Source: Candidatus Methylacidiphilales bacterium (lineage in GTDB: Bacteria; Verrucomicrobiota; Verrucomicrobiia; Methylacidiphilales; JAAUTS01). From it: 64,000 nt of DNA. How positions within the stretch are numbered: the first letter of the stretch is position 1; each line of letters starts with the position of its first letter. The stretch spans positions 1,477-65,476 of the forward strand of contig JBBSCO010000007.1 in assembly GCA_038250235.1 (NCBI GenBank). The letters run 5' to 3'. Below, in pieces: positions 1-64,000 of the stretch. The notes beneath the pieces are model-generated. The model did not search any database. It saw only the letters and a program-made list of their open reading frames with translations, and was not told where the DNA came from. The translations under genes and the position numbers were made by a program.

Positions 1-235
1 TCAGTAATCGTTCCTCATGGATACTGGAATGCAGCATTTTTTCCGATTCTGTCAAAGGAAGGCCATCGGCCAGGGGCAACATTTTCCGGATGGCAGGGAT
101 ACGGACACCGATAAAACGATCGCCTTCACCGTAGTGACCCGGTCCTGTTTTGAAAAAGCGCTGCAAAAAGGAAGCGTCTTTGGAGTTGGCCTGTTGGTGG
201 AGTTCCGCGAGAAGTCCGGATCGTGTCGGGATCAT
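1..235 (-). CDS. DNA alkylation repair protein (AlkD-like HEAT-repeat family), N-terminal part only; the gene runs off the left edge
   Basis: My own translation of the minus strand from the ATG at 235-233 reads MIPTRSGLLAELHQQANSKDASFLQRFFKTGPGHYGEGDRFIGVRIPAIRKMLPLADGLP... The FLQRFFKTGPG.YGEGD.F.GV..P..R pattern is typical of the DNA alkylation repair enzyme family. The ORF is absent from the track because the window edge truncates it. Confidence 0.6.
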   Translation of the reverse strand, partial: MIPTRSGLLAELHQQANSKDASFLQRFFKTGPGHYGEGDRFIGVRIPAIRKMLPLADGLPLTESEKMLHSSIHEERLL

Positions 236-318
236 TGGGAGGGACTACCGCTTTTTAGGTCTCCGGTCAAAACCTCTTGTGATTGACGGTTGGCCTTTCC
301 TGACCTAGTTCCAAGGGC

Positions 319-1053
319 ATGGATTGGATCTCCGACCCGGCAATCTGGATCAGCTTGGTCACACTGACCTTCATGGAAATCGTGCTGGGCATCGACAACG
401 TTGTCTTCATTTCCATCCTGGCAAGCAAACTGCCAAAGGAAATGCAAAAGAAAGCACGTCAGGTCGGATTATCCCTCGCCCTGATCACACGACTCTTGCT
501 TTTGGCCGGTATTGCCTGGATTGCGAAACTGACCACGCCGCTGTTTGCGGTTCTTGAACACACGGTTTCGGGCCGGGATCTTGTGCTTTTGTTGGGGGGA
601 CTTTTCCTGTTATATAAGAGTACGACTGAAATCCACCACAAATTGGAAGGGGACGAAGGTTCTCAGATCGCCAAAGGGGCGGTCACTTTCAGCGGAGTCA
701 TCCTCCAAATCCTTATTCTGGATATTGTGTTCTCTTTGGATTCGGTCATTACGGCGGTAGGTATGGCTAATGAGCTGTGGGTGATGATGGTGGCGGTGAT
801 TCTGGCTCTTGGCTTCATGCTGTTTTTTGCGGGGGTGATCAGTGATTTTGTCAACAACCACCCTACCGTCAAAATGCTGGCCCTGAGCTTCCTCCTGCTC
901 ATCGGTGTTATGTTGGTGGCGGAAGGCCTTGGCCAGCATATACCCAAAGGCTATATCTATTTTGCCATGGCCTTTTCCGTCGGGGTTGAAATGCTTAACC
1001 TGAAGATGAAACGCAAAGTGAAGCCGGTCGAACTTCGCAAGGGAGTTATCTGA
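319..1053 (+). CDS. TerC-family integral membrane protein
   Basis: The 244-aa product is a multi-pass hydrophobic protein. The N-terminal LVTLTFMEIVLGIDNVVFISILA motif is characteristic of TerC/YoaE-type membrane proteins. Confidence 0.75.
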   Translation: MDWISDPAIWISLVTLTFMEIVLGIDNVVFISILASKLPKEMQKKARQVGLSLALITRLLLLAGIAWIAKLTTPLFAVLEHTVSGRDLVLLLGGLFLLYKSTTEIHHKLEGDEGSQIAKGAVTFSGVILQILILDIVFSLDSVITAVGMANELWVMMVAVILALGFMLFFAGVISDFVNNHPTVKMLALSFLLLIGVMLVAEGLGQHIPKGYIYFAMAFSVGVEMLNLKMKRKVKPVELRKGVI

Positions 1054-1084
1054 CCCGCACCCGCACCCGCACTTGCAAGGACAT

Positions 1085-2074
1085 ATGTCTCTAGGTTCAA
1101 TCGATTTTCATGCCAGCCGCTATCCGGAGGCTGTGGTGGAGCGGATGAGGCAATCCCTGCGCAGCCGCTGCATGGATCACCAGTTTCATTACGTCACGGA
1201 GCGACAGGCTTCACGTTGGCTGGCCCTGCATGAACGGTATTCGCCCTCCCGTAGGCATGCGGATTGCGGACGGATGTATGAGGAAGCCTTCGACTCCGCT
1301 GCCCGGGAATGTTCTGGACCGGTGCAACTTATTGGCCTGGGCTGCGGTGGCGGCAGGAAAGACGCCAGGCTCCTCAGAAGACTCCAGGCGAACCGTCACT
1401 CCCTGCGTTATGTCGCAGCTGATGTCAGCCCGGCTCTGGTCAAAGAGGCTCGTGAGTACGTCCAGGAATCCCTCGGGATACCTTTGAATGCCACCCGGGG
1501 TTTGGTGGCTGATTTTATGTCGGCCAAGGGTCTGGATGCCTACTGGCGGAAAGGTGGAAAAAGTGACGAGAAGCAGTTGTTTTCTTTCCTGGGCATGATG
1601 CCGAACTTTGAACCGGACGAGGCGCTGGGACTTTTGTCAGGATGGCTTGGGGCAGGGGACATTCTGGTTTTGAGCGCTAACCTGGCACCTGGTGGTGACT
1701 ACGAGGAGGGCTGCCGGAGGGTTCTCCCCCAATATGACAACATTGAAACCCGCCACTGGCTGATAACGGTGATGGAGGATCTCGGCGTAACGGTTGGGAT
1801 TTCGGACGTGGAATTCCGGATTAACGACTATCAAGGGGTTAAGCGGATCGAGGCAGACCTGATTATTCCGGAAGACAGCCGGATTGTTTATGAAGGGGTT
1901 GAATATCTTTACAATAAAGGGGAGAGGTTCCGTCTGTTTTATTCCAACAGGTTTCAACCGGCGCAACTGGATCGGATGCTAAAGCTGCATGGTTTTGAAA
2001 TACTGTGCCGGAGCCTGACAGACTCGGAGGAGGAAGGTGCCTGGGTGGTGAAGAGGAACACCAACAAAGAGTGA
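1085..2074 (+). CDS. SAM-dependent methyltransferase, EgtD/histidine-specific-methyltransferase-like layout
   Basis: The track ORF 1073-2074 starts at TTG, and the first ATG is at 1085. It carries the glycine-rich loop LIGLGCGGGRKDARLL followed by YVAADVS. The overall arrangement resembles EgtD-type methyltransferases, judged by eye only. Confidence 0.5.
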   Translation: MSLGSIDFHASRYPEAVVERMRQSLRSRCMDHQFHYVTERQASRWLALHERYSPSRRHADCGRMYEEAFDSAARECSGPVQLIGLGCGGGRKDARLLRRLQANRHSLRYVAADVSPALVKEAREYVQESLGIPLNATRGLVADFMSAKGLDAYWRKGGKSDEKQLFSFLGMMPNFEPDEALGLLSGWLGAGDILVLSANLAPGGDYEEGCRRVLPQYDNIETRHWLITVMEDLGVTVGISDVEFRINDYQGVKRIEADLIIPEDSRIVYEGVEYLYNKGERFRLFYSNRFQPAQLDRMLKLHGFEILCRSLTDSEEEGAWVVKRNTNKE

Positions 2075-2197
2075 ACAAAGAGATCCCGGTGATCGTTTCA
2101 GCCCAAATTTTTATAGGCCATTTATTGTGCCGATAGTTTTAGGGACGCTCCTTAAAACCACAGTCATTCAACAAGGCCGTCAGACCCACATCTGGGC

Positions 2198-2815
2198 TTA
2201 CTTCTGCCTGCTCAGCCTTCCTGCCATGAGCGTGAGGCCGCTGATGTTGAAGGGCAGGATGTCCAGTATGAGTCCGGGGTCGGCCTGGATTTCGGGAAAT
2301 AATTCCTGACTGACAAAGGTTTCGCGATGGCCGGCCAGATCTTCCCCCAGCTTGGAGGCCAGGTTGACGGGATTGCCGAAAAAATCATGACCGGGTATCC
2401 AGAGGATACGTCCGCTGGCGATGCCGATGCTGACCACGACATCGTCCACATCCGGCAGGCCATTGGCCAGGTATTGAAAGGTGTCGTGGATGGCCAGGGC
2501 GCAATGGACGGCGTCCATGCCGTGCTGGAAAACTGCATAGGCATTATCGGCTTCAAATTTGACCAACTGCCCGTTGTGCTGCTCCAGCAGCGGGGCCACG
2601 ATTTTCTGCATGTAACGGATTTTCCGGAGAAAAAAGAGCAGGCCGTATTTCTGGACCTTGGTGGTGAAGCCAGCCATATCGAGGATGAGAACCGTCTTTT
2701 CCGCCCCGAAGCGGCTCCAGAGTTCCGCTTCCAGGGCCTCACGCTGTTCCGGACTGGAATCATTGCAGGCGTCGAGGCGAGCGTAGAATTCCTGCATGTA
2801 GTGGTCGAAGGACAT
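2198..2815 (-). CDS. Stand-alone class III nucleotide cyclase homology domain protein (205 aa)
   Basis: Motifs are VLILDMAGFTTKV (metal Asp), KFEADNAYAVF, and IGIASGRILWIPGHDFFGNPVNLASKLGED (the fG..VN.AsrL signature). No sensor or transmembrane region is present. Confidence 0.55.
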   Translation of the reverse strand: MSFDHYMQEFYARLDACNDSSPEQREALEAELWSRFGAEKTVLILDMAGFTTKVQKYGLLFFLRKIRYMQKIVAPLLEQHNGQLVKFEADNAYAVFQHGMDAVHCALAIHDTFQYLANGLPDVDDVVVSIGIASGRILWIPGHDFFGNPVNLASKLGEDLAGHRETFVSQELFPEIQADPGLILDILPFNISGLTLMAGRLSRQK

Positions 2816-2906
2816 GAGGAATGTTTACCATGGAGACATGGAGGCAAGGAGTAAAAAGTGAGGGGAATTTTTTGCGAAAAAAGGGAGTGGAAGCTTTAAT
2901 ATCATT

Positions 2907-3956
2907 TCAGTAGCAATCAACACGAGGATTGCCGGCGTTGACCAGGTGGCGTTCCGGGGTTTCGGCTTCGAAGGGGGCGTCGCTGTCCAGATACTGGTCG
3001 CAGGTTCTGAAGAATGTTACCTCGTCAGGACAACGGCGGATTTCGTGGAGAAAGTGGTCTTCGGGATCGATTTTCTGGGCGATGAAATTCATGTATTTCT
3101 TCATTTTGGCCACGCGGATTTTGCCGGGCAGGGTGTCGGGCATGGTTTCGCGGTATAGTTTTTCCACGTAGGCACGGAGGTCGCGCAGGGTAGGCTGGGT
3201 TTGGACTTGTCCGGTATCGCAGAGTTCCCGGATCTGGCTGAAGATCCAGGGATTGCGGATGGCTCCCCGTCCGATCATCAAGCCTCCAGCGCCTGTTTCG
3301 GAGGCTATTTCCAAGGCCATGGAGGCACTCAGGATATTGCCGTTGGCAAAGACAGGGCAGGGCATGCGGCGAACGGCTTCGGCAATCAGATCATAGTGAA
3401 CGGCGGCGCGATACATTTCTTTCACCGTGCGGCCATGAACGGTGAGAGCGGAGATGGCGTGGGAGCTGTAGATGTCGAGGAGCTTTGAAAATTCCGCAGG
3501 ATCATCAAAACCGATCCTGGTTTTGACCGTGAAGGGAATAGAGATGGCCGCCCGCAGGGCCTTTAGCACGGCGTTGACGTGATCGAGTTGGCGCAGCATG
3601 CCGCCGCCGGACGATTTGCGGCAAACAATGGGGGCTGGACAGCCAAGGTTGAGATCGATGGCGAGCAGCTTTTCTTTCTGGAGCTTTTCCACGGTGCGGA
3701 CCAGAGCGGGGATGTCCTGACCGATAACCTGGGCAATGACGGGTTTTTGCGCCGGATTGGTGCGGATGGCTTCGAGAATGTGTGAGTCCAGGCTGGAGGT
3801 GGAGTGAACCCTGAAATATTCCGTGAAATAGATGTCAGGCCCTCCGTAGTGGTGCATAATGCGCCAAAAGGGCAGATCCGTGACATCCTGCATGGGGGCA
3901 AGCAGGAGAACGGGGCGTTTCTCAGGAAAAACGGAAGTAAACGACACAGAGGCCAT
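2907..3956 (-). CDS. tRNA-dihydrouridine synthase (Dus family)
   Basis: The 349-aa product contains LLAPMQDVTDLPFWRIM, IDLNLGCPAPIVCRKSSGGGML and TVHGRT, which are typical Dus FMN TIM-barrel motifs. Confidence 0.85.
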   Translation of the reverse strand: MASVSFTSVFPEKRPVLLLAPMQDVTDLPFWRIMHHYGGPDIYFTEYFRVHSTSSLDSHILEAIRTNPAQKPVIAQVIGQDIPALVRTVEKLQKEKLLAIDLNLGCPAPIVCRKSSGGGMLRQLDHVNAVLKALRAAISIPFTVKTRIGFDDPAEFSKLLDIYSSHAISALTVHGRTVKEMYRAAVHYDLIAEAVRRMPCPVFANGNILSASMALEIASETGAGGLMIGRGAIRNPWIFSQIRELCDTGQVQTQPTLRDLRAYVEKLYRETMPDTLPGKIRVAKMKKYMNFIAQKIDPEDHFLHEIRRCPDEVTFFRTCDQYLDSDAPFEAETPERHLVNAGNPRVDCY

Positions 3957-4045
3957 TAAACAGAAGTCAACGAAGGGAACGAAGTTTTTAATTTCTTAAA
4001 AAAAGACCGGCTGTACGGTGCCTGGTTACCTTCGTTATCTTCTAT

Positions 4046-4615
4046 TCAACGCAACTCTGACCACCATTGGTTGACGATTTCCATGGGGAGGCCGATGACA
4101 TTGGTTTTGGAGCCTTCAATTCTTTCGACAACATCGTAGCCGTGTTCCTGAAAGGCGTAGGCTCCGGCCTTGTCCAGGACGTGTACTTTGGCCAGATAAG
4201 CCGTGATGGCGGCATCATCCAAGGGGCGAAATGTGACATGGGTGCGGGCCACGTGTTCATGCATGATTTTTTGTTGAACTTTGAGCCAGACCGCTGCGGT
4301 GATGACTTCGTGTGTCTTGTTGCTGAGCCAGCCCAGCATTTGCCGTGCTTGGGCCAGGTCGGCAGGTTTCCCCAGGGTTTTTCCATCGCAAAAAACAATG
4401 GTGTCCGCGGCCAGGATGACGCCCTGCGGGTGACGGGGAACCACGGCTTCTGCCTTCAGCCGGGCGTTGGCCTTGGCCAGTTCAATGGGGGAGAGATCGG
4501 GGTGGGTTACCGCATCGAATTCATCCACCATGGGTGCGTCCACACGGAAAAGGATTCCGGCTTCTTCCAGAAGGTCCTGGCGGCGGGGTGAACTGGATGC
4601 GAGAATAAGTTCCAC
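4046..4615 (-). CDS. maf: Maf-like nucleoside triphosphate pyrophosphatase
   Basis: The 189-aa product has the N-terminus MELILASSSPRRQDLLEEAGI and the C-terminal motifs AGAYAFQ and NVIGLP, which are diagnostic of the Maf family. Confidence 0.85.
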   Translation of the reverse strand: MELILASSSPRRQDLLEEAGILFRVDAPMVDEFDAVTHPDLSPIELAKANARLKAEAVVPRHPQGVILAADTIVFCDGKTLGKPADLAQARQMLGWLSNKTHEVITAAVWLKVQQKIMHEHVARTHVTFRPLDDAAITAYLAKVHVLDKAGAYAFQEHGYDVVERIEGSKTNVIGLPMEIVNQWWSELR

Positions 4616-4749
4616 GCGATGGTTTTATCCGCAGGGGACGGGGTTTGAACAGATTATTTTCGGGTCGGTCTGCGGATAATAAAGAAGCCTTATCCAGAGG
4701 TCGGCAAGCCTGATCCTTCGACTTTACCCAGAATGATGTAGTGGAGGAA

Positions 4750-7098
4750 TCAGGGCTTGGTGGCGACGGCGGTCTTCGGTGCGTTTTTGTCGGCGATGGC
4801 GATATAATCGCTGAGGATGCGGAGGGCTTCGCGCAGATGGAGATCGGCGGCAAAGGATTCAGCCGGGGTGGGTTCTTGATCAGGCTTTCCGTCTTCATCC
4901 TCGTCTTCTTCAAGACGGGCTTTCATACCTGTGATTTTGGGTGCTTCGGTGGTGCCTTCCAGATTGTCGAAGGTGATGTTGAGGATGGACGGGCTGGATT
5001 TGGACATGGCCTTGATGGTCCGCTTGCGATCTACCACACGTTTTTTTTCCGTGGTTTTCTCCAGTTTGCGGTCTTCCTCGTTGAGTGAGATCTTCTTGTC
5101 CTCAAGGCGTTTCTTGAGGCGTTCAATATCTTCAAAAAGCAGTTTGAAATCGGGATCTTTTTCGATGCGGGTTTTGGAATTGTCGGTCAGGAGCCGGAGT
5201 GAATTTTCCACGCCTTCATTGACGATGCTGAAATTGGCGGAGGGGATTTCATCCCAGGCCAGGGCGTGGGGTAGTTTTTCTTCACCCAGATCCAGGTATT
5301 CGTTGATGGAAGGGATGATGATATCGGGCACAACACCGCGGTTCTGGGTGGAGTGTCCGTTTGGTAGATAGAATTTCTGGATGGTCAGCTTGACGGCCCC
5401 GGCGTCGGGTTTTTTCCCGAAGATGGGAAGGATAAAGTTATTGATTTCAGTCACCGTCTGTACTGTGCCTTTTCCGTGGGTGCTTTGATCCCCGACAATG
5501 ACGGCGCGTCCGTAATTTTGGAGAGCACCGGCTGCGATTTCCGAGGCGGAGGCACTCAGTTTGTTGGTTAGAACAATCAGAGGGCCATCAAAAACGACGC
5601 CGCGTTCCTGGTCCTCGAGCTTCTGGACTTCTCCCTGAGGGTTCTTGATCTGGACGACGGGACCCCGGTCGATAAAGAGGCCGACGAGGCGGACGGCTTC
5701 CCCGAGAAGACCTCCGCCGTTGTTGCGTAGATCCAGAACCAGGCCGTCGATTTTCTTTGCTTTCAGTTTTTCAATAAGCACGCGGACATCGTCGGTGGTG
5801 CCGGAACTGCCCCCGGCATCGTCTCCGGCCAGTTTTTTATCGCTGATGGGACCGTAGAAAGAGGGTAGGTCGATGATGCCCAGGCGCAGGGTTTCCCCAT
5901 TGGCACCTTTTTGTTCAATCAATTTCGCTTTGGCCCGCTGGCTGGTGAGTTTGATTTCATTCCGGATCAGCTTGACCTCATTCCGGACGGAGGAATCTGC
6001 GGTCGCAGGAATGACTTTGAGACGGACGGTGGAGCCTTTTTCACCGCGGATCAGGCGGACGGCATAACGGAGCTTCATGTCCACGATATCGGTATACTCG
6101 GCATTGCCCTGGCCAACGCCGACAATACGATCGTTTACCTTGAGTCTTTTATCCAGATCAGCCGGGCCTCCTGGAATAATTTCCTTGATGGTGCAATAAC
6201 CATCTTCGGTGGTGAGAACCGCACCGATACCGACAAGGGAGAGATTCATGCCGATGGCAAAATCTTCCAGGGCACTGGGTCCAAGATATTGGCTGTGCGG
6301 ATCGTAGAGCATGGTCAGGGAGGAGAGATAGGTCTGAATGACTTCTTCGTCGTCGGTTTCGCCGAATGTTTTGCGCAACTGGGCATAACGTTTTTTCAGA
6401 CGATCCAGGGGTTCAGCCTCCTTTTTGTCGGCTAGACGGTCGTTAAGTAGATCGTATTTGATCTTTTGTTCCCAAAAGTTGTCGGCTTCGGATTGGGTGG
6501 CGGGCCATGGGGCTTTGCCGCGATCCGGGGTATAGAAGTCTTTCTGGCTAAAATCGAAAGGTTTGTTCATGCGGGCGGCGACCCAGTCGAGGCGGGTGTT
6601 GAGCCGTTCTTTGAAGACGCCGAAAATTTCAAAGGCGGGGTCCAGGTCGCCGGAGGAAACTTTTTTCCCGAGATTTCCGCTATATTTTTTTTCAAAGGTT
6701 TGGAGATCGCTTTCGAGGAAAAAGAGGTGGTTGTAATCGAGGCCCTTCATGTAGGCATCGATCCATTCTTTGGATGTCTTTTCATCCAGGGGATGTTTGG
6801 CAAAGTGTTGTTCCTGAAGGAATCGGGCGATGAGTTCTGCGGCCTTCTGATAAATTTCCCGGGATTGGGCGACCTGTTTGGAGTTGGGGGCGCTGCTTGT
6901 GTTAGCTGTTGCGACCAGATCGGAAGAGGGGGCGTTTTCGTTGAGCAGGGTTGATACCGCTTCTTTTTCCTTGGCGGTACAGCCGGTCATGAACGATCCG
7001 GGAAGGAGTCCCCACACGAGCAAAAGGAATGCTATTTTTAAGGAGTGTGCCAACATGATGTTGAGTGGGAACATAACAGAAGAAGAGGATCTTGTCAC
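4750..7098 (-). CDS. prc: Tail-specific / carboxy-terminal processing protease (peptidase S41)
   Basis: The 782-aa product has a lipoprotein-like signal (..GSFMTGC) and a PDZ-like segment (LVGIGAVLTTEDGYCTIKEIIPGGPA). The S41 core is LDLRNNGGGLL ... LTNKLSASASEI ... THGKGTVQ. Confidence 0.85.
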   Translation of the reverse strand: MTRSSSSVMFPLNIMLAHSLKIAFLLLVWGLLPGSFMTGCTAKEKEAVSTLLNENAPSSDLVATANTSSAPNSKQVAQSREIYQKAAELIARFLQEQHFAKHPLDEKTSKEWIDAYMKGLDYNHLFFLESDLQTFEKKYSGNLGKKVSSGDLDPAFEIFGVFKERLNTRLDWVAARMNKPFDFSQKDFYTPDRGKAPWPATQSEADNFWEQKIKYDLLNDRLADKKEAEPLDRLKKRYAQLRKTFGETDDEEVIQTYLSSLTMLYDPHSQYLGPSALEDFAIGMNLSLVGIGAVLTTEDGYCTIKEIIPGGPADLDKRLKVNDRIVGVGQGNAEYTDIVDMKLRYAVRLIRGEKGSTVRLKVIPATADSSVRNEVKLIRNEIKLTSQRAKAKLIEQKGANGETLRLGIIDLPSFYGPISDKKLAGDDAGGSSGTTDDVRVLIEKLKAKKIDGLVLDLRNNGGGLLGEAVRLVGLFIDRGPVVQIKNPQGEVQKLEDQERGVVFDGPLIVLTNKLSASASEIAAGALQNYGRAVIVGDQSTHGKGTVQTVTEINNFILPIFGKKPDAGAVKLTIQKFYLPNGHSTQNRGVVPDIIIPSINEYLDLGEEKLPHALAWDEIPSANFSIVNEGVENSLRLLTDNSKTRIEKDPDFKLLFEDIERLKKRLEDKKISLNEEDRKLEKTTEKKRVVDRKRTIKAMSKSSPSILNITFDNLEGTTEAPKITGMKARLEEDEDEDGKPDQEPTPAESFAADLHLREALRILSDYIAIADKNAPKTAVATKP

Positions 7099-7456
7099 AT
7101 TACAGATGGGAAAGGCCTAAACAAGTGAGAAGAATGGGTTTTCGCCGGCTTCTTTTTGTGTTAAATCTCCAAGATGCGTTCCTACTGGGAAATTTTGGCT
7201 GATCATCTTGCGGAGAACCCGGAATCTTTACGCCGTGCACTTAACACTTGGAGGGCTGGAAGGAACGTGGACAAGGGGCCCCGCAAAGGGTTTTGAAGTG
7301 GAGACAACATATTCTGGAGGCCCAGGAAGGATGGGAGGGAATGGATGCCCTGCTGGAATTGCCGCGTGCACCGAGGGAAGCGGACATTCGTATGCGGGAC
7401 TTTCATCCCTTTGCTGGAATTTTGTCACGCGGGCAGCGGCGTCAGGCTGCCGAGTT

Positions 7457-7999
7457 ATGCGCTTACAGGCACTAAGACATCAGGCGGAAACCGTGCAATC
7501 CCTGACCCGCTGGGAGAGCGACTGTATTCTGGGGTCTGCTTCGTTTCTTCCTGTGTACCCTGAATTGGGTAATCCCGGAGGTGCTTTGAAATTGTGCTAT
7601 GATGGAGATCGTTTGATTTCACCCAGTGACGAAAAGACAGCCGCGATGGTTCATGAAGCTATCGGGGAGGGGAGCTTTTTTGCCGGGCAAAATGGATACT
7701 TATCGGATTTGTTGCGTCCGGAAAATAAGGAAACAATGCCGCGTGGATGGGAGACCCGGCTGAAACAGATGGATGCGGGTTTTCTTTTGAGCTCCCTTCA
7801 CACTTTGGATCTTGCTGTGGTGAAACTTCAGACAGGCAGGGATAAGGCTCAGGTTTTGCTTGGGCAAAGGCTGGATTTGAATTTACTATCCTGGGAAGAG
7901 ATAAAAAGGTATCTGGATCGGACACCGATGACTGAGGAGAAGATACTTCTTAGCAATCAAAGGCTGTCGAATTTGAAAGGCAGAGATTTCTATGAGTGA
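7457..7999 (+). CDS. Hypothetical protein (about 180 aa)
   Basis: This is the in-frame ATG at 7457 inside track ORF 7208-7999. The upstream 83 codons are Gly/Cys-rich and look non-coding. The stop overlaps the start of the next gene (ATGAGTGA), suggesting translational coupling. I recognise no family. Confidence 0.35.
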   Translation: MRLQALRHQAETVQSLTRWESDCILGSASFLPVYPELGNPGGALKLCYDGDRLISPSDEKTAAMVHEAIGEGSFFAGQNGYLSDLLRPENKETMPRGWETRLKQMDAGFLLSSLHTLDLAVVKLQTGRDKAQVLLGQRLDLNLLSWEEIKRYLDRTPMTEEKILLSNQRLSNLKGRDFYE

Positions 8000-8474
8000 A
8001 ACCATCGGCTGGATACTGAGTTTGGTCTTGATTCTAGCGGGTCTGGCGGGGTTGATTCTTCCCGTACTGCCCGGATTGCCGCTGGTTTGGCTCGGGATAT
8101 TGGCCCACAAACTGTTTATTCCCGGAATGCTCTCGTGGTGGACGGTGGTGTTGTTGGGGCTTTTGGTGGGGGTGGCAGCCCTGGTGGAGTGGTTCAGCGG
8201 GATTTGGGGAGCGAGGGCTTTCGGCTCGGGGAAGTGGGGGATGTGGGGGGCGGTGGCAGGTGGGTTGGTCGGGCTTTTCTTTGGATTGCCAGGGCTGTTG
8301 ATCGGGCCTTTGCTGGGGGCTTTTCTCTTTGAATGGTTGATTGGAAAGAAAAAGAAACGTGAAGCGGGAAAAGCGATGGTGGGGGTGGCGGCAGGGATTG
8401 TTGCCTCCGGAATTTTCAAGATAGGTGCCGCTGCCGTGATGTTGGTCTGGGTTGTGGTGGATCTTTTTGTCTAA
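7992..8474 (+). CDS. DUF456-family small membrane protein
   Basis: The 160-aa product begins ILSLVLILAGLAGLILPVLPGLPLVWLGIL and contains repeated Gly-rich transmembrane helices typical of DUF456. Confidence 0.7.
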   Translation: MSETIGWILSLVLILAGLAGLILPVLPGLPLVWLGILAHKLFIPGMLSWWTVVLLGLLVGVAALVEWFSGIWGARAFGSGKWGMWGAVAGGLVGLFFGLPGLLIGPLLGAFLFEWLIGKKKKREAGKAMVGVAAGIVASGIFKIGAAAVMLVWVVVDLFV

Positions 8475-8604
8475 AAAACTCAGAAATGTTGCCCCGGACG
8501 ATGTGAAAATTCGCGAACAGGGAAAAGAAGGATTTCACTGACAGCTTCTATGAAAAGAATTCCGGATTACTGCCCTTTCGCGTGTTTCGCGGGCCAGGAG
8601 ATTT

Positions 8605-9351
8605 TTAAAGTCCCAGCTTGGGTCCATTCACCTTTAGCCAGGATTCCGACTCGCGATAGCGGGGGCAGACTTTTTCAACCAAGGCCCAAAAGCGTGAGGA
8701 ATGGTTCATTTCTTTAAGGTGCATGAGTTCGTGCAGGATGATGTAGTCCCGGACGCTTACAGGAGTTTGGATGAGGCGCCAGTTCAGGGAGATATTGCCC
8801 CGGGTGGAGCAGGATCCCCAGCGGCTGCTCTGGTTGCGGACTGTTACCCGGAGAAACTGCAGGCCGTGTTCCGCTGCCAATTCCCCGACACGAGGTGGGA
8901 GTTCCAGTTTGGCTATTTTCTGGAGCCAAGCCTGAACCAGGGGCCGTAAATTTCCCGACATATCCTTGACGGGAATGCGCTGGTTTCCCAAGAGCACAAA
9001 CTGGCGGGTGCCGTCGCATTCTGCTCCCAGAACGTGGCTCTCGCCGCGAAGAAGAACTTCTGTTCCGGGCGACCAACTGCGTTGGGGAACCACCACGGCG
9101 TCCATCCGCCGGAGTTGGCGTTCGATCCAAGTGCTGCGGCTGCGGGCGAACTCCATGGCATCGCCCAGATTGCCGCGGCGGGGCAGGGTCAGGGAGATGC
9201 TGCGGTCGGAACGGACGTAAAGCAGATAACGGCGTGCGCGGGGATTACGGCGGATATGGACTGGAAGGCGTTTGGAACCGACTTCAACCCAGTCCAGAGG
9301 TTTGACCGGGGGTTCCGGTTTCTGGAAAAGGAAAGACAGCTGGCCGAACAT
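8605..9351 (-). CDS. YgjP/SprT-like zinc metallohydrolase (DUF45 family)
   Basis: The 248-aa product has a C-terminal HELMHLKEMNHSSRFWALV (HExxH) motif typical of the YgjP/DUF45 family. Confidence 0.75.
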   Translation of the reverse strand: MFGQLSFLFQKPEPPVKPLDWVEVGSKRLPVHIRRNPRARRYLLYVRSDRSISLTLPRRGNLGDAMEFARSRSTWIERQLRRMDAVVVPQRSWSPGTEVLLRGESHVLGAECDGTRQFVLLGNQRIPVKDMSGNLRPLVQAWLQKIAKLELPPRVGELAAEHGLQFLRVTVRNQSSRWGSCSTRGNISLNWRLIQTPVSVRDYIILHELMHLKEMNHSSRFWALVEKVCPRYRESESWLKVNGPKLGL

Positions 9352-9370
9352 GGGGAGAGTTTAAGAAAAT

Positions 9371-9473
9371 AACGCAAAGACGCAAAGGGTTTAAGGCGCG
9401 AATTTTACAAAATAAAACTTGGGACAGTAGAATCAACAAGTGTGTTTTGATTCCACTTTGTGCGTTCTTTTAA
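9371..9473. repeat. REP-like intergenic element carrying AACGCAAAGACGCAAAGGG and a degenerate inverted partner
   Basis: AACGCAAAGACGCAAAGGG lies at 9371-9389. A degenerate complementary arm CCACTTTGTGCGTTCTTTTAA lies at about 9453-9473. The same 19-mer recurs at 54502-54520. Both copies sit between two minus-strand genes. Confidence 0.45.
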
Positions 9474-9519
9474 TCGGCGCCTAATTGCCTGAGCCCACGT
9501 TGCGGCCAACATTCTTGGC

Positions 9520-11109
9520 TCACATCAGGTTCGCGGCGACATCGGCCATTTCGCTGCGTTCGCCTTTGAAGAGATTGATATGGGCCATGAAATGTTGTCC
9601 CTGCAGTTTGCTGCGGGTGTAGACCAGCCCGTTGGTGTTGGCGTCAACGTAGGGATTATCGATTTGGGCCAGATCCCCGATGAGGATGAGTTTGCTTCCT
9701 TTACTCATGCGGGTGACCAGGGTTTTGGCCTCGTGGGGTGTCAATTGCTGGGCTTCGTCCACGATGAAGACTGAGTTCGGGATGGAGCGTCCGCGAATGT
9801 GGGCGATGGCTTCGATTTCCAGGGTTCCATTGGCCAGCAGGGGCTCGTAGGGGCGGAGGGCTTTCCCGCTGCCGTGGTTGAGAGCGTGGCCGTTGTCGCT
9901 GTGATGGCCGTTTCCGTTCAACAAGAGATCGGCTTTGCGGCCGCTTTGGCGTTTTCCATCGAATTGCTCGGGTTTTTTTGGTTTGGCCAGGAGGAGTTCC
10001 AAGGCGTCGTAGGCGGGCTGAACCCAAGGCTGCATTTTTTCCTCCTTGGAACCGGGCAGGAATCCGATATCCCGACCGGTGGGCATGATGACGCGCGTAA
10101 TGAGGAGCTTGTCGTAGTCGCCGTTTTGCACCTGTTGCAGGCCGCCTCCCACGCTGAGGAGTGTTTTGCCGGTTCCGGCTTTTCCGTAAACCGTGATCAG
10201 GCAGATGTTGGGGTCATAGAGAGCATCGAGGAGAAAGCGCTGGCCCAGGTTGGCTGCCTTGAAGCTGCGTCCGCCGCGGATGTTGACGACTTCCTGGCGC
10301 AACCGCACGAAAATGCCGTCGGCTTCATGACGGGCGGGAATCCCGTGGCTCAGGTCTTCTTTGTTGCGAAGAAGGACGTACTGGTTGGGATGGAATTTTT
10401 TACCTTCAGGTAAAACGATTGTTCCGCTGCTGGCAAAGGCCTGGATTTTGTGTCCAATAATGTCGAGGCACTCGTATTCTTCCGACTGGGCCTTTTTCTG
10501 GGTGCGGCGGATATCGGAATCTTCGACGTAATCTGTGCGGTAGTCCTGCGCGTCCAGACCCAGAGCCTTGGCCTTGAGCTGCATGTTGAGGTCTTTGGTG
10601 ACCAGGATGGTGGGAGGCGTCTGGGTGTCCGCTACATAGGCGGCGGTGGCCAGGATGCGGTTGTCTGCCAGTTCGAAATCCCGGAATAGATTGCGGAGTT
10701 TTTGAAAACGGGGGGAGTCGGAGGTGGTGAACCAGTGGCCGTTTTCGAAGCGGAGGGCCCGGTTGATGGCGACCTGGATGCGGCCCCCGTTGGGCAGGGC
10801 GACACCGGTCTGCATTTCTTTGGCACTTTTAAAAATTTCAGAAAGGCTGCGGTGGACTTCCCGGGCGTTGGCCCCCCGGGTGGTTGATTCCCCCTTGAAA
10901 CGATCCAACTCTTCCAGAACTTCCACCGGCAGCCAGACGGTGTTTTCTTCAAATTCAAAGATGGATCGTGGATCGTGGATGAGGACGTTGGTGTCGAGGA
11001 CGTATTGTTTGATCCTGGTATTGATCTTGGTTTTGAGTTTACGGCGTTTGACGGGAGTGGCGGCTTGAATCATGATAATCGTTTCTTTCCTCCAAAAGTT
11101 GACCGGCAT
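9520..11109 (-). CDS. PhoH-like ATPase with N-terminal PIN domain (YlaK type)
   Basis: The PIN motif is VLDTNVLIHDP...VLEELD. The P-loop is VYGKAGTGKTLL and the Walker B is FIVDEAQ. The PhoH C-terminal region is GDLAQIDNPYVD. The alternative start MIQAATP is 12 codons downstream. Confidence 0.8.
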   Translation of the reverse strand: MPVNFWRKETIIMIQAATPVKRRKLKTKINTRIKQYVLDTNVLIHDPRSIFEFEENTVWLPVEVLEELDRFKGESTTRGANAREVHRSLSEIFKSAKEMQTGVALPNGGRIQVAINRALRFENGHWFTTSDSPRFQKLRNLFRDFELADNRILATAAYVADTQTPPTILVTKDLNMQLKAKALGLDAQDYRTDYVEDSDIRRTQKKAQSEEYECLDIIGHKIQAFASSGTIVLPEGKKFHPNQYVLLRNKEDLSHGIPARHEADGIFVRLRQEVVNIRGGRSFKAANLGQRFLLDALYDPNICLITVYGKAGTGKTLLSVGGGLQQVQNGDYDKLLITRVIMPTGRDIGFLPGSKEEKMQPWVQPAYDALELLLAKPKKPEQFDGKRQSGRKADLLLNGNGHHSDNGHALNHGSGKALRPYEPLLANGTLEIEAIAHIRGRSIPNSVFIVDEAQQLTPHEAKTLVTRMSKGSKLILIGDLAQIDNPYVDANTNGLVYTRSKLQGQHFMAHINLFKGERSEMADVAANLM

Positions 11110-11307
11110 CCAAGAGATACTCGTATTCGCGTTTTTGTACAGATTAAAGATCTGTTTTTCATAAGTTGTTTTCTGAATGTGTCAATTAGAAGGCAGAGCT
11201 GTATAAAATCAAATGCCGTGCCGTGCCGTGCCCTGCAGGGGGACTGTTGATATCCTGCACCAAAGAGATTGTGGACGGACGCAGAATCCTCTTAGATCAC
11301 GGAACCC

Positions 11308-12759
11308 ATGGGTAAAAAAAGTGCCATTTTCTTTGTTGTTTTCACGGCAAGCTTCCTTCAACTGCTGCCAGGAAAATCTTTTCAGCCCCTGGAAGTCCCA
11401 GGTCAGACCTTTCGTCTGATCCCGGAATCGGAGCGTTCCCTGCACCGTCTGGTTGTCGGACTGGAGGCCAACTCGACCAAAGCCTATATGGTGCCGGGTG
11501 CGTGGGCTTCGACTCCTGAGAACAAGGAGCGGATCCGGCGATTGAGGCGGGAGTTGTACATGATCCAGTTTGAGCTGGTGCATGGAAACCTGTTGAAGGT
11601 GCTTCCCGGGCACACCAGACTTTTTGTGGCGGTTCCAGATCCGGAGTTTGTGGTGGAGTCGCGTGCCAACGAGGCCGAATTGTTCACGACCTATCTCAAA
11701 ACCCATGCTGGATGGAGTGAGGATCAGATCAAGAAGCGGGTGTCGTTTTTTGAAGTTCCTGAAGTCCTTCTTTTCCCACAGGACATGGCGGAAATTCTGG
11801 GCCGTGATGACAAGGGAAGGCTGGTTCTGGGGGTAGGGGAGGACGGGCCAGCAGTCTACAAGCAGGCGGCCATGAAGCTGGCCCAGGATTTCCCACAGGA
11901 TTTCCAGGTTCATGAAATTCCCAAACTCAACACGGAAGGTGGTGATATGGAGATTGTCTGGCGCCCGGATGGCACGATCGGCTTGATGGTCGGGCAGAAC
12001 CGTCTGAGGCGTTATCTGCAAAATAAGAAAAATCTTGTTCTTCAGGGACGGAAAATTCCTCCGGAGTGGATCAGTGAAGCCCTCAAAGGGTTTGGGGACG
12101 GTTTTTTCGGATTGCCGATCCAGGTTTTGGGAAGGAAGGAACTGGAGGATCCCCGATATATTTCCACCGAGGTTTTTCATATTGATATGGTCGTCAATAT
12201 CCTCCGGGGGAAGAATGGAGTGACCGGGTTTGTCCCTTCTTATGAAAAAGATCCCGTGGATGCCTACACCGAGCTGCCTTTGGGTGCGGATATCGTCAGG
12301 CGCGCCCAGCGTTTTTATGACGAGGTGGCCCAGGATCTCAAACAAAGCGGGTACAACATTGTCAGACTACCCTTCAGGGATCACCCCATCCGCAACCCGG
12401 TCAATGTGGGGAAATTTACGGACCCAGTTACCGGAAAGCCGACCATTTTCCTTGCCAAATTCCCCTATCACTATTCTACCGAAAAAAATAAGCCTTCCGT
12501 GCAGTCCGGGCTTCAGCAGATCATTTACGGAATGGAGGATGCCCTCGAACTCTGGAGGAAGGAGCCATCGGACGTGAACTGGAGCGGGTTGGAAAAGGCA
12601 ATGGAGGCTGTCTGGAAGGAGCTTGGAAAAGTGGAGTCGAGTGCGAATCCTATCTTTGATGCCCAGGCTCTTATCTACCGCGAGAACGGCATCAATGTCA
12701 TTCCTGTGATCAGTTATCCGAGCAGTGAAGGGGGCATCCATTGCCTGCTGCTCAAATAA
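11308..12759 (+). CDS. Secreted protein with guanidino-group-modifying-enzyme fold (agmatine/arginine deiminase or amidinotransferase superfamily)
   Basis: An N-terminal signal peptide is present (MGKKSAIFFVVFTASFLQLLPG). Motifs are NTEGGDMEIV, FHIDMVVNIL and a C-terminal SEGGIHCLLLK. The GG.HC cysteine at the extreme C-terminus is the usual nucleophile position in this superfamily. Confidence 0.5.
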   Translation: MGKKSAIFFVVFTASFLQLLPGKSFQPLEVPGQTFRLIPESERSLHRLVVGLEANSTKAYMVPGAWASTPENKERIRRLRRELYMIQFELVHGNLLKVLPGHTRLFVAVPDPEFVVESRANEAELFTTYLKTHAGWSEDQIKKRVSFFEVPEVLLFPQDMAEILGRDDKGRLVLGVGEDGPAVYKQAAMKLAQDFPQDFQVHEIPKLNTEGGDMEIVWRPDGTIGLMVGQNRLRRYLQNKKNLVLQGRKIPPEWISEALKGFGDGFFGLPIQVLGRKELEDPRYISTEVFHIDMVVNILRGKNGVTGFVPSYEKDPVDAYTELPLGADIVRRAQRFYDEVAQDLKQSGYNIVRLPFRDHPIRNPVNVGKFTDPVTGKPTIFLAKFPYHYSTEKNKPSVQSGLQQIIYGMEDALELWRKEPSDVNWSGLEKAMEAVWKELGKVESSANPIFDAQALIYRENGINVIPVISYPSSEGGIHCLLLK

Positions 12760-13546
12760 GTCCGGGGTTCTTCCCCATGCCATATCCCATATCCTCCATG
12801 GCCCGGGAATGATGCAGCCAGAACAGCACTTCATCTTCATCTGTCCAGGTCAGTGGTCTTTGCCAGACCGGCATGCGATTCTGCTCAAAAGCAGGACATG
12901 CGGCCATAATGTCAACGTGAATTTCTGTCCAATCTTTGGTGAGTGGCTGCGGAAGGTTCAGAAAGCAGGCCAGTTTCTCTACTAGTTCGTTGGAACCATT
13001 CAAAAGTTCTTCATAACGCATGATAAGCCGGGGTGCTTCGGGACGGGATTTCCACGCGAAGTAATGTTCCTGCCATGAACCGATGGCGTGTTCGCCCTGA
13101 ATCAACGACTTCAACGCCGGGACGTCGTTGGGATAATAACTGCGTGTATAGTCCGTAAAACTGCTCAGGCAGGAACGTCCGTCGCGGATGATATGGATGC
13201 ATGGGGAAGAATCCAGAGGAAGGTCATGGGTTTTGATCAGCGTGAGGGAGGGGGAGGCCATGGCCTTGGCATAAAAGTTCACCCAGGGTCCGGGGATGGC
13301 TTCTTGTTCCATGAAGGCCTTTTTTTGGGCGTTCCGGATCCCTTGGCCCAGGGCGACCCCATCCGGTTCATGAAGATTGAAGGTTCTCAGATCAAAAGCC
13401 GCGCGAAGGATAATGCGGAGGACGTCGCATCCGGATCTGGGATAGGAGGCAAGCCAGCAAATCATTTGGGGGGGAAGCTCTCTGCAATTGTAGAAAGGAA
13501 CATGCTTGGCATGGAACAATTCGAGGACTTCAAAGTCAAGGGCCAA
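12752..13546 (-). CDS. Sulfotransferase-family protein
   Basis: The 5'-PSB-like loop is ASYPRSG, followed by LIKTHDLP. The 3'-PB-like segment is IHIIRDGRSCLSSF, followed by GSWQEHYFAW and RYEELL..LVEKLACFLNLP. The 3' end overlaps the convergent gene by 8 nt. Confidence 0.6.
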   Translation of the reverse strand: MALDFEVLELFHAKHVPFYNCRELPPQMICWLASYPRSGCDVLRIILRAAFDLRTFNLHEPDGVALGQGIRNAQKKAFMEQEAIPGPWVNFYAKAMASPSLTLIKTHDLPLDSSPCIHIIRDGRSCLSSFTDYTRSYYPNDVPALKSLIQGEHAIGSWQEHYFAWKSRPEAPRLIMRYEELLNGSNELVEKLACFLNLPQPLTKDWTEIHVDIMAACPAFEQNRMPVWQRPLTWTDEDEVLFWLHHSRAMEDMGYGMGKNPGLI

Positions 13547-13576
13547 ACCGCCTGGTTTCGAAGGAAGGCATAGAAA

Positions 13577-15289
13577 TTATCTTGCGGTGTTTTCCAGGCC
13601 GTTGTTCAGCCATTGCCGTTCTTCCGGGAGCAGGTTGCCCGCAGAGGCCTTGGCAAAACAGGCTTGTGCTTCGGAAGGTTTTTGATCGGCTTTCAGGAGC
13701 AGGCCTTCGTAAAGGGCGACTCCGGGATCGTTGCGCTGCTCGATTGTCAGTCCGCCGATCACCTGTAACCCCTCTTTGATCCGGCCCTCCTGATAGAGGA
13801 AAAAGGCGTAGGTGGAGACGGATGCCGGGTGATGGGGATAGCTTTGATAAACCTGAAGGGCGAGGTCTCCGGCCCGTTTGCTGTCCTGACGCAGAAGAAG
13901 AGCCAGGAAGGCGTAGTTGTTTTTGGCAACCGGATCTTCCGGCATGGCCTGTAGCTTTTTGAAGGCAAGGAGGAGCAGTCCCTGCGTGTTTCCCTCACGG
14001 TGGAAGCGTTTCATTAGTTGATCCCAGGCCATTTGCCGGTAAGAAATGGAAATCTCGGAAAGGCGCCACCAGACCTGTTCCACTTCATCCTGCCATTGCC
14101 ACTTGTTCAGCAGTTGGGCAGCCATAATAAGATCAAGTGGATTGTCCCTGAATTTGATCCAGGCCGCATCCCATGCCGCAGACGATTCAGGACTTTGGCG
14201 TCCCCGCAGAGAGCGGACGAGAAAAAGACGGCGGGCAAAATCAAAATCTTTCCAGTCCGACTTATCCAGTTCCTTCGTCAGGATTTCCCATTGGGCATTA
14301 TCTACACGGATGTCAGCAGTGGCCATGCGGATGGGGAGGATGTCCTGTTCTTTTGCCGGAAGGGTCTGGACCCATACGAGAGACTCCGCACCTTTTCCTC
14401 TTTGACGCATCCAGTTCATCCAGATGGCGATATCCCGTGGATGGTTCTTCAGCCACTTTTTGGTTTTTACGAGGCTTTCCTGAAATGGTTGCGGTCCAAG
14501 CCGGCCGGACGCGTTCAACTGCCGCAGCCAGTCGTCGATACCCGCAGCCTCATTACGGCAGATGCGAACAGACCTCTGCCAGGCCTCATTCCATTCGCCA
14601 TGATGTAGGGAATCCTCCACCAGTGCGCGACTGGCATCAATCCCATAGAGCGTTGATTCTTCAAGCGTCTGCAGGTTTTGACGCGCGGCTTTGCGCGCTG
14701 CGGGATCCGGGGAGCCAAGGGCAAAGACGGAGGCATTGATGGAATACAGGGTATTCGTGGGGTCGAGCCGGAGGGCTTCGGTAAAATGCAGTTCGGCCTT
14801 TTTCCGTTGCCCTGTTTTTGCGGCAATGCCCGCCATGAGGGAGTGGTAGGCAGCGTTATTACGGTCTTGTTCCGGAATTTGCCCAAGGGCGTAGGAGGCC
14901 ATGTCGGAATTTCCGGAAACCAGAGCGGCCTTGGCCCACTTCAGATGGGTTTCTGTTTTGTCAGGTCTCAACTGCGCGGCCCGCAGGCGCCAGGCCAGGG
15001 TCTGGGGATTGCCGGCGGTTTCATTCAAATCAGCCAGGAGTTCAGCGGCCGGAAAATAATCGGGATCGGAGCGGTAGGCTTCAAGGGCCCAGAACATGGC
15101 CAGTGTGTTGGCGGGTGCGTTCTCTGCGCGGACCAGAAAAATCCGGGAGCGAGCGAAGTGATATAGGGATGAGGCTTCCGACAGGAGAAAAACCGCCAGG
15201 ACTACAACAAAGAGCCAAGCAACGGCTTTCCTTGAAAGCATCCAGGGTTGGGGAGCAGATTCCTGCACAAGGTCAGAGGCCGGCGTCAA
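13577..15289 (-). CDS. Membrane-anchored TPR-repeat protein (paralog of 51143-52816)
   Basis: The 570-aa product has an N-terminal transmembrane helix (VAWLFVVVLAVFLLS) followed by repeated TPR-like helices. It aligns by eye with the 557-aa protein at 51143-52816. The alternative start at 15241 would remove the 17-nt overlap with the upstream gene. Confidence 0.6.
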   Translation of the reverse strand: MTPASDLVQESAPQPWMLSRKAVAWLFVVVLAVFLLSEASSLYHFARSRIFLVRAENAPANTLAMFWALEAYRSDPDYFPAAELLADLNETAGNPQTLAWRLRAAQLRPDKTETHLKWAKAALVSGNSDMASYALGQIPEQDRNNAAYHSLMAGIAAKTGQRKKAELHFTEALRLDPTNTLYSINASVFALGSPDPAARKAARQNLQTLEESTLYGIDASRALVEDSLHHGEWNEAWQRSVRICRNEAAGIDDWLRQLNASGRLGPQPFQESLVKTKKWLKNHPRDIAIWMNWMRQRGKGAESLVWVQTLPAKEQDILPIRMATADIRVDNAQWEILTKELDKSDWKDFDFARRLFLVRSLRGRQSPESSAAWDAAWIKFRDNPLDLIMAAQLLNKWQWQDEVEQVWWRLSEISISYRQMAWDQLMKRFHREGNTQGLLLLAFKKLQAMPEDPVAKNNYAFLALLLRQDSKRAGDLALQVYQSYPHHPASVSTYAFFLYQEGRIKEGLQVIGGLTIEQRNDPGVALYEGLLLKADQKPSEAQACFAKASAGNLLPEERQWLNNGLENTAR

Positions 15290-15977
15290 AGGCCGGATCC
15301 GCCTTGCGGCGGCGGCGTTTGATCCAATGCCAAAAAGTCAGCCCAAGCACAAGGAAGGCGGCGGCATAGGTTGAGGGCTCGGGCACGACGATCAAAGAAA
15401 CATCGTCGACGTTGATGGGATCGGAGAGGTTGATTTGGAAACGATAGGTTCCGGGCCCGAAATAAATGGAGGTGGTGTCGTTCTGCACCACCCAGTTTTC
15501 GGGCATGACAGTCACGTTCGCACCGGTGTAAAGAACGGTGTTGCTTGTATTCAGAATGGCAAAGTTACTCGGTGTGGTGTTAGATCCGGTGTCGCGGCCG
15601 CCCCAGGCCACGCTGATTTCAAAAAAACCTCCCACGGTGGTGGTAAAATCCTGAAAGGCAAGGACGGGTGGATTGGGAAAAGAACCTATTCCGGTTCCGT
15701 CAAAAAATTGGCTCCCGCTGTGGGGCAGAAGGGTAAAGCCGCCCACGCCAGACGCACTGTTTATCTGGAGATTGGAGTAGGCTGACCCCAGCACGACTGT
15801 CCAATTGGGGGGGATGGTTCCCACGTTGTTGCCTGAGACGGTTCCGCTAACGGTTGTTTCGAAGCCACCGTTGACAATGAGGTTGGCTCTGGCCGAAGCC
15901 AGTCCGAAGAGGAAAATCAACACGATGGTAGAACGAAGGGACATAAATTTGTTTGATTTGAAAATCGTTTGGAACAA
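15273..15977 (-). CDS. PEP-CTERM sorting-domain protein with N-terminal ANLxVNGxFE jelly-roll-like domain
   Basis: The protein has a signal peptide and ANLIVNGGFE after the cleavage site. The C-terminus is VVPEPSTYAAAFLVLGLTFWHWIKRRRRK, that is, PEP motif, transmembrane helix and Arg-rich tail. Confidence 0.75.
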   Translation of the reverse strand: MFQTIFKSNKFMSLRSTIVLIFLFGLASARANLIVNGGFETTVSGTVSGNNVGTIPPNWTVVLGSAYSNLQINSASGVGGFTLLPHSGSQFFDGTGIGSFPNPPVLAFQDFTTTVGGFFEISVAWGGRDTGSNTTPSNFAILNTSNTVLYTGANVTVMPENWVVQNDTTSIYFGPGTYRFQINLSDPINVDDVSLIVVPEPSTYAAAFLVLGLTFWHWIKRRRRKADPAFDAGL

Positions 15978-16324
15978 TTTTTATCTTACAACAGCAAAGA
16001 AGCCTAGTCCAATCAAACCCGGGTCTTCCTTTCTTAACGGAGCCCGTGCCACCCAGTTGGTGGTTATCGAAGTAGGTCCGGATAATGTTGCAAGTTGCAG
16101 GATGTGAGTTGAGTCACCGTGCAGAAATTGCAGCGTGAATCAGGCGATAGTTCAGAGGGGGACGGCCAAAGCTCCAAGAAATATGTGAAGTTAGTAAATC
16201 CGATGATGTGATAGCGGGGTTCATCATCCACAATTAGGAAAGTCAGGCCGTTGCCGCTGGAAAGCTGGCTTTTTCCAACGAGGATATTCTCCGCGTTTGG
16301 TGAAATATTCCAGGCAGGCAGACT

Positions 16325-16596
16325 TACTAATAGATCCGTGGGATAGACTATAGTCGTTGAGTCTGTGGAAGTCGCAGGCAAGGCGCGACGAAGGAGCATG
16401 TCCAGCGGACCTGTGACTGGGAAGCAACGCAGCATGAGGGTTCCACAGGCTCAACCCGTAGGGCGGGGGGAGCTTTTGCCCCTGGCCGGTGTTGCTCCTC
16501 CCTCACAGCCCCCTGCGGGGATGCTCGCTCCCCGCGCCTTGGCCAGAAACAAAATCTCCCGCCGCGACTGTAGTCTATCCCACGGATCTATTAGTA
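16325..16596 (+). mobile_element. MITE-like element, copy 1 (268-bp core flanked by TA; about 32-bp terminal inverted repeats)
   Basis: The left end is TACTAATAGATCCGTGGGATAGACTATAGTCG. The right end is CGACTGTAGTCTATCCCACGGATCTATTAGTA, its near-perfect reverse complement. The interior is GC-rich with no credible ORF. A second copy at 19172-19443 is about 95% identical in the opposite orientation. Confidence 0.7.
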
Positions 16597-17532
16597 TGTC
16601 ACAAGGTGGAAGAGGTTTTTATCCACCCATTCGGGACTGATGTGACTTGGGTAAATGGCGAGGCGTTCAGAAAGGACACGGCCAACGGCGAGGGCGGAGT
16701 TTTCATAGTCAGAGACGGTAGACCACGGATTGAGAGGATTGACTTCGTCCCGGTTGAGCGAAATACCACCGAGATCATCGATATGGGGCAGGAGTTCCTG
16801 CCAAAAGGGGTTCAGGTTGGGGGGAATTTGAATCGGAACACCGGCCCCGATCTTTCTCCAATGGGAGATGAGTTCAAGGTAGTCGTCCAGGCAGATAGTC
16901 GGGAAAGGAAGACGTTCTCTTGATGCATTGTTAGGAATGTAGTTCTGGATAAGAATTTCCTGAAGCTGGCCGTGGCGTTGATGGCTTTCGGCCAGGGCAT
17001 CCAGGGAACGGATGCGGCTTTCCCTGGTTTCGCCCAGGCCGATGAGGATGCCGGAGGTGAAGGCGACCCGCGCATGGCCGGCGGCTTCCAAGGTTTTGAG
17101 GCGGCCCTGGCTTCTTTTTTCGGGGGCGATGTCGGGCAGGTCGTCGATATTTTCCAGCATGACACCCATGGAGACGTGGAAGGGACGGAGACGTTCGAGT
17201 TGATTCTGGTTGAGTGCACCGTAGTTGCCGTGGGGCAGGAGTCCGGCGTTCAGGGCTGCCCGAGCCACATGGATGGCAAAGCCGAGAAAGTCATCATGGC
17301 CACGTTTTCTGAGTTCTTCACGGATGTGGGGCAACTGTTCAGGGTTTTCGCCCGAGATGAGCAGTGCTTCCCGGGCTCCCTGGGTGCGGGCCTGGGAGAG
17401 AAGGTGGTGGAGGGATTCCTCGGACAGCAGTCCTTCGCGCTCCGTGCGAAAGCCGCAGTAGGCGCAGTGCCATGGACAGTCATGAGTCAAGGTCAGGGTG
17501 ATGGAGCGGGAGTAGCTGAGGGGCCTGATCAT
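16591..17532 (-). CDS. Radical SAM protein of the CofG/CofH/MqnC/MqnE subfamily (CofG-like)
   Basis: The CxxxCxxC cluster is in LTHDCPWHCAYCGF. Other motifs are LISGENPE and GLLPHGNYGALNQNQLERLRPFHVSMGVMLEN, which resemble FO-synthase CofG. The last two codons (Tyr, stop) lie inside MITE copy 1. Confidence 0.6.
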   Translation of the reverse strand: MIRPLSYSRSITLTLTHDCPWHCAYCGFRTEREGLLSEESLHHLLSQARTQGAREALLISGENPEQLPHIREELRKRGHDDFLGFAIHVARAALNAGLLPHGNYGALNQNQLERLRPFHVSMGVMLENIDDLPDIAPEKRSQGRLKTLEAAGHARVAFTSGILIGLGETRESRIRSLDALAESHQRHGQLQEILIQNYIPNNASRERLPFPTICLDDYLELISHWRKIGAGVPIQIPPNLNPFWQELLPHIDDLGGISLNRDEVNPLNPWSTVSDYENSALAVGRVLSERLAIYPSHISPEWVDKNLFHLVTY

Positions 17533-17612
17533 GAAGTAGAAGGGTGTTGAAGGTTAAGTCTTTTCAATTGTAAGATCAAACGCTAGTTGCTTAGGAGACT
17601 TTAAGCCTTTTT

Positions 17613-18251
17613 ATGAATTCCGCCCAAAAAGAAGCCCGCCCTTTTCTCATCATCGTGGGGGTTGTGACCCTGATTGCCGCCATCCTTTTCTGGTGGCTGG
17701 CCCTGCTGCCGGCCCTGTTATTTGTCTATGTGCTCTATTTTTTCCGTGATCCCGAGCGTGTCGTCTCTTCCGATCCTTTGGATATCGTGAGTCCTGCGGA
17801 CGGGAAAGTGATCGCGGTGGATGAGATTGAGGAAAACCACTTCTCCCGGCAGAAAATGAAGCGGGTGGCCGTGTTTCTTTCCGTTTTTGATGTGCATGTA
17901 AACCGCAGTCCGGTGGAGGGGAAAGTCCTGAAGGTGCATCACCAGGCGGGCGAGTTTCTGGATGCGCGAAATCCAGAAATTGATGTCAGGAATGAGGCCA
18001 TGAACTGGCTGCTTGAGACCTCCCGGGGACAGGTCATTGTGAGGCAGATTGCGGGATTGATTGCACGGCGTATTGTGGGGTGGTCGAAAGAGGGGGATGT
18101 GTTGGCCAAGGGGCATCGTTTTGGCATGATCCGTTTCGGGTCCAGAACGGATGTTTATCTTCCCCTGAATTGTGAGGTCTTGGTGAAGCTGGGGCAGCGC
18201 GTGGAAGGCGGGGCCTCGGTCATTGCGAAGTGGCCGCAAACCGGCGTATAA
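17613..18251 (+). CDS. psd: Phosphatidylserine decarboxylase proenzyme (short, Asd-type)
   Basis: The 212-aa product has N-terminal transmembrane segments and FFRDPER...SPADGKV. The self-cleavage region is FGMIRFGSRTDVYLP (G-S). Confidence 0.85.
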   Translation: MNSAQKEARPFLIIVGVVTLIAAILFWWLALLPALLFVYVLYFFRDPERVVSSDPLDIVSPADGKVIAVDEIEENHFSRQKMKRVAVFLSVFDVHVNRSPVEGKVLKVHHQAGEFLDARNPEIDVRNEAMNWLLETSRGQVIVRQIAGLIARRIVGWSKEGDVLAKGHRFGMIRFGSRTDVYLPLNCEVLVKLGQRVEGGASVIAKWPQTGV

Positions 18252-18255
18252 TCGT

Positions 18256-19131
18256 ATGAAAGAGCAGGAACCGAAATTGGTCTATGTGCTGCCGAATCTG
18301 ATGACGGCGGGGAACCTGATCTGCGGGTTCATGGCCATTTTGAAAATTTTTGAAGGGACGATCCAGCGGGTCAATTTTGCCGAGGGTTGGTGGCATCACT
18401 ATGAGATGAGCCTCTTTTTTATCCTGGGGGCTTTTATTTTTGATATGCTGGACGGGCGTGTGGCGAGGCTTGGAGGTCAGGAAAGTCCCTTCGGGCGAGA
18501 ATTTGATTCCTTGGCCGACATTGTGTCCTTCGGCGTGGCACCGGCACTGCTGGTGTTCAAGATTGTGTTGTTTGAGTTGCCGAACCGTGTGGGCTGGGTG
18601 ATTGCCGCGATTTATCTGGCCTGTGGAGCGTTGAGACTGGCCCGGTTTAATGTGCTGGCGGCCTTGCCCAATAAAAATGCCCTGAAGGAATTTACCGGGT
18701 TTCCGATTCCGGCTGCGGCGGGACTGATTGCTTCCATTACCATGTTGCTTTTGGATGTGTATGAGGCGGAGCGTGAGATAGGTCCCTGGAAGTATGTGCT
18801 GGCGGTGTTGATGGTTTTCCTGAGCTTCATGATGTTCAGCAAATTCAAGTATCCCAGTTTCAAAGCCCTGGATTTCCGCGCGCAGCGCCCGATTCCCAAG
18901 TTGTTGTTGTTTATTTTCTTTGCCTGTGTGGTGCTGGTGTTCTACCGCTACAGCCTGGCCATCTGTTTTACCGGCTATTTGATTTATGGATTTGTCAGGC
19001 CGTATATATCGCGGGCCTGGCGACCGGATTTTGATGATGATGATGATTCCGAAGATCGTGAAGCCCCGGACGACGGCACAGCGTCGTTAAATGTTAAAGA
19101 CGGCCCTCCAGCACCCCCGGAAAAATTTTAA
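18256..19131 (+). CDS. pssA: CDP-diacylglycerol--serine O-phosphatidyltransferase
   Basis: The CDP-alcohol phosphatidyltransferase motif is DMLDGRVARLGGQESPFGREFDSLADIVSFGVAP. The ATG at 18256 follows the psd stop by 4 nt. The track ORF begins at 18223. Confidence 0.85.
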   Translation: MKEQEPKLVYVLPNLMTAGNLICGFMAILKIFEGTIQRVNFAEGWWHHYEMSLFFILGAFIFDMLDGRVARLGGQESPFGREFDSLADIVSFGVAPALLVFKIVLFELPNRVGWVIAAIYLACGALRLARFNVLAALPNKNALKEFTGFPIPAAAGLIASITMLLLDVYEAEREIGPWKYVLAVLMVFLSFMMFSKFKYPSFKALDFRAQRPIPKLLLFIFFACVVLVFYRYSLAICFTGYLIYGFVRPYISRAWRPDFDDDDDSEDREAPDDGTASLNVKDGPPAPPEKF

Positions 19132-19171
19132 ATCTTGGTCGAATAATCCCCTCAAACTCTCACTGTTTGCC

Positions 19172-19443
19172 TTACTAATAGGTTCGTGGGATCGACTACA
19201 GTCGCGGCGGGAGATTTTGTTTCTGGCCAAGGCGCGGGGAGCGGGCATCCCCGCAGGGGGCCGTGAGCGGGGAGCAACACCGGCCAGGGGCAAAAGCTCC
19301 CCCGCCCTACGGGTTGAGCCTGTGGAACCCACATGCTGCGTTGCTTCCCAGTCACAGGTCCAGTGGACATGCTCCTTCGCCGCGCCTTGCCTGCGACTTC
19401 CACAGACTCAACGACTGTAGTCCATCCCACGGATCTATTAGTA
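19172..19443 (-). mobile_element. MITE-like element, copy 2 (inverted relative to copy 1)
   Basis: The reverse complement aligns end to end with 16325-16596, with about 14 differences in 272 nt by eye. It has the same terminal inverted repeats and TA flanks. It is intergenic, 40 nt after the pssA stop and 64 nt before the next start. Confidence 0.7.
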
Positions 19444-19507
19444 TATCCTTTGGTTTAGCGTTTTCTTCGTCTTGCGGGTTGGCTAAGATAGATTATCATT
19501 TCCACCC

Positions 19508-20509
19508 ATGACTAAAAATGAACAAGAATCCCTCGCTGTTATTGCTCTCTCGGCGGCTTTGATTGATGGCAGTAAGTCCGAAGCGGAACGGGCCGAAGTA
19601 AGACAAATCTTTGAAAACCTCGATCTTCCTTCCGCCTCCGGGTTGACCCAGCAGGTGCTATACAAAAAGCTGACTTGGGAAAGTGCCGCCGATTATCTGA
19701 CCACCGCAGAGTCACGGCAATTGGCCTTTGAGCTGGCGGTCTGCGTCTGCGAAGCCGATGGATTGCGCAATCAGGAGGAATCGAAGTTTCTCAGTGCCCT
19801 TAGTAGTCGGTTAAAACTAGGAGAATCTGTGGTCAATCCCGTCCTGGCTCAAGGCGATGCCCTGGCAACGGCGGCCCCATTGCCGCAAGCTAACCACCAG
19901 CCTGTGTCAGGTGGCGGGGATTCCTCCCTCAGTGCCACGAGATCCGAGGCAGTTCCTTCTCCCGGGGTGGCCCAATCGCTCGGAGTCGCGGCGATGCCGG
20001 AAAGTTCGATTCGTAACACTGCAATTTTAGCCGGAGCTTTAGAGCTGCTGCCGCAATCGATGGCCACGCTGGCGATCCTGCCCGTGCAGACCCATTTGGT
20101 TTATCGCGTCGGAAAACATTACGGCTATTCGTTGGATGGAAGTCACGTAAAAGAATTTCTCGCCGTGGGGGGCCTGGGGTTGGCCTCTCAAGCCCTGGAA
20201 GGTCTGGCCCGCAAATTTCTGGGTGGGCTGGCCAAGAAGGCGGGGGGCTCGTTACTCGGCGGCATGGTCTCAGGAGCCACCGGGCCTGCCATGACCTTTG
20301 GCACAACTTACGCCATGGGGAAGTTGGCGGATCGCTATTATGGTCAGGGCAGGAAATTACCGCTTGATCAGCTTCGCACCACTTTTCAAGGCTTGCTTGG
20401 CCAAGCTCAGGGGTTAGGGCAAACTCTCCTGCCACAAATCCAAGCCCGCTCGCGGTCACTTTCTCCGTTTGATTTGACCAAGATTGCGCAAGGTTCCCTC
20501 CAGCAGTGA
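19508..20509 (+). CDS. Hypothetical protein with TerB-like N-terminal domain and Gly-rich C-terminal domain
   Basis: The N-terminus LAVIALSAALIDGSKSEAERAEVRQIFENL and CVCEADGLRNQEESKFLSAL resemble the TerB tellurite-resistance fold. The C-terminal half is Gly/Ala-rich and amphipathic, possibly DUF697-like. This is a by-eye judgement only. Confidence 0.4.
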   Translation: MTKNEQESLAVIALSAALIDGSKSEAERAEVRQIFENLDLPSASGLTQQVLYKKLTWESAADYLTTAESRQLAFELAVCVCEADGLRNQEESKFLSALSSRLKLGESVVNPVLAQGDALATAAPLPQANHQPVSGGGDSSLSATRSEAVPSPGVAQSLGVAAMPESSIRNTAILAGALELLPQSMATLAILPVQTHLVYRVGKHYGYSLDGSHVKEFLAVGGLGLASQALEGLARKFLGGLAKKAGGSLLGGMVSGATGPAMTFGTTYAMGKLADRYYGQGRKLPLDQLRTTFQGLLGQAQGLGQTLLPQIQARSRSLSPFDLTKIAQGSLQQ

Positions 20510-21483
20510 GGGCAGTCTTCCCCCCCTCGATTCCTTGTGACCTGTGTGGTTCCACAGACGAAGACGAGCTTAGCCTGACAGACCGCGGAGGTAACTATCT
20601 ACGCACGATGATTTGCCGCCGCTGCGGTTTGGTCTATTCCTACCCGCGTCCGGGTCCGGAAGAGGTTCGCGATTACTATCAGCACAGTTACCGCATGGAT
20701 TACAAGGCCACCTTCCAGCCGAAGCCGAAGCACGTTTACCGGGCGGGCAAGGTTGCCTTGGCCAGGTTCCGCAGACTAGCGCCGATTCTCAAGCAGGGAA
20801 ATCGTGTGCTGGACTTTGGCGCGGGCAGCGGCGAAGTCGTTTTCGTGTTGCGAGCGATGGGCTATGAGGCTTCTGGTTTCGAGCCCAATGGCGGTTATGC
20901 CCAATTCGCATCTGAAGTTCTCGGTCTGCCCGTTACTCACAACTTCTATCAAGAGGCCCGTATTGAGCCAGAGTCACAAGACTTCATCACGGCCTTCCAT
21001 GTCCTGGAGCACTTGGAAAGCCCATACGATGCACTGAGGCACATGAGCCAGTGGTTGCGGCCCGGCGGTCAGGTGATGGTGGACGTGCCCAATGTCGAGG
21101 CGGTTTGCCAGTGGCCCCGCAGCCGGTTTCATCGGGCACATCTCTATAATTTTAGTCCGGCTGCTATCGATATGCTCGGGAGGAAGGTGGGCTACAACGT
21201 GGTCAGCAGTTCGGTCTCCGCCGATGGCGGCAATATCACGGTGGTTTTTCAGAAAGGAGGAACAGCGCCCCCGGTGTCAGGAGAGATTCCCGGCAACTAC
21301 GAGCGCGTTAGTTCCCTCGTGCGCTGTCACACTGCGCTGCGGCACCTGCTCAGTCGCTATCCTTACACGCGGCCGTTCCGTAAGATCGCGGAACGTCTGG
21401 AGGAGCTGCGGGCCGTTAGGAAGACGATGTCGGCGAGAGAGATCCTCGATGGTTTGATTGCGGGTGAGCTGCGCGATGGATAA
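20506..21483 (+). CDS. Class I SAM-dependent methyltransferase with N-terminal Cys4 zinc ribbon
   Basis: The zinc ribbon is CDLCGS...CRRCG. SAM motif I is VLDFGAGSGEVVFVLRAMGYEASGFEPN. The GTG start overlaps the upstream stop (GTGA). Confidence 0.7.
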   Translation: MRAVFPPSIPCDLCGSTDEDELSLTDRGGNYLRTMICRRCGLVYSYPRPGPEEVRDYYQHSYRMDYKATFQPKPKHVYRAGKVALARFRRLAPILKQGNRVLDFGAGSGEVVFVLRAMGYEASGFEPNGGYAQFASEVLGLPVTHNFYQEARIEPESQDFITAFHVLEHLESPYDALRHMSQWLRPGGQVMVDVPNVEAVCQWPRSRFHRAHLYNFSPAAIDMLGRKVGYNVVSSSVSADGGNITVVFQKGGTAPPVSGEIPGNYERVSSLVRCHTALRHLLSRYPYTRPFRKIAERLEELRAVRKTMSAREILDGLIAGELRDG

Positions 21484-21520
21484 TGTCAGATAATGGTTGA
21501 TCCCCATTTCTCAAAAAGTC

Positions 21521-22423
21521 TCAGCGGTAAAGGCTTTCCATTTTTTTACGTTCTTGTTCAAGGGCATCCTCGATTTTTCTCATATCCTTGCTTTTTTCCG
21601 CTTCGCTGCGGCGGTCACCGACGGTTTCCTTGATTTTACTTTCGTTTTCCTTCTGGGCGCGGGGATTGAGGAAGAGATGGACGCGGCGCATCAGGCCGTC
21701 GTTGTCCTGGTGGAACGTGGGGCGGTAGATATAAAAATCGCCGGGACCGGTTTTCTCCGGCGGGCGTAGTGAATCCTGCAGTTCCCGGATGACGGGAGGC
21801 TGGGAGACTTCGCCAGATTCGGATTTTAGAAGATCCTGGGAAGGCCCTGGGCGGGGTATTTCCCGGTAAGCGACGTAGACATGATCGACAGGGACGGCAT
21901 TTTTCAGCAGCGTTTCCGTGGTGGCATTGTCGGCGAAATCTTCCGGTTTGAGCGCATCTTTGATTTTGGTCAGGGGCACAAAATTCCATTCGGAGGGATC
22001 ACTGCGGCGATCGGTCTCGGATTCCAGAAGATTGCTGAAGCGATCGAGTTTGCTGGGGCGCCAGCCGAGATAAGTGCCGCTTTGCAGCCATTCGACCGAG
22101 GCAGGAAGCCATTGACGTTCAGGTATCCAGACCCAGCCTGCAGTGTTTTTTTTGCTCCAGGTTCCATAATGGTCGGTGGCCCAGGATCCGGGGTTGCGCC
22201 CTTCCCAAGTCCATCCGTAGTCGGTGTATAACCAGCGGCCTTCGCGCAAGGGTCGCCATTGGGGAGAAGTGGAAACGGGGCGAAAGGCGTAACTTTCCCC
22301 GCCGATGGATTCCCATGTCCCCGAGGGTTTGAGGGTTTCGATCACCAGATCGAAATCAATGACGGGGCGCTGGATGCTGCTGACGGTGGTAAGTAGGATG
22401 AGGGGAAAGACTTTGAACAGCAT
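21521..22423 (-). CDS. Secreted Trp-rich repeat protein (YxWGxW/DUF6600-like), hypothetical
   Basis: The protein has a signal-like N-terminus and GRWLYTDYGWTWEGRNPGSWATDHYGTWSKKNTAGWVWIP. The C-terminal tail is charged and predicted coiled. Confidence 0.4.
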   Translation of the reverse strand: MLFKVFPLILLTTVSSIQRPVIDFDLVIETLKPSGTWESIGGESYAFRPVSTSPQWRPLREGRWLYTDYGWTWEGRNPGSWATDHYGTWSKKNTAGWVWIPERQWLPASVEWLQSGTYLGWRPSKLDRFSNLLESETDRRSDPSEWNFVPLTKIKDALKPEDFADNATTETLLKNAVPVDHVYVAYREIPRPGPSQDLLKSESGEVSQPPVIRELQDSLRPPEKTGPGDFYIYRPTFHQDNDGLMRRVHLFLNPRAQKENESKIKETVGDRRSEAEKSKDMRKIEDALEQERKKMESLYR

Positions 22424-22513
22424 GGGGTCAGCTTAACGAAGGCCGTGTGTGAACCAAGTCAGAAATGTGTGAAGGGTGGTGACAGTTATGGGTTCAGCGT
22501 TTCGGGTTTTTGG

Positions 22514-22962
22514 CTAAAATAAGATCTGTGGGGCCTGGCCGGGGTGCCAAGGGTTTTGTTGAAAGGCTGATTTTTCCAGGGACAGCACTGTGTTTTTCCA
22601 GAGATTGCGGACTGGATTCAGGTTTAGTTGGAGGTGGGGGCTTGCGTAAGGGGTAAGATTGTTCAGGGCAAGTTGGAGGAGTCGTCCGGCGGGGGCGAGG
22701 CGTGCGCCATGGACGCGGTGGGTGGGGAATTGGTGATGGAGTTTAAGGTGGACGAAAGCTCCTGCTCCCTGGATCAGACCTTTATAAAAAGAGTAGTTGG
22801 GGCCTTGTTTGCCCTCGGCCAACCAAAGTTCCTCCAAAACATCGTGGGCTTCGTAGTAGTCCTGGCGGTTGAAACATGCAAAATAGCCGAGGTAGTGGGG
22901 ATCCAGGCCCGGGCGTTGAAGGTTCCGGATCAGTCCGGCGATTTTGGGCGATTTCTTGCTCA
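22514..22962 (-). CDS. DUF309-domain protein
   Basis: YFACFNRQDYYEAHDVLEELWL is the DUF309 signature. I place the start at the GTG at 22962-22960 (MSKKSPKIAG...). The track ORF start at 23131 would overlap the upstream cyclase gene by 130 nt. Confidence 0.6.
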
Positions 22963-23001
22963 CAGATAAGGTTCCAGCCGGGATGAGGGTGTGGCATCCA
23001 C

Positions 23002-25218
23002 CTATTTGGTATTCAAGGTCATAACGCCATCCCAATCCACAGGGGGGGGATTTTGCTGAAAGCCACGGGATTCGGAAAGGTATTCCAGTGTGCAGAAATC
23101 GTCCGGTCTGGCGGCGGCGCATTGTTCCCACAGTCTGGTGGCTTTGTCAAAATCCCGCAGGAGAAAGGCGTCGAAGGCTTCTTCATAGCCGCTGACCCAG
23201 CTATCTTCCCACTGGCGAAGAGGGTTGTCGAAGGCTTCGAGGACTTCGTAGGCGCGAACCGGTTTGGTTTTGCCTTTCACTACGAGCACACCAACGGAAC
23301 GGATCAGAAACTCGCCTTTGAGGAATTGCTGTAGGGTTTCGCCCACCACAAAATCGGTGTGGAATTGTTTGGTTACGCCTTCTAGGCGGGACGCGAGGTT
23401 GACGGCGTCGCCGATGACGGTGAATTCGCGGCGTTGGCTGGCGCCGATGTTACCGACGAGGACGTTACCGTGGTTGAGACCGATGCCGATATTGAAGGCG
23501 GGGCGGTTTTCCGACTTCCAGCGTTCATTAAGAAGGGCAAGTTGCTCGCGCATGGCGAGGGAACAGCGCACGGCGTTGCGGGCGTCGTCGCGCGGGGAGC
23601 TGGAAACAACGTCGCCCCAGACTGCCATGACGGCGTCGCCGATGTATTTATGGAGGGTGCCCTGATAGCGGTTAACGCATTCGACCATTTGTTCGAAGTA
23701 TTCATTGAGCTGGACAACCAGTTCTTCTTCGCCGAGGGCTTCGCTGATGGAGGTGAAGCCGCGGATGTCGGAGAAGAGGATGGTGACGGGTTTGCGGACG
23801 CCGCCGAGCTTGATGTTTTCCTCGCTGTTGAGGAGCTGGTTCATGACGCTGGGGGCGATGTAGGAGGCGAAGACGCTTTTGATCTGCTGTTTGGAGCGGA
23901 GTTCATCGATCCAGCTGATGAAGAAGGAGCCGAGGTGGAGGATGAGGAATCCGAGGGAGGGCCAGACGAGAGGGGTTAGGAGGTTGTGGTAGTTGAAGGC
24001 GTAAAGGCAGAAGCCGAAATAGAGGCCCAAGGTTATGAAGGGAACCGCCAGGGTGATACGGATGTTCTTTTTATGGAGGCCGATCAGGGTGATCCAGCAA
24101 AGCAGCAGAAAGCCCAAGGCCGTTGCGCCTACGGGAGCAACGCGCAGGTAGTCATTCTGGAGGATATTGTTCAGGGCAAAGAAATGTGTGAAGACAGGCG
24201 GGGAGGAGGAACTGATGGGGGTGGAGGCCAATTCCATCAGTCCGGAGACAGTGGCCCCCACAAGAATAATGCGGTCTTTGATCAAAGGGAACTCGGGCGG
24301 GAGTTCCTTGTTTTGTTGCTGCTTTTCGTAAAGGGCCTGAAGAGTTGAGGCGAAGGAGAAAGACGGGAATTCGAGGTTGGGACGATAATTCAGAAGGAGT
24401 TCGCCACGTTCATTGATCGGAATGCGGATCTCCTTCTTTTCCGTAGGAAGAATCAGGGCTTTCCCCAGTTCAACACGAACAGCAGAAGGATCTATCTTGA
24501 GATGACGAAGCAGGATTTGGGTGACAAAAGAGGGGTAAATATCACGGCCAACCCGGATGATTAGGGGCATTTTTCGGCGAATGGAGTCAGATCCTACCGA
24601 AACTGTATCGGTAAAGCCGAAAAAGGACTCGTATCTAAGTAGGGCCAGGGGGGTAAGGGCCAGATTACTGTCCTCAATACCTGGAACAAGCTTGGGGTTT
24701 CCTTTAACTTGGGGAAGAGGCTGCGTTTTTCCAAAATCGATCGTGCCCGGCCGGTTTTGCGGTGACTGTCCGCTTTGGGCAAAGGCAGAGAGGACAACCT
24801 TTCCGTTTTTACGGAGGCTTTCCGCGAAGAATTTGTTGGCCTGCTCCTCCCTCACGCTCGCGGCCAGGAAGCGGTCACGTTTTTCTTCGCGGCGGTCTGT
24901 GAAGAGGATGTCGAAGGCGACCACAGAAGGTTGTTCTGGATCCAAAAGGTAAAGCAGGTCGCCATGGTAATTGCGGGGCCAGGGCCAGCCGCCGAAACGG
25001 TCGAGGGAGGCTTGGTCGATGTTGACCAGAAGGAGGGAAGGATCGACTTTGCTTCCCAAGGCGGGGCGGTTGTCAAAACGCCAATCAACGGTGATATTCT
25101 CGAGCCGTGCAATGAAGGCCTGCTCGTAAAAAAGGGCGTAAAGCGAGAGAGCGGCGAGAGGAGCCAACAGCCCGTAGCTGTTTTTCTTTAGGTATTTCAA
25201 GACTCGATTCAACTCCAT
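23002..25218 (-). CDS. Adenylate/guanylate cyclase with periplasmic CHASE2 sensor domain
   Basis: The 738-aa product has an N-terminal transmembrane helix and a roughly 330-aa extracytoplasmic region with CHASE2-like features. A cluster of transmembrane helices follows, then the class III cyclase motifs VTILFSDIRGFTSISE, KYIGDAVMAVWG and TVIGDAVNLASRLEG. Confidence 0.8.
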   Translation of the reverse strand: MELNRVLKYLKKNSYGLLAPLAALSLYALFYEQAFIARLENITVDWRFDNRPALGSKVDPSLLLVNIDQASLDRFGGWPWPRNYHGDLLYLLDPEQPSVVAFDILFTDRREEKRDRFLAASVREEQANKFFAESLRKNGKVVLSAFAQSGQSPQNRPGTIDFGKTQPLPQVKGNPKLVPGIEDSNLALTPLALLRYESFFGFTDTVSVGSDSIRRKMPLIIRVGRDIYPSFVTQILLRHLKIDPSAVRVELGKALILPTEKKEIRIPINERGELLLNYRPNLEFPSFSFASTLQALYEKQQQNKELPPEFPLIKDRIILVGATVSGLMELASTPISSSSPPVFTHFFALNNILQNDYLRVAPVGATALGFLLLCWITLIGLHKKNIRITLAVPFITLGLYFGFCLYAFNYHNLLTPLVWPSLGFLILHLGSFFISWIDELRSKQQIKSVFASYIAPSVMNQLLNSEENIKLGGVRKPVTILFSDIRGFTSISEALGEEELVVQLNEYFEQMVECVNRYQGTLHKYIGDAVMAVWGDVVSSSPRDDARNAVRCSLAMREQLALLNERWKSENRPAFNIGIGLNHGNVLVGNIGASQRREFTVIGDAVNLASRLEGVTKQFHTDFVVGETLQQFLKGEFLIRSVGVLVVKGKTKPVRAYEVLEAFDNPLRQWEDSWVSGYEEAFDAFLLRDFDKATRLWEQCAAARPDDFCTLEYLSESRGFQQNPPPVDWDGVMTLNTK

Positions 25219-25494
25219 ACACCCCTGAGTTACTCATAGGCTCTCAGATAATCAAGCACAAGACCTCGCCGGACATGCAAAAGACAGGTAAGGAAAGAGA
25301 GTATTTTACATAAAAATAGGTAATAAACTCTTAAAGGAAAGGACTTTTGTGGAAATCGGTCTGATAGGATCATCTTTGTGTATAAAGTCCTGTCTAATCA
25401 CCTCGACAAAAGTTCTAATTTCAGAGGAAATAGAAACTTCAGGGACGTGCTTTTTTATGGATCAACAAAGGCAGCGAAACTTCCCCCTAGTCCT
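25219..25494. promoter_or_regulatory. AT-rich divergent intergenic region between the CHASE2 cyclase gene and tpsA
   Basis: This 276-bp spacer is visibly more AT-rich than its flanks (for example TATTTTACATAAAAATAGGTAATAAACTC). It must hold the promoters of both divergent units. I can assign no specific boxes with confidence. Confidence 0.3.
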
Positions 25495-28400
25495 ATGAAA
25501 AAAGCAAACAGAACAGGAGAAAGATTGTTGCGTGCGGCTGTCGTGCTCTTGTTTGCCTGTATGGTCAATGCTCCCTTCGCCTTGAAAGCCAATCCCCAGG
25601 GTGAACAGGTTGTGGCAGGTTCGGCAACCTTTGACCGTTCCGCAGATCGATTGAACATTACCACTAGCAACCAGGTAATCATCAACTGGCAGGATTTTTC
25701 CGTAGGCCAGAACGAGACGACGCAGTTTATCCAGCCCGGCAGCAGTTCGGTGGCGGTCAACCGGGTGGTGACGGGCAATCCTTCCGCGATCTATGGCAAT
25801 CTGATCGGAAACGGGCAGATCATTCTCATCAACCCCAACGGTGTCATGGTGGGATCCGGTGGCAAGGTGGATACGGGAGGCTTTCTGGCTTCGACATTGG
25901 ACATGCCGAACGGCTCTTTTTTCAACGGCCAGGATTGGCGTTTCAGTGGAAATTCGGAAGCATCAATCATTAACAACGGTCAGATCCGGGCCCGGGCTGG
26001 TGATGTGATCATGATCGCCCGCCAAGTGGAGAATCACGGAAGACTCAGTGCTCCGGACGGCGTGGTCGCGTTGGGGGCAGGGGTGGAGGTTTTGGTTTCG
26101 CGCGCAGAAGACGCGGCCCGTCGTATTTATGTTCAGCCCAGTCAGGGACAGGGTGGGAGCAGTATCTGGAACACTGGTTCGGCGGAAGCAATCCAGGTGG
26201 AGTTCGAGGCAGCGGGCAGAAACCCCTTTGCCCTGGCCATCAACAATGAAGGGGTCATACGTGCCACGGGTAGCGTTCAGCGGGAAGGCAGGGTTTTTCT
26301 GGTTTCGAAGGGTGGAACGCTGCAGCACAGTGGCAGCATCTACGCCACGAACAAGGACGGTTCCGGTGGTTACGTCAAACTGATGGGCAAGCCGCAGCAC
26401 GATGTTTCCACGGTTCTTGTTTCCGGAACAATCGAAGCGAAAGGTAATTCACTGCTGGCTGGTGGGAGGTTGGAGATCCTGGGCGACCAGATTGCGCTGA
26501 CAAAAGGGGCTGCCATCACGGTCTCCGGCAAGAATGGCGGAACTGTTTTGGTGGGGGGTGATTACCAGGGAAAGAATCCCGACATCTATAACGCACAGAA
26601 AGTTTTTGTGGGTGAAGGCGTGACCATTTATGCCAATGCTCTGGAGAACGGTGACGGGGGTAAAGTTATTTTCTGGGCGGACGACTGGACGAAGTTTTAT
26701 GGTTATGTCGAAGCACGGGGTGGTGAATTGGCTGGAAATGGGGGTTTTGTGGAAGTTTCGGGGAAGCGCAGCCTTTCCTTTGATGGCGCAGTGGACTTGA
26801 GGGCGGCCTATGGAACGACCGGAACCCTGCTTTTGGATCCTGATAACATCATCATTGCCAATGCCGCTTCTTCCGTAGACGACGGCGAGTTGTCGGATCA
26901 GCAGATTTTCTTTGATGACGGGACGGGAACCTTTACCATTTCCAATACGGCACTGGTGGCCTCTTTGGCCACGGCTAACACACAGCTCCAGGCCAATATT
27001 AAAATCACGGTGAACGGGTCGGTGGTTTCGACGTCAGGGTTTTCTCTGACCCTGCAGGCGCAGCAGATCGAACTGGCGGCCGGTGTGAGCATTTCCCTGG
27101 GCACTGGCACTATTGTGATCGACGCCAATACTGGTGGAACTGCTACAGCCGACAATATTGACGCCTTTCTGATGAATACCGGTTCCCAGCTCGTGACCAG
27201 CTCAGGAAACATTACGGTCGCCTCGATTGGTTCAAGTGGCATTAACAGCCGGGCGATCCGTCTGGATGGTGCTACTATCAGCAGCGTGAGTGGGGCTATC
27301 AATCTCTCCGGCACGGCAGCCGGAACAAATGGGAATAGCCATGCCATCCAGATTCTGGGTGGTTCATCGATTACTTCGACAGGAGCTTCCACGATCGCCT
27401 TGACGGGCATAGGGAATGCCGGGGGGAGTGATGGGGTCCTTTCCGTGGCCGATGCAAACGTCATCGGAGGCCTCAGTGCTTCGGGCAACATCACGATCAC
27501 CACCAACAATTACAACGTGACCAATGCCACACTCCAATCCAGCGGCAATCTTGTCATCAAGGCGGATAGTGCAGCAACAAGCATCGGAGTCGCGGGCGGA
27601 GTCGGAACCCTGAGCATCAGCACAACAGAAATGGAAAAGATTCTCGATGGATTTGCTTCCATTACTTTTGGTGATGTTGTCTCAGGAACGGGCGCAGTGA
27701 CCGTCAATTCGTCCACCTTCACCGATTCCGTGACCTTCGCGGGCGGTGACATGGGTCTGGCAGCGGTGAATGCGGGAAGCAACAACCTGACTCTCCAATC
27801 CAACGCGGGGACGGTCACGCAGAGCGGGGTTCTTACGGCTTCCATGCTGACTTTGAACGGAGCAGGGGGAACCTTCACTCTAAACACCCAAAACAACAAC
27901 GTTACTAATCTAGCCGGTAACACGGGATCCATTACTTTCCGTGATGATAATGGATTCAGCACGGGAATTCTGGCCACGACCGAGAATATCACTCTGGAGA
28001 CCACGGAAAGCCTTATGTTGGGTGGGGCCATCACCAGCTCCAGCGGGGTTATTTCGCTTTCGACCAGTGGAATGGGCAAAAGCCTGACCCTGAGTTCGGG
28101 TGCCGACTTTGTTATGCTGGCCAACACTACAGGAACAGGTTCCATTAGTCAGTTAAACGGGGTTGCTACCAATACGGATTTCAGCGGTTTCGCCTCGATC
28201 AATGGCGGCGATGGTATCGATAGTTTGACTGGCACTGCGACGGGTCAAACCTGGGTGATCACGGCAGCAGACACGGGAACAATCGGTGGATTTGGCTTTG
28301 GTTCATTTGAAAATATCACTGGAGGTGCCGATGTTGACTTCTTTTCCTTCGCCGGAACAGGTTCGCTCAGTGGAACTTTGGCGGGCGGAGGTGGAAGCGA

Positions 28401-31400
28401 TACTTTAACCGGCAATTCAACCGCCAATAGCTGGTTGTTGACCGGTTCAGATGCGGGTTCTCTTAATAGCGTTGTTTTTTCCAGTATTGAAAATTTGACT
28501 GGCAACGTGCTGGCCGACAGCTTTACCTTGAGCGGCCCGGGTGTTTTGTCCGGATCGATTGATGGCGGGAACGGTGCGGATACGATCAGTTACCTGGGAT
28601 CGGGAAACCCCATCGATGTGCTGTTGAGTTCCGCACGGGCCGGAACGGTGACCAACTTGACTGACAGTTCCAGTTTTACTTTTAGCAACATCGAACAGAT
28701 CGACGGGGAAACCGGCAGGAGTAACAGTCTGACGCTGCAGAACGGGGGTGTGACGGTGACGATTGGTCAGGTGGACGGCGGGGACACAGGGGCGGGGGGC
28801 ATTACTTTCAGCTCATTTGATGCGATCACGGGCGGCGATGATAATGATATTTTCATCATCTCCAATACAGGAACCCTAACCGGGGCGCTGGACGGCGGGA
28901 ATGGCGAGGATACCCTGGATTACAGTTCCAACACTTTCGCGGTGACGGTGGATCTGGATTCGGGCGGAGCGACTCATGATTCCACCACGATCAGCTTTAG
29001 CAACATGGAGGCCCTGAGTGGCAACGGAACGGCCACAACGCTATTCCTGACTTCCAATGATGAGGTCGTTACGATTTCGTCCGCCGGCGCCGGGGATGTG
29101 GATGGTACGTTTACGTTCGATGGAGTGACTTCTCTGGATGGCAACGGGGGAGTGAATGAATTGGTCAATGGGACTTCCGGGGGTGTTACTTATAGGGTGA
29201 ATGGGGGTGATCTGGGGGAAATGACAGGACTGATTGACTTCAATGACTTTGGCACCCTGACCGGAAGCGGGTCCAACGACAGTTTTGTTTTGACAGATGG
29301 CGGCAGTCTTAGCGGGGCCATTGATGGTGCGGGGGGAAGCAACACGCTGAGTTACGTTTCCAGGACGGCTTCGGTGGCGGTGGATCTCGAGCAGGAGTCG
29401 GCCACGGACATTGCGGGAGGCTTTGCCAATATCGTGAGTTTCATTGGAGGCGGCGTGGCGGGAGACAACCTGGCTGGGGCGGATCTGGTCAACACTTGGA
29501 CATTGACCGGCGTTGGTAGAGGCACGGTTGATAGTGTAAATTTCGACGGATTTGAAGATCTGGTGGCGGGGAATGACGAGGATCTCTTCGTGATTGGTGT
29601 GGCAGCGGACTTTGCCTCCATCACGGGCAACGGAGGCAATACAAGGCTGGACTATTCAGGCAATACCTTGGGGGTGACCTTCGATCTGGACAGCGGCGAT
29701 GGGGCCCACGGTTCGATCACGATCAATACATCCGGCGTTACAGCCTTGTCAGGAAATGGATTGGATACAACCTTGATCCTGACGAGTTCAGACGAAATAG
29801 TAACTCTCACGGGTAGTGGAACAGGGGATGTGGACGGGAATCTTGAATTTGACGGGGTGACCCTGGTGGATGGAAATGGGGGTAGTGACGAACTGGTGAA
29901 CGACACGGGAGCCAGCCAGGTGTTTGCCATCGCGGATACGGATGAAGGTTCAATTACAGGCATTCTTTCCTACACGGGCTTCGGGAATCTGCGTGGAGAC
30001 GGGTCCGATACCCTGAGTTACTCGGGCTACACGGGAGGAGCAGTCACGGTGAATCTGGAGGATTTGACGGCGACGGCGCTCAGTGGGGAGTTTGATGGAA
30101 TGTCGGTGTTTGTAGGAAGTAGCGACAGCGGGGATACGTTGATTGGAGAGGATGCGGGTTTGGCTTGGATGATCAACGCGGCCAATGGAGGGTCTGCGGG
30201 AGCAACGACATTTACCTCTTTTGAAAACCTGACGGGTGGCAGTGGAACGGACGGGTTTAGCTTTACCAATCCAGGAAGCCTATCGGGATCACTGGATGGT
30301 GGAGCAGGAACCAATACCCTGACGGGAGATGCGGACGGTAATGCCTTCACGATAACGGGTGTTAATAGTGGAACCCTGACGGGTAAGATTACTGGTGGCT
30401 GGAGCGGTATCGGGAATCTGGTGGGAGGGGCAGCCGTGGACAGTTTTGCATTTGGAGGGGCAGGGGAGCTGACTGCGCTGGACGGAGCCGGTGGAAGCGA
30501 CACGTTAGCCGGGGATGATATAGCCAGAAATTTTTCCATCACTGGCATTAATGAGGGAACGCTGGCCGGATTGATCGGGGGAACCTGGTCTGCGATTGAA
30601 AGTCTGGCGGGAGGATCGAACAATGATTCGTTTGTGTTCAGCGATGGAGCGGCCTTATCTGGAACGATAGATGGGGGCGGCGGAGGCAACAACTTGGACT
30701 TCGGCACTTACACGATCGCGATCATTGTGAATCTACAGACAGGATCTGCCACGGGGACGGGAGGCTTCAGTAACATCGGAAGCTTCATGGGAGGGACGGC
30801 TTCGGATACCTTGACGGGAGCAGATACAGCAACGATCTGGGCCATCACGTCAAACAACTCCGGATCTGCGGGAAGCGTGAATTTCAGCTCATTTGAAAAT
30901 CTGACGGGAGGAAGTGGCAATGACAGTTTCGTCTTTTCAGATGGGATCGGCGTGAGTGGAACGGCCGATGGAGGCGGGGGAATTAACACTCTGGATTACA
31001 GTGCTTATTCAACAGCAGTCAGTGTGAACCTGCAAAGCCTGACGGCGACCGCTACGGGAGGATTCAGTAATATCGGAAGTTTAATTGGAGGAACGGTATT
31101 GGACACGCTCACCGGGGCGGATTTAACCAATAGCTGGAGTCTGACCGGACCCGGATCGGGAAGTGTGGGAGGCGTGAGCTTTAGCGGTTTTGAGTCACTG
31201 GTTGGCGGAAGCGCGACAGACAATTTTCAGTTTTCTAGCCCAGCGTCCTATACTTCGATTAATGGCGGACTGGGAAGTGACACAGCCGATTATTCCCTGT
31301 TGGCAGGACCGTTTTCGCTGATCGCGGGGGATCTGACAATGTTGATGGGGGCTTCCGCGTTTTCCAGTATTGAGTCCATAACCGGTTCGGCCTCCACAGC

Positions 31401-34400
31401 CAACTTGGTGAACGGACAGAATGTGGACACGACCTGGGATGTAAACGGGCTCAATGCCTTCACGGTGGCAGGCATCAACTACAATGGATTTGAAAACATC
31501 ACGGGTGGCAGCGCGGCGGACACCTTCAATTTTGAGACAGCAGGCTCGTTGACCGGTACGTTGAACGGCGGTTCCGGCGGGAACACCTTAAGTTATTCGG
31601 GCCGGTCAGCGTCAGTAAGCGTGAATCTGCAGACCGGGGTGGCGACAAGCATCGGCGGAACTTTCAGTAATATTGGTGATTTTGTGGGAGGTAATTATAC
31701 AGCGGACAGTTTGACCGGAGCGGATGTGACACAGACTTGGACGATTGACGGGTTGAACAGCGGCAACATCGGGGGGACGCTGACCTTTACGGGATTTGAA
31801 GGACTGACCGGAGGGAATCTGAACGATGTCTTTGCGATGGTGGACGGCGGCTCGATCGGAAGCATCGCTGGTGGAGGAGGAACGACCAACAGCTTGGACT
31901 ACAGTGCACGGACCGGGGCGGTGAGCGTTAACTTTGGAACAGGAGTAGCGACGGGAATCACGAACTTCAGCGGGATCAATACGTTGTTGGGTAATGCAGC
32001 GACCTCTCTGACGCTGAACGCGGGCAACGACAGTGTGCAGATCACAACGGCCAATGCCGGGAACGTGAACAGTGGACAGTTGACTTACAGTTCGGTGCAG
32101 ATACTGGACGGAGTGGGCGGAATTAATACCCTGATCGGACGCAACGTGGCCAACACCTTTGCGGTGACCGGGATGGATAGTGGAACGGTGGACGGAGTCG
32201 CTTTCAGTAATTTCGGGAACTTGACAGGAAATGCACTGGCGGATCAGTTCCAATTCCAGGTGGGAGGAATCTTAAGCGGTGCAATCGACGGTGCGGGGGG
32301 GACAAATGCCCTCCAAGGGGACGATGCCAACCGGAGTTGGACCATCAATGGGAACTCCACAGGATCTGTTAGTGTTTTGGTGGGATCATTTGCTTTCATT
32401 CAAAGTCTGGTGGGTGGCAATCTGGCAGATACGTTCATCGTGGCGGATAGTGGGGCGATGGCTTCCATCATTGGAGGTTCGGGATCGAACGCCTTGGATT
32501 ACAGCACCCGAACAGGTGTGGTGAGCGTGAGTTTTTTCGGAGGATCTGGCAGTGGCACAGGTGTGACGGCCTACAGCAATATCGGAGTGTTGACAGGTAA
32601 TACCTCAACCTCGCTGGCCCTGAATTCGGGCAACGACAGTGTGCAAATCACAGCGGCCAATGCGGGGAACGTTAACAGCGGGCAGTTGGTTTACAGTTCG
32701 GTGCAGACATTGGACGGAGTGGGCGGAATTAATACCCTGATCGGACGCAACGTGGCCAACACCTTTGCGGTGACCGGGATGGACAGTGGGACGGTGGACG
32801 GAGTCGCTTTCAGTAATTTCGGGAACCTGACAGGTAATGCGGCGGCGGATGTGTTCCAGTTACAGACGGGTGGCAGCCTTAGCGGAAATATCAATGGAGC
32901 AGCAGGTACGAATACGTTGACTTATGCGGGACGTGCGGCTGCGGTGAACGTAAACCTGCAGTCCGTGGTGGCAACGGACATTGCTGGAAGCTTCAGCACT
33001 ATTGGTGAATTTGCGGGCGGCAGCAATACGGGAGACAGCCTGACCGGAGTCAATGCGGTGCAGACATGGACGATCAATGGAGTGGACAGTGGCAACATTG
33101 GTGGAACGGTGACTTTTGCTTCCTTTGAAAATGTCAACGGTGGCTCGCAGGCTGATACTTTCACCTTCAGCGGCATTGGCTCGCTCGCTGGTTCTTTGAA
33201 TGCGGGTGCTGGAAATGATCTCATCAACCTTGGAGCCGCAGGTGTGACCGGAGGCAATGTTGATATGGGTGACGATGACGACACTCTGAACATGGGTAGC
33301 GGTGGAAGCATTACGGGAACGCTGACGGGAGGAACCGGAACGGACAATATCAGTTTTGCAGGTAGAAGTCCGCTCGTGACGGTGAATCTGGCTTTGGCTT
33401 CTGCCACCGACATACTGTTAGGGGCTGCATCCGGATTTACCAGTATAGAGAACATCACAGGGGGATCCAATGCGGCTGATCAACTGACGGGGGCCAATGT
33501 TATTGGACAAAGTTGGGTGATCAATGGAACCAACACTGGAACAGTCGGTGGACTGGCTTTCAGCTTCAGCAGCTTTGAAAATCTGACTGGCGGAACCCAG
33601 ACAGACAGCTTCACTTTTTCCGGTGCTGGTGCGCTCAGCGGCAATTTATCCGACCTGAATTCTGAAACGACTCTTTCCGGTGCAGTAGTGGCCGCTCGAA
33701 TCCAATTGGTGAATGTTCTGCTTGCCTCGAATGTCGTTCTTAATACATCTGCTGCAAATGGAATGATCCAAGTGAGTGCTGTGAACGGGAACGGCTTTAG
33801 TCTGGGTTTTTCGAGCGGAACGGGAACCAAAACAATTTCGGGTGCTGTCACCCTGTTGAGTGCTGCCGCCGGTCCGGCTTTGAGTTTGCAGGGCAGTGGG
33901 TTGACTACCTTCAGTAGCTCCGTGATCAGCACAATGGGAGGGATTGACGGGTCGGGGGCCGGCAATGTGAATTTTGGAGGGAATATAACCCTGGGTGATG
34001 GCAGCACTGGTTCCAACTTTGCCGGGTTGGTTACTTTCACTGCAGCCGGTGGGACGGCCTTCAGCGGCTTTGACGGGTTGATATTGAATGGAGGGCTTTC
34101 CTTGGGTGGCAATAGCAGCATTACTTCCAACGGTTCCACCCTATTAATGACGGCGTTGGACGGAAATGCCAACAGCCTGATTTTGAATGCGGGGACGGGA
34201 ATCCTGACGATCAGTGGTGCTGCCATCGATCTAAGCTCCCTGACGTCTACGGCCACGACCAGTAATCTTCAGATTGTCACAACGAGCGGTAATCAAAGCT
34301 ACACCGGGTCAGTGATTGGAATGGGACTGCTGACGGCGGACAACCTCACCTTACAGGGTGTGGGCAATGTTTCAGCCGGAGGCCTGACACGTCTACAGAC

Positions 34401-36531
34401 TTCAGTCAATTCTCTGCTCCTGGGCAAGTCATCGGGAAATGCTTTCATCCAAGAGGTCGATGGAATCAATCTGAGCGGAATCAACGTGGGTGTGGATGCG
34501 GGATTTTTGGATCTCCTTGTCAGTGCAGGTGACATGACGCAAACAGGATCTTTGGATCTGACGGGAGATGCGGTTCTGACCACGTCCGGAGGCTCGATCC
34601 GGCAAAGCGTAGGGGTTCTCAACTCAATCAACGCAACACTGGTTTCAGCCGGGGGTATCGGGACCCTTTTAGAGGCTTTTGATACCAGCACCACCGGTCT
34701 GGTCACTCTTGCCACATCAGGTATTGGTGCTGCAGGCGATATCAATTTGGCAGAAGCCAACGCACTTTCGACCTCCGCCTCGCGACTGCTGGTGACAACG
34801 GATGCCAGTAAACAGTCGGTTCGCCTGATTGCGGGCGGGGCTTCTTTTGCGATTACCCAGTCCTTCGGGAATACAACGGACGATCTGCTTCTATCCGCTG
34901 TCAACGGCTCGATTGTGATCACCAATCCTGCCGCAGTAGTCTCCGCCGATGTGTTGGCGTTGCAGTCAGGAGGGGCCAACGGAGACATCGGAACCCTGAC
35001 GAATCCCCTGCGCATCAATGCTGGCACGGTTCAATTTACTGCCACGGGAAACGGACAGGTGCAGATCCGTGAAGCCAACATGGTTACGATCACTGGAAGC
35101 AGTGTTTCCGGAAATATCCGCATTATTTCCAGTGATACACTAACGGTTGGCGGCAACATCAGCACCACCGGCAGTATTAGTCTGGAGACTCTGGGCAACA
35201 ATATCGAAGGGGTGACCGTTGGCACTCCCACCATCACGGCTAATTTTCTGAATATGGAAGCGCCGGGCTCGATTATTTTCAATAATCTGACCATCAATGC
35301 GGCAAGCGGTGTCAGTTTCAGCAACCTTGCTGCGCTTGGTAATCTTACGGTGGGAGGTAACTTTACCATGACGGCAGGAGGATCAATTTCGCAGATTGCG
35401 GGAACTTCCGTGAATGTCGGCGGTTTGTTTACGGTGAACGCAGTGGGACAATCCGTAGTTCTGGACCGGACGGGCAACCAATTTGGTCTGGTTCGCATCA
35501 ATGCCGCAAGTCTTGTCTTGAATGAATCAAACTCCACTCTTCTCGATCAGATTCAAGTAGCTGGTCTTTTGGATATCACCTCCGCAGGCTCCATCTCACA
35601 GGTCGCTCTTGCCGCGATCAGGGCCAGCAGTCTTCGTCTCAGTTCAGGCGGCACGATTTTGTTGAATAGTTTCACCAATGAGGTTGCTGTTTTGGGCGAT
35701 GTTGCCCGTGGTGGTTTTTTCCAGTTCTTCAACAGCACAGCTTTGGTCATAACCGGACTGATGAACACCGGGGACATCACATCTGAAATCGAGATCGTGA
35801 CCCAGAGCAATATGACAATTCAGAATGGCACCCAAATTCGCGTTGATGGCGGAACAAGCGAAATCATTCTGGCAAGTCGGAGCGGGCAGTTCCTTAATCA
35901 GAGTGTTACGAATCCCCTTCTTCTCGGAGCGGCAAACCGCTTCCTCATTTATAGCGGCACAGAAGCCCTGACAACACTGGGTTCGATCTCCGCAACCTAC
36001 ACTCAATTTGGATCCCCCTATGCCCAGCCCGGCCTTGGTTCCGGTAACGGATTGCTTCTCCGCGAAATACTGGGCGTTGGGCCTGTGGTGGTGCTGAATC
36101 CGAGCAACCCCGTAGGAGGAAGCGTTAATACGAACGTGGGGGATTTCGGGCTGCGTTCCATCGAGTTGGATTTTAACGCGTCACGTTTAGGCCGCTTTGG
36201 AGCAGGTGGCTTTGAACGACTTTCGGTGATCGGCGCCAATGGGGAAGGATCTCTGGGGGGATTGAGTCTGGAAGACATCATGAAAGTTCTGGAGAAGGAT
36301 ATTTCCAAGGAGGCCCGGGATGAGTTGATGGCTGCCTGGCAGTCGATGCAGGGCGAAGGGTTTGATCCGCGTGAGTCCATTCTGCCGGCGGGATTGGTTT
36401 ATCTGCAGGACTCTAAAGGGCGGGCCGTGGTTATTCTCCCCGGCCAGCTGATGGATTCCCTGGCACCGCTCCTGAATGACCAGGAACGTGCACGCCTGAG
36501 TTCCCTGCTGGCCGGACTGGGACAACCCTAA
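25495..36531 (+). CDS. Giant two-partner-secretion exoprotein (TpsA; filamentous-haemagglutinin-type, 3,678 aa)
   Basis: The ATG at 25495 gives the signal peptide MKKANRTGERLLRAAVVLLFACMVNAPFALKA. The TPS domain follows (QVVAGSATFD, NWQDFSVG, TQFIQP, VNRVTG, ILINPNGVMVG). Next comes GNGGFVEVSGK...GTLLLDPDNIII, then a long Gly/Thr/Ser/Asn-rich beta-helix-type repeat region. The track ORF starts at an upstream GTG (25378). Confidence 0.9.
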   Translation: MKKANRTGERLLRAAVVLLFACMVNAPFALKANPQGEQVVAGSATFDRSADRLNITTSNQVIINWQDFSVGQNETTQFIQPGSSSVAVNRVVTGNPSAIYGNLIGNGQIILINPNGVMVGSGGKVDTGGFLASTLDMPNGSFFNGQDWRFSGNSEASIINNGQIRARAGDVIMIARQVENHGRLSAPDGVVALGAGVEVLVSRAEDAARRIYVQPSQGQGGSSIWNTGSAEAIQVEFEAAGRNPFALAINNEGVIRATGSVQREGRVFLVSKGGTLQHSGSIYATNKDGSGGYVKLMGKPQHDVSTVLVSGTIEAKGNSLLAGGRLEILGDQIALTKGAAITVSGKNGGTVLVGGDYQGKNPDIYNAQKVFVGEGVTIYANALENGDGGKVIFWADDWTKFYGYVEARGGELAGNGGFVEVSGKRSLSFDGAVDLRAAYGTTGTLLLDPDNIIIANAASSVDDGELSDQQIFFDDGTGTFTISNTALVASLATANTQLQANIKITVNGSVVSTSGFSLTLQAQQIELAAGVSISLGTGTIVIDANTGGTATADNIDAFLMNTGSQLVTSSGNITVASIGSSGINSRAIRLDGATISSVSGAINLSGTAAGTNGNSHAIQILGGSSITSTGASTIALTGIGNAGGSDGVLSVADANVIGGLSASGNITITTNNYNVTNATLQSSGNLVIKADSAATSIGVAGGVGTLSISTTEMEKILDGFASITFGDVVSGTGAVTVNSSTFTDSVTFAGGDMGLAAVNAGSNNLTLQSNAGTVTQSGVLTASMLTLNGAGGTFTLNTQNNNVTNLAGNTGSITFRDDNGFSTGILATTENITLETTESLMLGGAITSSSGVISLSTSGMGKSLTLSSGADFVMLANTTGTGSISQLNGVATNTDFSGFASINGGDGIDSLTGTATGQTWVITAADTGTIGGFGFGSFENITGGADVDFFSFAGTGSLSGTLAGGGGSDTLTGNSTANSWLLTGSDAGSLNSVVFSSIENLTGNVLADSFTLSGPGVLSGSIDGGNGADTISYLGSGNPIDVLLSSARAGTVTNLTDSSSFTFSNIEQIDGETGRSNSLTLQNGGVTVTIGQVDGGDTGAGGITFSSFDAITGGDDNDIFIISNTGTLTGALDGGNGEDTLDYSSNTFAVTVDLDSGGATHDSTTISFSNMEALSGNGTATTLFLTSNDEVVTISSAGAGDVDGTFTFDGVTSLDGNGGVNELVNGTSGGVTYRVNGGDLGEMTGLIDFNDFGTLTGSGSNDSFVLTDGGSLSGAIDGAGGSNTLSYVSRTASVAVDLEQESATDIAGGFANIVSFIGGGVAGDNLAGADLVNTWTLTGVGRGTVDSVNFDGFEDLVAGNDEDLFVIGVAADFASITGNGGNTRLDYSGNTLGVTFDLDSGDGAHGSITINTSGVTALSGNGLDTTLILTSSDEIVTLTGSGTGDVDGNLEFDGVTLVDGNGGSDELVNDTGASQVFAIADTDEGSITGILSYTGFGNLRGDGSDTLSYSGYTGGAVTVNLEDLTATALSGEFDGMSVFVGSSDSGDTLIGEDAGLAWMINAANGGSAGATTFTSFENLTGGSGTDGFSFTNPGSLSGSLDGGAGTNTLTGDADGNAFTITGVNSGTLTGKITGGWSGIGNLVGGAAVDSFAFGGAGELTALDGAGGSDTLAGDDIARNFSITGINEGTLAGLIGGTWSAIESLAGGSNNDSFVFSDGAALSGTIDGGGGGNNLDFGTYTIAIIVNLQTGSATGTGGFSNIGSFMGGTASDTLTGADTATIWAITSNNSGSAGSVNFSSFENLTGGSGNDSFVFSDGIGVSGTADGGGGINTLDYSAYSTAVSVNLQSLTATATGGFSNIGSLIGGTVLDTLTGADLTNSWSLTGPGSGSVGGVSFSGFESLVGGSATDNFQFSSPASYTSINGGLGSDTADYSLLAGPFSLIAGDLTMLMGASAFSSIESITGSASTANLVNGQNVDTTWDVNGLNAFTVAGINYNGFENITGGSAADTFNFETAGSLTGTLNGGSGGNTLSYSGRSASVSVNLQTGVATSIGGTFSNIGDFVGGNYTADSLTGADVTQTWTIDGLNSGNIGGTLTFTGFEGLTGGNLNDVFAMVDGGSIGSIAGGGGTTNSLDYSARTGAVSVNFGTGVATGITNFSGINTLLGNAATSLTLNAGNDSVQITTANAGNVNSGQLTYSSVQILDGVGGINTLIGRNVANTFAVTGMDSGTVDGVAFSNFGNLTGNALADQFQFQVGGILSGAIDGAGGTNALQGDDANRSWTINGNSTGSVSVLVGSFAFIQSLVGGNLADTFIVADSGAMASIIGGSGSNALDYSTRTGVVSVSFFGGSGSGTGVTAYSNIGVLTGNTSTSLALNSGNDSVQITAANAGNVNSGQLVYSSVQTLDGVGGINTLIGRNVANTFAVTGMDSGTVDGVAFSNFGNLTGNAAADVFQLQTGGSLSGNINGAAGTNTLTYAGRAAAVNVNLQSVVATDIAGSFSTIGEFAGGSNTGDSLTGVNAVQTWTINGVDSGNIGGTVTFASFENVNGGSQADTFTFSGIGSLAGSLNAGAGNDLINLGAAGVTGGNVDMGDDDDTLNMGSGGSITGTLTGGTGTDNISFAGRSPLVTVNLALASATDILLGAASGFTSIENITGGSNAADQLTGANVIGQSWVINGTNTGTVGGLAFSFSSFENLTGGTQTDSFTFSGAGALSGNLSDLNSETTLSGAVVAARIQLVNVLLASNVVLNTSAANGMIQVSAVNGNGFSLGFSSGTGTKTISGAVTLLSAAAGPALSLQGSGLTTFSSSVISTMGGIDGSGAGNVNFGGNITLGDGSTGSNFAGLVTFTAAGGTAFSGFDGLILNGGLSLGGNSSITSNGSTLLMTALDGNANSLILNAGTGILTISGAAIDLSSLTSTATTSNLQIVTTSGNQSYTGSVIGMGLLTADNLTLQGVGNVSAGGLTRLQTSVNSLLLGKSSGNAFIQEVDGINLSGINVGVDAGFLDLLVSAGDMTQTGSLDLTGDAVLTTSGGSIRQSVGVLNSINATLVSAGGIGTLLEAFDTSTTGLVTLATSGIGAAGDINLAEANALSTSASRLLVTTDASKQSVRLIAGGASFAITQSFGNTTDDLLLSAVNGSIVITNPAAVVSADVLALQSGGANGDIGTLTNPLRINAGTVQFTATGNGQVQIREANMVTITGSSVSGNIRIISSDTLTVGGNISTTGSISLETLGNNIEGVTVGTPTITANFLNMEAPGSIIFNNLTINAASGVSFSNLAALGNLTVGGNFTMTAGGSISQIAGTSVNVGGLFTVNAVGQSVVLDRTGNQFGLVRINAASLVLNESNSTLLDQIQVAGLLDITSAGSISQVALAAIRASSLRLSSGGTILLNSFTNEVAVLGDVARGGFFQFFNSTALVITGLMNTGDITSEIEIVTQSNMTIQNGTQIRVDGGTSEIILASRSGQFLNQSVTNPLLLGAANRFLIYSGTEALTTLGSISATYTQFGSPYAQPGLGSGNGLLLREILGVGPVVVLNPSNPVGGSVNTNVGDFGLRSIELDFNASRLGRFGAGGFERLSVIGANGEGSLGGLSLEDIMKVLEKDISKEARDELMAAWQSMQGEGFDPRESILPAGLVYLQDSKGRAVVILPGQLMDSLAPLLNDQERARLSSLLAGLGQP
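28180..33660 (+). repeat. Coding repeat array inside tpsA: about 100-aa units containing GGxGxD/N-T-L and F-x-N-[IL]-x-x-[LI]-T-G-G motifs
   Basis: Recurrent strings include GGGGSDTLTG, GGNGADTISY, GGNGEDTLDYS, GAGGSNTLSY, GGAGTNTLTG and GGGGINTLDYS. They alternate with FENITGG, IENLTGN, FENLTGGSG, FESLVGGSA and W.I.G...G. The units diverge at the DNA level except for the 606-bp duplication at 32.0-32.8 kb. Confidence 0.8.
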
Positions 36532-36634
36532 ATCTGTTTTGACAGTGAGACTCCTGACCGCAAAGCTCGTCGCACTCACTGCCATGGAAGAAGGTGTTAC
36601 CACAGAACCGTTTATTGTTGGCATCTGCAATCGG

Positions 36635-38404
36635 ATGTTAACAAGATCCGTACAATCAATAGTTTTTGTTTTGTTGGCATTCGCACTTCTCCCGTCGCTC
36701 CCCGGCCAGGCCACACAAAGCGGAGCCGATGTAATTCCGCGCTTTGAAAGTATCGCTCCAAAAACCCCAGAACCGGAAGAAAAGCCGGTGCAACTTCCGG
36801 AAAAGCCCAAGGAAGCACCCGGGGAAGATGATGTGCTGATTGAGTCGGTGGACGGGTTTTATTTCACTTCCAGCAAAGAAAAGATAGAGGTCAAAGGACG
36901 AAAGGATGTGAAGGGTATCCGGGTGGAGGATGTTGAAGCTCTCAAGAATCCTGAATTTCAGGCCCTTATGGCCAAGTATCTTAACAAATCGGTCAGTATA
37001 AAGACATTGAAGGAAATGGTGCGCGAACTGGTGGAATTTTACCGTGGGAAAGACCAACCCGTGGTGGATGTTATCATTCCGGAGCAGGAAATCACCTCCG
37101 GTGTGGTGCAGATTCTGGTGGTTGAAGGAAAAGTGGGTCTGGTCAAAGCAGAAGGGAGCCAATGGTTCGATTCGAAGATACTGACTTCCAAAATTCGATT
37201 ACAACACGGGGATCGGATCAGGGCCTCCCGTTTGATCAAGGACATTGAACTACTCAATACCAACACCTTCCGCGAGGTGGACGTGGCCTTTACTCCGGGA
37301 GCCATGGAGGGGGAAACCGATGTGATTCTTAAAACCAAGGATCGTTTTCCGGTCCGTTTTTATACCGGCTATGATGATACCGGAAACGATATTACGGGGG
37401 AAGAGCGGCTCCTGGCTGGTTTCAACTGGGGCAATGCTTTTTTTGCGGATCATTTGCTCAGCTATCAGTTCACCAGTAGCCCGGATTTCCATACTTTGAC
37501 TGCCCATTCCCTGACTTATTCCCTTCCTTTTTTTCGCGATGATCAGATGACCTTTTACGCGGCCATGTCTGAGGTTTCCACGGTTACGGTTCCGCTGGTC
37601 AACAACACCTTTCAGGAAGCTGAGAACTATCTGGCAGGCTATTCCTACCGGATGCCGCTTCCGGGTATCGACAAAGTATTCAGTAACAACATCACAACAC
37701 GATTTGATGCCCGCCGTTCCGCCAGCGATTTATTACTGGGAAACATACCGGTTACACAGGAGCTGACGGATACTTTCCAATGGGCCGTCGCTTATGACCT
37801 TGCAATAAACGATGCATGGGGCGTGACCCAGCTCAAACTGGAAATGGTGGGCAGTCCGGGGGGTATCACCGGAAGAAACGATGATGCCGCCTATGAAAAC
37901 AGCCGGAGGTTCGCCGATGCGCGTTATACCATCTATAAACTTGAGGCCAGGCGGCAAACCCGGCTTCCTTTTGATTTTTCATTGGTCACAGCCTTTACCG
38001 GCCAGCGTTCCGATAGCAATCTGCTCAGCAACGAACAAATGAACATCGGGGGTTACAACACTGTTCGTGGCTACACGGAAAATGAAGTGCGCGGTGATGA
38101 AGGTTATTTCACTAATATCGAATTGAGGACGCCGTCCGTGAGTCTGGGCGAGTTGTTCGGGCATCCCTCCTTCAAAGACGGCCTTCAGTTCCTGGGATTC
38201 TGGGATTATGGCCAGGTGGGGAATCTTGTGCTGCTTCCGGCCGAAAATCCCAATGCTGAATTGTCCTCGGCGGGCTTTGGACTCCGTTACTATGTGGATC
38301 GTTATTTCACTCTGCGGGCCGATTACGGGTTCCAGCTTTTGGACAGCACCTTCAACAACCGCTTTAACTCTCGCCTTCACCTGGGAATTGTCGTCAGCTA
38401 TTAA
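36635..38404 (+). CDS. TpsB transporter (ShlB/FhaC/HecB-family outer-membrane secretion/activation protein)
   Basis: The ATG at 36635 gives the signal peptide MLTRSVQSIVFVLLAFALLPSLPGQA. The ShlB-type POTRA region is VVEGKVGLVKAEGSQWFDSKIL...LLNTNTFREVDV...DVILKTKDRFPVRFYTGYDDTGN. An Omp85-like barrel ends in an aromatic residue (..LHLGIVVSY). Confidence 0.85.
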   Translation: MLTRSVQSIVFVLLAFALLPSLPGQATQSGADVIPRFESIAPKTPEPEEKPVQLPEKPKEAPGEDDVLIESVDGFYFTSSKEKIEVKGRKDVKGIRVEDVEALKNPEFQALMAKYLNKSVSIKTLKEMVRELVEFYRGKDQPVVDVIIPEQEITSGVVQILVVEGKVGLVKAEGSQWFDSKILTSKIRLQHGDRIRASRLIKDIELLNTNTFREVDVAFTPGAMEGETDVILKTKDRFPVRFYTGYDDTGNDITGEERLLAGFNWGNAFFADHLLSYQFTSSPDFHTLTAHSLTYSLPFFRDDQMTFYAAMSEVSTVTVPLVNNTFQEAENYLAGYSYRMPLPGIDKVFSNNITTRFDARRSASDLLLGNIPVTQELTDTFQWAVAYDLAINDAWGVTQLKLEMVGSPGGITGRNDDAAYENSRRFADARYTIYKLEARRQTRLPFDFSLVTAFTGQRSDSNLLSNEQMNIGGYNTVRGYTENEVRGDEGYFTNIELRTPSVSLGELFGHPSFKDGLQFLGFWDYGQVGNLVLLPAENPNAELSSAGFGLRYYVDRYFTLRADYGFQLLDSTFNNRFNSRLHLGIVVSY

Positions 38405-38415
38405 GGAGTAAAATA

Positions 38416-39183
38416 ATGAAAGCACTGCCTCTTTCGGGATTAGTGGTTCGAGCAACCTTCCGGGCCACCGTTCTTTGGGCTGCTGGCCGCGTGGCTCGCT
38501 TGAGTCGTATCAGTTCAGATTGGGGCCCGCGCTCGCGCCTCGTCACCCGCCCAAACTCCTGTCGGCCAACCCATCATACCTTGGCGCTTGGACCCCTAGC
38601 AGTATTTGTATTTATTGTGGGGGCAGAACAACCCCTCATGGCGCAGAGCAAGCCCTTGAGTGCCGTTGTCGTTTCGGTTTCCGGCAACGTAAAGCTCCAA
38701 CGCCCTGGAACAACAACCCGCATGGATATTTCCAGCGGAACACTTGTTCCGGCCGGTGCCGAGCTTTTCAGCAACGCCAATGCGGAGGCAAGTCTTGGTA
38801 TTTCCCCCGGCCTGGCTCTGACTCTAAAAGATGTCACGCATCTCAAAATTGTGGAGGCCAGTGAAAGCGTGCGTTCCGACGGAGTGATTCAACGGCAGGC
38901 GGTGATTGAAGTGATGGAAGGGCGCGTGGTGGTTCTGTTGCCTGAAAAACAGAATCAGGTTTTTGATTTAAAAATCAAAACACCGCAGGGAACAATCAAG
39001 CCCCGCGGAACGTTCTATGCCCTCATGGTAAAAGAAGGACAAAGTTTTCTGGCGGTTAGTGAGGGTAGGGTAGGGCTGGAACAGTTTATTCCTGTGACAG
39101 AGGAGGATCTGGAACAAGCAGTGGCACCGGCTGAACCCAAACGCGACTACGGCTCGGTTACAACGACCTCACCCCGCAGTTGA
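38416..39183 (+). CDS. Membrane-anchored FecR-like domain protein
   Basis: An AAGGAG sequence lies 8 nt upstream of the ATG, and the gap after tpsB is 11 nt. The protein has an Arg-rich N-terminal tail and one transmembrane helix (LALGPLAVFVFIVGA). A FecR-type beta-sandwich pattern follows (ASLGISPGLALTLKDVTHLKI ... VMEGRVVV ... KIKTPQGTIKPRGTFYALMV ... VSEGRVGL). Confidence 0.6.
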   Translation: MKALPLSGLVVRATFRATVLWAAGRVARLSRISSDWGPRSRLVTRPNSCRPTHHTLALGPLAVFVFIVGAEQPLMAQSKPLSAVVVSVSGNVKLQRPGTTTRMDISSGTLVPAGAELFSNANAEASLGISPGLALTLKDVTHLKIVEASESVRSDGVIQRQAVIEVMEGRVVVLLPEKQNQVFDLKIKTPQGTIKPRGTFYALMVKEGQSFLAVSEGRVGLEQFIPVTEEDLEQAVAPAEPKRDYGSVTTTSPRS

Positions 39184-39186
39184 GCG

Positions 39187-40752
39187 TCAGTTGCTGATTT
39201 TTTCCGGGACGAGGCGGCCTGTCTTTTTGCCGGAATCCTCCCCTTCTTCATGGTATTCCGCATCGGTATTGACTTGCCACACATTGTAGTTGGCACCACT
39301 CAGGTTCCTGGCTGCCAGCAGGGCGGTCATCATGGAGTGATCCTGGTTGTTGTACTTGTGCAGACCGTTGCGTCCGACTGCCTGAAGATTTCCCAGTTTT
39401 TCAAGTTCTCTGCGGATGGCGTTGACGTCTTCCTGATAATCAGGTCCGTAAACCGGATAAGATTTCGGCATGCGGACAACACATCCGTCGAAAACGGCTT
39501 CGGGCCGGACAATACCCAGTTGGCCCAGTTCTTTTTTACCCAACTCGATGAGTTCCGTATCGGACATGTTCCACAATCCGTCACCCTCAAAACAAAAATA
39601 CTCCAGGCCGAGGCAGGTGGTATCGGGGACGGGCACCATTTCGGGGCTCCAGTTGTTGAAGTTCTGGATCCGGCCGAGTTTGACCCCCGGATCATGGACA
39701 TAGATCCAGTTGTCAGGGAAAAGAGCGGTCTGTCGGATCATCAGGGCTACGGTAAGGAAGTCGCGGTAGCGGAGACGTTTGGCTGCGGCAACGGCGGTTT
39801 CGGCCAAAGGCGGCTCGAATTTGAGAACGGTTTCCTGGAGGGGCATGGAAATGATAAAGGAATCGGCGAACCATTCTTTCACGGCTCCGGATGGGTCTTC
39901 CGAAACAATGGAAATGACCTGTGAGCCCTCACGTTTAATTTTGATGGCCGTCAATCCCATGTGAACACCGGCTCCGCCTTTCAGGAGGTCGTCCCGTGTT
40001 TTTTCCCACATCATACCGGGTCCCAGACGGGGATATTCGAATTGATCGATGAGTGTTTTGACCACGCCACTGCCACTTTTCTTTTTTTGCGGGAGAAGAG
40101 CGTACCAAACGGCTTTGATCAGGGAAAGGCCCTTGATCCGTTGGGCAGCCCAGTCGGCACTGATTTCATGACAGGGCATACCCCAGACTTTTTCGGTGTA
40201 GGTTTTGAAGAAGATATTAAAAAGCCGGGAGCCGAAGCGGTTGGTGACCCAATCCTGGAAGGATTTCTCCGGGTGGATGGGGAAAATCCGGGCTTTGAGA
40301 TAACTCAACATGCAGAGGCCGCTGGCCCAGACACCCAGATTTCCAAGGGCATTCATAGCTCTTAGTGGGTAATCATAAAATTTGCCGCCATAAAAGATGC
40401 GTGACATCCGCCGGACCTGGATAAAATCGTTCGGCAATCTTTTACGCCACCATTCGGTGATCTCCGCGCTTTTACTGAAAAAACGGTGGCCTCCGATATC
40501 AAAACGATAGCCTTTGTAACGCGCAGTCCGCGAAATACCGCCCACGAACTCGGGGTCTTTCTCCAGGATATCGACCTTGAAACCGTTCTCCACGAGTTCG
40601 GCTCCTGAGGTGAGACCTGCAGGGCCGGCTCCAACAATCAGGACGGTATTATTTTGGGGGGGATGAGTGGAGGTCATACTGTTATAGGCACTGTGGTGGG
40701 TGGAGGAAGATTCGTTAGCCAAGGTAGAAGGCGGATGATTTTTTACGGTCAT
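39187..40752 (-). CDS. FAD-dependent oxidoreductase (amine-oxidase/UDP-galactopyranose-mutase-like)
   Basis: The dinucleotide fold is VLIVGAGPAGLTSGAEL..G..V.ILEKD, followed by GGISRTARYKGYRFDIGGHRFFSK. The more likely start is MTSTHPP at 40677, which removes the overlap with the upstream ORF. Confidence 0.7.
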   Translation of the reverse strand: MTVKNHPPSTLANESSSTHHSAYNSMTSTHPPQNNTVLIVGAGPAGLTSGAELVENGFKVDILEKDPEFVGGISRTARYKGYRFDIGGHRFFSKSAEITEWWRKRLPNDFIQVRRMSRIFYGGKFYDYPLRAMNALGNLGVWASGLCMLSYLKARIFPIHPEKSFQDWVTNRFGSRLFNIFFKTYTEKVWGMPCHEISADWAAQRIKGLSLIKAVWYALLPQKKKSGSGVVKTLIDQFEYPRLGPGMMWEKTRDDLLKGGAGVHMGLTAIKIKREGSQVISIVSEDPSGAVKEWFADSFIISMPLQETVLKFEPPLAETAVAAAKRLRYRDFLTVALMIRQTALFPDNWIYVHDPGVKLGRIQNFNNWSPEMVPVPDTTCLGLEYFCFEGDGLWNMSDTELIELGKKELGQLGIVRPEAVFDGCVVRMPKSYPVYGPDYQEDVNAIRRELEKLGNLQAVGRNGLHKYNNQDHSMMTALLAARNLSGANYNVWQVNTDAEYHEEGEDSGKKTGRLVPEKISN

Positions 40753-41350
40753 AGTGCAGCACGTATCCGGTAAAGTATTCGATGAGGGTATCCGGCACCA
40801 CTTTGTTCAGGGGAGCAGCCAGGGCTGTGCGTATTTTTTCCAAAGCCGCAGAGTCATTGCGGTAGAGGGCCTGAACAATGGGGCTGTAATACATGGTGCT
40901 TTCTTTCAGGTCGATCCTGCGGGGCTCGGAGGTGGAGGCGTAGCCGACCAAAGTATCATGGAGGGAGACCAAGAGCAGGTAGCGGTGGGATTGCCTGAGC
41001 CAGGCCAGAGCGTCGTAGGCTGTAGGGAGGTTCTGTTCCTTGCCGTCAGAAAATGTTTTTTGAAACCATCCTTTCAGTCCTTTGCGGGGAGTGACCAGGT
41101 CTTTGTAGCCCCGGGCCACCCGTTTCTCTTTAAGGGAGCGACGTGAATTGTTTTCGTTGAGGAAGCTCAGGAGTTTTTTGCTGTCTTTCATCGGGGCGAA
41201 GCCGTGGGTGAGAATGTCCGGGGTGGGATCCCAGCCCAGATGCTCCTTCAGGTTTTCCAGTTTATCCGCCTTGGAAAGGATTTCCTCGATGGTGGTGTGC
41301 AAAATGGAGGGGTTGATTGCAATGCGATAGGGGTTTAATTTAAGCAGCAT
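40715..41350 (-). CDS. Hypothetical protein (211 aa)
   Basis: This is a clean ORF on the same strand as, and directly upstream of, the oxidoreductase gene. I recognise no motif. Confidence 0.4.
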   Translation of the reverse strand: MLLKLNPYRIAINPSILHTTIEEILSKADKLENLKEHLGWDPTPDILTHGFAPMKDSKKLLSFLNENNSRRSLKEKRVARGYKDLVTPRKGLKGWFQKTFSDGKEQNLPTAYDALAWLRQSHRYLLLVSLHDTLVGYASTSEPRRIDLKESTMYYSPIVQALYRNDSAALEKIRTALAAPLNKVVPDTLIEYFTGYVLHYDRKKSSAFYLG

Positions 41351-41499
41351 AGAGGGAGTGGGTTAAGACCTGCACAACTAGGCTAGGTCAGTGCGGAGCA
41401 GGGCGGCAAGCCTGTTTAGACGGATCTTCACAACATTTCAGCAAGGGAAAAATTGATTTTGCCCGAAGCCTTTTTCGGCGTAGAGTAATTACTGTAGAC

Positions 41500-41727
41500 A
41501 TGCCAGAATCTGATCCAGCCCGACTTGAAGCAGCAGCCAAAATCATGGCCGAACCCGCCAAGTATAAAATATGCGAAAGCTGTGGATCTGTCGTGGCGAG
41601 GAAGGCCTCAACCTGTCCCAATTGCAATGCTTACCGGTTTGACGCCCGTGTGGAATCTGTTTGCTGCCAGGCGCAGGCTTTGTCCACCCGCCAACCGCTT
41701 TCGATTGAGAAAGAGGATTACGCCTAG
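41500..41727 (+). CDS. Small zinc-ribbon protein (75 aa)
   Basis: CESCGS...(10 aa)...CPNCNAYRF is a CxxC-x-CxxC zinc ribbon. Confidence 0.45.
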   Translation: MPESDPARLEAAAKIMAEPAKYKICESCGSVVARKASTCPNCNAYRFDARVESVCCQAQALSTRQPLSIEKEDYA

Positions 41728-41825
41728 ATCCGCGCAGGGTAAGGGCCATTTCCGGAAACGGGAATTCACAAATCTGTTTTTTGTTTTTTGTTTTGAGCAT
41801 CCGGTTGTAGATTGAAAATTCTCTT

Positions 41826-42668
41826 ATGCAAAAAATTACTCTAGGACACAGTCCTGATCCGGATGATGCCTTTATGTTTTATGCCATGGCTTCCAAGCGG
41901 ATTCCCATGGGCTCATACGAGTTTGAGCACATTTTGCAGGACATCCAGACACTGAATGAACGGGCCCGGCGCAAAGAGTTGGACGTCACTGCGGTGTCCA
42001 TTCATGCCTACGCCTATTTGACCTCTGATTATGCCCTGATGCATTGCGGTGCGAGCATGGGAGACAATTACGGACCCATGCTGGTGTCGGACAAGTTTTA
42101 TGGACGGAATGAATTGGCCGGAAAAAAGATCGCCGTACCCGGTTTGTTGACCAGCGCAAGCCTGGCCCTTCAGTTGTACTTGGGAAAAAAGATCGCCGAG
42201 TTGGATGTGGTGGTGGTTCCTTTTGATGAAATATTTGATGCTTTGAAACAGGGACGGGCGGAGGTGGGGCTCTTGATTCATGAAGGACAGCTCACGTATC
42301 ACAGCGAAGGTTTTGTTCTTTGCGAAGATCTGGGCAAATGGTGGTTCCGTGACACGGGGGGCATGCCTTTGCCCCTGGGTGGGAATGTCATACGACGTTC
42401 CCTCGGGGAAAAGGCCATGGCGGAAATCACCCGGATCACGGAGGACAGTATCCGCTACGGGCTGGAACACCGCAAAGCGGGTGTGGAACACGCACTGCCT
42501 TTGGGTCGCGGATTGGATCATGCCATGGCGGATCGTTTTATTGGCATGTATGTCAACGAATTGACGCTTGATTACGGGGAGCGCGGACGGAGCGCAGTGC
42601 GTGAATTCCTGAAGCGGGGCCATGAAGCGGGAATTTTGCCCCAACCTGTGGACGTGGTTTTTATCTAA
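41826..42668 (+). CDS. MqnA/MqnD-family menaquinone (futalosine pathway) biosynthesis protein
   Basis: ITLGHSPDPDDAFMFYAM, DVTAVSIHAYAYL and the periplasmic-binding-protein-like fold are typical of the MqnA/MqnD/SCO4506 family. I cannot tell which member this is. Confidence 0.65.
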   Translation: MQKITLGHSPDPDDAFMFYAMASKRIPMGSYEFEHILQDIQTLNERARRKELDVTAVSIHAYAYLTSDYALMHCGASMGDNYGPMLVSDKFYGRNELAGKKIAVPGLLTSASLALQLYLGKKIAELDVVVVPFDEIFDALKQGRAEVGLLIHEGQLTYHSEGFVLCEDLGKWWFRDTGGMPLPLGGNVIRRSLGEKAMAEITRITEDSIRYGLEHRKAGVEHALPLGRGLDHAMADRFIGMYVNELTLDYGERGRSAVREFLKRGHEAGILPQPVDVVFI

Positions 42669-42682
42669 GCTAGCCTGTTTTC

Positions 42683-43126
42683 ATGAAGATCTTTTTCTGC
42701 CTATGGATGGCCCTGTTTCTCGGTCTGGCCCAGCTTCCGGCGACGGAGGATGAAAGCCTGAAAAAACTTCTGGAATTAATCAATCAGGAGCGGGTGGCCC
42801 AGGGTAAAATCGCCCTGAAAGAGTCTCCGGAACTGATGGGTGTGGCATGGGAGTGGTCCTACCGTATAGCCCAAGAGCGCAGAATGACGCACCGCAGGAA
42901 CCTCTTGGAATTGTGTGAAAAATACGATTACAGGTTCATGAATGAAAACCTGCACATGAACCTCAGTGAATTTGATCCGGCTAAAGTGGTTCAGAGCTGG
43001 ATGAACAGCACCAACCACAAGCGGAACCTGTTGGAGGACAAAATTACCCTGATGGGGGTGGGTTTTTCCAAAGCAGTGGATGGATCCGTTTTCGTCGTTT
43101 TTAACGGTGCCTCCAAAGCACAATAA
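42683..43126 (+). CDS. Secreted CAP/SCP-domain protein (YkwD-like)
   Basis: The protein has a signal peptide, NQERVAQGKIAL, SW.NS..H..NLL and MGVG, which form the CAP superfamily pattern. Confidence 0.7.
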   Translation: MKIFFCLWMALFLGLAQLPATEDESLKKLLELINQERVAQGKIALKESPELMGVAWEWSYRIAQERRMTHRRNLLELCEKYDYRFMNENLHMNLSEFDPAKVVQSWMNSTNHKRNLLEDKITLMGVGFSKAVDGSVFVVFNGASKAQ

Positions 43127-43129
43127 AAA

Positions 43130-43897
43130 CTACCGGATCACGCCGCGTTGGCTGTTTTTCACGAAATCAATCAAAGTTTTGACATGGGTGGAATCGGGAA
43201 ATTCCTGCTCCAGTGCCTGAATCGCCTGGGAGGTGTTCAACGTTGAATCGTAGAAACATTTGTAAGCTTTGCGGATGGTGGAAATAGCATCCTCGGAGAA
43301 ATTCCTTCTTTGTAATCCCACCAGATTGACAGCGGTGACTTCTGCCGGATTGCCGTCGGCGATAAAGAAGGGGGGGACATCCTTGACAATTTTGGAGCAG
43401 CCGCCGATGAGGGAGTGTTGGCCGATGCGGCAGAACTGGTGCACGGCAGCCAGGCCGCTGATGATGGCGTGGTCTTCCACGATGACATGGCCGGCCAGGG
43501 TGCCGTTGTTCGAGAAAATGCAGTGGTTGCCGACCACACAGTTGTGCGCGATATGGCTGTAGGTCAGAAAAAAATTGTGGGAGCCAATGACGGTTTTTTC
43601 CCCGGGGCCTGTCCCGCGGTTGACGCTGACAAACTCGCGGAATTCGTTATGATCCCCCACTTCCAGGTAAGTGGGTTCCCCGCTGTATTTGAGGTCCTGG
43701 GTTTTACCTCCAATGGAACAAAAAGGGTGGAAGAGGTTTTTTTTTCCGAAAGTGGAAGGTCCCTGTAGATTAACGTGGTTGGTGAGAACGCAGCCTTCTC
43801 CCAAAGTGACATCGCTGCCGATGACGCAGAAGGGGCCGATCTCGATCTCTTGGGGCAGGCGGGCGGTCGGTGAAATGATGGCGGTATGATGAATCAT
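43130..43897 (-). CDS. lpxA: Acyl-ACP--UDP-N-acetylglucosamine O-acyltransferase
   Basis: The product begins MIHHTAIISPTARL and carries hexapeptide repeats, a C-terminal helical domain and NLVGLQRRNFS. It sits directly downstream of lpxC-fabZ. Confidence 0.85.
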   Translation of the reverse strand: MIHHTAIISPTARLPQEIEIGPFCVIGSDVTLGEGCVLTNHVNLQGPSTFGKKNLFHPFCSIGGKTQDLKYSGEPTYLEVGDHNEFREFVSVNRGTGPGEKTVIGSHNFFLTYSHIAHNCVVGNHCIFSNNGTLAGHVIVEDHAIISGLAAVHQFCRIGQHSLIGGCSKIVKDVPPFFIADGNPAEVTAVNLVGLQRRNFSEDAISTIRKAYKCFYDSTLNTSQAIQALEQEFPDSTHVKTLIDFVKNSQRGVIR

Positions 43898-43901
43898 TCG
43901 G

Positions 43902-45227
43902 CTACTGGATGGCGAAGGTCATCTCACCCTGGGAAACCACTTCCCCGTTGACGGTGCATTGGCCCACGGCTTTGCCGATCTTGCCCCGGGATTTGACCAG
44001 TTCGACCTGGATGATGAGGGTGTCTCCGGGCATGACGGGGCGACGGAATTTGATGTTGTCGGCACTCATGAAAAAGCCGAGACGTCCGGCGTTTTCCGCT
44101 TTGCGCAACAGAAGGATGCTGGCGACCTGGGCCATGGCTTCAATCTGCAGAACGCCGGGCATGACCGGGTGGCCGGGGAAATGGCCCTGGAAATAGGGTT
44201 CGTTGATGGTGACGGATTTGGCGCCGGTGGCTTTGGTTTCACCTTCAAACTTGAGAATACGATCCACCATGAGGAAGGGATAGCGGTGGGGCAGGATACG
44301 CATGACCTGATTGACATCCAGGGCACCTTCGCCGACCGGGATATTTTCCACCGGCATCAGCTGGTTCAGGTATTTACGATAATTCCGGGAGAGGGCCTTG
44401 GCAAATTCCGTGTTCAGGGCGTGGCTGGGTTTGGAGGTAATGATATGGGCTTTGAGCCGGAAAGGGAAAAGGGCGAGGTCACCGATGATATCCAGGACTT
44501 TGTGCCGGACAAATTCATCCGTGAAGCGCATGGGCTCTTTACTCAGGACGCTTTCGCCGCGGATGACGATGGCATTTTCCAGGCTGCCACCTTTAATCAG
44601 GCCCTTGTCCAGCAGGGGTTGGACTTCTTCGTAAAAGACAAAGGTGCGGGCCTTGGCGATATCCCGTTTGTAAACTTCGGGGTTGATCTCCTGGCTGAAA
44701 TACTGGGTGTGGAATCCGGTATGATTGGCGTTGGTGCAGCTGATTTTGAAGCTGTCATCCGGCAGGGCAATCATGAACGACCCGTCTTTGCCTTCGATGC
44801 TGATGGGTTCCTTGATTTCAAAATACGAGCGGGGAACATCCTGTTCCTTCCATCCTGCGCTTTCGACCAACTGGACATAGGGCTCGGCACTGCCATCCCC
44901 GATAGGCGGCTCGTTGGCATCCATGGAAACATAGGCGTTGTCGATGTCGAGTCCGCGGAGGGCAGAAAGAAGATGTTCAATGGTGTGAATTTTGACCGAA
45001 CCTTCGGAAATGGTCGTGGCGCGCTCCACCTGCTTGACATTGTCGGCCAGGGCATGGACGGTCGGTTCATCCGGCAAATCGGTGCGTCGGAAAACAAAGC
45101 CAGTATCGGCAGGGGCGGGTAGAATGGTCAGTTTGACCGTATTCCCGGTATGGAGGGCGGAGCCCATGATCGTGGCTTCGCGCTCTAGGGTGGTTTGCAA
45201 GGTGACTGGCATCGACGTTTGTAGCAC
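43902..45227 (-). CDS. lpxC-fabZ: Bifunctional UDP-3-O-acyl-GlcNAc deacetylase / 3-hydroxyacyl-ACP dehydratase
   Basis: The N-terminal LpxC motifs are GSALHTGN, TIEHLLSAL and HKVLD.IGDLAL. The C-terminal FabZ hot-dog motifs are LPHRYPFLMVDRI and FQGHFPGHPVMPGVL. The fusion is known from several phyla, including PVC and Bacteroidota. Confidence 0.9.
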   Translation of the reverse strand: MLQTSMPVTLQTTLEREATIMGSALHTGNTVKLTILPAPADTGFVFRRTDLPDEPTVHALADNVKQVERATTISEGSVKIHTIEHLLSALRGLDIDNAYVSMDANEPPIGDGSAEPYVQLVESAGWKEQDVPRSYFEIKEPISIEGKDGSFMIALPDDSFKISCTNANHTGFHTQYFSQEINPEVYKRDIAKARTFVFYEEVQPLLDKGLIKGGSLENAIVIRGESVLSKEPMRFTDEFVRHKVLDIIGDLALFPFRLKAHIITSKPSHALNTEFAKALSRNYRKYLNQLMPVENIPVGEGALDVNQVMRILPHRYPFLMVDRILKFEGETKATGAKSVTINEPYFQGHFPGHPVMPGVLQIEAMAQVASILLLRKAENAGRLGFFMSADNIKFRRPVMPGDTLIIQVELVKSRGKIGKAVGQCTVNGEVVSQGEMTFAIQ

Positions 45228-45388
45228 GCCTTTTTTCAGCTTGGCAAGAGGTCGATTGCCCTCTTTGAAGGTATCAGGGTTTCGAGACCCCCTTTTTCGG
45301 CAGCTTAACGGGCTGGTTTTCCTGAAAACAAGGGAAAGAAGGGATATTTTAACCTGGGAGTAATGCTTTATCGATAAAAAAATTGGGC

Positions 45389-46099
45389 TTAGGCAGGTAT
45401 CCAGTAAAGCATTCGTCCACAGTCCTCGCAGGTCGCAGGGCGTTGGCCGGACTTGGCATTAAGAATGGTCTGCTGGGTCAGCTTCATGTGACAGCCGCCG
45501 CAGTTGGTTCCATGTTCGACGGGAACAATGGCAATGTCTCCTTTGCTTTGCAGCAGACGGCGGTAGCGGCCCAGTTCAACAGGGTCAATTTTGGCCGCTA
45601 TATCCACCACATCGACTTCCAGTCGTTTTTTGGATTCTTCCAGGGCCAGTTTTTTGGCTGCCAGATCGTTCTTGCGGTTTTGGGCGGCTTTTTCAAACTC
45701 TTTGACCCTGAGTGATTCCACCGCCACGGCTTTCTGGGCCGTTTCATACTTTTCCATCAATTCCAGTTCTTTGTCTTCGATTTCGATGATGGCTTTTTCG
45801 GCGCGTTCGATTTCGGTGTTAAGTGCCTGGAACTGTTCGTTATTGCGCGTTTCAAACTGCTGCGTTTTGTATTTGGAGATATTGGTTTTTTTGCTCAGAA
45901 CCTCGTTGTCCAGGTTTTTGCGTTCGCTCTCGATCTGATTGGTGCGGAGTTTCAGGGCCTCGAATTCCGACATTTGAAATGCGAGTTTATCGCTGATGGA
46001 TTTTTCTTCCTGAGGTATAAGTTGCAGATCTTTCAGGGTCTGGCGCAGTTTGATGTCGCGATCTTGTAAAACGAGGAGACTTTCCAGAACGGGTAACAT
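45389..46099 (-). CDS. Coiled-coil protein with C-terminal C4 zinc ribbon (COG1579/DUF164 type)
   Basis: The product has a long heptad-rich region and ends with CGGCHMKL...CEDCGRMLY. Confidence 0.7.
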   Translation of the reverse strand: MLPVLESLLVLQDRDIKLRQTLKDLQLIPQEEKSISDKLAFQMSEFEALKLRTNQIESERKNLDNEVLSKKTNISKYKTQQFETRNNEQFQALNTEIERAEKAIIEIEDKELELMEKYETAQKAVAVESLRVKEFEKAAQNRKNDLAAKKLALEESKKRLEVDVVDIAAKIDPVELGRYRRLLQSKGDIAIVPVEHGTNCGGCHMKLTQQTILNAKSGQRPATCEDCGRMLYWIPA

Positions 46100-46174
46100 T
46101 AAAACCAGTTAACCGGAAAGCGGGAAAACATGCAACTGCCTTGCTTCATGCTCATGGCCAAGCATGGTGATTTT

Positions 46175-46369
46175 ATGGAGCGGGTTTTTACTTTGGCTGA
46201 GCGGGACAAATTGCGGGAAGCCCGTCATGAGGTGGCCCGAAGGATTGGATTTGTACAAAGAAGCCCGCTTGATCAGCAGATTGGCAAATCCAAAGCCAAA
46301 AAAGCCGCCCTCAAAGCACTTTATGGTGAATACGGACAACCTTTCCGCCGAACAACAGAAAAGGGCTGA
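46175..46369 (+). CDS. Hypothetical small protein (64 aa), overlaps the next ORF
   Basis: The sequence is MERVFTLAERDKLREARHEVARRIGF... The composition looks protein-like. It overlaps 46323-46652 by 47 nt in another frame, so the two may be halves of one frameshifted gene. Confidence 0.3.
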   Translation: MERVFTLAERDKLREARHEVARRIGFVQRSPLDQQIGKSKAKKAALKALYGEYGQPFRRTTEKG

Positions 46370-46652
46370 AACCGCAGTCCAGGTCAGTGAAGCCTTCCGT
46401 AAAGAAGGGTTTCAGCTCAACCAATACGGTGGAGCTACGGTCGAATTCTATACTCAAGGTCTTTATGCAATCGGTGATATGAACCTGGGGGGGGCGGAAC
46501 TTTATTCGAACCGTTTTGTGAGGATTCAAACTGTAAAGGGTTCTCTTTTAATGGAGGCCTCCGAGGAAGAGATTTCCCAGCGGTTACTTTACGGTATCTA
46601 TCCTCAACCCAATAAAGAGCAGGCACAGGCAGCGAAACCTTTGGTTACGTAA
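46323..46652 (+). CDS. Hypothetical protein (109 aa)
   Basis: This is the ATG at 46323 (MVNTDNLSAEQQKRAE...) within track ORF 46164-46652. I recognise no motif. Confidence 0.35.
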   Translation: MVNTDNLSAEQQKRAETAVQVSEAFRKEGFQLNQYGGATVEFYTQGLYAIGDMNLGGAELYSNRFVRIQTVKGSLLMEASEEEISQRLLYGIYPQPNKEQAQAAKPLVT

Positions 46653-46658
46653 GGATTG

Positions 46659-46892
46659 TTAAGTAGCCCTTCCATGGACTGGGAGGAGGCCCGGAGGATT
46701 GCACGGCTGCCGGGTTTCAAAGTGGAAGCAGAACTGGATCAACTCCTTGTCCAGTGCCGCAAGGAGCTTGGCCTTCCAGCTGAAGGGTGATTTTAGCGCA
46801 AATCCCCGTAGGAATATTTCATTATTGTTCACTAGGGCCTGGCGCCAAAATGGAATGACTGGGCGATAAAACATCCACCCATCACGACACAA
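46659..46892 (-). pseudogene. Possible C-terminal remnant of an IS200-like/REP-associated tyrosine transposase (RAYT)
   Basis: PFWRQALVNNNEIFLRGFALKSPFSW weakly resembles the C-terminal W..RFWEH.IRN....hh..YI..NP..W region of RAYT/TnpA-IS200 proteins. No HUH N-terminal part is present. The ORF starts inside the adjacent REP-like hairpin. The similarity is weak and judged by eye only. Confidence 0.2.
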
Positions 46893-46939
46893 GGCCGCTT
46901 CTACGCCGGAGAACTGTAGGAGCGACCTTGTGTCGCGAT
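46881..46939. repeat. REP-like imperfect palindrome (24-bp arms, 11-nt loop)
   Basis: The left arm ATCACGACACAAGGCCGCTTCTAC (46881-46904) pairs with the right arm GTAGGAGCGACCTTGTGTCGCGAT (46916-46939), matching at 21 of 24 positions. Confidence 0.6.
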
Positions 46940-47000
46940 GGCCTTATCCGGGGGATGTAAAACAATCAACCCCCTATGCTTTGAGGGTGATGTCGCCTAC

Positions 47001-47382
47001 CTAGTGTCCTGATATCGAAATTACTTTATTAATTTGCGGGGTAGGCGTTGAGCCCGGGAATAGGAATAGGAATAGGATGTTATATTGATTCCCGCCTAAT
47101 GTTTGTTTCTCAATGATAAAGTGAACGGTCTCTTCTGCTTTGAAATCGGTGAAAGCATCTTGATTGGGAGCAATAACATCACGGTCTTTCCACTTGATTT
47201 AGTAACGAACTTACTCATATCTTCAGCGCAGTTGAACACCTTCAGGACGAGCACGGAGCCGGGTTTCCAACTGAACTCCAAACGCTGTGGCAGGCCGGGG
47301 GGGATGATTTTTCCTGACCTTGTGTGCCAAGAATTGATCCTGAAATAAGCAGAAGAATAAGGGCGGATGCAGCGTGATTCAT
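47001..47382 (-). pseudogene. Decayed gene for a small secreted protein (needs at least two frameshifts)
   Basis: My translation uses three frames. Frame A from the ATG at 47382 reads MNHAASALILLLISGSILGTQGQEKSSPP (a signal peptide) and stops at 47242. Frame B continues after the G7 run (47297-47303) as GLPQRLEFSWKPGSVLVLKVFNCAEDMSKFVTK. Frame C continues as KWKDRDVIAPNQDAFTDFKAEETVHFIIEKQTLGGNQYNILFLFLFPG to the stop at 47001-47003. Confidence 0.35.
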
Positions 47383-47390
47383 GAAACCTG

Positions 47391-47981
47391 TCAGCGGTGG
47401 GCGAGCAGTTTTTCCGTATATTTCGCCAGAAGATCAAACTCCAGATTGACGCGGTCTCCAGCTTTTCTGGCCCCCAATGCTGTGACTTCATGGGTGTGTG
47501 GGATGATCCAGACGTTGAAGCGGCGCTTGGACACTTTGCCTACGGTCAGGCTGATTCCGTCGATGGCGATGCATCCTTTCGGAACAACATAACGTTCCAT
47601 ACTCTCGGGGACTTCGACTTCCAGCACGTAATCGTTGCCCTCTTTTTCCCATTGGGTGATGATGCCGGTGCCATCAATATGACCGGTGACGAAGTGTCCG
47701 CCGATACGGTCGTTCATTTTGAGAGAACGCTCCAGATTGACCAGGCTGCCGCTCTCGAGGTCGCCGAGATTGGTAGCGCGCAAGGTTTCCTGAAGGAGAT
47801 CGAAGGTGATTTTTTTACCGCTGACGGATGTGACGGTCAGGCAGCAGCCGTTGTTGGCAATACTATCGCCCAGTTGAATGTTCTGCAAAGCCTTGTCCGC
47901 CTCGACGGTCAGCTTGCAGACTGGCCCCTCCTGCTGGAGGACCTGTACTATTCCGGTTTCTTCGACGAGTCCAGTGAACAT
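47391..47981 (-). CDS. ribE: Riboflavin synthase (alpha chain)
   Basis: The product begins MFTGLVEETG and has a duplicated GDS.A.NG.CLT / GG.V.LE lumazine-binding repeat. Confidence 0.9.
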   Translation of the reverse strand: MFTGLVEETGIVQVLQQEGPVCKLTVEADKALQNIQLGDSIANNGCCLTVTSVSGKKITFDLLQETLRATNLGDLESGSLVNLERSLKMNDRIGGHFVTGHIDGTGIITQWEKEGNDYVLEVEVPESMERYVVPKGCIAIDGISLTVGKVSKRRFNVWIIPHTHEVTALGARKAGDRVNLEFDLLAKYTEKLLAHR

Positions 47982-47995
47982 GGGGGAGGTTTCGG

Positions 47996-49033
47996 TTATA
48001 AAGTTTCGGGTTGCGGGTTGGAAGCCACAAGGCCCTGGACTTTCAGATCCGGGCCCAGTTTTGTTATGACTGTTTCTTTCAAGGAAAGTTGCAGCAGAAT
48101 CGAGGCATCGACCAGCTTCGATTGCTGGGAATGTCCCTGGAAGTTGAGAGGGGCGAAGTAGAGCACGGCTTCGTTGATCAGTTTTTTCCCCGCCAGATCC
48201 CGGAAGATCCCGGCTCCACCCTCGACAAGCAGCCGGTTGACTCCTTTTTTCCCAAGGTCCTGCAACACCTGCTTCCAGGTCTTGTTTTGGTAGATCAGGG
48301 TTCTTGAGCTGTGCCCGTCCGTGAGAAGATGTAATGGTTTCGGGAATTTTCCGGAACGGGTGAGCACCACACGCCAGGGTTGTTTTACGGACTTCCCGCC
48401 CGTCCGGACGGTCAGCCGTGGGTTGTCTGTCCGTGCCGTTCCCGCCCCGACAAGAATGGCATCACAATGGGATCGCAGTTTGTGAACGTCCCGGCGGGCT
48501 TTTTCTCCGGTCAACCAGGCGCCTTGTCCTTTGGGACGGGTAAGTTTGCCATCGACCGAAAGAGCGGCCTTGGCGATGACCCAGGGCTGTCCGGTGCTGA
48601 TCCAATGGTTGAAGGAACGGTTCAGGTGTTCTGCCTCCCCGGCCAGAACGCCAGTGACAACCTGGATACCTGCCTTGCGTAACAGGGGGTAAGCTCTGCC
48701 TGTATGGCAAGGGTTGGGGTCCGTGGCGGCGACAACCACACAGGCCACTTTTTCCTGGATCAGGGCCTCGGTGCAGGGAGGTGTCTTTCCGTGTGTGCAA
48801 CAGGGCTCCAACGTGACATAGACGGTTGAGCCCTTAACTGTGTGGCCCTTTCGCCGCGCATCGCGGAGGGCTTCGATCTCGGCATGGGCTTGCCCGGCCT
48901 GCCTGTGCCAGCCCTGACCCAGCAAGCGTCCGTTTTTCACAATGACAGAACCAACGCAGGGGTTCGGACTGGTCTTTCCCTGTCCCTTGCGGGCCAGGGT
49001 CAAAGCCATTTTCATCCAGTCCTCGTGAGTCAC
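47996..49033 (-). CDS. ribD: Bifunctional diaminohydroxyphosphoribosylaminopyrimidine deaminase / 5-amino-6-(5-phosphoribosylamino)uracil reductase
   Basis: The CMP/dCMP deaminase zinc motifs are HAEIEAL and TLEPCCTHGKTPPC. The C-terminal RibD reductase domain contains LLVEGGAG. Confidence 0.9.
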   Translation of the reverse strand: MTHEDWMKMALTLARKGQGKTSPNPCVGSVIVKNGRLLGQGWHRQAGQAHAEIEALRDARRKGHTVKGSTVYVTLEPCCTHGKTPPCTEALIQEKVACVVVAATDPNPCHTGRAYPLLRKAGIQVVTGVLAGEAEHLNRSFNHWISTGQPWVIAKAALSVDGKLTRPKGQGAWLTGEKARRDVHKLRSHCDAILVGAGTARTDNPRLTVRTGGKSVKQPWRVVLTRSGKFPKPLHLLTDGHSSRTLIYQNKTWKQVLQDLGKKGVNRLLVEGGAGIFRDLAGKKLINEAVLYFAPLNFQGHSQQSKLVDASILLQLSLKETVITKLGPDLKVQGLVASNPQPETL

Positions 49034-49138
49034 CCTTCCATACTAAAGATCCCGTAACAGCTGGCAAGCCCATGCCCTGGACATTCCTGCTCTTTAATTT
49101 TTGCTGGACTGAAAAATCCTTTGCATCAGGTTATCCAA

Positions 49139-50338
49139 ATGTTGATCCGCCCCAAAATCCGTGGTTTTATTTGTATCACCGCCCATCCCGAGGGCTGTTC
49201 TGCCCATGTCCGTCAGCAGGCCGACTATGTAAAATCCAAAGGATCGATCGCCCTGGGCCCCAAGAAGGTTCTCGTGATCGGTTCTTCCACCGGTTACGGC
49301 CTCTCCTCCCGCATTATGGCGGCTTTCGGCAGTGGTGCGGCCACCATCGGTCTGTTTTTTGAAAAACCTGCCGAGGAAGACCGGACTGGTTCTGCCGGAT
49401 GGTATAATTCAGTGGCTTTCGAGCAACAGGCCCATGCCGCCGGGCTCTACGCCAAAAGCCTCAACGGCGATGCCTTTTCCGATAACATCAAGAAACAGGC
49501 CATTGAGCTGATCAAAAAAGATCTCGGTTCCGTGGATCTGGTCGTCTACAGCCTGGCATCCCCCCGCCGCACCAATCCCAGGAGCGGGCTTACATCCAAG
49601 TCCTGCCTGAAACCAATTGGAGCCTCCTACTCGGCCAAGACGCTCGACACCGATCGTGAACTGGTCAATGACATCACCATAGAACCTGCCAGCGAGCAGG
49701 AGATCCTGGACACTGCTGCCGTCATGGGCGGTGAAGACTGGCAGTGGTGGATCGATGCTTTGGCGGAAGCCGGGGTGTTGGCACCCAATGCCCAAACGGT
49801 GGCCTATTCCTACATCGGGCCCGAGCTGACTTTCCCTATCTACCGCAATGGAACCATCGGCAAAGCCAAGGAACATCTGGAGTCCACGGCCAAGGTTTTG
49901 CACGAGCGTCTGTCCAAGACCGGTGGAGCCGCCTACGTTTCCGTCAACAAGGCCCTGGTGACCCAGGCCAGTTCGGCCATTCCCGTGGTTCCGCTCTACA
50001 TTTCATTGCTCTACAAAGTCATGAAAGAAAAAGGTCTGCATGAAGGCTGTATTGAGCAGATCCAACGGCTCTTTGCTGAACGGTTATACAACAACGCCGA
50101 TGTCCAACTGGACAGTGGTGGGCGCATCCGCATTGACGACTGGGAAATGAAACCCGAAATTCAGTCGGCTGTAGCCAAACTCTGGCCTACGGTGACGACG
50201 GAGAATCTGAAATCCATTTCCGACTTTGAGAGTTATCAGAAAGAGTTTTTGAAGCTTTTCGGTTTCGGCCTCCCCGGCGTCGATTACGAAGCGGAGGCGG
50301 ATCCGATGCAGGTCAAGGGCCAGCCGGCTGTGATTTGA
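49139..50338 (+). CDS. fabV: Trans-2-enoyl-CoA/ACP reductase FabV
   Basis: [20 protein letters not shown] is the canonical FabV N-terminus. [16 protein letters not shown] is also present. The track ORF starts at a TTG six codons upstream. Confidence 0.85.
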
Positions 50339-50601
50339 TCGTTTGAAAAGGAGACCGCTTAGGGGCGCGTAGAGGGTTTATTACGGTGACGGGCAGAAAA
50401 GATTCTTTTTATTGAACTCTGTCCCGCATGCCAGCGTGACACGAGTCTTCGCGTTCTAGCTGCGTATTTCATTTCGAATGCTGCATAAGCGTGGGGAAAT
50501 TCGGGGTCCTACTTTGATTCGGCCCAGGACTTGGCCGTTTCGCCTAAGGGGCTGCCTAAAGATCTGGCGTCAAATCCCGCTTACCTTTAAGGATTCGGAC
50601 T

Positions 50602-51015
50602 TTGGCCCCGGCGGTTCTGATGGATACCAGTCTCTTGGTTGCTTTTGTCGCCGGGGGTTCCGAGTATGGAGAGTGGATCCGATGCCAATTCAAACGACAC
50701 AAGCCCCCGTTGCTGACCTGTGAGCCCGTATCAACTGAGGCCGCCTTTCTGTTGAAACGTGACAGAGCTAGCGCCTACACTTTGTTCCAACTATTAGACC
50801 GTGGGGTGTTAAGTTTGGAGTTTTCCCTAACAGATCAAATGACTGATGTTCATGAATTTATGGGTCGTTACCGGGACACACCCAGCTCGTTGAGGGATGC
50901 CAGCCTGGTGCGCATGGCGGAGATCAATCCGCAGGTGACCGTTTCCACATTAAAAAGATATTTTCGTGTTTACCGAAAGCACGAACGCCTGGTGGTTCCG
51001 GTGCTTACGCCCTGA
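50602..51015 (+). CDS. PIN-domain protein (VapC-like), no partner gene visible
   Basis: The acidic-residue layout LMDTSLLVAF ... CEPVSTEAAFLL ... LRDASLVRMAE is PIN-like. The last conserved T.D.DF segment reads STLKRYF, so it is degenerate. The start is uncertain (TTG at 50602 or ATG at 50620). Confidence 0.45.
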   Translation: MAPAVLMDTSLLVAFVAGGSEYGEWIRCQFKRHKPPLLTCEPVSTEAAFLLKRDRASAYTLFQLLDRGVLSLEFSLTDQMTDVHEFMGRYRDTPSSLRDASLVRMAEINPQVTVSTLKRYFRVYRKHERLVVPVLTP

Positions 51016-51142
51016 TCCGGATACAGCCAGACAGGCTCAAGGGTTGCCGGTCTCACAAGGGTGAAGTGGTGCGCGAAGGGGGGCCTGTCTGCGACATTCA
51101 ACTCGGTCTTGGCGGAAAACAGATCGCAGTATATATTGGCTC

Positions 51143-52816
51143 GTGGCTATCGTACAGAGCACGCTGAAATACATGCGCTTTTTTCTGGCGGGGGCGGGTT
51201 TGATTCTGGGTGTAGTCCTCTACTACGGAGCCCACCCCGCCTACAATTTGCTGAAACAGGAACGTTACATGGCCCTGTCAGAAGCAGCACTTGAAGAGTC
51301 ACGATTGGAAAACGCCGAGCTTTGGGCGTTTCAGGCCCTTAAACACAATCCAGAGCGCCTTGCCGCCAATAGACTTGTTACTCGGGTTCTCGATGCCCAA
51401 GGGCATCCGATGACTGTTTTTTGGCACTCACGTTTGATTCAACTTCAGAAAACTCCGCCAAGCGAGGACTATCTGGCCTGGGCCGCTTCTGCCTTGCGAT
51501 ATGGCCAGGTCAAAACGGCTCAATATGCGCTGGATTTGATTCCAGAGCCGCAACGAAAGGCGGAACACGGTTCCCTCTCTGCTGGAGTTGCTCTGGCGCT
51601 CGGCAACAAGAGTCGGGCGGACGCTTTTTTTGTTCAGGCCGCGCGATGGGAGCCCGGTCGTCTGATTCATGAAATCAATCTGGCTACGCTTCGCCTGGAG
51701 GCACAAGACCCGGCGATTGCTCAGGAATCCCGAAAGAGGCTGGAGAAACTTTCGGAAAATCCGCAGGAAGGGATTGCAGCCCTGCGGGCTTTGGCCATGG
51801 ATGCCTCCCGGCGTCGCGACTTTCCGGCCTACCTTCGTTTGTCGCGTGAAATTCTTAAACGCAGTCCGGGCGGATGGGAAGACAGATTACAGGAGCTTGA
51901 TGCGTTGGAGTCAGAAGGGTTGGAGGAATCCGCAACCCTGGCAGAGTTGAAAACTCTGGCGGCCCAGAATCCTCTTCACGTTGCTTCTCTGGCCTCATGG
52001 ATGATTGCCCATGGAAGAGCGCAGGAATGTCTGCACTGGCTGGATGGTCAGGATGAAAATCTCCGAAAGCTTTTTCCGGTCCAGATGAGTCGTTGCGATG
52101 TCCTGTGGTCACTGGGGGACTATGCCGGGATGGATGAGTTTCTTCAGCGTATTGAGTGGAGAAAACTTGATACTTTAAGACTGGCGCTAATGGCCAGAGT
52201 TTCCCGTCAACAGGGAAACCCGGATTTTGAAGAACGGTGGGAAGCCACGGTGAAATCTGCGGCTTCTCTGGATGGCATGGCCTTTTTACTGGGGCAATGG
52301 GTTTTAAAGTGGGGTTGGGAGGGTGAGGCATCCGGGCTTCTTTGGACTGTCGCCCGCACCAGTACTTCTGAGCGGCCACAGGCCCTACAGCTTCTTTTGG
52401 AAACGGCATACCGGCAAGGAAAGGCTCTGAATGTGTATCAAGTGGTGAGCGAGCAGCTCAGAGACAATCCGCGAAATACCGTCTATCAGAACAACCACAT
52501 TTACCTCAGCCTTCTTCTCAACATCAACAGGGTTTCGGCAATCAGGGACGCGGAAGAACTACAGAAACGTTATCCGTCAGACCCGACAGTGCGGGATACC
52601 TATGCACTGGCCTGTTATTTTTCAGGTAAGCACGTGGAAGCTCTGGAACTTTTAAAAAAATGGCCCGAACCCGGGGGCCAGCCATCCGTTGCCTTGAAAT
52701 GGGCGCTTTTGCTGTCCTCCAACGGACAGCAGGAGCTATCGTCTGTTTATCGAAAAAAAGCGGCACAAGCCCGGCTCATGGATGAAGAGAGGCGTCTTCT
52801 GGATTCTTTGCCTTGA
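51143..52816 (+). CDS. Membrane-anchored TPR-repeat protein (paralog of 13577-15289)
   Basis: The product has an N-terminal transmembrane helix (FFLAGAGLILGVVLYYG) followed by TPR-like helices. It aligns by eye with the 570-aa protein, for example YLAWAASALRYGQVKTAQYALDLIPEPQR against HLKWAKAALVSGNSDMASYALGQIPEQDR. The likely ATG is at 51173. Confidence 0.6.
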   Translation: MAIVQSTLKYMRFFLAGAGLILGVVLYYGAHPAYNLLKQERYMALSEAALEESRLENAELWAFQALKHNPERLAANRLVTRVLDAQGHPMTVFWHSRLIQLQKTPPSEDYLAWAASALRYGQVKTAQYALDLIPEPQRKAEHGSLSAGVALALGNKSRADAFFVQAARWEPGRLIHEINLATLRLEAQDPAIAQESRKRLEKLSENPQEGIAALRALAMDASRRRDFPAYLRLSREILKRSPGGWEDRLQELDALESEGLEESATLAELKTLAAQNPLHVASLASWMIAHGRAQECLHWLDGQDENLRKLFPVQMSRCDVLWSLGDYAGMDEFLQRIEWRKLDTLRLALMARVSRQQGNPDFEERWEATVKSAASLDGMAFLLGQWVLKWGWEGEASGLLWTVARTSTSERPQALQLLLETAYRQGKALNVYQVVSEQLRDNPRNTVYQNNHIYLSLLLNINRVSAIRDAEELQKRYPSDPTVRDTYALACYFSGKHVEALELLKKWPEPGGQPSVALKWALLLSSNGQQELSSVYRKKAAQARLMDEERRLLDSLP

Positions 52817-52869
52817 TGCGATTTTCATTTACCTTGTGACATTGGCCTACTGAGGCTAGATTTAACTTA

Positions 52870-53658
52870 ATGAGAATGGCACATCTAAAGCTGATTGCGG
52901 CTCTTTTTTTGGTCACAGTGCCATGGGCAATGACATCGTCCGCCAATCTTTTGGTCAACGGCGACTTCGAAAATCCTGGAACCGCTGTCACAACGGATTA
53001 CGAGGGCTACACTGCAGACAATGACAGTGCTATACCGGGCTGGTATCTCCGGCCGACGACCAGCGATGGGGTAAGCCCCACTATTTTCTATACGCAGAGC
53101 ACTCCCGCGGATCGCACTTCGGCCACCTGGATTCCGAATGCCCAAAACGGGGCCTTCCTTATGCAGTTGGACAGCACTAACAGCACGCCCTTCACCGTGG
53201 GAAGTTCGCTTTATCAAGTGATTTCCCTTGTTTCAAGCACGGAGTATGAATTGAGTTTCTGGATCAACACCGAAGTGGGAGGCGGAAAAGGTGGGACATC
53301 CGGCAGTCTTCTTAATGTGGGCACACTCACCGGAAACGCCAATATCGGTGCCATTGGAACCAGTTACATAAGTAATCAGACGTTTTTGGTTACAAATCCT
53401 GATGATGTCAGCGCAACTGATGCGGTCTGGCAGCAGCATAGTATCCGATTTACTGCCACAACTACCGGGGACACGGTGATTCGTTTTGCCGACAGTACTA
53501 CTTCCAGTAATTCCAATGTCTCCCTCGACAACGTGGTTCTTGTTGTTGTACCCGAACCCACCGTAGTGATGGGCGTGATGCTGCTGTTTGCTCTGGTGGG
53601 TTGGCGTGAGCGCAAGCGTCTTAGAGGGTTTTTCCGCAGAGTAGAATCAAACGTCTAA
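52870..53658 (+). CDS. PEP-CTERM sorting-domain protein with ANLxVNGxFE domain (paralog of 15273-15977)
   Basis: The protein has a signal peptide and ANLLVNGDFENPG. The C-terminus is LDNVVLVVVPEPTVVMGVMLLFALVGWRERKR. Confidence 0.75.
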   Translation: MRMAHLKLIAALFLVTVPWAMTSSANLLVNGDFENPGTAVTTDYEGYTADNDSAIPGWYLRPTTSDGVSPTIFYTQSTPADRTSATWIPNAQNGAFLMQLDSTNSTPFTVGSSLYQVISLVSSTEYELSFWINTEVGGGKGGTSGSLLNVGTLTGNANIGAIGTSYISNQTFLVTNPDDVSATDAVWQQHSIRFTATTTGDTVIRFADSTTSSNSNVSLDNVVLVVVPEPTVVMGVMLLFALVGWRERKRLRGFFRRVESNV

Positions 53659-54491
53659 AAAAACTTTTCGACGTAGCTTTTTGGATCAAAGGGCTTGAGA
53701 TCTTCCAAGCCTTCGCCTGTTCCGATAAAATAGGGACTGACACCAGTAGCTGCTTTGATCGCGGCAACCGCACCGCCTTTTGACGAGCTGTCCAGTTTGG
53801 TCACGATCAGCCCGGTAAGCCCAAGTGCCTTGTGAAAAACTTCTGCCTGTTGGATGGCATTCGATCCATTGGTTCCGTCCACCACCAGGATGACTTCATG
53901 TGGAGCCCCCTTAACCTTTGAATCGATAACGCGTTTGATTTTTTCCAGTTCGCGCATCAGATTTTCTTTATTGTGCAGACGACCAGCCGTATCGATCAGG
54001 GCCAGATTGCTGCCATCGGCCAAAGCCTTTTCCAACCCCTGAAAAGCGGCAGCGGCTGGATCTCCGCCTTCTGTGCCGGCGGTGAATCCTGCTCCCGATC
54101 GTCCAGCCCAGACGCTTAACTGATCGATGGCGGCGGCGCGGAAAGTGTCTGCTGCCACAAGATGTACTTTTGCTTCTTTGCTGTAACGATGGGCCAGTTT
54201 TCCAATGCTGGTTGTTTTTCCGACTCCGTTGATCCCAATAACGAGCCAGACATTCAGGCGGTCCTGTTTCAATTTTGGCAGGGCCACGGGTGCGGGCCAG
54301 AGCTTGAGGATCTCCGCTGAAGTCGTGGCCTGGATCGTATCGGCGGAGACAGCTTGTTTCTTGAGCGTGGTGATCAGTCTTTCGGTCAGTTCCAGGCTGA
54401 GATCTGATTGGATGAGGGTGGATTCAAGATCGTCCCAGTCCACCGCTCCACCCTTGATGGTGGCTGCCCATTTTTTAAAAATCGAAAGCAT
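53655..54491 (-). CDS. ftsY: Signal recognition particle receptor FtsY (short form, NG domain only)
   Basis: Motifs are GINGVGKTTSIGKLA, DTAGRLH and TKLD..SKGG. The 278-aa product lacks an acidic A domain. Confidence 0.9.
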   Translation of the reverse strand: MLSIFKKWAATIKGGAVDWDDLESTLIQSDLSLELTERLITTLKKQAVSADTIQATTSAEILKLWPAPVALPKLKQDRLNVWLVIGINGVGKTTSIGKLAHRYSKEAKVHLVAADTFRAAAIDQLSVWAGRSGAGFTAGTEGGDPAAAAFQGLEKALADGSNLALIDTAGRLHNKENLMRELEKIKRVIDSKVKGAPHEVILVVDGTNGSNAIQQAEVFHKALGLTGLIVTKLDSSSKGGAVAAIKAATGVSPYFIGTGEGLEDLKPFDPKSYVEKFF

Positions 54492-54501
54492 GGTAGGTTT
54501 T

Positions 54502-54603
54502 TAACGCAAAGACGCAAAGGTTTGAAGACGCAAGGAAAATAATTGGACGAATAAACAAGAGAATTGGAAATAGCGTCTTATGCCCTTTGCCTCTTTGCGT
54601 TAA
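54502..54603. repeat. REP-like long hairpin between nusB and ftsY
   Basis: TAACGCAAAGACGCAAAGG (54502-54520) is complementary to CCTTTGCCTCTTTGCGTTA within 54583-54603, with one mismatch and a loop of about 62 nt. The nusB stop codon (54600-54602) lies in the right arm. The same 19-mer occurs at 9371-9389. Confidence 0.6.
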
Positions 54604-55082
54604 GTCTTTTTGGTCCCCGCTTCACGGGCGGGACGATCCAGCTCCTTGCGGGCGCGGTCGAGGATGCCGTTGACGAATTTACCGGACTCGAAGCTGCTCA
54701 GGGTTTTGGCGATTTCAATCGCTTCATTTATGGCCACGACCGGGGGCACTTCGGGACAGAAGTACATTTCATAAAGTGCCAGACGGATGATATTTTTATC
54801 AACCGGGGCCATGCGCTGGAGATCCCAGTTGTCGGAAACTTTTTTGAGGGTTTCGTCGATGGAGGACTTGTGTTTCATTACACCGTGGATCAGCGGCAGG
54901 GCAAAGTCCCGGACTTTGTCTTCGGGTCCGGACATGTGTAGGAAAAGCTCCAGCCCTTCCTCCACCTTCTGGGTGGGGCCGACTTCGTGTTGATAGAGGA
55001 ATTGAACCGCCAAGGTGCGGCCATCGCGACGTTTACCCACAAAAACCTCCCTTGGAGGTATGGTCCAAAATACAAACTGCAA
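54600..55082 (-). CDS. nusB: Transcription antitermination factor NusB
   Basis: Motifs are RRDGRTLAVQFLYQ, the mid-protein WDLQRMAPVDKNIIRLALYEM and AINEAIEIAK. It occupies the conserved position downstream of ribH. The start may be the internal GTG (VGKRRDG). Confidence 0.8.
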   Translation of the reverse strand: MQFVFWTIPPREVFVGKRRDGRTLAVQFLYQHEVGPTQKVEEGLELFLHMSGPEDKVRDFALPLIHGVMKHKSSIDETLKKVSDNWDLQRMAPVDKNIIRLALYEMYFCPEVPPVVAINEAIEIAKTLSSFESGKFVNGILDRARKELDRPAREAGTKKT

Positions 55083-55156
55083 TTTCCAAGGGCTTGCTGA
55101 TGCGATGTTTCATGAGGTGTGGGTGAAAAGTTGTCTTTATTGGAAATTGGAACCTG

Positions 55157-55612
55157 TTAGTTGGTATTTTTGGAATTTTCAGCCATTAGCATGAGCGCGG
55201 CTTCGGCTGCTTCCCTGCCACGGTTCAGCTTTTTGCCGAAACAGCGTTCCTTGGCCTGCTTTTCATTTTGAACCATCAGGATCTGGTGGATGACAGGTTT
55301 GTTATAGCGGAGCATCAGGTCCATCAGAAAATGGGTGGCAGCGGACCCGATCAGGTCGGCATGGGCCGTTTTACCCTGCCAGATGACACCGAAGGCAATC
55401 ACGGCGTTGATCTGTTTTTTTTCAAGGAGGCGCTGGGCGGCCAGTGGAATTTCAAAAGCTCCGGGGACCCGCACGATCTCCGTCGGAGTGGATCCAAGGC
55501 TTTTCAGACAGGCTTTCAGCATGCCGTCGACATATTCCTGATTGAACATACCCGCAACGATGCCGATACGTTTTTTTTGGAAATCGGGAATTGAACCCTG
55601 AACTTTTTTCAC
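55157..55612 (-). CDS. ribH: 6,7-dimethyl-8-ribityllumazine synthase
   Basis: The 151-aa product contains RIGIVAGMFNQEYVDGML, VPGAFEIPLAA and GVIWQGKTAHADLI. Confidence 0.9.
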   Translation of the reverse strand: MKKVQGSIPDFQKKRIGIVAGMFNQEYVDGMLKACLKSLGSTPTEIVRVPGAFEIPLAAQRLLEKKQINAVIAFGVIWQGKTAHADLIGSAATHFLMDLMLRYNKPVIHQILMVQNEKQAKERCFGKKLNRGREAAEAALMLMAENSKNTN

Positions 55613-56835
55613 AAGAGGTGCCCCATCTTGGTTTTTTTTACGTCGAGATATTTTTTGTTGTGTTTGTTGGCGCGGACTTTGATCGGAACCTGACCGACCA
55701 GCTCCAGGCCATAGCCGGAAAGGCCCACGACTTTCTTGGGATTATTGGTCATGATGCGCATCTTGCGCACTCCGATGTCACACAGGATCTGGGCTCCCAG
55801 TCCGTATTCGCGCAGGTCAGGACCAAAGCCGAGTTTTACATTGGCTTCTACGGTGTCGTAACCTTCCTGCTGCAACTTGTAGGCATGGATCTTGGCCGCC
55901 AATCCGATGCCGCGTCCTTCCTGTCGCATGTAAACAAGAACACCTTTTCCCTCACGCTCAATCATCGACAGGGCATCGTGAAGCTGGTTGCCGCAGTCGC
56001 ATTTGCGCGAGCCGAAAACATCCCCGGTCAAACATTCGCTGTGAACCCGCACCAGAATCGGCGTGGCGGTGCTGATCTTGCCTTTGACCAAAGCGAGATG
56101 GTGATTGCCGTCGACCGCTGAGCGGTAGAGGTAGAGGTCAAACATCCCGTAGTCTGTGGGAAGTTTGATCACCTGTTCCCGGATGATGAGGCGCTCATTG
56201 CGGCGACGGTATTCAATCAGGTCGAGAATGGTGCCGATTTTGATTTTGTGTTTTTTGGCGAAGGACAGAAGCTGCGGCAGACGGGCCATGGTTCCATCTT
56301 CATTGAGGATTTCGCAGATAACGGCGGATTCATCCAGGCCTGCCAGCCGTGAGATATCTACGGCGGCTTCCGTGTGGCCTGCCCGCTGGAGAACGCCGCC
56401 TTCTTTGGCCTGAAGCGGAAAGACATGGCCGGGTTGAACCAGGGCGGAAGGTTTGGATTTGGAATTGGCCAGGATTTTGATGGTGGCGGCGCGGTCGGCG
56501 GCACTGATGCCGGTCGTCACCCCTTTGGCCGCATCGACTGAGACGGTGAAATCGGTTTTAAAGCTCTCGCGGTTTTCCACCACCATCCGTTGCAGTCCCA
56601 ACTGGGCGGCACGCTGGTGGGTGATGGGTGAGCAAATGAGGCCACGTCCATGCATGGCCATAAAATTGATCGCGGCAGGTGTGATTTTTTCTGCTGCCAT
56701 GATAAGGTCGCCCTCGTTTTCACGGTCGGAATCGTCGGTCAGGATGACCATTTTGCCTTTGCGGATGTCGGCGATGACGTCCTCGATCGGATCGAAGCTC
56801 TTGGGAAGCGTTGTCGGAGGCTTGGGCGTTTTCAT
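55609..56835 (-). CDS. ribBA: Bifunctional 3,4-dihydroxy-2-butanone-4-phosphate synthase / GTP cyclohydrolase II
   Basis: The RibB motifs are DRENEGDLIMAAE and MAMHGRGLIC. The RibA motifs are VRVHSECLTGDVFGSRKCDCG and LVYMRQEGRGIGL. There is a 4-nt overlap with ribH. Confidence 0.9.
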   Translation of the reverse strand: MKTPKPPTTLPKSFDPIEDVIADIRKGKMVILTDDSDRENEGDLIMAAEKITPAAINFMAMHGRGLICSPITHQRAAQLGLQRMVVENRESFKTDFTVSVDAAKGVTTGISAADRAATIKILANSKSKPSALVQPGHVFPLQAKEGGVLQRAGHTEAAVDISRLAGLDESAVICEILNEDGTMARLPQLLSFAKKHKIKIGTILDLIEYRRRNERLIIREQVIKLPTDYGMFDLYLYRSAVDGNHHLALVKGKISTATPILVRVHSECLTGDVFGSRKCDCGNQLHDALSMIEREGKGVLVYMRQEGRGIGLAAKIHAYKLQQEGYDTVEANVKLGFGPDLREYGLGAQILCDIGVRKMRIMTNNPKKVVGLSGYGLELVGQVPIKVRANKHNKKYLDVKKTKMGHLL

Positions 56836-56909
56836 GTCAGAGAGCTGATCGAAGATAAACCAGCCCTCAGCATGAATCTACTGCAAAATAATGGAAAACA
56901 AATCCGTTT

Positions 56910-58043
56910 CTAGGCAACCCCTGAAGCGGGAACAGGCAGGGTGACGGCGTGCTGGTAGGCCGGGTCTTTTTCCTGGCGCTTCAGGATGCTTATGATTTCC
57001 CGCCAGACAGCGCGAAGTCCCTGCGGAGTGGGTGGCAGGTCGTGCCGGATCAGGGAGTGCAATTTCTTCAGGTGATAGCAGGGTACGGCGGCATACATGT
57101 GATGCTCGATGTGGTAGTTCATCTGCCAGTAAAGGAAACGGACAAGGGGATCAAGGGTGTAGGTCCGGGCGCAGAGCCGGAAATCCGCGACATTGTCCTG
57201 AAGTCCCACATGCTGGGTGTTGTTGCAAAGGTAGAAAAGAAAGGCCCCGTAACAAGGGATCATGCTGACCAGAAGTGGAATCATCCAGTGTCCGGTCGCG
57301 ATCGTGAGGACAAGAATAAGGGCATGGCCTCCAAGAAGGATGCGCGCCCAGCGAACGGGTGCCTGGCGTTTTCCCGCAGAGGAAGGGGGAAAGAGGGTCA
57401 TTTCCCATTCGCCTGAAAAACGTCCGCAGGCAATGCGCCAGGTGGATTCCAAAACCTGTCGAGGGGTATGGATGTTGATAAAGCCGTCACGCAAAAAATG
57501 GCGCAGGATGATTTTTGAGGGAAGGACCACCTCAAGGTCGTCGGGAGGATGGAGGGTGTAGCGATGGTGCCGTGTATGACTGGCCTGGAACATTTCATGG
57601 TTGATCCAGCCCGGGAAAGCCAGCAGGTGGCAGAAGAAGGTATTCAGCCAGCGGGTTTTGAAAACGGTGCCGTGGCCGAGCTCGTGCACCGCGTTGATGA
57701 GGAAACTGCCTACGGTTCCATGGATAAGGATAAGAACGATCGTCATCCACCAGGGCCACGCGGAGCTGGAGTGATACGCCAGGGTTCCTGTCATGAGCAG
57801 GATGCCCAGGTAACCCAAAGTCTGGAAGGCGCCTTGGAGATTGCTTTTGCGGTGCAGATCCTTCACCTGGGCGGTTGTCAGCGGACTGCGATACCAGGTG
57901 ACGGCGGCGCCTCTTCGTATGCTTTCGGTAAGCTCGGAGAGGGGAGGTTCTTCTTTCAACAGGGAAGCGGGACTGTTCATTTCCTGAGCTTGGCAGAAAG
58001 CTGTCTGCTTGACTTTCAAGACAATCGCGCAATACAATATCAA
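56910..58043 (-). CDS. Membrane fatty-acid desaturase family protein
   Basis: The three His boxes are HELGHG, HTRHHRY and HIEHHMY, with transmembrane helices in between. The more likely start is MNSPASLL at 57980. Confidence 0.8.
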   Translation of the reverse strand: MILYCAIVLKVKQTAFCQAQEMNSPASLLKEEPPLSELTESIRRGAAVTWYRSPLTTAQVKDLHRKSNLQGAFQTLGYLGILLMTGTLAYHSSSAWPWWMTIVLILIHGTVGSFLINAVHELGHGTVFKTRWLNTFFCHLLAFPGWINHEMFQASHTRHHRYTLHPPDDLEVVLPSKIILRHFLRDGFINIHTPRQVLESTWRIACGRFSGEWEMTLFPPSSAGKRQAPVRWARILLGGHALILVLTIATGHWMIPLLVSMIPCYGAFLFYLCNNTQHVGLQDNVADFRLCARTYTLDPLVRFLYWQMNYHIEHHMYAAVPCYHLKKLHSLIRHDLPPTPQGLRAVWREIISILKRQEKDPAYQHAVTLPVPASGVA

Positions 58044-58045
58044 AC

Positions 58046-58945
58046 ATGCCGCCTTCCCATTCCCTCCTGAGCCGTCGCCGCCTGCAGATGAACTTTGGAC
58101 CCATGGGAATTCCGGAGGTTCCGATGCTCGGCAGATACAATTACATACGGGCCGAGCAGGCCTTGCCCGAACATGCGCATGGAGACATCCTTGAAATCTG
58201 TTTCCTGGTAAAGGGTCGGCAGACCTACCGGGTGGGTGGACGCGACTATCATCTGCGGGGAGGGGATCTCTTTGTGGCCTTTCCCCAGGAGCGGCACAGC
58301 TCGGCCGGGAATCCCCAGGAAAAGGGGATCCTGTATTGGATGATGCTCAGGAAGGCTGGACGTGTTTTTCTGGGCCTCCCTCCGAAGGAAGCCGCGGGAT
58401 TCTGGAAAGCCCTCTGCAATCTTTCCTTGCGGCATTTCCGCGGTTCCTGGGAAATCAAGAGGCAACTGGATTCCCTGACTGTCCTGTTCAACGGGGCGGA
58501 TTCTGCGTTGAGAAGCACCGCAATGATTTCCGGGACCTTGTCCTTTCTTTTGGAAGTTTTGAAATGTGCAAAATCGGGGCGGGGTGAACGGGAAACGAGC
58601 CGCAGGTTGGATCCGGTTTATCGTCACATCCAACAGCACCTGGACGAGCCCCTTTCTGTCCCGCACATGGCGGAAAAAGCAGGCCTGTCCGTCGCGCGTT
58701 TCAAGGCCCGCTTCAAGGAGGAAACAGGATTACCACCCGGGGAATTTGTATTGCGCGCCCGGATTGATGAAGCCAAAGAGAGGCTCGTTAAAGGCGGGGT
58801 TTCCGTTACCGATATTGCCTACGGCCTGGGATTTTCCTCGTCACAATATTTTGCCACGGTCTTCAAACGCTTCAGCGGCGAGACTCCCAGCGCATTCCTG
58901 CAGAAAAAACCCGCAAAAAGGAGGTTCAGGGCGAAGCGAAGCTGA
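58046..58945 (+). CDS. AraC-family transcriptional regulator with N-terminal cupin domain
   Basis: The cupin-like segment is HAHGDILEICFLVKGRQ. The C-terminal dual helix-turn-helix includes MAEKAGLSVARFKARFKEETGLPPGEF and IAYGLGFSSSQYFATVFKRFSGETP. It is divergent from the desaturase gene with only a 2-nt spacer if both long starts are used. Confidence 0.8.
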   Translation: MPPSHSLLSRRRLQMNFGPMGIPEVPMLGRYNYIRAEQALPEHAHGDILEICFLVKGRQTYRVGGRDYHLRGGDLFVAFPQERHSSAGNPQEKGILYWMMLRKAGRVFLGLPPKEAAGFWKALCNLSLRHFRGSWEIKRQLDSLTVLFNGADSALRSTAMISGTLSFLLEVLKCAKSGRGERETSRRLDPVYRHIQQHLDEPLSVPHMAEKAGLSVARFKARFKEETGLPPGEFVLRARIDEAKERLVKGGVSVTDIAYGLGFSSSQYFATVFKRFSGETPSAFLQKKPAKRRFRAKRS

Positions 58946-59056
58946 AGGGCCGGGCTCCCGATACTTCGGCTTCGCTCAGAATAACTTGGCAGTGGACGGA
59001 TCTGTTGATTGTGCCTGTGGGTCTTCCGTTTCACTCCAACCTGACCCTAGGGTGAA

Positions 59057-62000
59057 TTACGAATCCAGGAGATAGCGAAAATCGTCCAGGGTCAGGGCTT
59101 CATTGAAACCACCGTCACCAATAACATCGGTCGCGAGTTGTTTCTTCATGCTCTGTAGTTTTCGGATCTTTTCTTCGATGGTGTTGCGGGTCAGCATGCG
59201 GTAGGCGAATACGGTCTGTTTCTGTCCGATGCGGTGGGTCCGATCGATGGCCTGGGCTTCGACGGCGGGATTCCACCAGGGATCAAACAGATAGACGTAG
59301 CTGGCGGCGGTCAGGTTGAGGCCGCTGCCTCCTGCTTTTAACGAGATGAGGAAGGTGGCGGGACCCTGGTGGTTTTGAAAGGATTCGACCAGCGCGGATC
59401 GGTTTTCCGTTTTCCCCGTCAGCAGAAACGAGGCGGACTGATGTTCTTTCAGGGCCTCGTCAAGGATTTCCAGCATTTCCACCCATTGGCTGAAGATCAG
59501 GACTTTGTTACCCTCTTCCAGAACGGTGTCGAGATGTTCCAGTAGCATTTCCACCTTGGCCGATCCGGCTTTTTTCTGGTCTTCGACGGCCAGGCCGGGG
59601 TGGCAGCAGATCTGGCGCAGGCGCAACAGGGATGTCAGGAGGTGGAAACGCTGCTGTTCAAATTGTTTGGAGGTCTGGATTTTGAGAAGATGTTGCTGCG
59701 CCCGTTTCAACTCGGCCTGATACAGGGTCTGCTGGGAGCCCTCCAATTCGCAATAGAGATCCTCTTCGATGCGGGGAGGCAGATCGGAAGCCACCTGCTG
59801 CTTGTTGCGCCGGAGGAAGAATGGACGAAGACGGACGCCCAGACGTCGTGCTGCCAGAGGATTGCTATCGCCGTCGAATTTTCCGGAGAAAGCTTTTTTG
59901 GTTCCGAGAATACCCGGCATGGCGTAGGACATGAGACTCCAGACATCGAGCAGACGATTTTCCACCGGTGTTCCGCTCAGGGCTACGCGGTGGGCGCTGT
60001 TGAGCATTTTGGCCAACTGGGCGGTCTGGGACCCGGGGTTTTTGATGGCCTGGGCTTCGTCCAGGATGGTGGCCTGCCATGTTACGGGCAACAGTTCATC
60101 CGAGCGTAAACGCAATTGGGCATAGTTGCAGACAAGCAGAGCTTTCGATTCGATGGCTTCCCGGACGGCGTTGGGGTCTTTGCGGGCCATGACGCGCACG
60201 GGGAGTTCCGGGGCAAAGCGTTTGACTTCGGATTCCCAGACATCAACGACGGATTTTGGACAAACCACGAGAGAAGCCCTGGCTCCTTCTTTTTCCCGAA
60301 GCCAGAGCAACCAGGTAAGTGTTTGCAGGGTTTTTCCCAAGCCCATGTCATCGGCCAGGAGCCCGCCGAACTGGTTATTGGAGAGATAGGCCAGGAAGCG
60401 GAACCCATCGATTTGATAGGGGCGGAGGGTGGCCGTGATTCCGGAGGGAATTTCGGCCTGAACTTTGGTTTGGATTTCGCGGCAACGATCCAGAATGGTG
60501 CGGGCGAAATGTTCTGGCAGGGCCCCGCTTTTTGCAGCATCGTTCAGTTGCAGGGCATGAACCCGGTGCTTGCGTCCATCCAGCTCACCGGCATCGAGAC
60601 CAAGCAGGGCGAGATGCTCTTCATCCTCCTGGTTGAGTTTGAATTCCAGTCGTTTCCATCCTTTCCCGGCCAGACGGACATAGCCGCCTTTGGCTTTGAG
60701 CAGGGCTTTCAATTCTTCGCGTGTGAGGGTCAGGTCATCGGTGGAGATGATGGCGGCCAGATCAAACCAGTCCTGGCCTGTGGCATCAAGACGGGTTTCC
60801 AATTTTGCCTGGATGGGTTGGGAGAGAAGTCCACTCAGTTCGCGGTCCAGTTCCATCTCGACATGGTCCCGCCAATACTGTGCCCAGGCGGTAAAGAATT
60901 CCGGAAAGCGGCGGTTGATTTCCAGAACCCAGGCGTTCTGATGGGAATACCACTCGATACCAAGGGCGTCCAGAGCATCCTCCAAAGGACGGAGGGAGGC
61001 GTGATCCAATTGCAGACTGACACCCTTTTTCTTTTTGGAAAGTTCGGCCATGACCCATTCTCCACCTTCGTACAGGGCCATGGTCTTTTTCTTTTCGCAG
61101 GCTACGGCTTCAATGATGAGGCATTCACGCCTGGTTTCCGTGCTTTCCCCGATCCGGCAGCGCAGGACAGGACGGGCCTGGCAGAATTCGATCCCCTTTG
61201 TCAGGGAAGCGGGAGGGGGTATTTGGAATTGCAGAAGCCAGGTGATCTTACGGTTGTCACTGAATAGAGTGCGTGGAATACGCATGGACCGGCCCAGGCC
61301 CAGGCGGTCGGCTGCGGGAGGTGCCGGATAGAGGAATTGGTCGGTGACGACCCAGGCAGGTTCGGAGGCGACCAAGATGAAAGCCTCCTTGAAAGGAACC
61401 CCGTCCCACATCAATTGAATCAGATAATGGGTTTCGTCCTCAAGCAGTTCCCAATTGAGCGGATGATCGGCGCGTTCATGCGGCTGGCCGTCCGGGCGGA
61501 CGACACGATCCTGGAATCCGGCTGTGTTGAGCAGGAAGGCCAGGGTGTCGGCCAGAGGATCATCGATTTGTATGCGTGAACTGGAACTTGTGCGCTGGTA
61601 GTAGGCCAGGATGGATTGCCAGACCAGATTGGATGGAGCAGAGGAAGGCTGGACTTCGATATCGGATTGCCTGACCCATTTCAAGAGCTGGGTTAAGGAG
61701 AGTTCTGTGAAATCCTGTCCACCCATGCGGTGCTCGATGGCCAGACCTTCGGCCCCCAGAACAAAGCGAAAATCGAGATGTCGGAAGCTGCGGTTTTTGC
61801 TTTTGAGGGATTCCCGCCTCCGGATAATATCATCCCACTCATCGGCTTCTTCCTGAAGATGGAAATCTTCGATAGCTTTGGCTATTTTGGGCGGAGGAGG
61901 TGGAAGCATGGCATAACCAGGGGGCAGGCTGCCGACCTTGCGTTGCAGAGCTTCCAGCAAAAAATAAAAAAACGATTCCTGGGAGAGGGGTGGTTCCGGC

Positions 62001-62596
62001 CAAAGGCTGACGTATTGGTCACTGATGCTGCCCCTTGGCCATCCCGGAATCAATGGATGCAGATCCGATTCCCTCAAAAGAAGCTCGTCGTGGAAATAGT
62101 CGCGATAAATATTACCGAGGCGTTGAAGGAAGCCGTGCAGTTCTGGAGGGGCGGGGCTTTTGGTTTTTGTTTCAAACCAGCCCAGGAAGTCGGCTTTTTT
62201 GGGAATATTTTTTTCCGTCCCTATTTTCTGACTCTCCTGCCGTATGGGTTTCAGGCTTTCGGCATGAAGGGTATTTTGGGGTTCGAGATGGGCTTGGATT
62301 TTCAGAAGAACGGCATAGGCATGCTTGCAGTTTTCACCCACTGGACAGCTGCATTCGTTCTGCCACGGGCCGTTTTTTGATTTCTTGAACCAACGGGTTT
62401 TGTAGAGTTTGGTGCCTTCGACCAGGGCATTCCAAGAGAAGCTTTCTGCATCGTGATGCAGTTCCTCCACCGCCTTGATTCTGGCGTAATCGGCTCCACG
62501 CATTACCGTTTTGGGATTAAATATCCCTGACAACGATTTAAGGTGTGGTCCGTCGTTTTTTATGGAGAGGGTTGGGGGGAGGTGGCTTTTTCTCAC
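59057..62596 (-). CDS. SNF2-family helicase with N-terminal SWIM zinc finger
   Basis: The SWIM motif is CSCPVGENCKHAYAVLL. The helicase motifs are LADDMGLGKTLQTL (I), ILDEAQAIKN (II) and SLKAGGSGLNLTAASYVYLFDPWWNPAVEAQAIDRTHRIGQ (V-VI). Confidence 0.85.
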   Translation of the reverse strand: MRKSHLPPTLSIKNDGPHLKSLSGIFNPKTVMRGADYARIKAVEELHHDAESFSWNALVEGTKLYKTRWFKKSKNGPWQNECSCPVGENCKHAYAVLLKIQAHLEPQNTLHAESLKPIRQESQKIGTEKNIPKKADFLGWFETKTKSPAPPELHGFLQRLGNIYRDYFHDELLLRESDLHPLIPGWPRGSISDQYVSLWPEPPLSQESFFYFLLEALQRKVGSLPPGYAMLPPPPPKIAKAIEDFHLQEEADEWDDIIRRRESLKSKNRSFRHLDFRFVLGAEGLAIEHRMGGQDFTELSLTQLLKWVRQSDIEVQPSSAPSNLVWQSILAYYQRTSSSSRIQIDDPLADTLAFLLNTAGFQDRVVRPDGQPHERADHPLNWELLEDETHYLIQLMWDGVPFKEAFILVASEPAWVVTDQFLYPAPPAADRLGLGRSMRIPRTLFSDNRKITWLLQFQIPPPASLTKGIEFCQARPVLRCRIGESTETRRECLIIEAVACEKKKTMALYEGGEWVMAELSKKKKGVSLQLDHASLRPLEDALDALGIEWYSHQNAWVLEINRRFPEFFTAWAQYWRDHVEMELDRELSGLLSQPIQAKLETRLDATGQDWFDLAAIISTDDLTLTREELKALLKAKGGYVRLAGKGWKRLEFKLNQEDEEHLALLGLDAGELDGRKHRVHALQLNDAAKSGALPEHFARTILDRCREIQTKVQAEIPSGITATLRPYQIDGFRFLAYLSNNQFGGLLADDMGLGKTLQTLTWLLWLREKEGARASLVVCPKSVVDVWESEVKRFAPELPVRVMARKDPNAVREAIESKALLVCNYAQLRLRSDELLPVTWQATILDEAQAIKNPGSQTAQLAKMLNSAHRVALSGTPVENRLLDVWSLMSYAMPGILGTKKAFSGKFDGDSNPLAARRLGVRLRPFFLRRNKQQVASDLPPRIEEDLYCELEGSQQTLYQAELKRAQQHLLKIQTSKQFEQQRFHLLTSLLRLRQICCHPGLAVEDQKKAGSAKVEMLLEHLDTVLEEGNKVLIFSQWVEMLEILDEALKEHQSASFLLTGKTENRSALVESFQNHQGPATFLISLKAGGSGLNLTAASYVYLFDPWWNPAVEAQAIDRTHRIGQKQTVFAYRMLTRNTIEEKIRKLQSMKKQLATDVIGDGGFNEALTLDDFRYLLDS

Positions 62597-62740
62597 GTGG
62601 TGGATATCGTTGGATTCGGGTGCGGATTAGGGGGCTGGTCATCCTAAGGCAGATGTGGAAAGGAATCGACATGTATTTTTGATCAGGGGAGAAAAAACGA
62701 TGAAACTTGGCAAAACAGCCTTTCCAGCCAAGATGGGCCG

Positions 62741-63250
62741 GTGAAGGTGAGCTCTATTGAATTGATCGTGAAGACCCTGAACAAGGCCGGGGTGCGCTAT
62801 CTCGTGGTGGGAGGGGTTGCAGTGAATGCTTACGGATATGGCCGCAGTACCTTTGATCTGGACCTGGTTGTTGAATTGCTTCCGGCTTCTGTGACGAAGG
62901 CCTTCACTGCGTTGGAGGCAGTTGGGTTTAAACCTGTGGTTCCTGTCACTGCGGCACAATTTGGCTACTAAGAAACTCGCGAAAGCTATCTTCGCGACAA
63001 AGGCATGAATGTTCTGCAGTTTTTCAACGACCAGCATCCCGAGACCAAGTTGGATGTTTTTGTTCGTGTACCTTTTGACTTTGATAAGGAATACGCACTT
63101 GCCCGTGTGGAAGAATTGCTTCCTGATGTTCCGGTGCGTTTGGCCCGTCTGGCCACCCTGGTTAAAATGAAACTGGATGCCAATCGTCCCAAAGACCGGG
63201 AAGATGTGGAAAACCTGAAATTGATTTATGGAGAAAACTTTGAGGGTTAA
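62741..63250 (+). pseudogene. Nucleotidyltransferase-fold protein interrupted by one in-frame TAA (62969-62971)
   Basis: Track ORFs 62741-62971 and 63005-63250 are in the same frame. They are joined by TAA plus 11 sense codons (ETRESYLRDKG). The first half has GVRYLVVGGVAVNAYGYGRSTFDLDLVV (NTase G-x-D.D pattern). The second half has VPVRLARLATLVKMKLDANRPKDREDVENL. Confidence 0.55.
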
Positions 63251-63461
63251 TGAGGAGGCAATTGACTGGAGTTTGTGTACCTGGGAAGGGGCACGACGTG
63301 AGCAGCATCGTCGTTACAACCAGTTGTCGTTCCGTAAAAAGATGGAATCTCTTGAAGAAATGTGTGATTTGGGCCGACGCTTTCTGGAGATCAGGAAGAA
63401 AAAAGGGCTTCCTTACATCGATCCGTGCACCGGCGAGGTTGTCAGGCCGGGCAAGGGTTGA
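63228..63461 (+). CDS. Small partner protein of the nucleotidyltransferase (77 aa), hypothetical
   Basis: It overlaps the NTase 3' end by 23 nt. WSLCTWEGARREQHRRYNQLSFRKKMESLEEMCDL resembles small proteins I recall seeing next to such NTase genes. This is recollection only. Confidence 0.4.
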   Translation: MEKTLRVNEEAIDWSLCTWEGARREQHRRYNQLSFRKKMESLEEMCDLGRRFLEIRKKKGLPYIDPCTGEVVRPGKG

Positions 63462-63819
63462 AAGTTAGCGACAGAACCTTTTTAGTCATGAGGCATATTC
63501 GGATTCCGTGATGATGCTTTCCGCCAGTGCAGAGGCCTCATTTAGACGTGTGACCATCTGATCTGGAAAAAGTAACTGCATTCTTTTCATGTCTACATGC
63601 CAATGCAGACTATTTAATAGGTCAAAAGAGCAACCCCTGGAAAGCCGGGATCGCGGACTGTCTGAAGTGTTAAGCGGTCAATTAAAAGGTGTCCTGACCA
63701 CGAAGTTTCTGAAAGTCCCCTTAAAATCAATGGGCGATATTGCCCACGCCCTTCATCCCGATGTTGGTGAGAAGTCTGGTAATTTTTCTAGCTGGTAGTT
63801 AGGTATCCTTGCGTAACCA

Positions 63820-64000
63820 ATCCGTGTTTATGCCGACACCTCGGTCTATGACGGTGTCTTTGACGCCGGTATAGACGAATCCAGCCGGGAATTTTTTACC
63901 CAAGTCCCGCAAGGCCAGTTTGAATTGGTGGTTCTAAACATCGTTGATGAGGAGTTACCGCAAGCTCCCGACATGGTGCGACTATTATTTGAATCACATT
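63820..64000 (+). pseudogene. PIN-domain (VapC-like) gene fragment lacking a canonical start; runs off the right edge
   Basis: My translation reads IRVYADTSVYDGVFDAGIDESSREFFTQVPQGQFELVVLNIVDEELPQAPDMVRLLFESH. The (M)RVY.DTSV.GG.FD.EF ... EL..AP pattern is typical of one VapC subfamily. The codon where Met is expected is ATC, preceded three codons upstream by a TAA. Confidence 0.4.

Follow-up and report, generated by a model that had tools for sequence, protein, structure and literature searches.

The window analyzed here is a stretch of 64,000 nucleotides of DNA. Four of its genes lie together and code for a CHASE2-class III cyclase, a giant two-partner secretion (TPS) exoprotein (TpsA), its Omp85-type transporter (TpsB), and a FecR-like protein (Table 1). 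The coordinates that the first-pass annotation had given for all four were borne out by open reading frame and domain checks. The cyclase gene and tpsA diverge from a spacer previously called AT-rich and 276 bp long; the length was correct, and its GC content is 39.9% versus 53.5% for the window. The spacer presumably holds the promoters of both transcription units. Promoter-like matches within it were not more frequent than chance, and no conserved motif was found when a shared one was sought in the spacers of six lineages. In the window, tpsA and tpsB are separated by 103 nt. The 11-nt gap with an AAGGAG between tpsB and the fecR-like gene was confirmed: the tpsB stop codon occupies 38402-38404 and AAGGAG 38403-38408, 7 nt 5' of the fecR-like ATG. 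Over seven lineages the gaps range from -4 to 184 nt (tpsA-tpsB) and from 3 to 51 nt (tpsB-fecR), and these short distances fit the earlier reading of the three genes as an operon. The hairpin overlapping the fecR-like stop codon is possibly the end of the operon; the number of terminator-like hairpins across the region was not higher than chance. No cAMP receptor or cNMP-binding protein is encoded within the four-gene block or its flanks.

Table 1. Features of the cyclase-tpsA-tpsB-fecR-like block, in window coordinates
Feature	Position	Strand	Basis or remark
CHASE2-class III cyclase (predicted adenylyl cyclase), 738 aa	23002..25218	minus	Pfam, TM scan, AF2 model
Cyclase domain (Guanylate_cyc PF00211), aa 477-652	23263..23790	minus	Pfam, E=2.4e-23
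CHASE2 domain (PF05226), aa 24-379	24082..25149	minus	Pfam, E=1.7e-44
Divergent intergenic spacer, 276 bp, 39.9% GC	25219..25494		composition
Giant ORF containing tpsA	25378..36531	plus	
tpsA, 3,678-aa exoprotein	25495..36531	plus	TPS domain, signal peptide
TPS domain of TpsA, aa 54-282	25654..26340	plus	
Degenerate repeats of TpsA, aa ~900-2750	28192..33744	plus	
TpsA C-terminal ~110 aa, motif LPxGLxYxExxxGxxVV	36199..36528	plus	conserved in verrucomicrobial orthologues
tpsB, 589-aa Omp85-type transporter	36635..38404	plus	Pfam, CdiB match, orthologue alignment
fecR-like gene	38416..39183	plus	Pfam FecR, alignments, AF2 model + Foldseek
In-frame insert, 156 nt, 62.8% GC, adding 52 aa to the signal-peptide n-region	38422..38577	plus	
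Mature all-beta FecR-type domain, ~180 aa	38641..39180	plus	
Invariant C-terminal tail YG-x-TTTSPR(S/G)	39148..39180	plus	FecR-like alignment
Terminator-like hairpin with T-run	39176..39194	plus	

Within the giant open reading frame, translation from the ATG at 25495 begins with a canonical signal peptide (MKKANRTGERLLRAAVVLLFACMVNAPFALKA; aa 1-32), and this start aligns with that of the L009 orthologue. The TPS domain was matched by PF05860 (E=1.6e-26, N-terminal 400 aa scanned alone) and TIGR01901 (E=1.6e-20); a Pfam scan of full-length TpsA gave zero matches, which was attributed to a filter artefact. The nearest solved relatives of the domain are EtpA (7e-51), HMW1, and HxuA. With both profiles, the EtpA match, and an NPNGV motif in its sequence, TpsA belongs to the two-partner secretion exoproteins. 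Its body is of beta-helix type, rich in Gly, Ser, Thr, and Asn, with DUF5649 repeats and degenerate repeats of ~60, 100, and 200-244 aa that carry RTX-like GGxGxDxUx motifs. TpsA may have a role in adhesion. Conservation of the C terminus was established by alignment of eight orthologous C termini. The region gave no significant match and no detectable sequence similarity to solved structures, and it is a candidate periplasmic or regulatory domain. A CdiBAI polymorphic toxin was rejected: the TpsA C terminus is conserved among orthologues, has no VENN motif and no Pfam toxin match, and the gene after tpsA is tpsB rather than an immunity gene. TpsB consists of a signal peptide, a ShlB-type POTRA (POTRA_2 PF08479, 6.2e-14), and a ShlB barrel (PF03865, 9.4e-25), and it matches the solved CdiB 6WIM (E=7e-12). 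These parts, and its place beside tpsA, identify it as the cognate transporter.

In the cyclase, an N-terminal TM helix is followed by the periplasmic CHASE2 domain, three TM helices (aa ~358-435), the cyclase domain, and a TPR-like helical tail. By TM scan and the helices of the AF2 model (pLDDT 82.6), the protein has CHASE2 receptor architecture, with the sensor domain between the N-terminal TM and the three-TM bundle and the output domain in the cytoplasm. A 13-aa insertion in the CHASE2 domain is restricted to the TPS-linked clade. The catalytic residues, for which the first-pass annotation had proposed a check, are all six present on alignment: D484, D528, K524, T600, N607, and R611 are invariant across 27 cyclase orthologues and align to P. 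aeruginosa CyaB (3R5G, E=1e-37; Foldseek TMt 0.85). The class III site is therefore intact, with metal-binding D484 and D528 and transition-state N607 and R611. The substrate pair K524/T600 aligns with DKFVGD and YTIIG of CyaB. Lys with Thr replacing Asp is what we take to be the ATP-specific signature, which places the cyclase in class IIIb. Because of the Lys524/Thr600 pair, the product is predicted to be cAMP and not cGMP; of the cAMP/cGMP output suggested earlier, only the former is retained.

The fecR-like product matched FecR PF04773 with an E-value of 2.9e-7. Its AF2 model (pLDDT 81) matches FecR/PupR-type periplasmic domains, with 4M0H (a Parabacteroides anti-sigma factor) and the PupR CCSSD 6OVK as top Foldseek matches and 4M0N and 5IX9 also found. 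Structural support for the fold is moderate (TM 0.36-0.41, E 0.06-0.17, probability 0.99-1.0); the Pfam match and the similarity to 4M0H and 6OVK together assign a PF04773 periplasmic beta domain. The description as a membrane FecR-like protein with an inner-membrane anchor had to be abandoned: the orthologues start with a cleavable signal peptide of only ~25 aa (MK...AQ|SKPL) and lack an anchor. In the window protein, the sole hydrophobic stretch is the signal-peptide core, located after the 52-aa insert; the insert is confined to the window, L094, and L095 and is missing from all other orthologues. Judged from sequence, the FecR-like protein is probably a soluble periplasmic protein. Its TTTSPR tail is unchanged down to 36% identity and, with pLDDT below 50, predicted to be disordered. 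The tail was found in P0134-P0138, L009, and L097, is missing in other FecR partners, and defines a TPS-linked FecR-like subfamily. A FecR-type anti-sigma factor was rejected, as an N-terminal cytoplasmic anti-sigma domain and a TM anchor are absent and the protein has a signal peptide and an all-beta mature part. Between 13.5 kb and 45.2 kb of the window, no gene for an ECF sigma factor or TonB-dependent transducer was found, and neither was any found adjoining the orthologues.

The neighborhood was then compared across genomes. Six lineages were sampled from a monophyletic clade of Verrucomicrobiota cyclases (45-100% identity), and in all six tpsA is divergent from the CHASE2 cyclase gene, including next to the orthologues at 56, 54, 53, 50, and 45% identity. 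Where the contig allows (L009, L174), tpsB and the fecR-like gene come next. On its other flank, the cyclase gene has a different neighbor in each lineage (DUF309, DAO, VWA, DUF2071, Caroten_synth, Ion_trans). Verrucomicrobial CHASE2 cyclases outside the TPS-linked clade are without TPS genes. TPS linkage inside versus outside the clade was 6/6 versus 1/82 (Fisher test, p=1.3e-8), a value that overstates independence because the conserved lineages share ancestry. In all 10 lineages of the corresponding TpsB clade, the fecR-like gene follows tpsB by 3-51 nt; of 76 TpsB loci that are more distant, none had it beside tpsB. A Limnobacter MAG, whose cyclase is phylogenetically distant from the verrucomicrobial clade, has the order tpsB-tpsA-fecR-CHASE2 cyclase, all in one orientation and separated by 7, -4, and 28 nt (Pfam-confirmed). 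Because it is conserved across lineages, the gene arrangement is more than chance. The claim of a conserved four-gene module thus holds for the Verrucomicrobiota clade and the one Limnobacter MAG, and the proposed look beyond the source genome showed the block kept while the outer flanks are reshuffled.

The pairing of FecR and CHASE2 is already known and widespread. FecR was the commonest Pfam family in the ORF directly upstream of diverse CHASE2 cyclases (16/74), and with an iterated HMM it was directly adjacent in about 20 loci. A FecR-domain protein is genetically linked to the CHASE2 cyclase in the window, L009, L174, and L043. Earlier papers describe the pairing for Burkholderiales, Campylobacterota, and S. 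meliloti (PMC5192318, PMC9239204, PMC5498481), so that the phrase "no assigned function," applied earlier to the module, was overstated for the FecR-CHASE2 pair. In S. meliloti, CyaK requires NsrA to perceive its signal (PMC7529298, PMC13001267); the gene for NsrA lies immediately upstream of cyaK, and the protein contains a FecR domain at aa 66-160 (E=2.3e-15). The CyaD1 cyclase turns constitutive on deletion of CHASE2 (PMC5498481), and CHASE2 is therefore a regulatory input domain. A link from the FecR-like protein to CHASE2, as the first-pass annotation had it, is supported by association, namely the 16/74 neighbors and the NsrA-CyaK precedent (PMC7529298). The FecR gene adjoins the CHASE2 gene in most other lineages; in the window it lies 13 kb away, within the tps operon, and could therefore serve TpsA/TpsB instead of the cyclase.

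Our tentative reading, to which we assign a probability of about 0.45, is that the four genes form one unit, a type Vb secretion system coupled to a FecR-domain/CHASE2 cyclase pair that relays the state of the TPS system to cAMP. The repeat-rich TpsA would be exported by TpsB and reach the cell surface. The FecR-like protein, made together with TpsB and soluble in the periplasm, would be the adaptor, reading TPS state through the TpsB POTRA and/or the still-periplasmic conserved C-terminal domain of TpsA. The receiver would be the CHASE2 domain, on the periplasmic side of the inner-membrane cyclase, and cAMP synthesis would be altered. The logic would be that of S. meliloti NsrA-CyaK, with a whole TPS system in trans as the outer-membrane and surface part. 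We infer physical contacts among the proteins and a signal that runs from surface or secretion state to cAMP. The TTTSPR tail and the 13-aa CHASE2 insertion, both restricted to TPS-linked clades, would fit co-adapted contacts, and the Limnobacter set is counted in favor of this relay as an independent assembly. That CHASE2 domains are generally fed by periplasmic FecR-domain partners and not by small ligands, the partner here reporting the secretion, engagement, or mechanical state of a giant TPS adhesin, is a broader and rather doubtful proposition. If it holds, TpsA/TpsB, FecR-like protein, and CHASE2 would carry a signal across both membranes, turning surface contact into cAMP as an "outside-in" adhesion signal. 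The maintenance of the block across the clade suggests an undescribed bacterial link of a surface adhesin to second-messenger signaling.

Regulation in the reverse direction was also considered. The CHASE2 cyclase, perhaps with the FecR-like protein as periplasmic sensor partner, would detect an unrelated envelope or environmental cue, and cAMP would act on tpsA-tpsB-fecR transcription via a CRP/Clr-type regulator encoded elsewhere. A divergent regulator/target layout kept in six lineages and an AT-rich spacer typical of promoter regions agree with this, and in the S. meliloti system the FecR-domain gene smc02177 is among the genes under cAMP-Clr control (PMC5498481). However, the six intergenic regions have no common operator-like motif, a cNMP-binding protein is encoded neither in the block nor nearby, and Limnobacter has no divergent promoter because all four genes share one strand. 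The tight fecR-like/tpsB linkage (10/10 lineages) and the tail specific to the TPS-linked clade are also left unexplained. We consider reverse regulation unlikely as the explanation of the block; it may coexist with the relay from TPS state to cAMP as a feedback loop.

It is quite improbable, in our judgment, that the FecR-like protein is purely a TPS accessory, acting as periplasmic chaperone, plug, or retention partner for TpsA/TpsB next to a cyclase that is a conserved neighbor with no contact. The gene does lie within the tps operon, 3-51 nt past tpsB, and the model resembles 5IX9, a "cell surface anchoring" RTX-adhesin retention domain (TMt 0.72, rmsd 2.0, 64 columns), with a weak NCBIfam match to the LapA retention module (E=0.002). 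Furthermore, the S. meliloti FecR-domain protein SMc02177 is dispensable for perception of the plant signal (PMC5498481). Against this, the association of FecR domains with CHASE2 proteins is strong and specific and extends across phyla, the characterized partner NsrA employs one, and a FecR gene was present at 0/76 other TpsB loci; where the locus is visible (window, L009, L174, L043), fecR-like plus tpsB occurs only with a linked CHASE2 cyclase. Inherited synteny without functional meaning receives almost no credence from us. All verrucomicrobial examples come from one ancestor, and because of this the lineages are not independent, but the outer flanks were reshuffled in every lineage while the block stayed intact down to 45% protein identity, and the same four parts occur in another order in the distant Limnobacter genome.

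The locus shares features with several known systems. As in classical TPS systems (FhaB/FhaC, EtpA/EtpB, HMW1A/B), the tpsA and tpsB genes lie side by side, TpsA combines a signal peptide with a TPS domain, and TpsB has POTRA and a ShlB barrel. Accessory genes of TPS systems include glycosyltransferases (EtpC, HMW1C), immunity genes (CdiI), and proteases. Neither a third gene for a FecR-domain protein nor a dedicated CHASE2 cyclase was described for any TPS system in the TPS literature searched, and a literature search for CHASE2 linked to two-partner secretion found no such report. The conserved C-terminal region of TpsA is suggestive of the C-terminal prodomain of FhaB, a segment whose controlled degradation is important for function (PMC4542190, PMC8263021).

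FecIRA and PupIRB share the PF04773-type beta fold (Foldseek 6OVK, 4M0H), and in them an outer-membrane protein likewise signals to an inner-membrane protein via a periplasmic FecR domain. Unlike their regulators, the FecR-like protein has no cytoplasmic anti-sigma domain, TM anchor, or STN-like subdomain; the window locus has no ECF sigma gene or TonB-dependent transducer, and its predicted output is cAMP and not sigma release. In a further FecR-type system, VreI/VreR control the adjacent pdtA/pdtB genes. This P. aeruginosa PUMA3 system (VreA-VreI-VreR) is reported as a cell-surface signaling system with a FecR-type regulator and is discussed with two-partner secretion (PMC2729926). VreR differs in being a true membrane-bound anti-sigma factor working with an ECF sigma factor, and PUMA3 involves no CHASE2 domain or cyclase. 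Extracytoplasmic FecR proteins are also linked to CHASE2 receptors in the LysM-FecR and CHASE2 histidine kinase pairs of Burkholderiales/P. aeruginosa and in the Campylobacterota cluster of CHASE2 cyclase, PDE, FecR protein, and TPR protein (PMC5192318, PMC9239204). In contrast to the window, TPS genes are absent from these clusters, the FecR proteins include LysM or other modules and are encoded beside the CHASE2 gene, and the output may be a histidine kinase instead of a cyclase.

NsrA-CyaK (and CyaD1/CyaD2) resembles the window in its inner-membrane CHASE2-class III cyclase, with CyaK ~26% identical over 83% of the query, and in a partner that provides a periplasmic FecR domain and an outer-membrane component. 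There, a protein-type signal from outside the cell is relayed to cAMP (PMC7529298, PMC13001267). The window differs from S. meliloti in having no Clr-type receptor nearby. NsrA is a 1,200-aa fusion of FecR domain, TPR repeats, and beta-barrel, encoded immediately upstream of the cyclase, whereas the window FecR-like protein is a minimal, FecR-only protein of ~180 aa and the barrel is a separate TpsB with POTRA. The window further adds the 3,678-aa secreted TpsA, and its tpsA, tpsB, and fecR-like genes are divergent from the cyclase gene.

The four genes that the first-pass annotation had described as an envelope module were found as it described them, with the same coordinates, domains, spacer and junction. 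The CHASE2 cyclase gene and tpsA diverge from a 276-bp spacer of 39.9% GC (53.5% for the window), and the 11-nt junction between tpsB and the fecR-like gene contains AAGGAG. The block is flanked by ordinary housekeeping genes of the chromosome (LpxA, LpxC-FabZ, Psd, a CDP-alcohol phosphatidyltransferase and an MqnA-type protein), and no sigma factor, cNMP receptor or mobile element was present among them. A nearby DUF6600 protein was considered as a hidden FecR relative and ruled out (hhalign probability 0.8%). Read from a GTG start, a DUF309 ORF shares ~130 nt with the 3' end of the cyclase gene. In P0064, an NCBI MAG protein labelled Blastochloris sp. and 92% identical to the window, DUF309 is fused to the cyclase C terminus; its source is probably a mis-binned or frameshifted contig of the same verrucomicrobial lineage. 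Elsewhere in the window, an Rfam gathering-level match to the Vibrio antisense RNA V_AS9 lies antisense within an ORF and is probably spurious in this organism.

Features of the four-gene block and other sites discussed in the text (window coordinates)
Feature	Coordinates	Strand	Description
DUF6600 protein	21521-22423		
DUF309 ORF	22514-23131	-	
CHASE2-class III cyclase	23002-25218	-	738 aa; CHASE2 E=1.7e-44, cyclase domain E=2.4e-23
Insertion in CHASE2 helical hairpin	24805-24900		13 aa, at cyclase aa ~107-138; consensus EKRDRFLA-SVR--QAN
tpsA	25495-36531	+	best start, ATG at 25495
tpsB	36635-38404	+	ShlB and POTRA_2; matches CdiB
fecR-like	38416-39183	+	FecR domain E=2.9e-7
Insert in fecR-like	38422-38577		156 nt, in frame; 62.8% GC; directly 3' of ATG-AAA
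ORF containing the V_AS9 match	55609-56835	-	
V_AS9 match	56618-56705	+	55.9 bits

The four-gene finding is real and conserved. Five orthologues of the cyclase, with identities of 56% (L009, a Ca. Methylacidiphilales MAG), 54%, 53%, 50% and 45% and names in Verrucomicrobiota or Ca. Methylacidiphilales, all have a divergent tpsA beside them. The neighbourhood is thus not confined to this genome; had it been, the proposal of the first-pass annotation would have failed on its own terms. The full four-gene set is visible in L009 and in the metagenome contig L174. In a distance tree the six TPS-linked cyclases group as one clade, and verrucomicrobial cyclases outside it (P0033, P0058, L015 and L024) are without TPS genes. 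Simple Fisher tests of neighbourhood linkage gave p=1.3e-8 (cyclase clade, 6/6 versus 1/82) and p=2.8e-13, values that overstate independence because the lineages share ancestry. Reshuffled flanks are the stronger argument for conservation: the neighbour on the other side of the cyclase is a different gene in every lineage, and downstream of the fecR-like gene lies DUF456, a sulfatase, a TPR protein or, in the window, an amine-oxidase-like gene. All FecR-like homologues found (37-98% identity) are encoded directly 3' of tpsB, together with a large upstream ORF. In a TpsB-based metagenome scan of 80 loci, a fecR-like gene followed tpsB only at TpsB identities of at least 48%, and no FecR or CHASE2 match occurred at the 76 loci of at most 41% identity. 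A contig 99% identical over TpsB originated from a microbial-mat metagenome; with the names of the cyclase orthologues, this makes an uncultured verrucomicrobium the most probable source of the window.

The cyclase has a topology of one TM segment, CHASE2, three TM helices, the cyclase domain and a helical tail. Its metal-binding (D484 and D528), substrate-binding (K524 and T600) and transition-state (N607 and R611) residues are invariant in 27 aligned orthologues and match those of P. aeruginosa CyaB (3R5G) residue by residue (E=1e-37), on which the cyclase model superposes with a TMt of 0.85. The alignment thus revealed none of the missing catalytic residues that the first-pass annotation had named as counting against its proposal. 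A Lys/Thr substrate pair is the mark of class IIIb adenylyl cyclases, and cAMP is therefore the predicted product. A Foldseek search with the full model returned only cyclase-domain matches, none of them informative on the CHASE2 fold. A 13-aa insertion in the helical hairpin of CHASE2 is restricted to the TPS-linked clade; this insertion, whose model is of low confidence (pLDDT 57-59), may be a docking surface specific to the clade.

For TpsA, the best start yields a canonical signal peptide that coincides in alignment with the beginning of an orthologous protein. When the full 3,717-aa translation (25378-36531) was run through Pfam hmmscan, no family was obtained, a filter artefact that was resolved by piecewise scanning: the N-terminal 400 aa alone yielded the TPS domain with E=1.6e-26. 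Long low-complexity proteins need to be scanned piecewise. The closest solved relatives of TpsA are EtpA (7e-51), HMW1 and HxuA. The protein is rich in Gly, Ser, Thr and Asn, has a single Cys and carries degenerate repeats of ~60, 100 and 200-244 aa with RTX-like GGxGxDxUx motifs between aa ~900 and 2750. These repeats are detectable at the protein level only; TRF found no DNA tandem repeats in tpsA. Two metagenome contigs, L174 (2269-9873) and L175 (1027-9873), encode an identical cyclase protein (P0023) together with TpsA proteins of 2,534 and 2,948 aa, respectively, a difference suggesting that the number of exoprotein repeats varies between populations. The final ~110 aa of TpsA are conserved in every verrucomicrobial orthologue, which rules out a polymorphic CdiA-type (CDI) toxin. 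This conserved C terminus is reminiscent of the conserved C-terminal prodomain of FhaB (PMC4542190, PMC8263021). No meaningful match was obtained for the C-terminal 300 aa among PDB sequences.

The FecR-like protein had been annotated as a membrane protein, a reading that has to be revised. Its orthologues, ~200 aa long, start with a short signal peptide that can be cleaved (MK...AQ|SKPL) and lack a membrane anchor. The insert near the start of the window gene places 52 additional, Arg-rich residues N-terminal to the signal-peptide core; only the window, L094 and L095 have it, all other orthologues lack it, and it has no second copy in the window or any fetched locus. The mature protein was modelled as an all-beta domain (pLDDT 81), for which the best structural matches were FecR-type periplasmic domains (the Parabacteroides anti-sigma factor 4M0H/4M0N and PupR 6OVK) and the adhesin anchoring domain 5IX9. 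Because anti-sigma domain, TM anchor and ECF sigma partner are all absent, a role as anti-sigma factor was rejected. The protein ends in a disordered tail, YG-x-TTTSPR(S/G), that is invariant down to 36% identity. The TPS-linked subfamily is small: among 1.84 billion representatives, only about eight 50%-identity clusters match its profile up to and including the tail, and TTT(S/T)SPRG is the C terminus of each of the five full-length members newly found.

The cross-phylum background comprised 80 CHASE2 cyclase loci among the GTDB matches listed, a set in which the query matched via generic cyclase motifs and its closest orthologues were missed. Among these matches (L014-L093), the ORF just upstream of the cyclase most commonly encoded FecR (16/74), followed by FHA (8/74), with ShlB seen once. 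The FHA-domain proteins also carry Yop-YscD_cpl, and their frequency suggests a second recurrent type of CHASE2-cyclase partner, on the cytoplasmic side. A Limnobacter MAG among the matches listed (L043) carries tpsB, tpsA, fecR and a CHASE2 cyclase gene on the same strand, at spacings of 7, -4 and 28 nt; all four proteins were confirmed by Pfam, including a TpsA of 1,918 aa with a TPS domain and a FecR protein of 512 aa with two FecR domains. Because its cyclase is distant from the verrucomicrobial clade, the same four parts were assembled independently there. At another of the listed loci (L014, 8012-16633), a TpsB-like gene lies 27 nt from a divergent CHASE2 cyclase gene; no TpsA or FecR gene was found near this pair, and the gene 3' of the cyclase has a product of 1,449 aa with a BON domain at its N terminus. 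On plasmid p1 of Shinella sp. H4-D48 (L182, 4924-17934), a same-strand cluster encodes a TPR/OMP-like protein, an 849-aa FecR-domain protein and a CHASE2 cyclase, along with NHLP-type bacteriocin export ABC transporter genes and a cyclic-nucleotide-binding protein. The cluster is a further example of a FecR-CHASE2 cyclase pair set within an export system.

The architecture, conservation, targeting signals and catalytic competence of the block can be read from sequence comparison. We put at about 0.45 the probability that the block reports the state of the TPS machine as a change in cAMP output; both the contacts and the direction of signalling are what we infer. The FecR-like protein would act as a periplasmic adaptor that reads this state and passes it to CHASE2, altering the activity of the cyclase; candidates for the state are export, stalling, an engaged TpsA filament and a periplasmic location of the conserved TpsA C-terminal domain. 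The divergent gene arrangement would also suit a link in the other direction, with cAMP controlling the tps operon. No conserved operator or CRP-like site was found when the divergent spacers of six lineages were compared, and promoter and terminator scans gave matches no more frequent than chance. Control by cAMP is doubtful by our estimate, and it is compatible with a TPS-to-cAMP relay as a feedback loop.

It is less probable again that the FecR-like protein is purely a TPS accessory or retention factor, a role that would fit its place behind tpsB and its resemblance to an adhesin anchoring domain and would leave aside the frequency of FecR genes beside CHASE2 cyclases. Inherited synteny devoid of functional meaning would be in line with the shared ancestry of the lineages; set against their reshuffled flanks, it is very improbable.

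Two-partner secretion is usually described as a two-protein system, and cell monitoring of giant surface adhesins is poorly understood. The conserved TPS system described here comes with a second-messenger enzyme of its own and a small putative adaptor. The block is a simple, minimal genetic system in which to ask what CHASE2 senses and whether the cytoplasm is informed of adhesin export or engagement. Were the link reversed, the block would clearly exemplify cAMP control of a TPS adhesin in Verrucomicrobiota, whose signalling has seen little experimental study.

Pairs of FecR and CHASE2 proteins have been described before, in three contexts. Burkholderiales and P. aeruginosa have a LysM-FecR protein paired with a CHASE2 histidine kinase (PMC5192318); in Campylobacterota, the cluster around a CHASE2 cyclase gene also encodes a phosphodiesterase, one FecR-domain protein and one TPR protein (PMC9239204); and in S. 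meliloti, cAMP/Clr signalling relies on the CHASE2 cyclase CyaD1 and has the FecR-domain protein SMc02177 as a Clr target (PMC5498481). In the searchable literature corpus, CHASE2 is not named alongside haemagglutinin-type or two-partner secretion genes in any paper. CHASE2 is catalogued as a common extracytoplasmic sensor domain with no ligand known (PMC5192318). In the one case studied, an outer-membrane partner is needed: signal perception by the S. meliloti CHASE2 cyclase CyaK requires the outer-membrane protein NsrA (PMC7529298, PMC13001267), whose gene lies directly upstream of cyaK (pSymB; L181, 5219-8821). Pfam places a FecR domain near the N terminus of NsrA (aa 66-160, E=2.3e-15) and TPR repeats behind it (aa 378-587); the published barrel is at aa 600-1200. 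Since CyaK needs NsrA and CyaD1 becomes constitutive once CHASE2 is deleted (PMC5498481), signalling from a FecR-domain partner to a CHASE2 cyclase has an experimental prototype, and NsrA is the most informative precedent. With the FecR domain of NsrA, the frequency of FecR near CHASE2 cyclases and the minimal FecR-only protein found here, the question of what CHASE2 senses becomes testable in a concrete form: does a FecR domain bind to CHASE2? The C-terminal modules of other FecR partners vary (TbpB-like, FHbp-like and Big_2); compared with these and with NsrA, the window clade is the extreme case, its FecR protein being a bare domain and tail. In contrast to NsrA, the outer-membrane and surface module of this clade is a complete TPS system. 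The block is neither an anti-sigma system nor a CDI system and is best classed as a putative FecR-CHASE2 relay like that of NsrA and CyaK, here joined to two-partner secretion.
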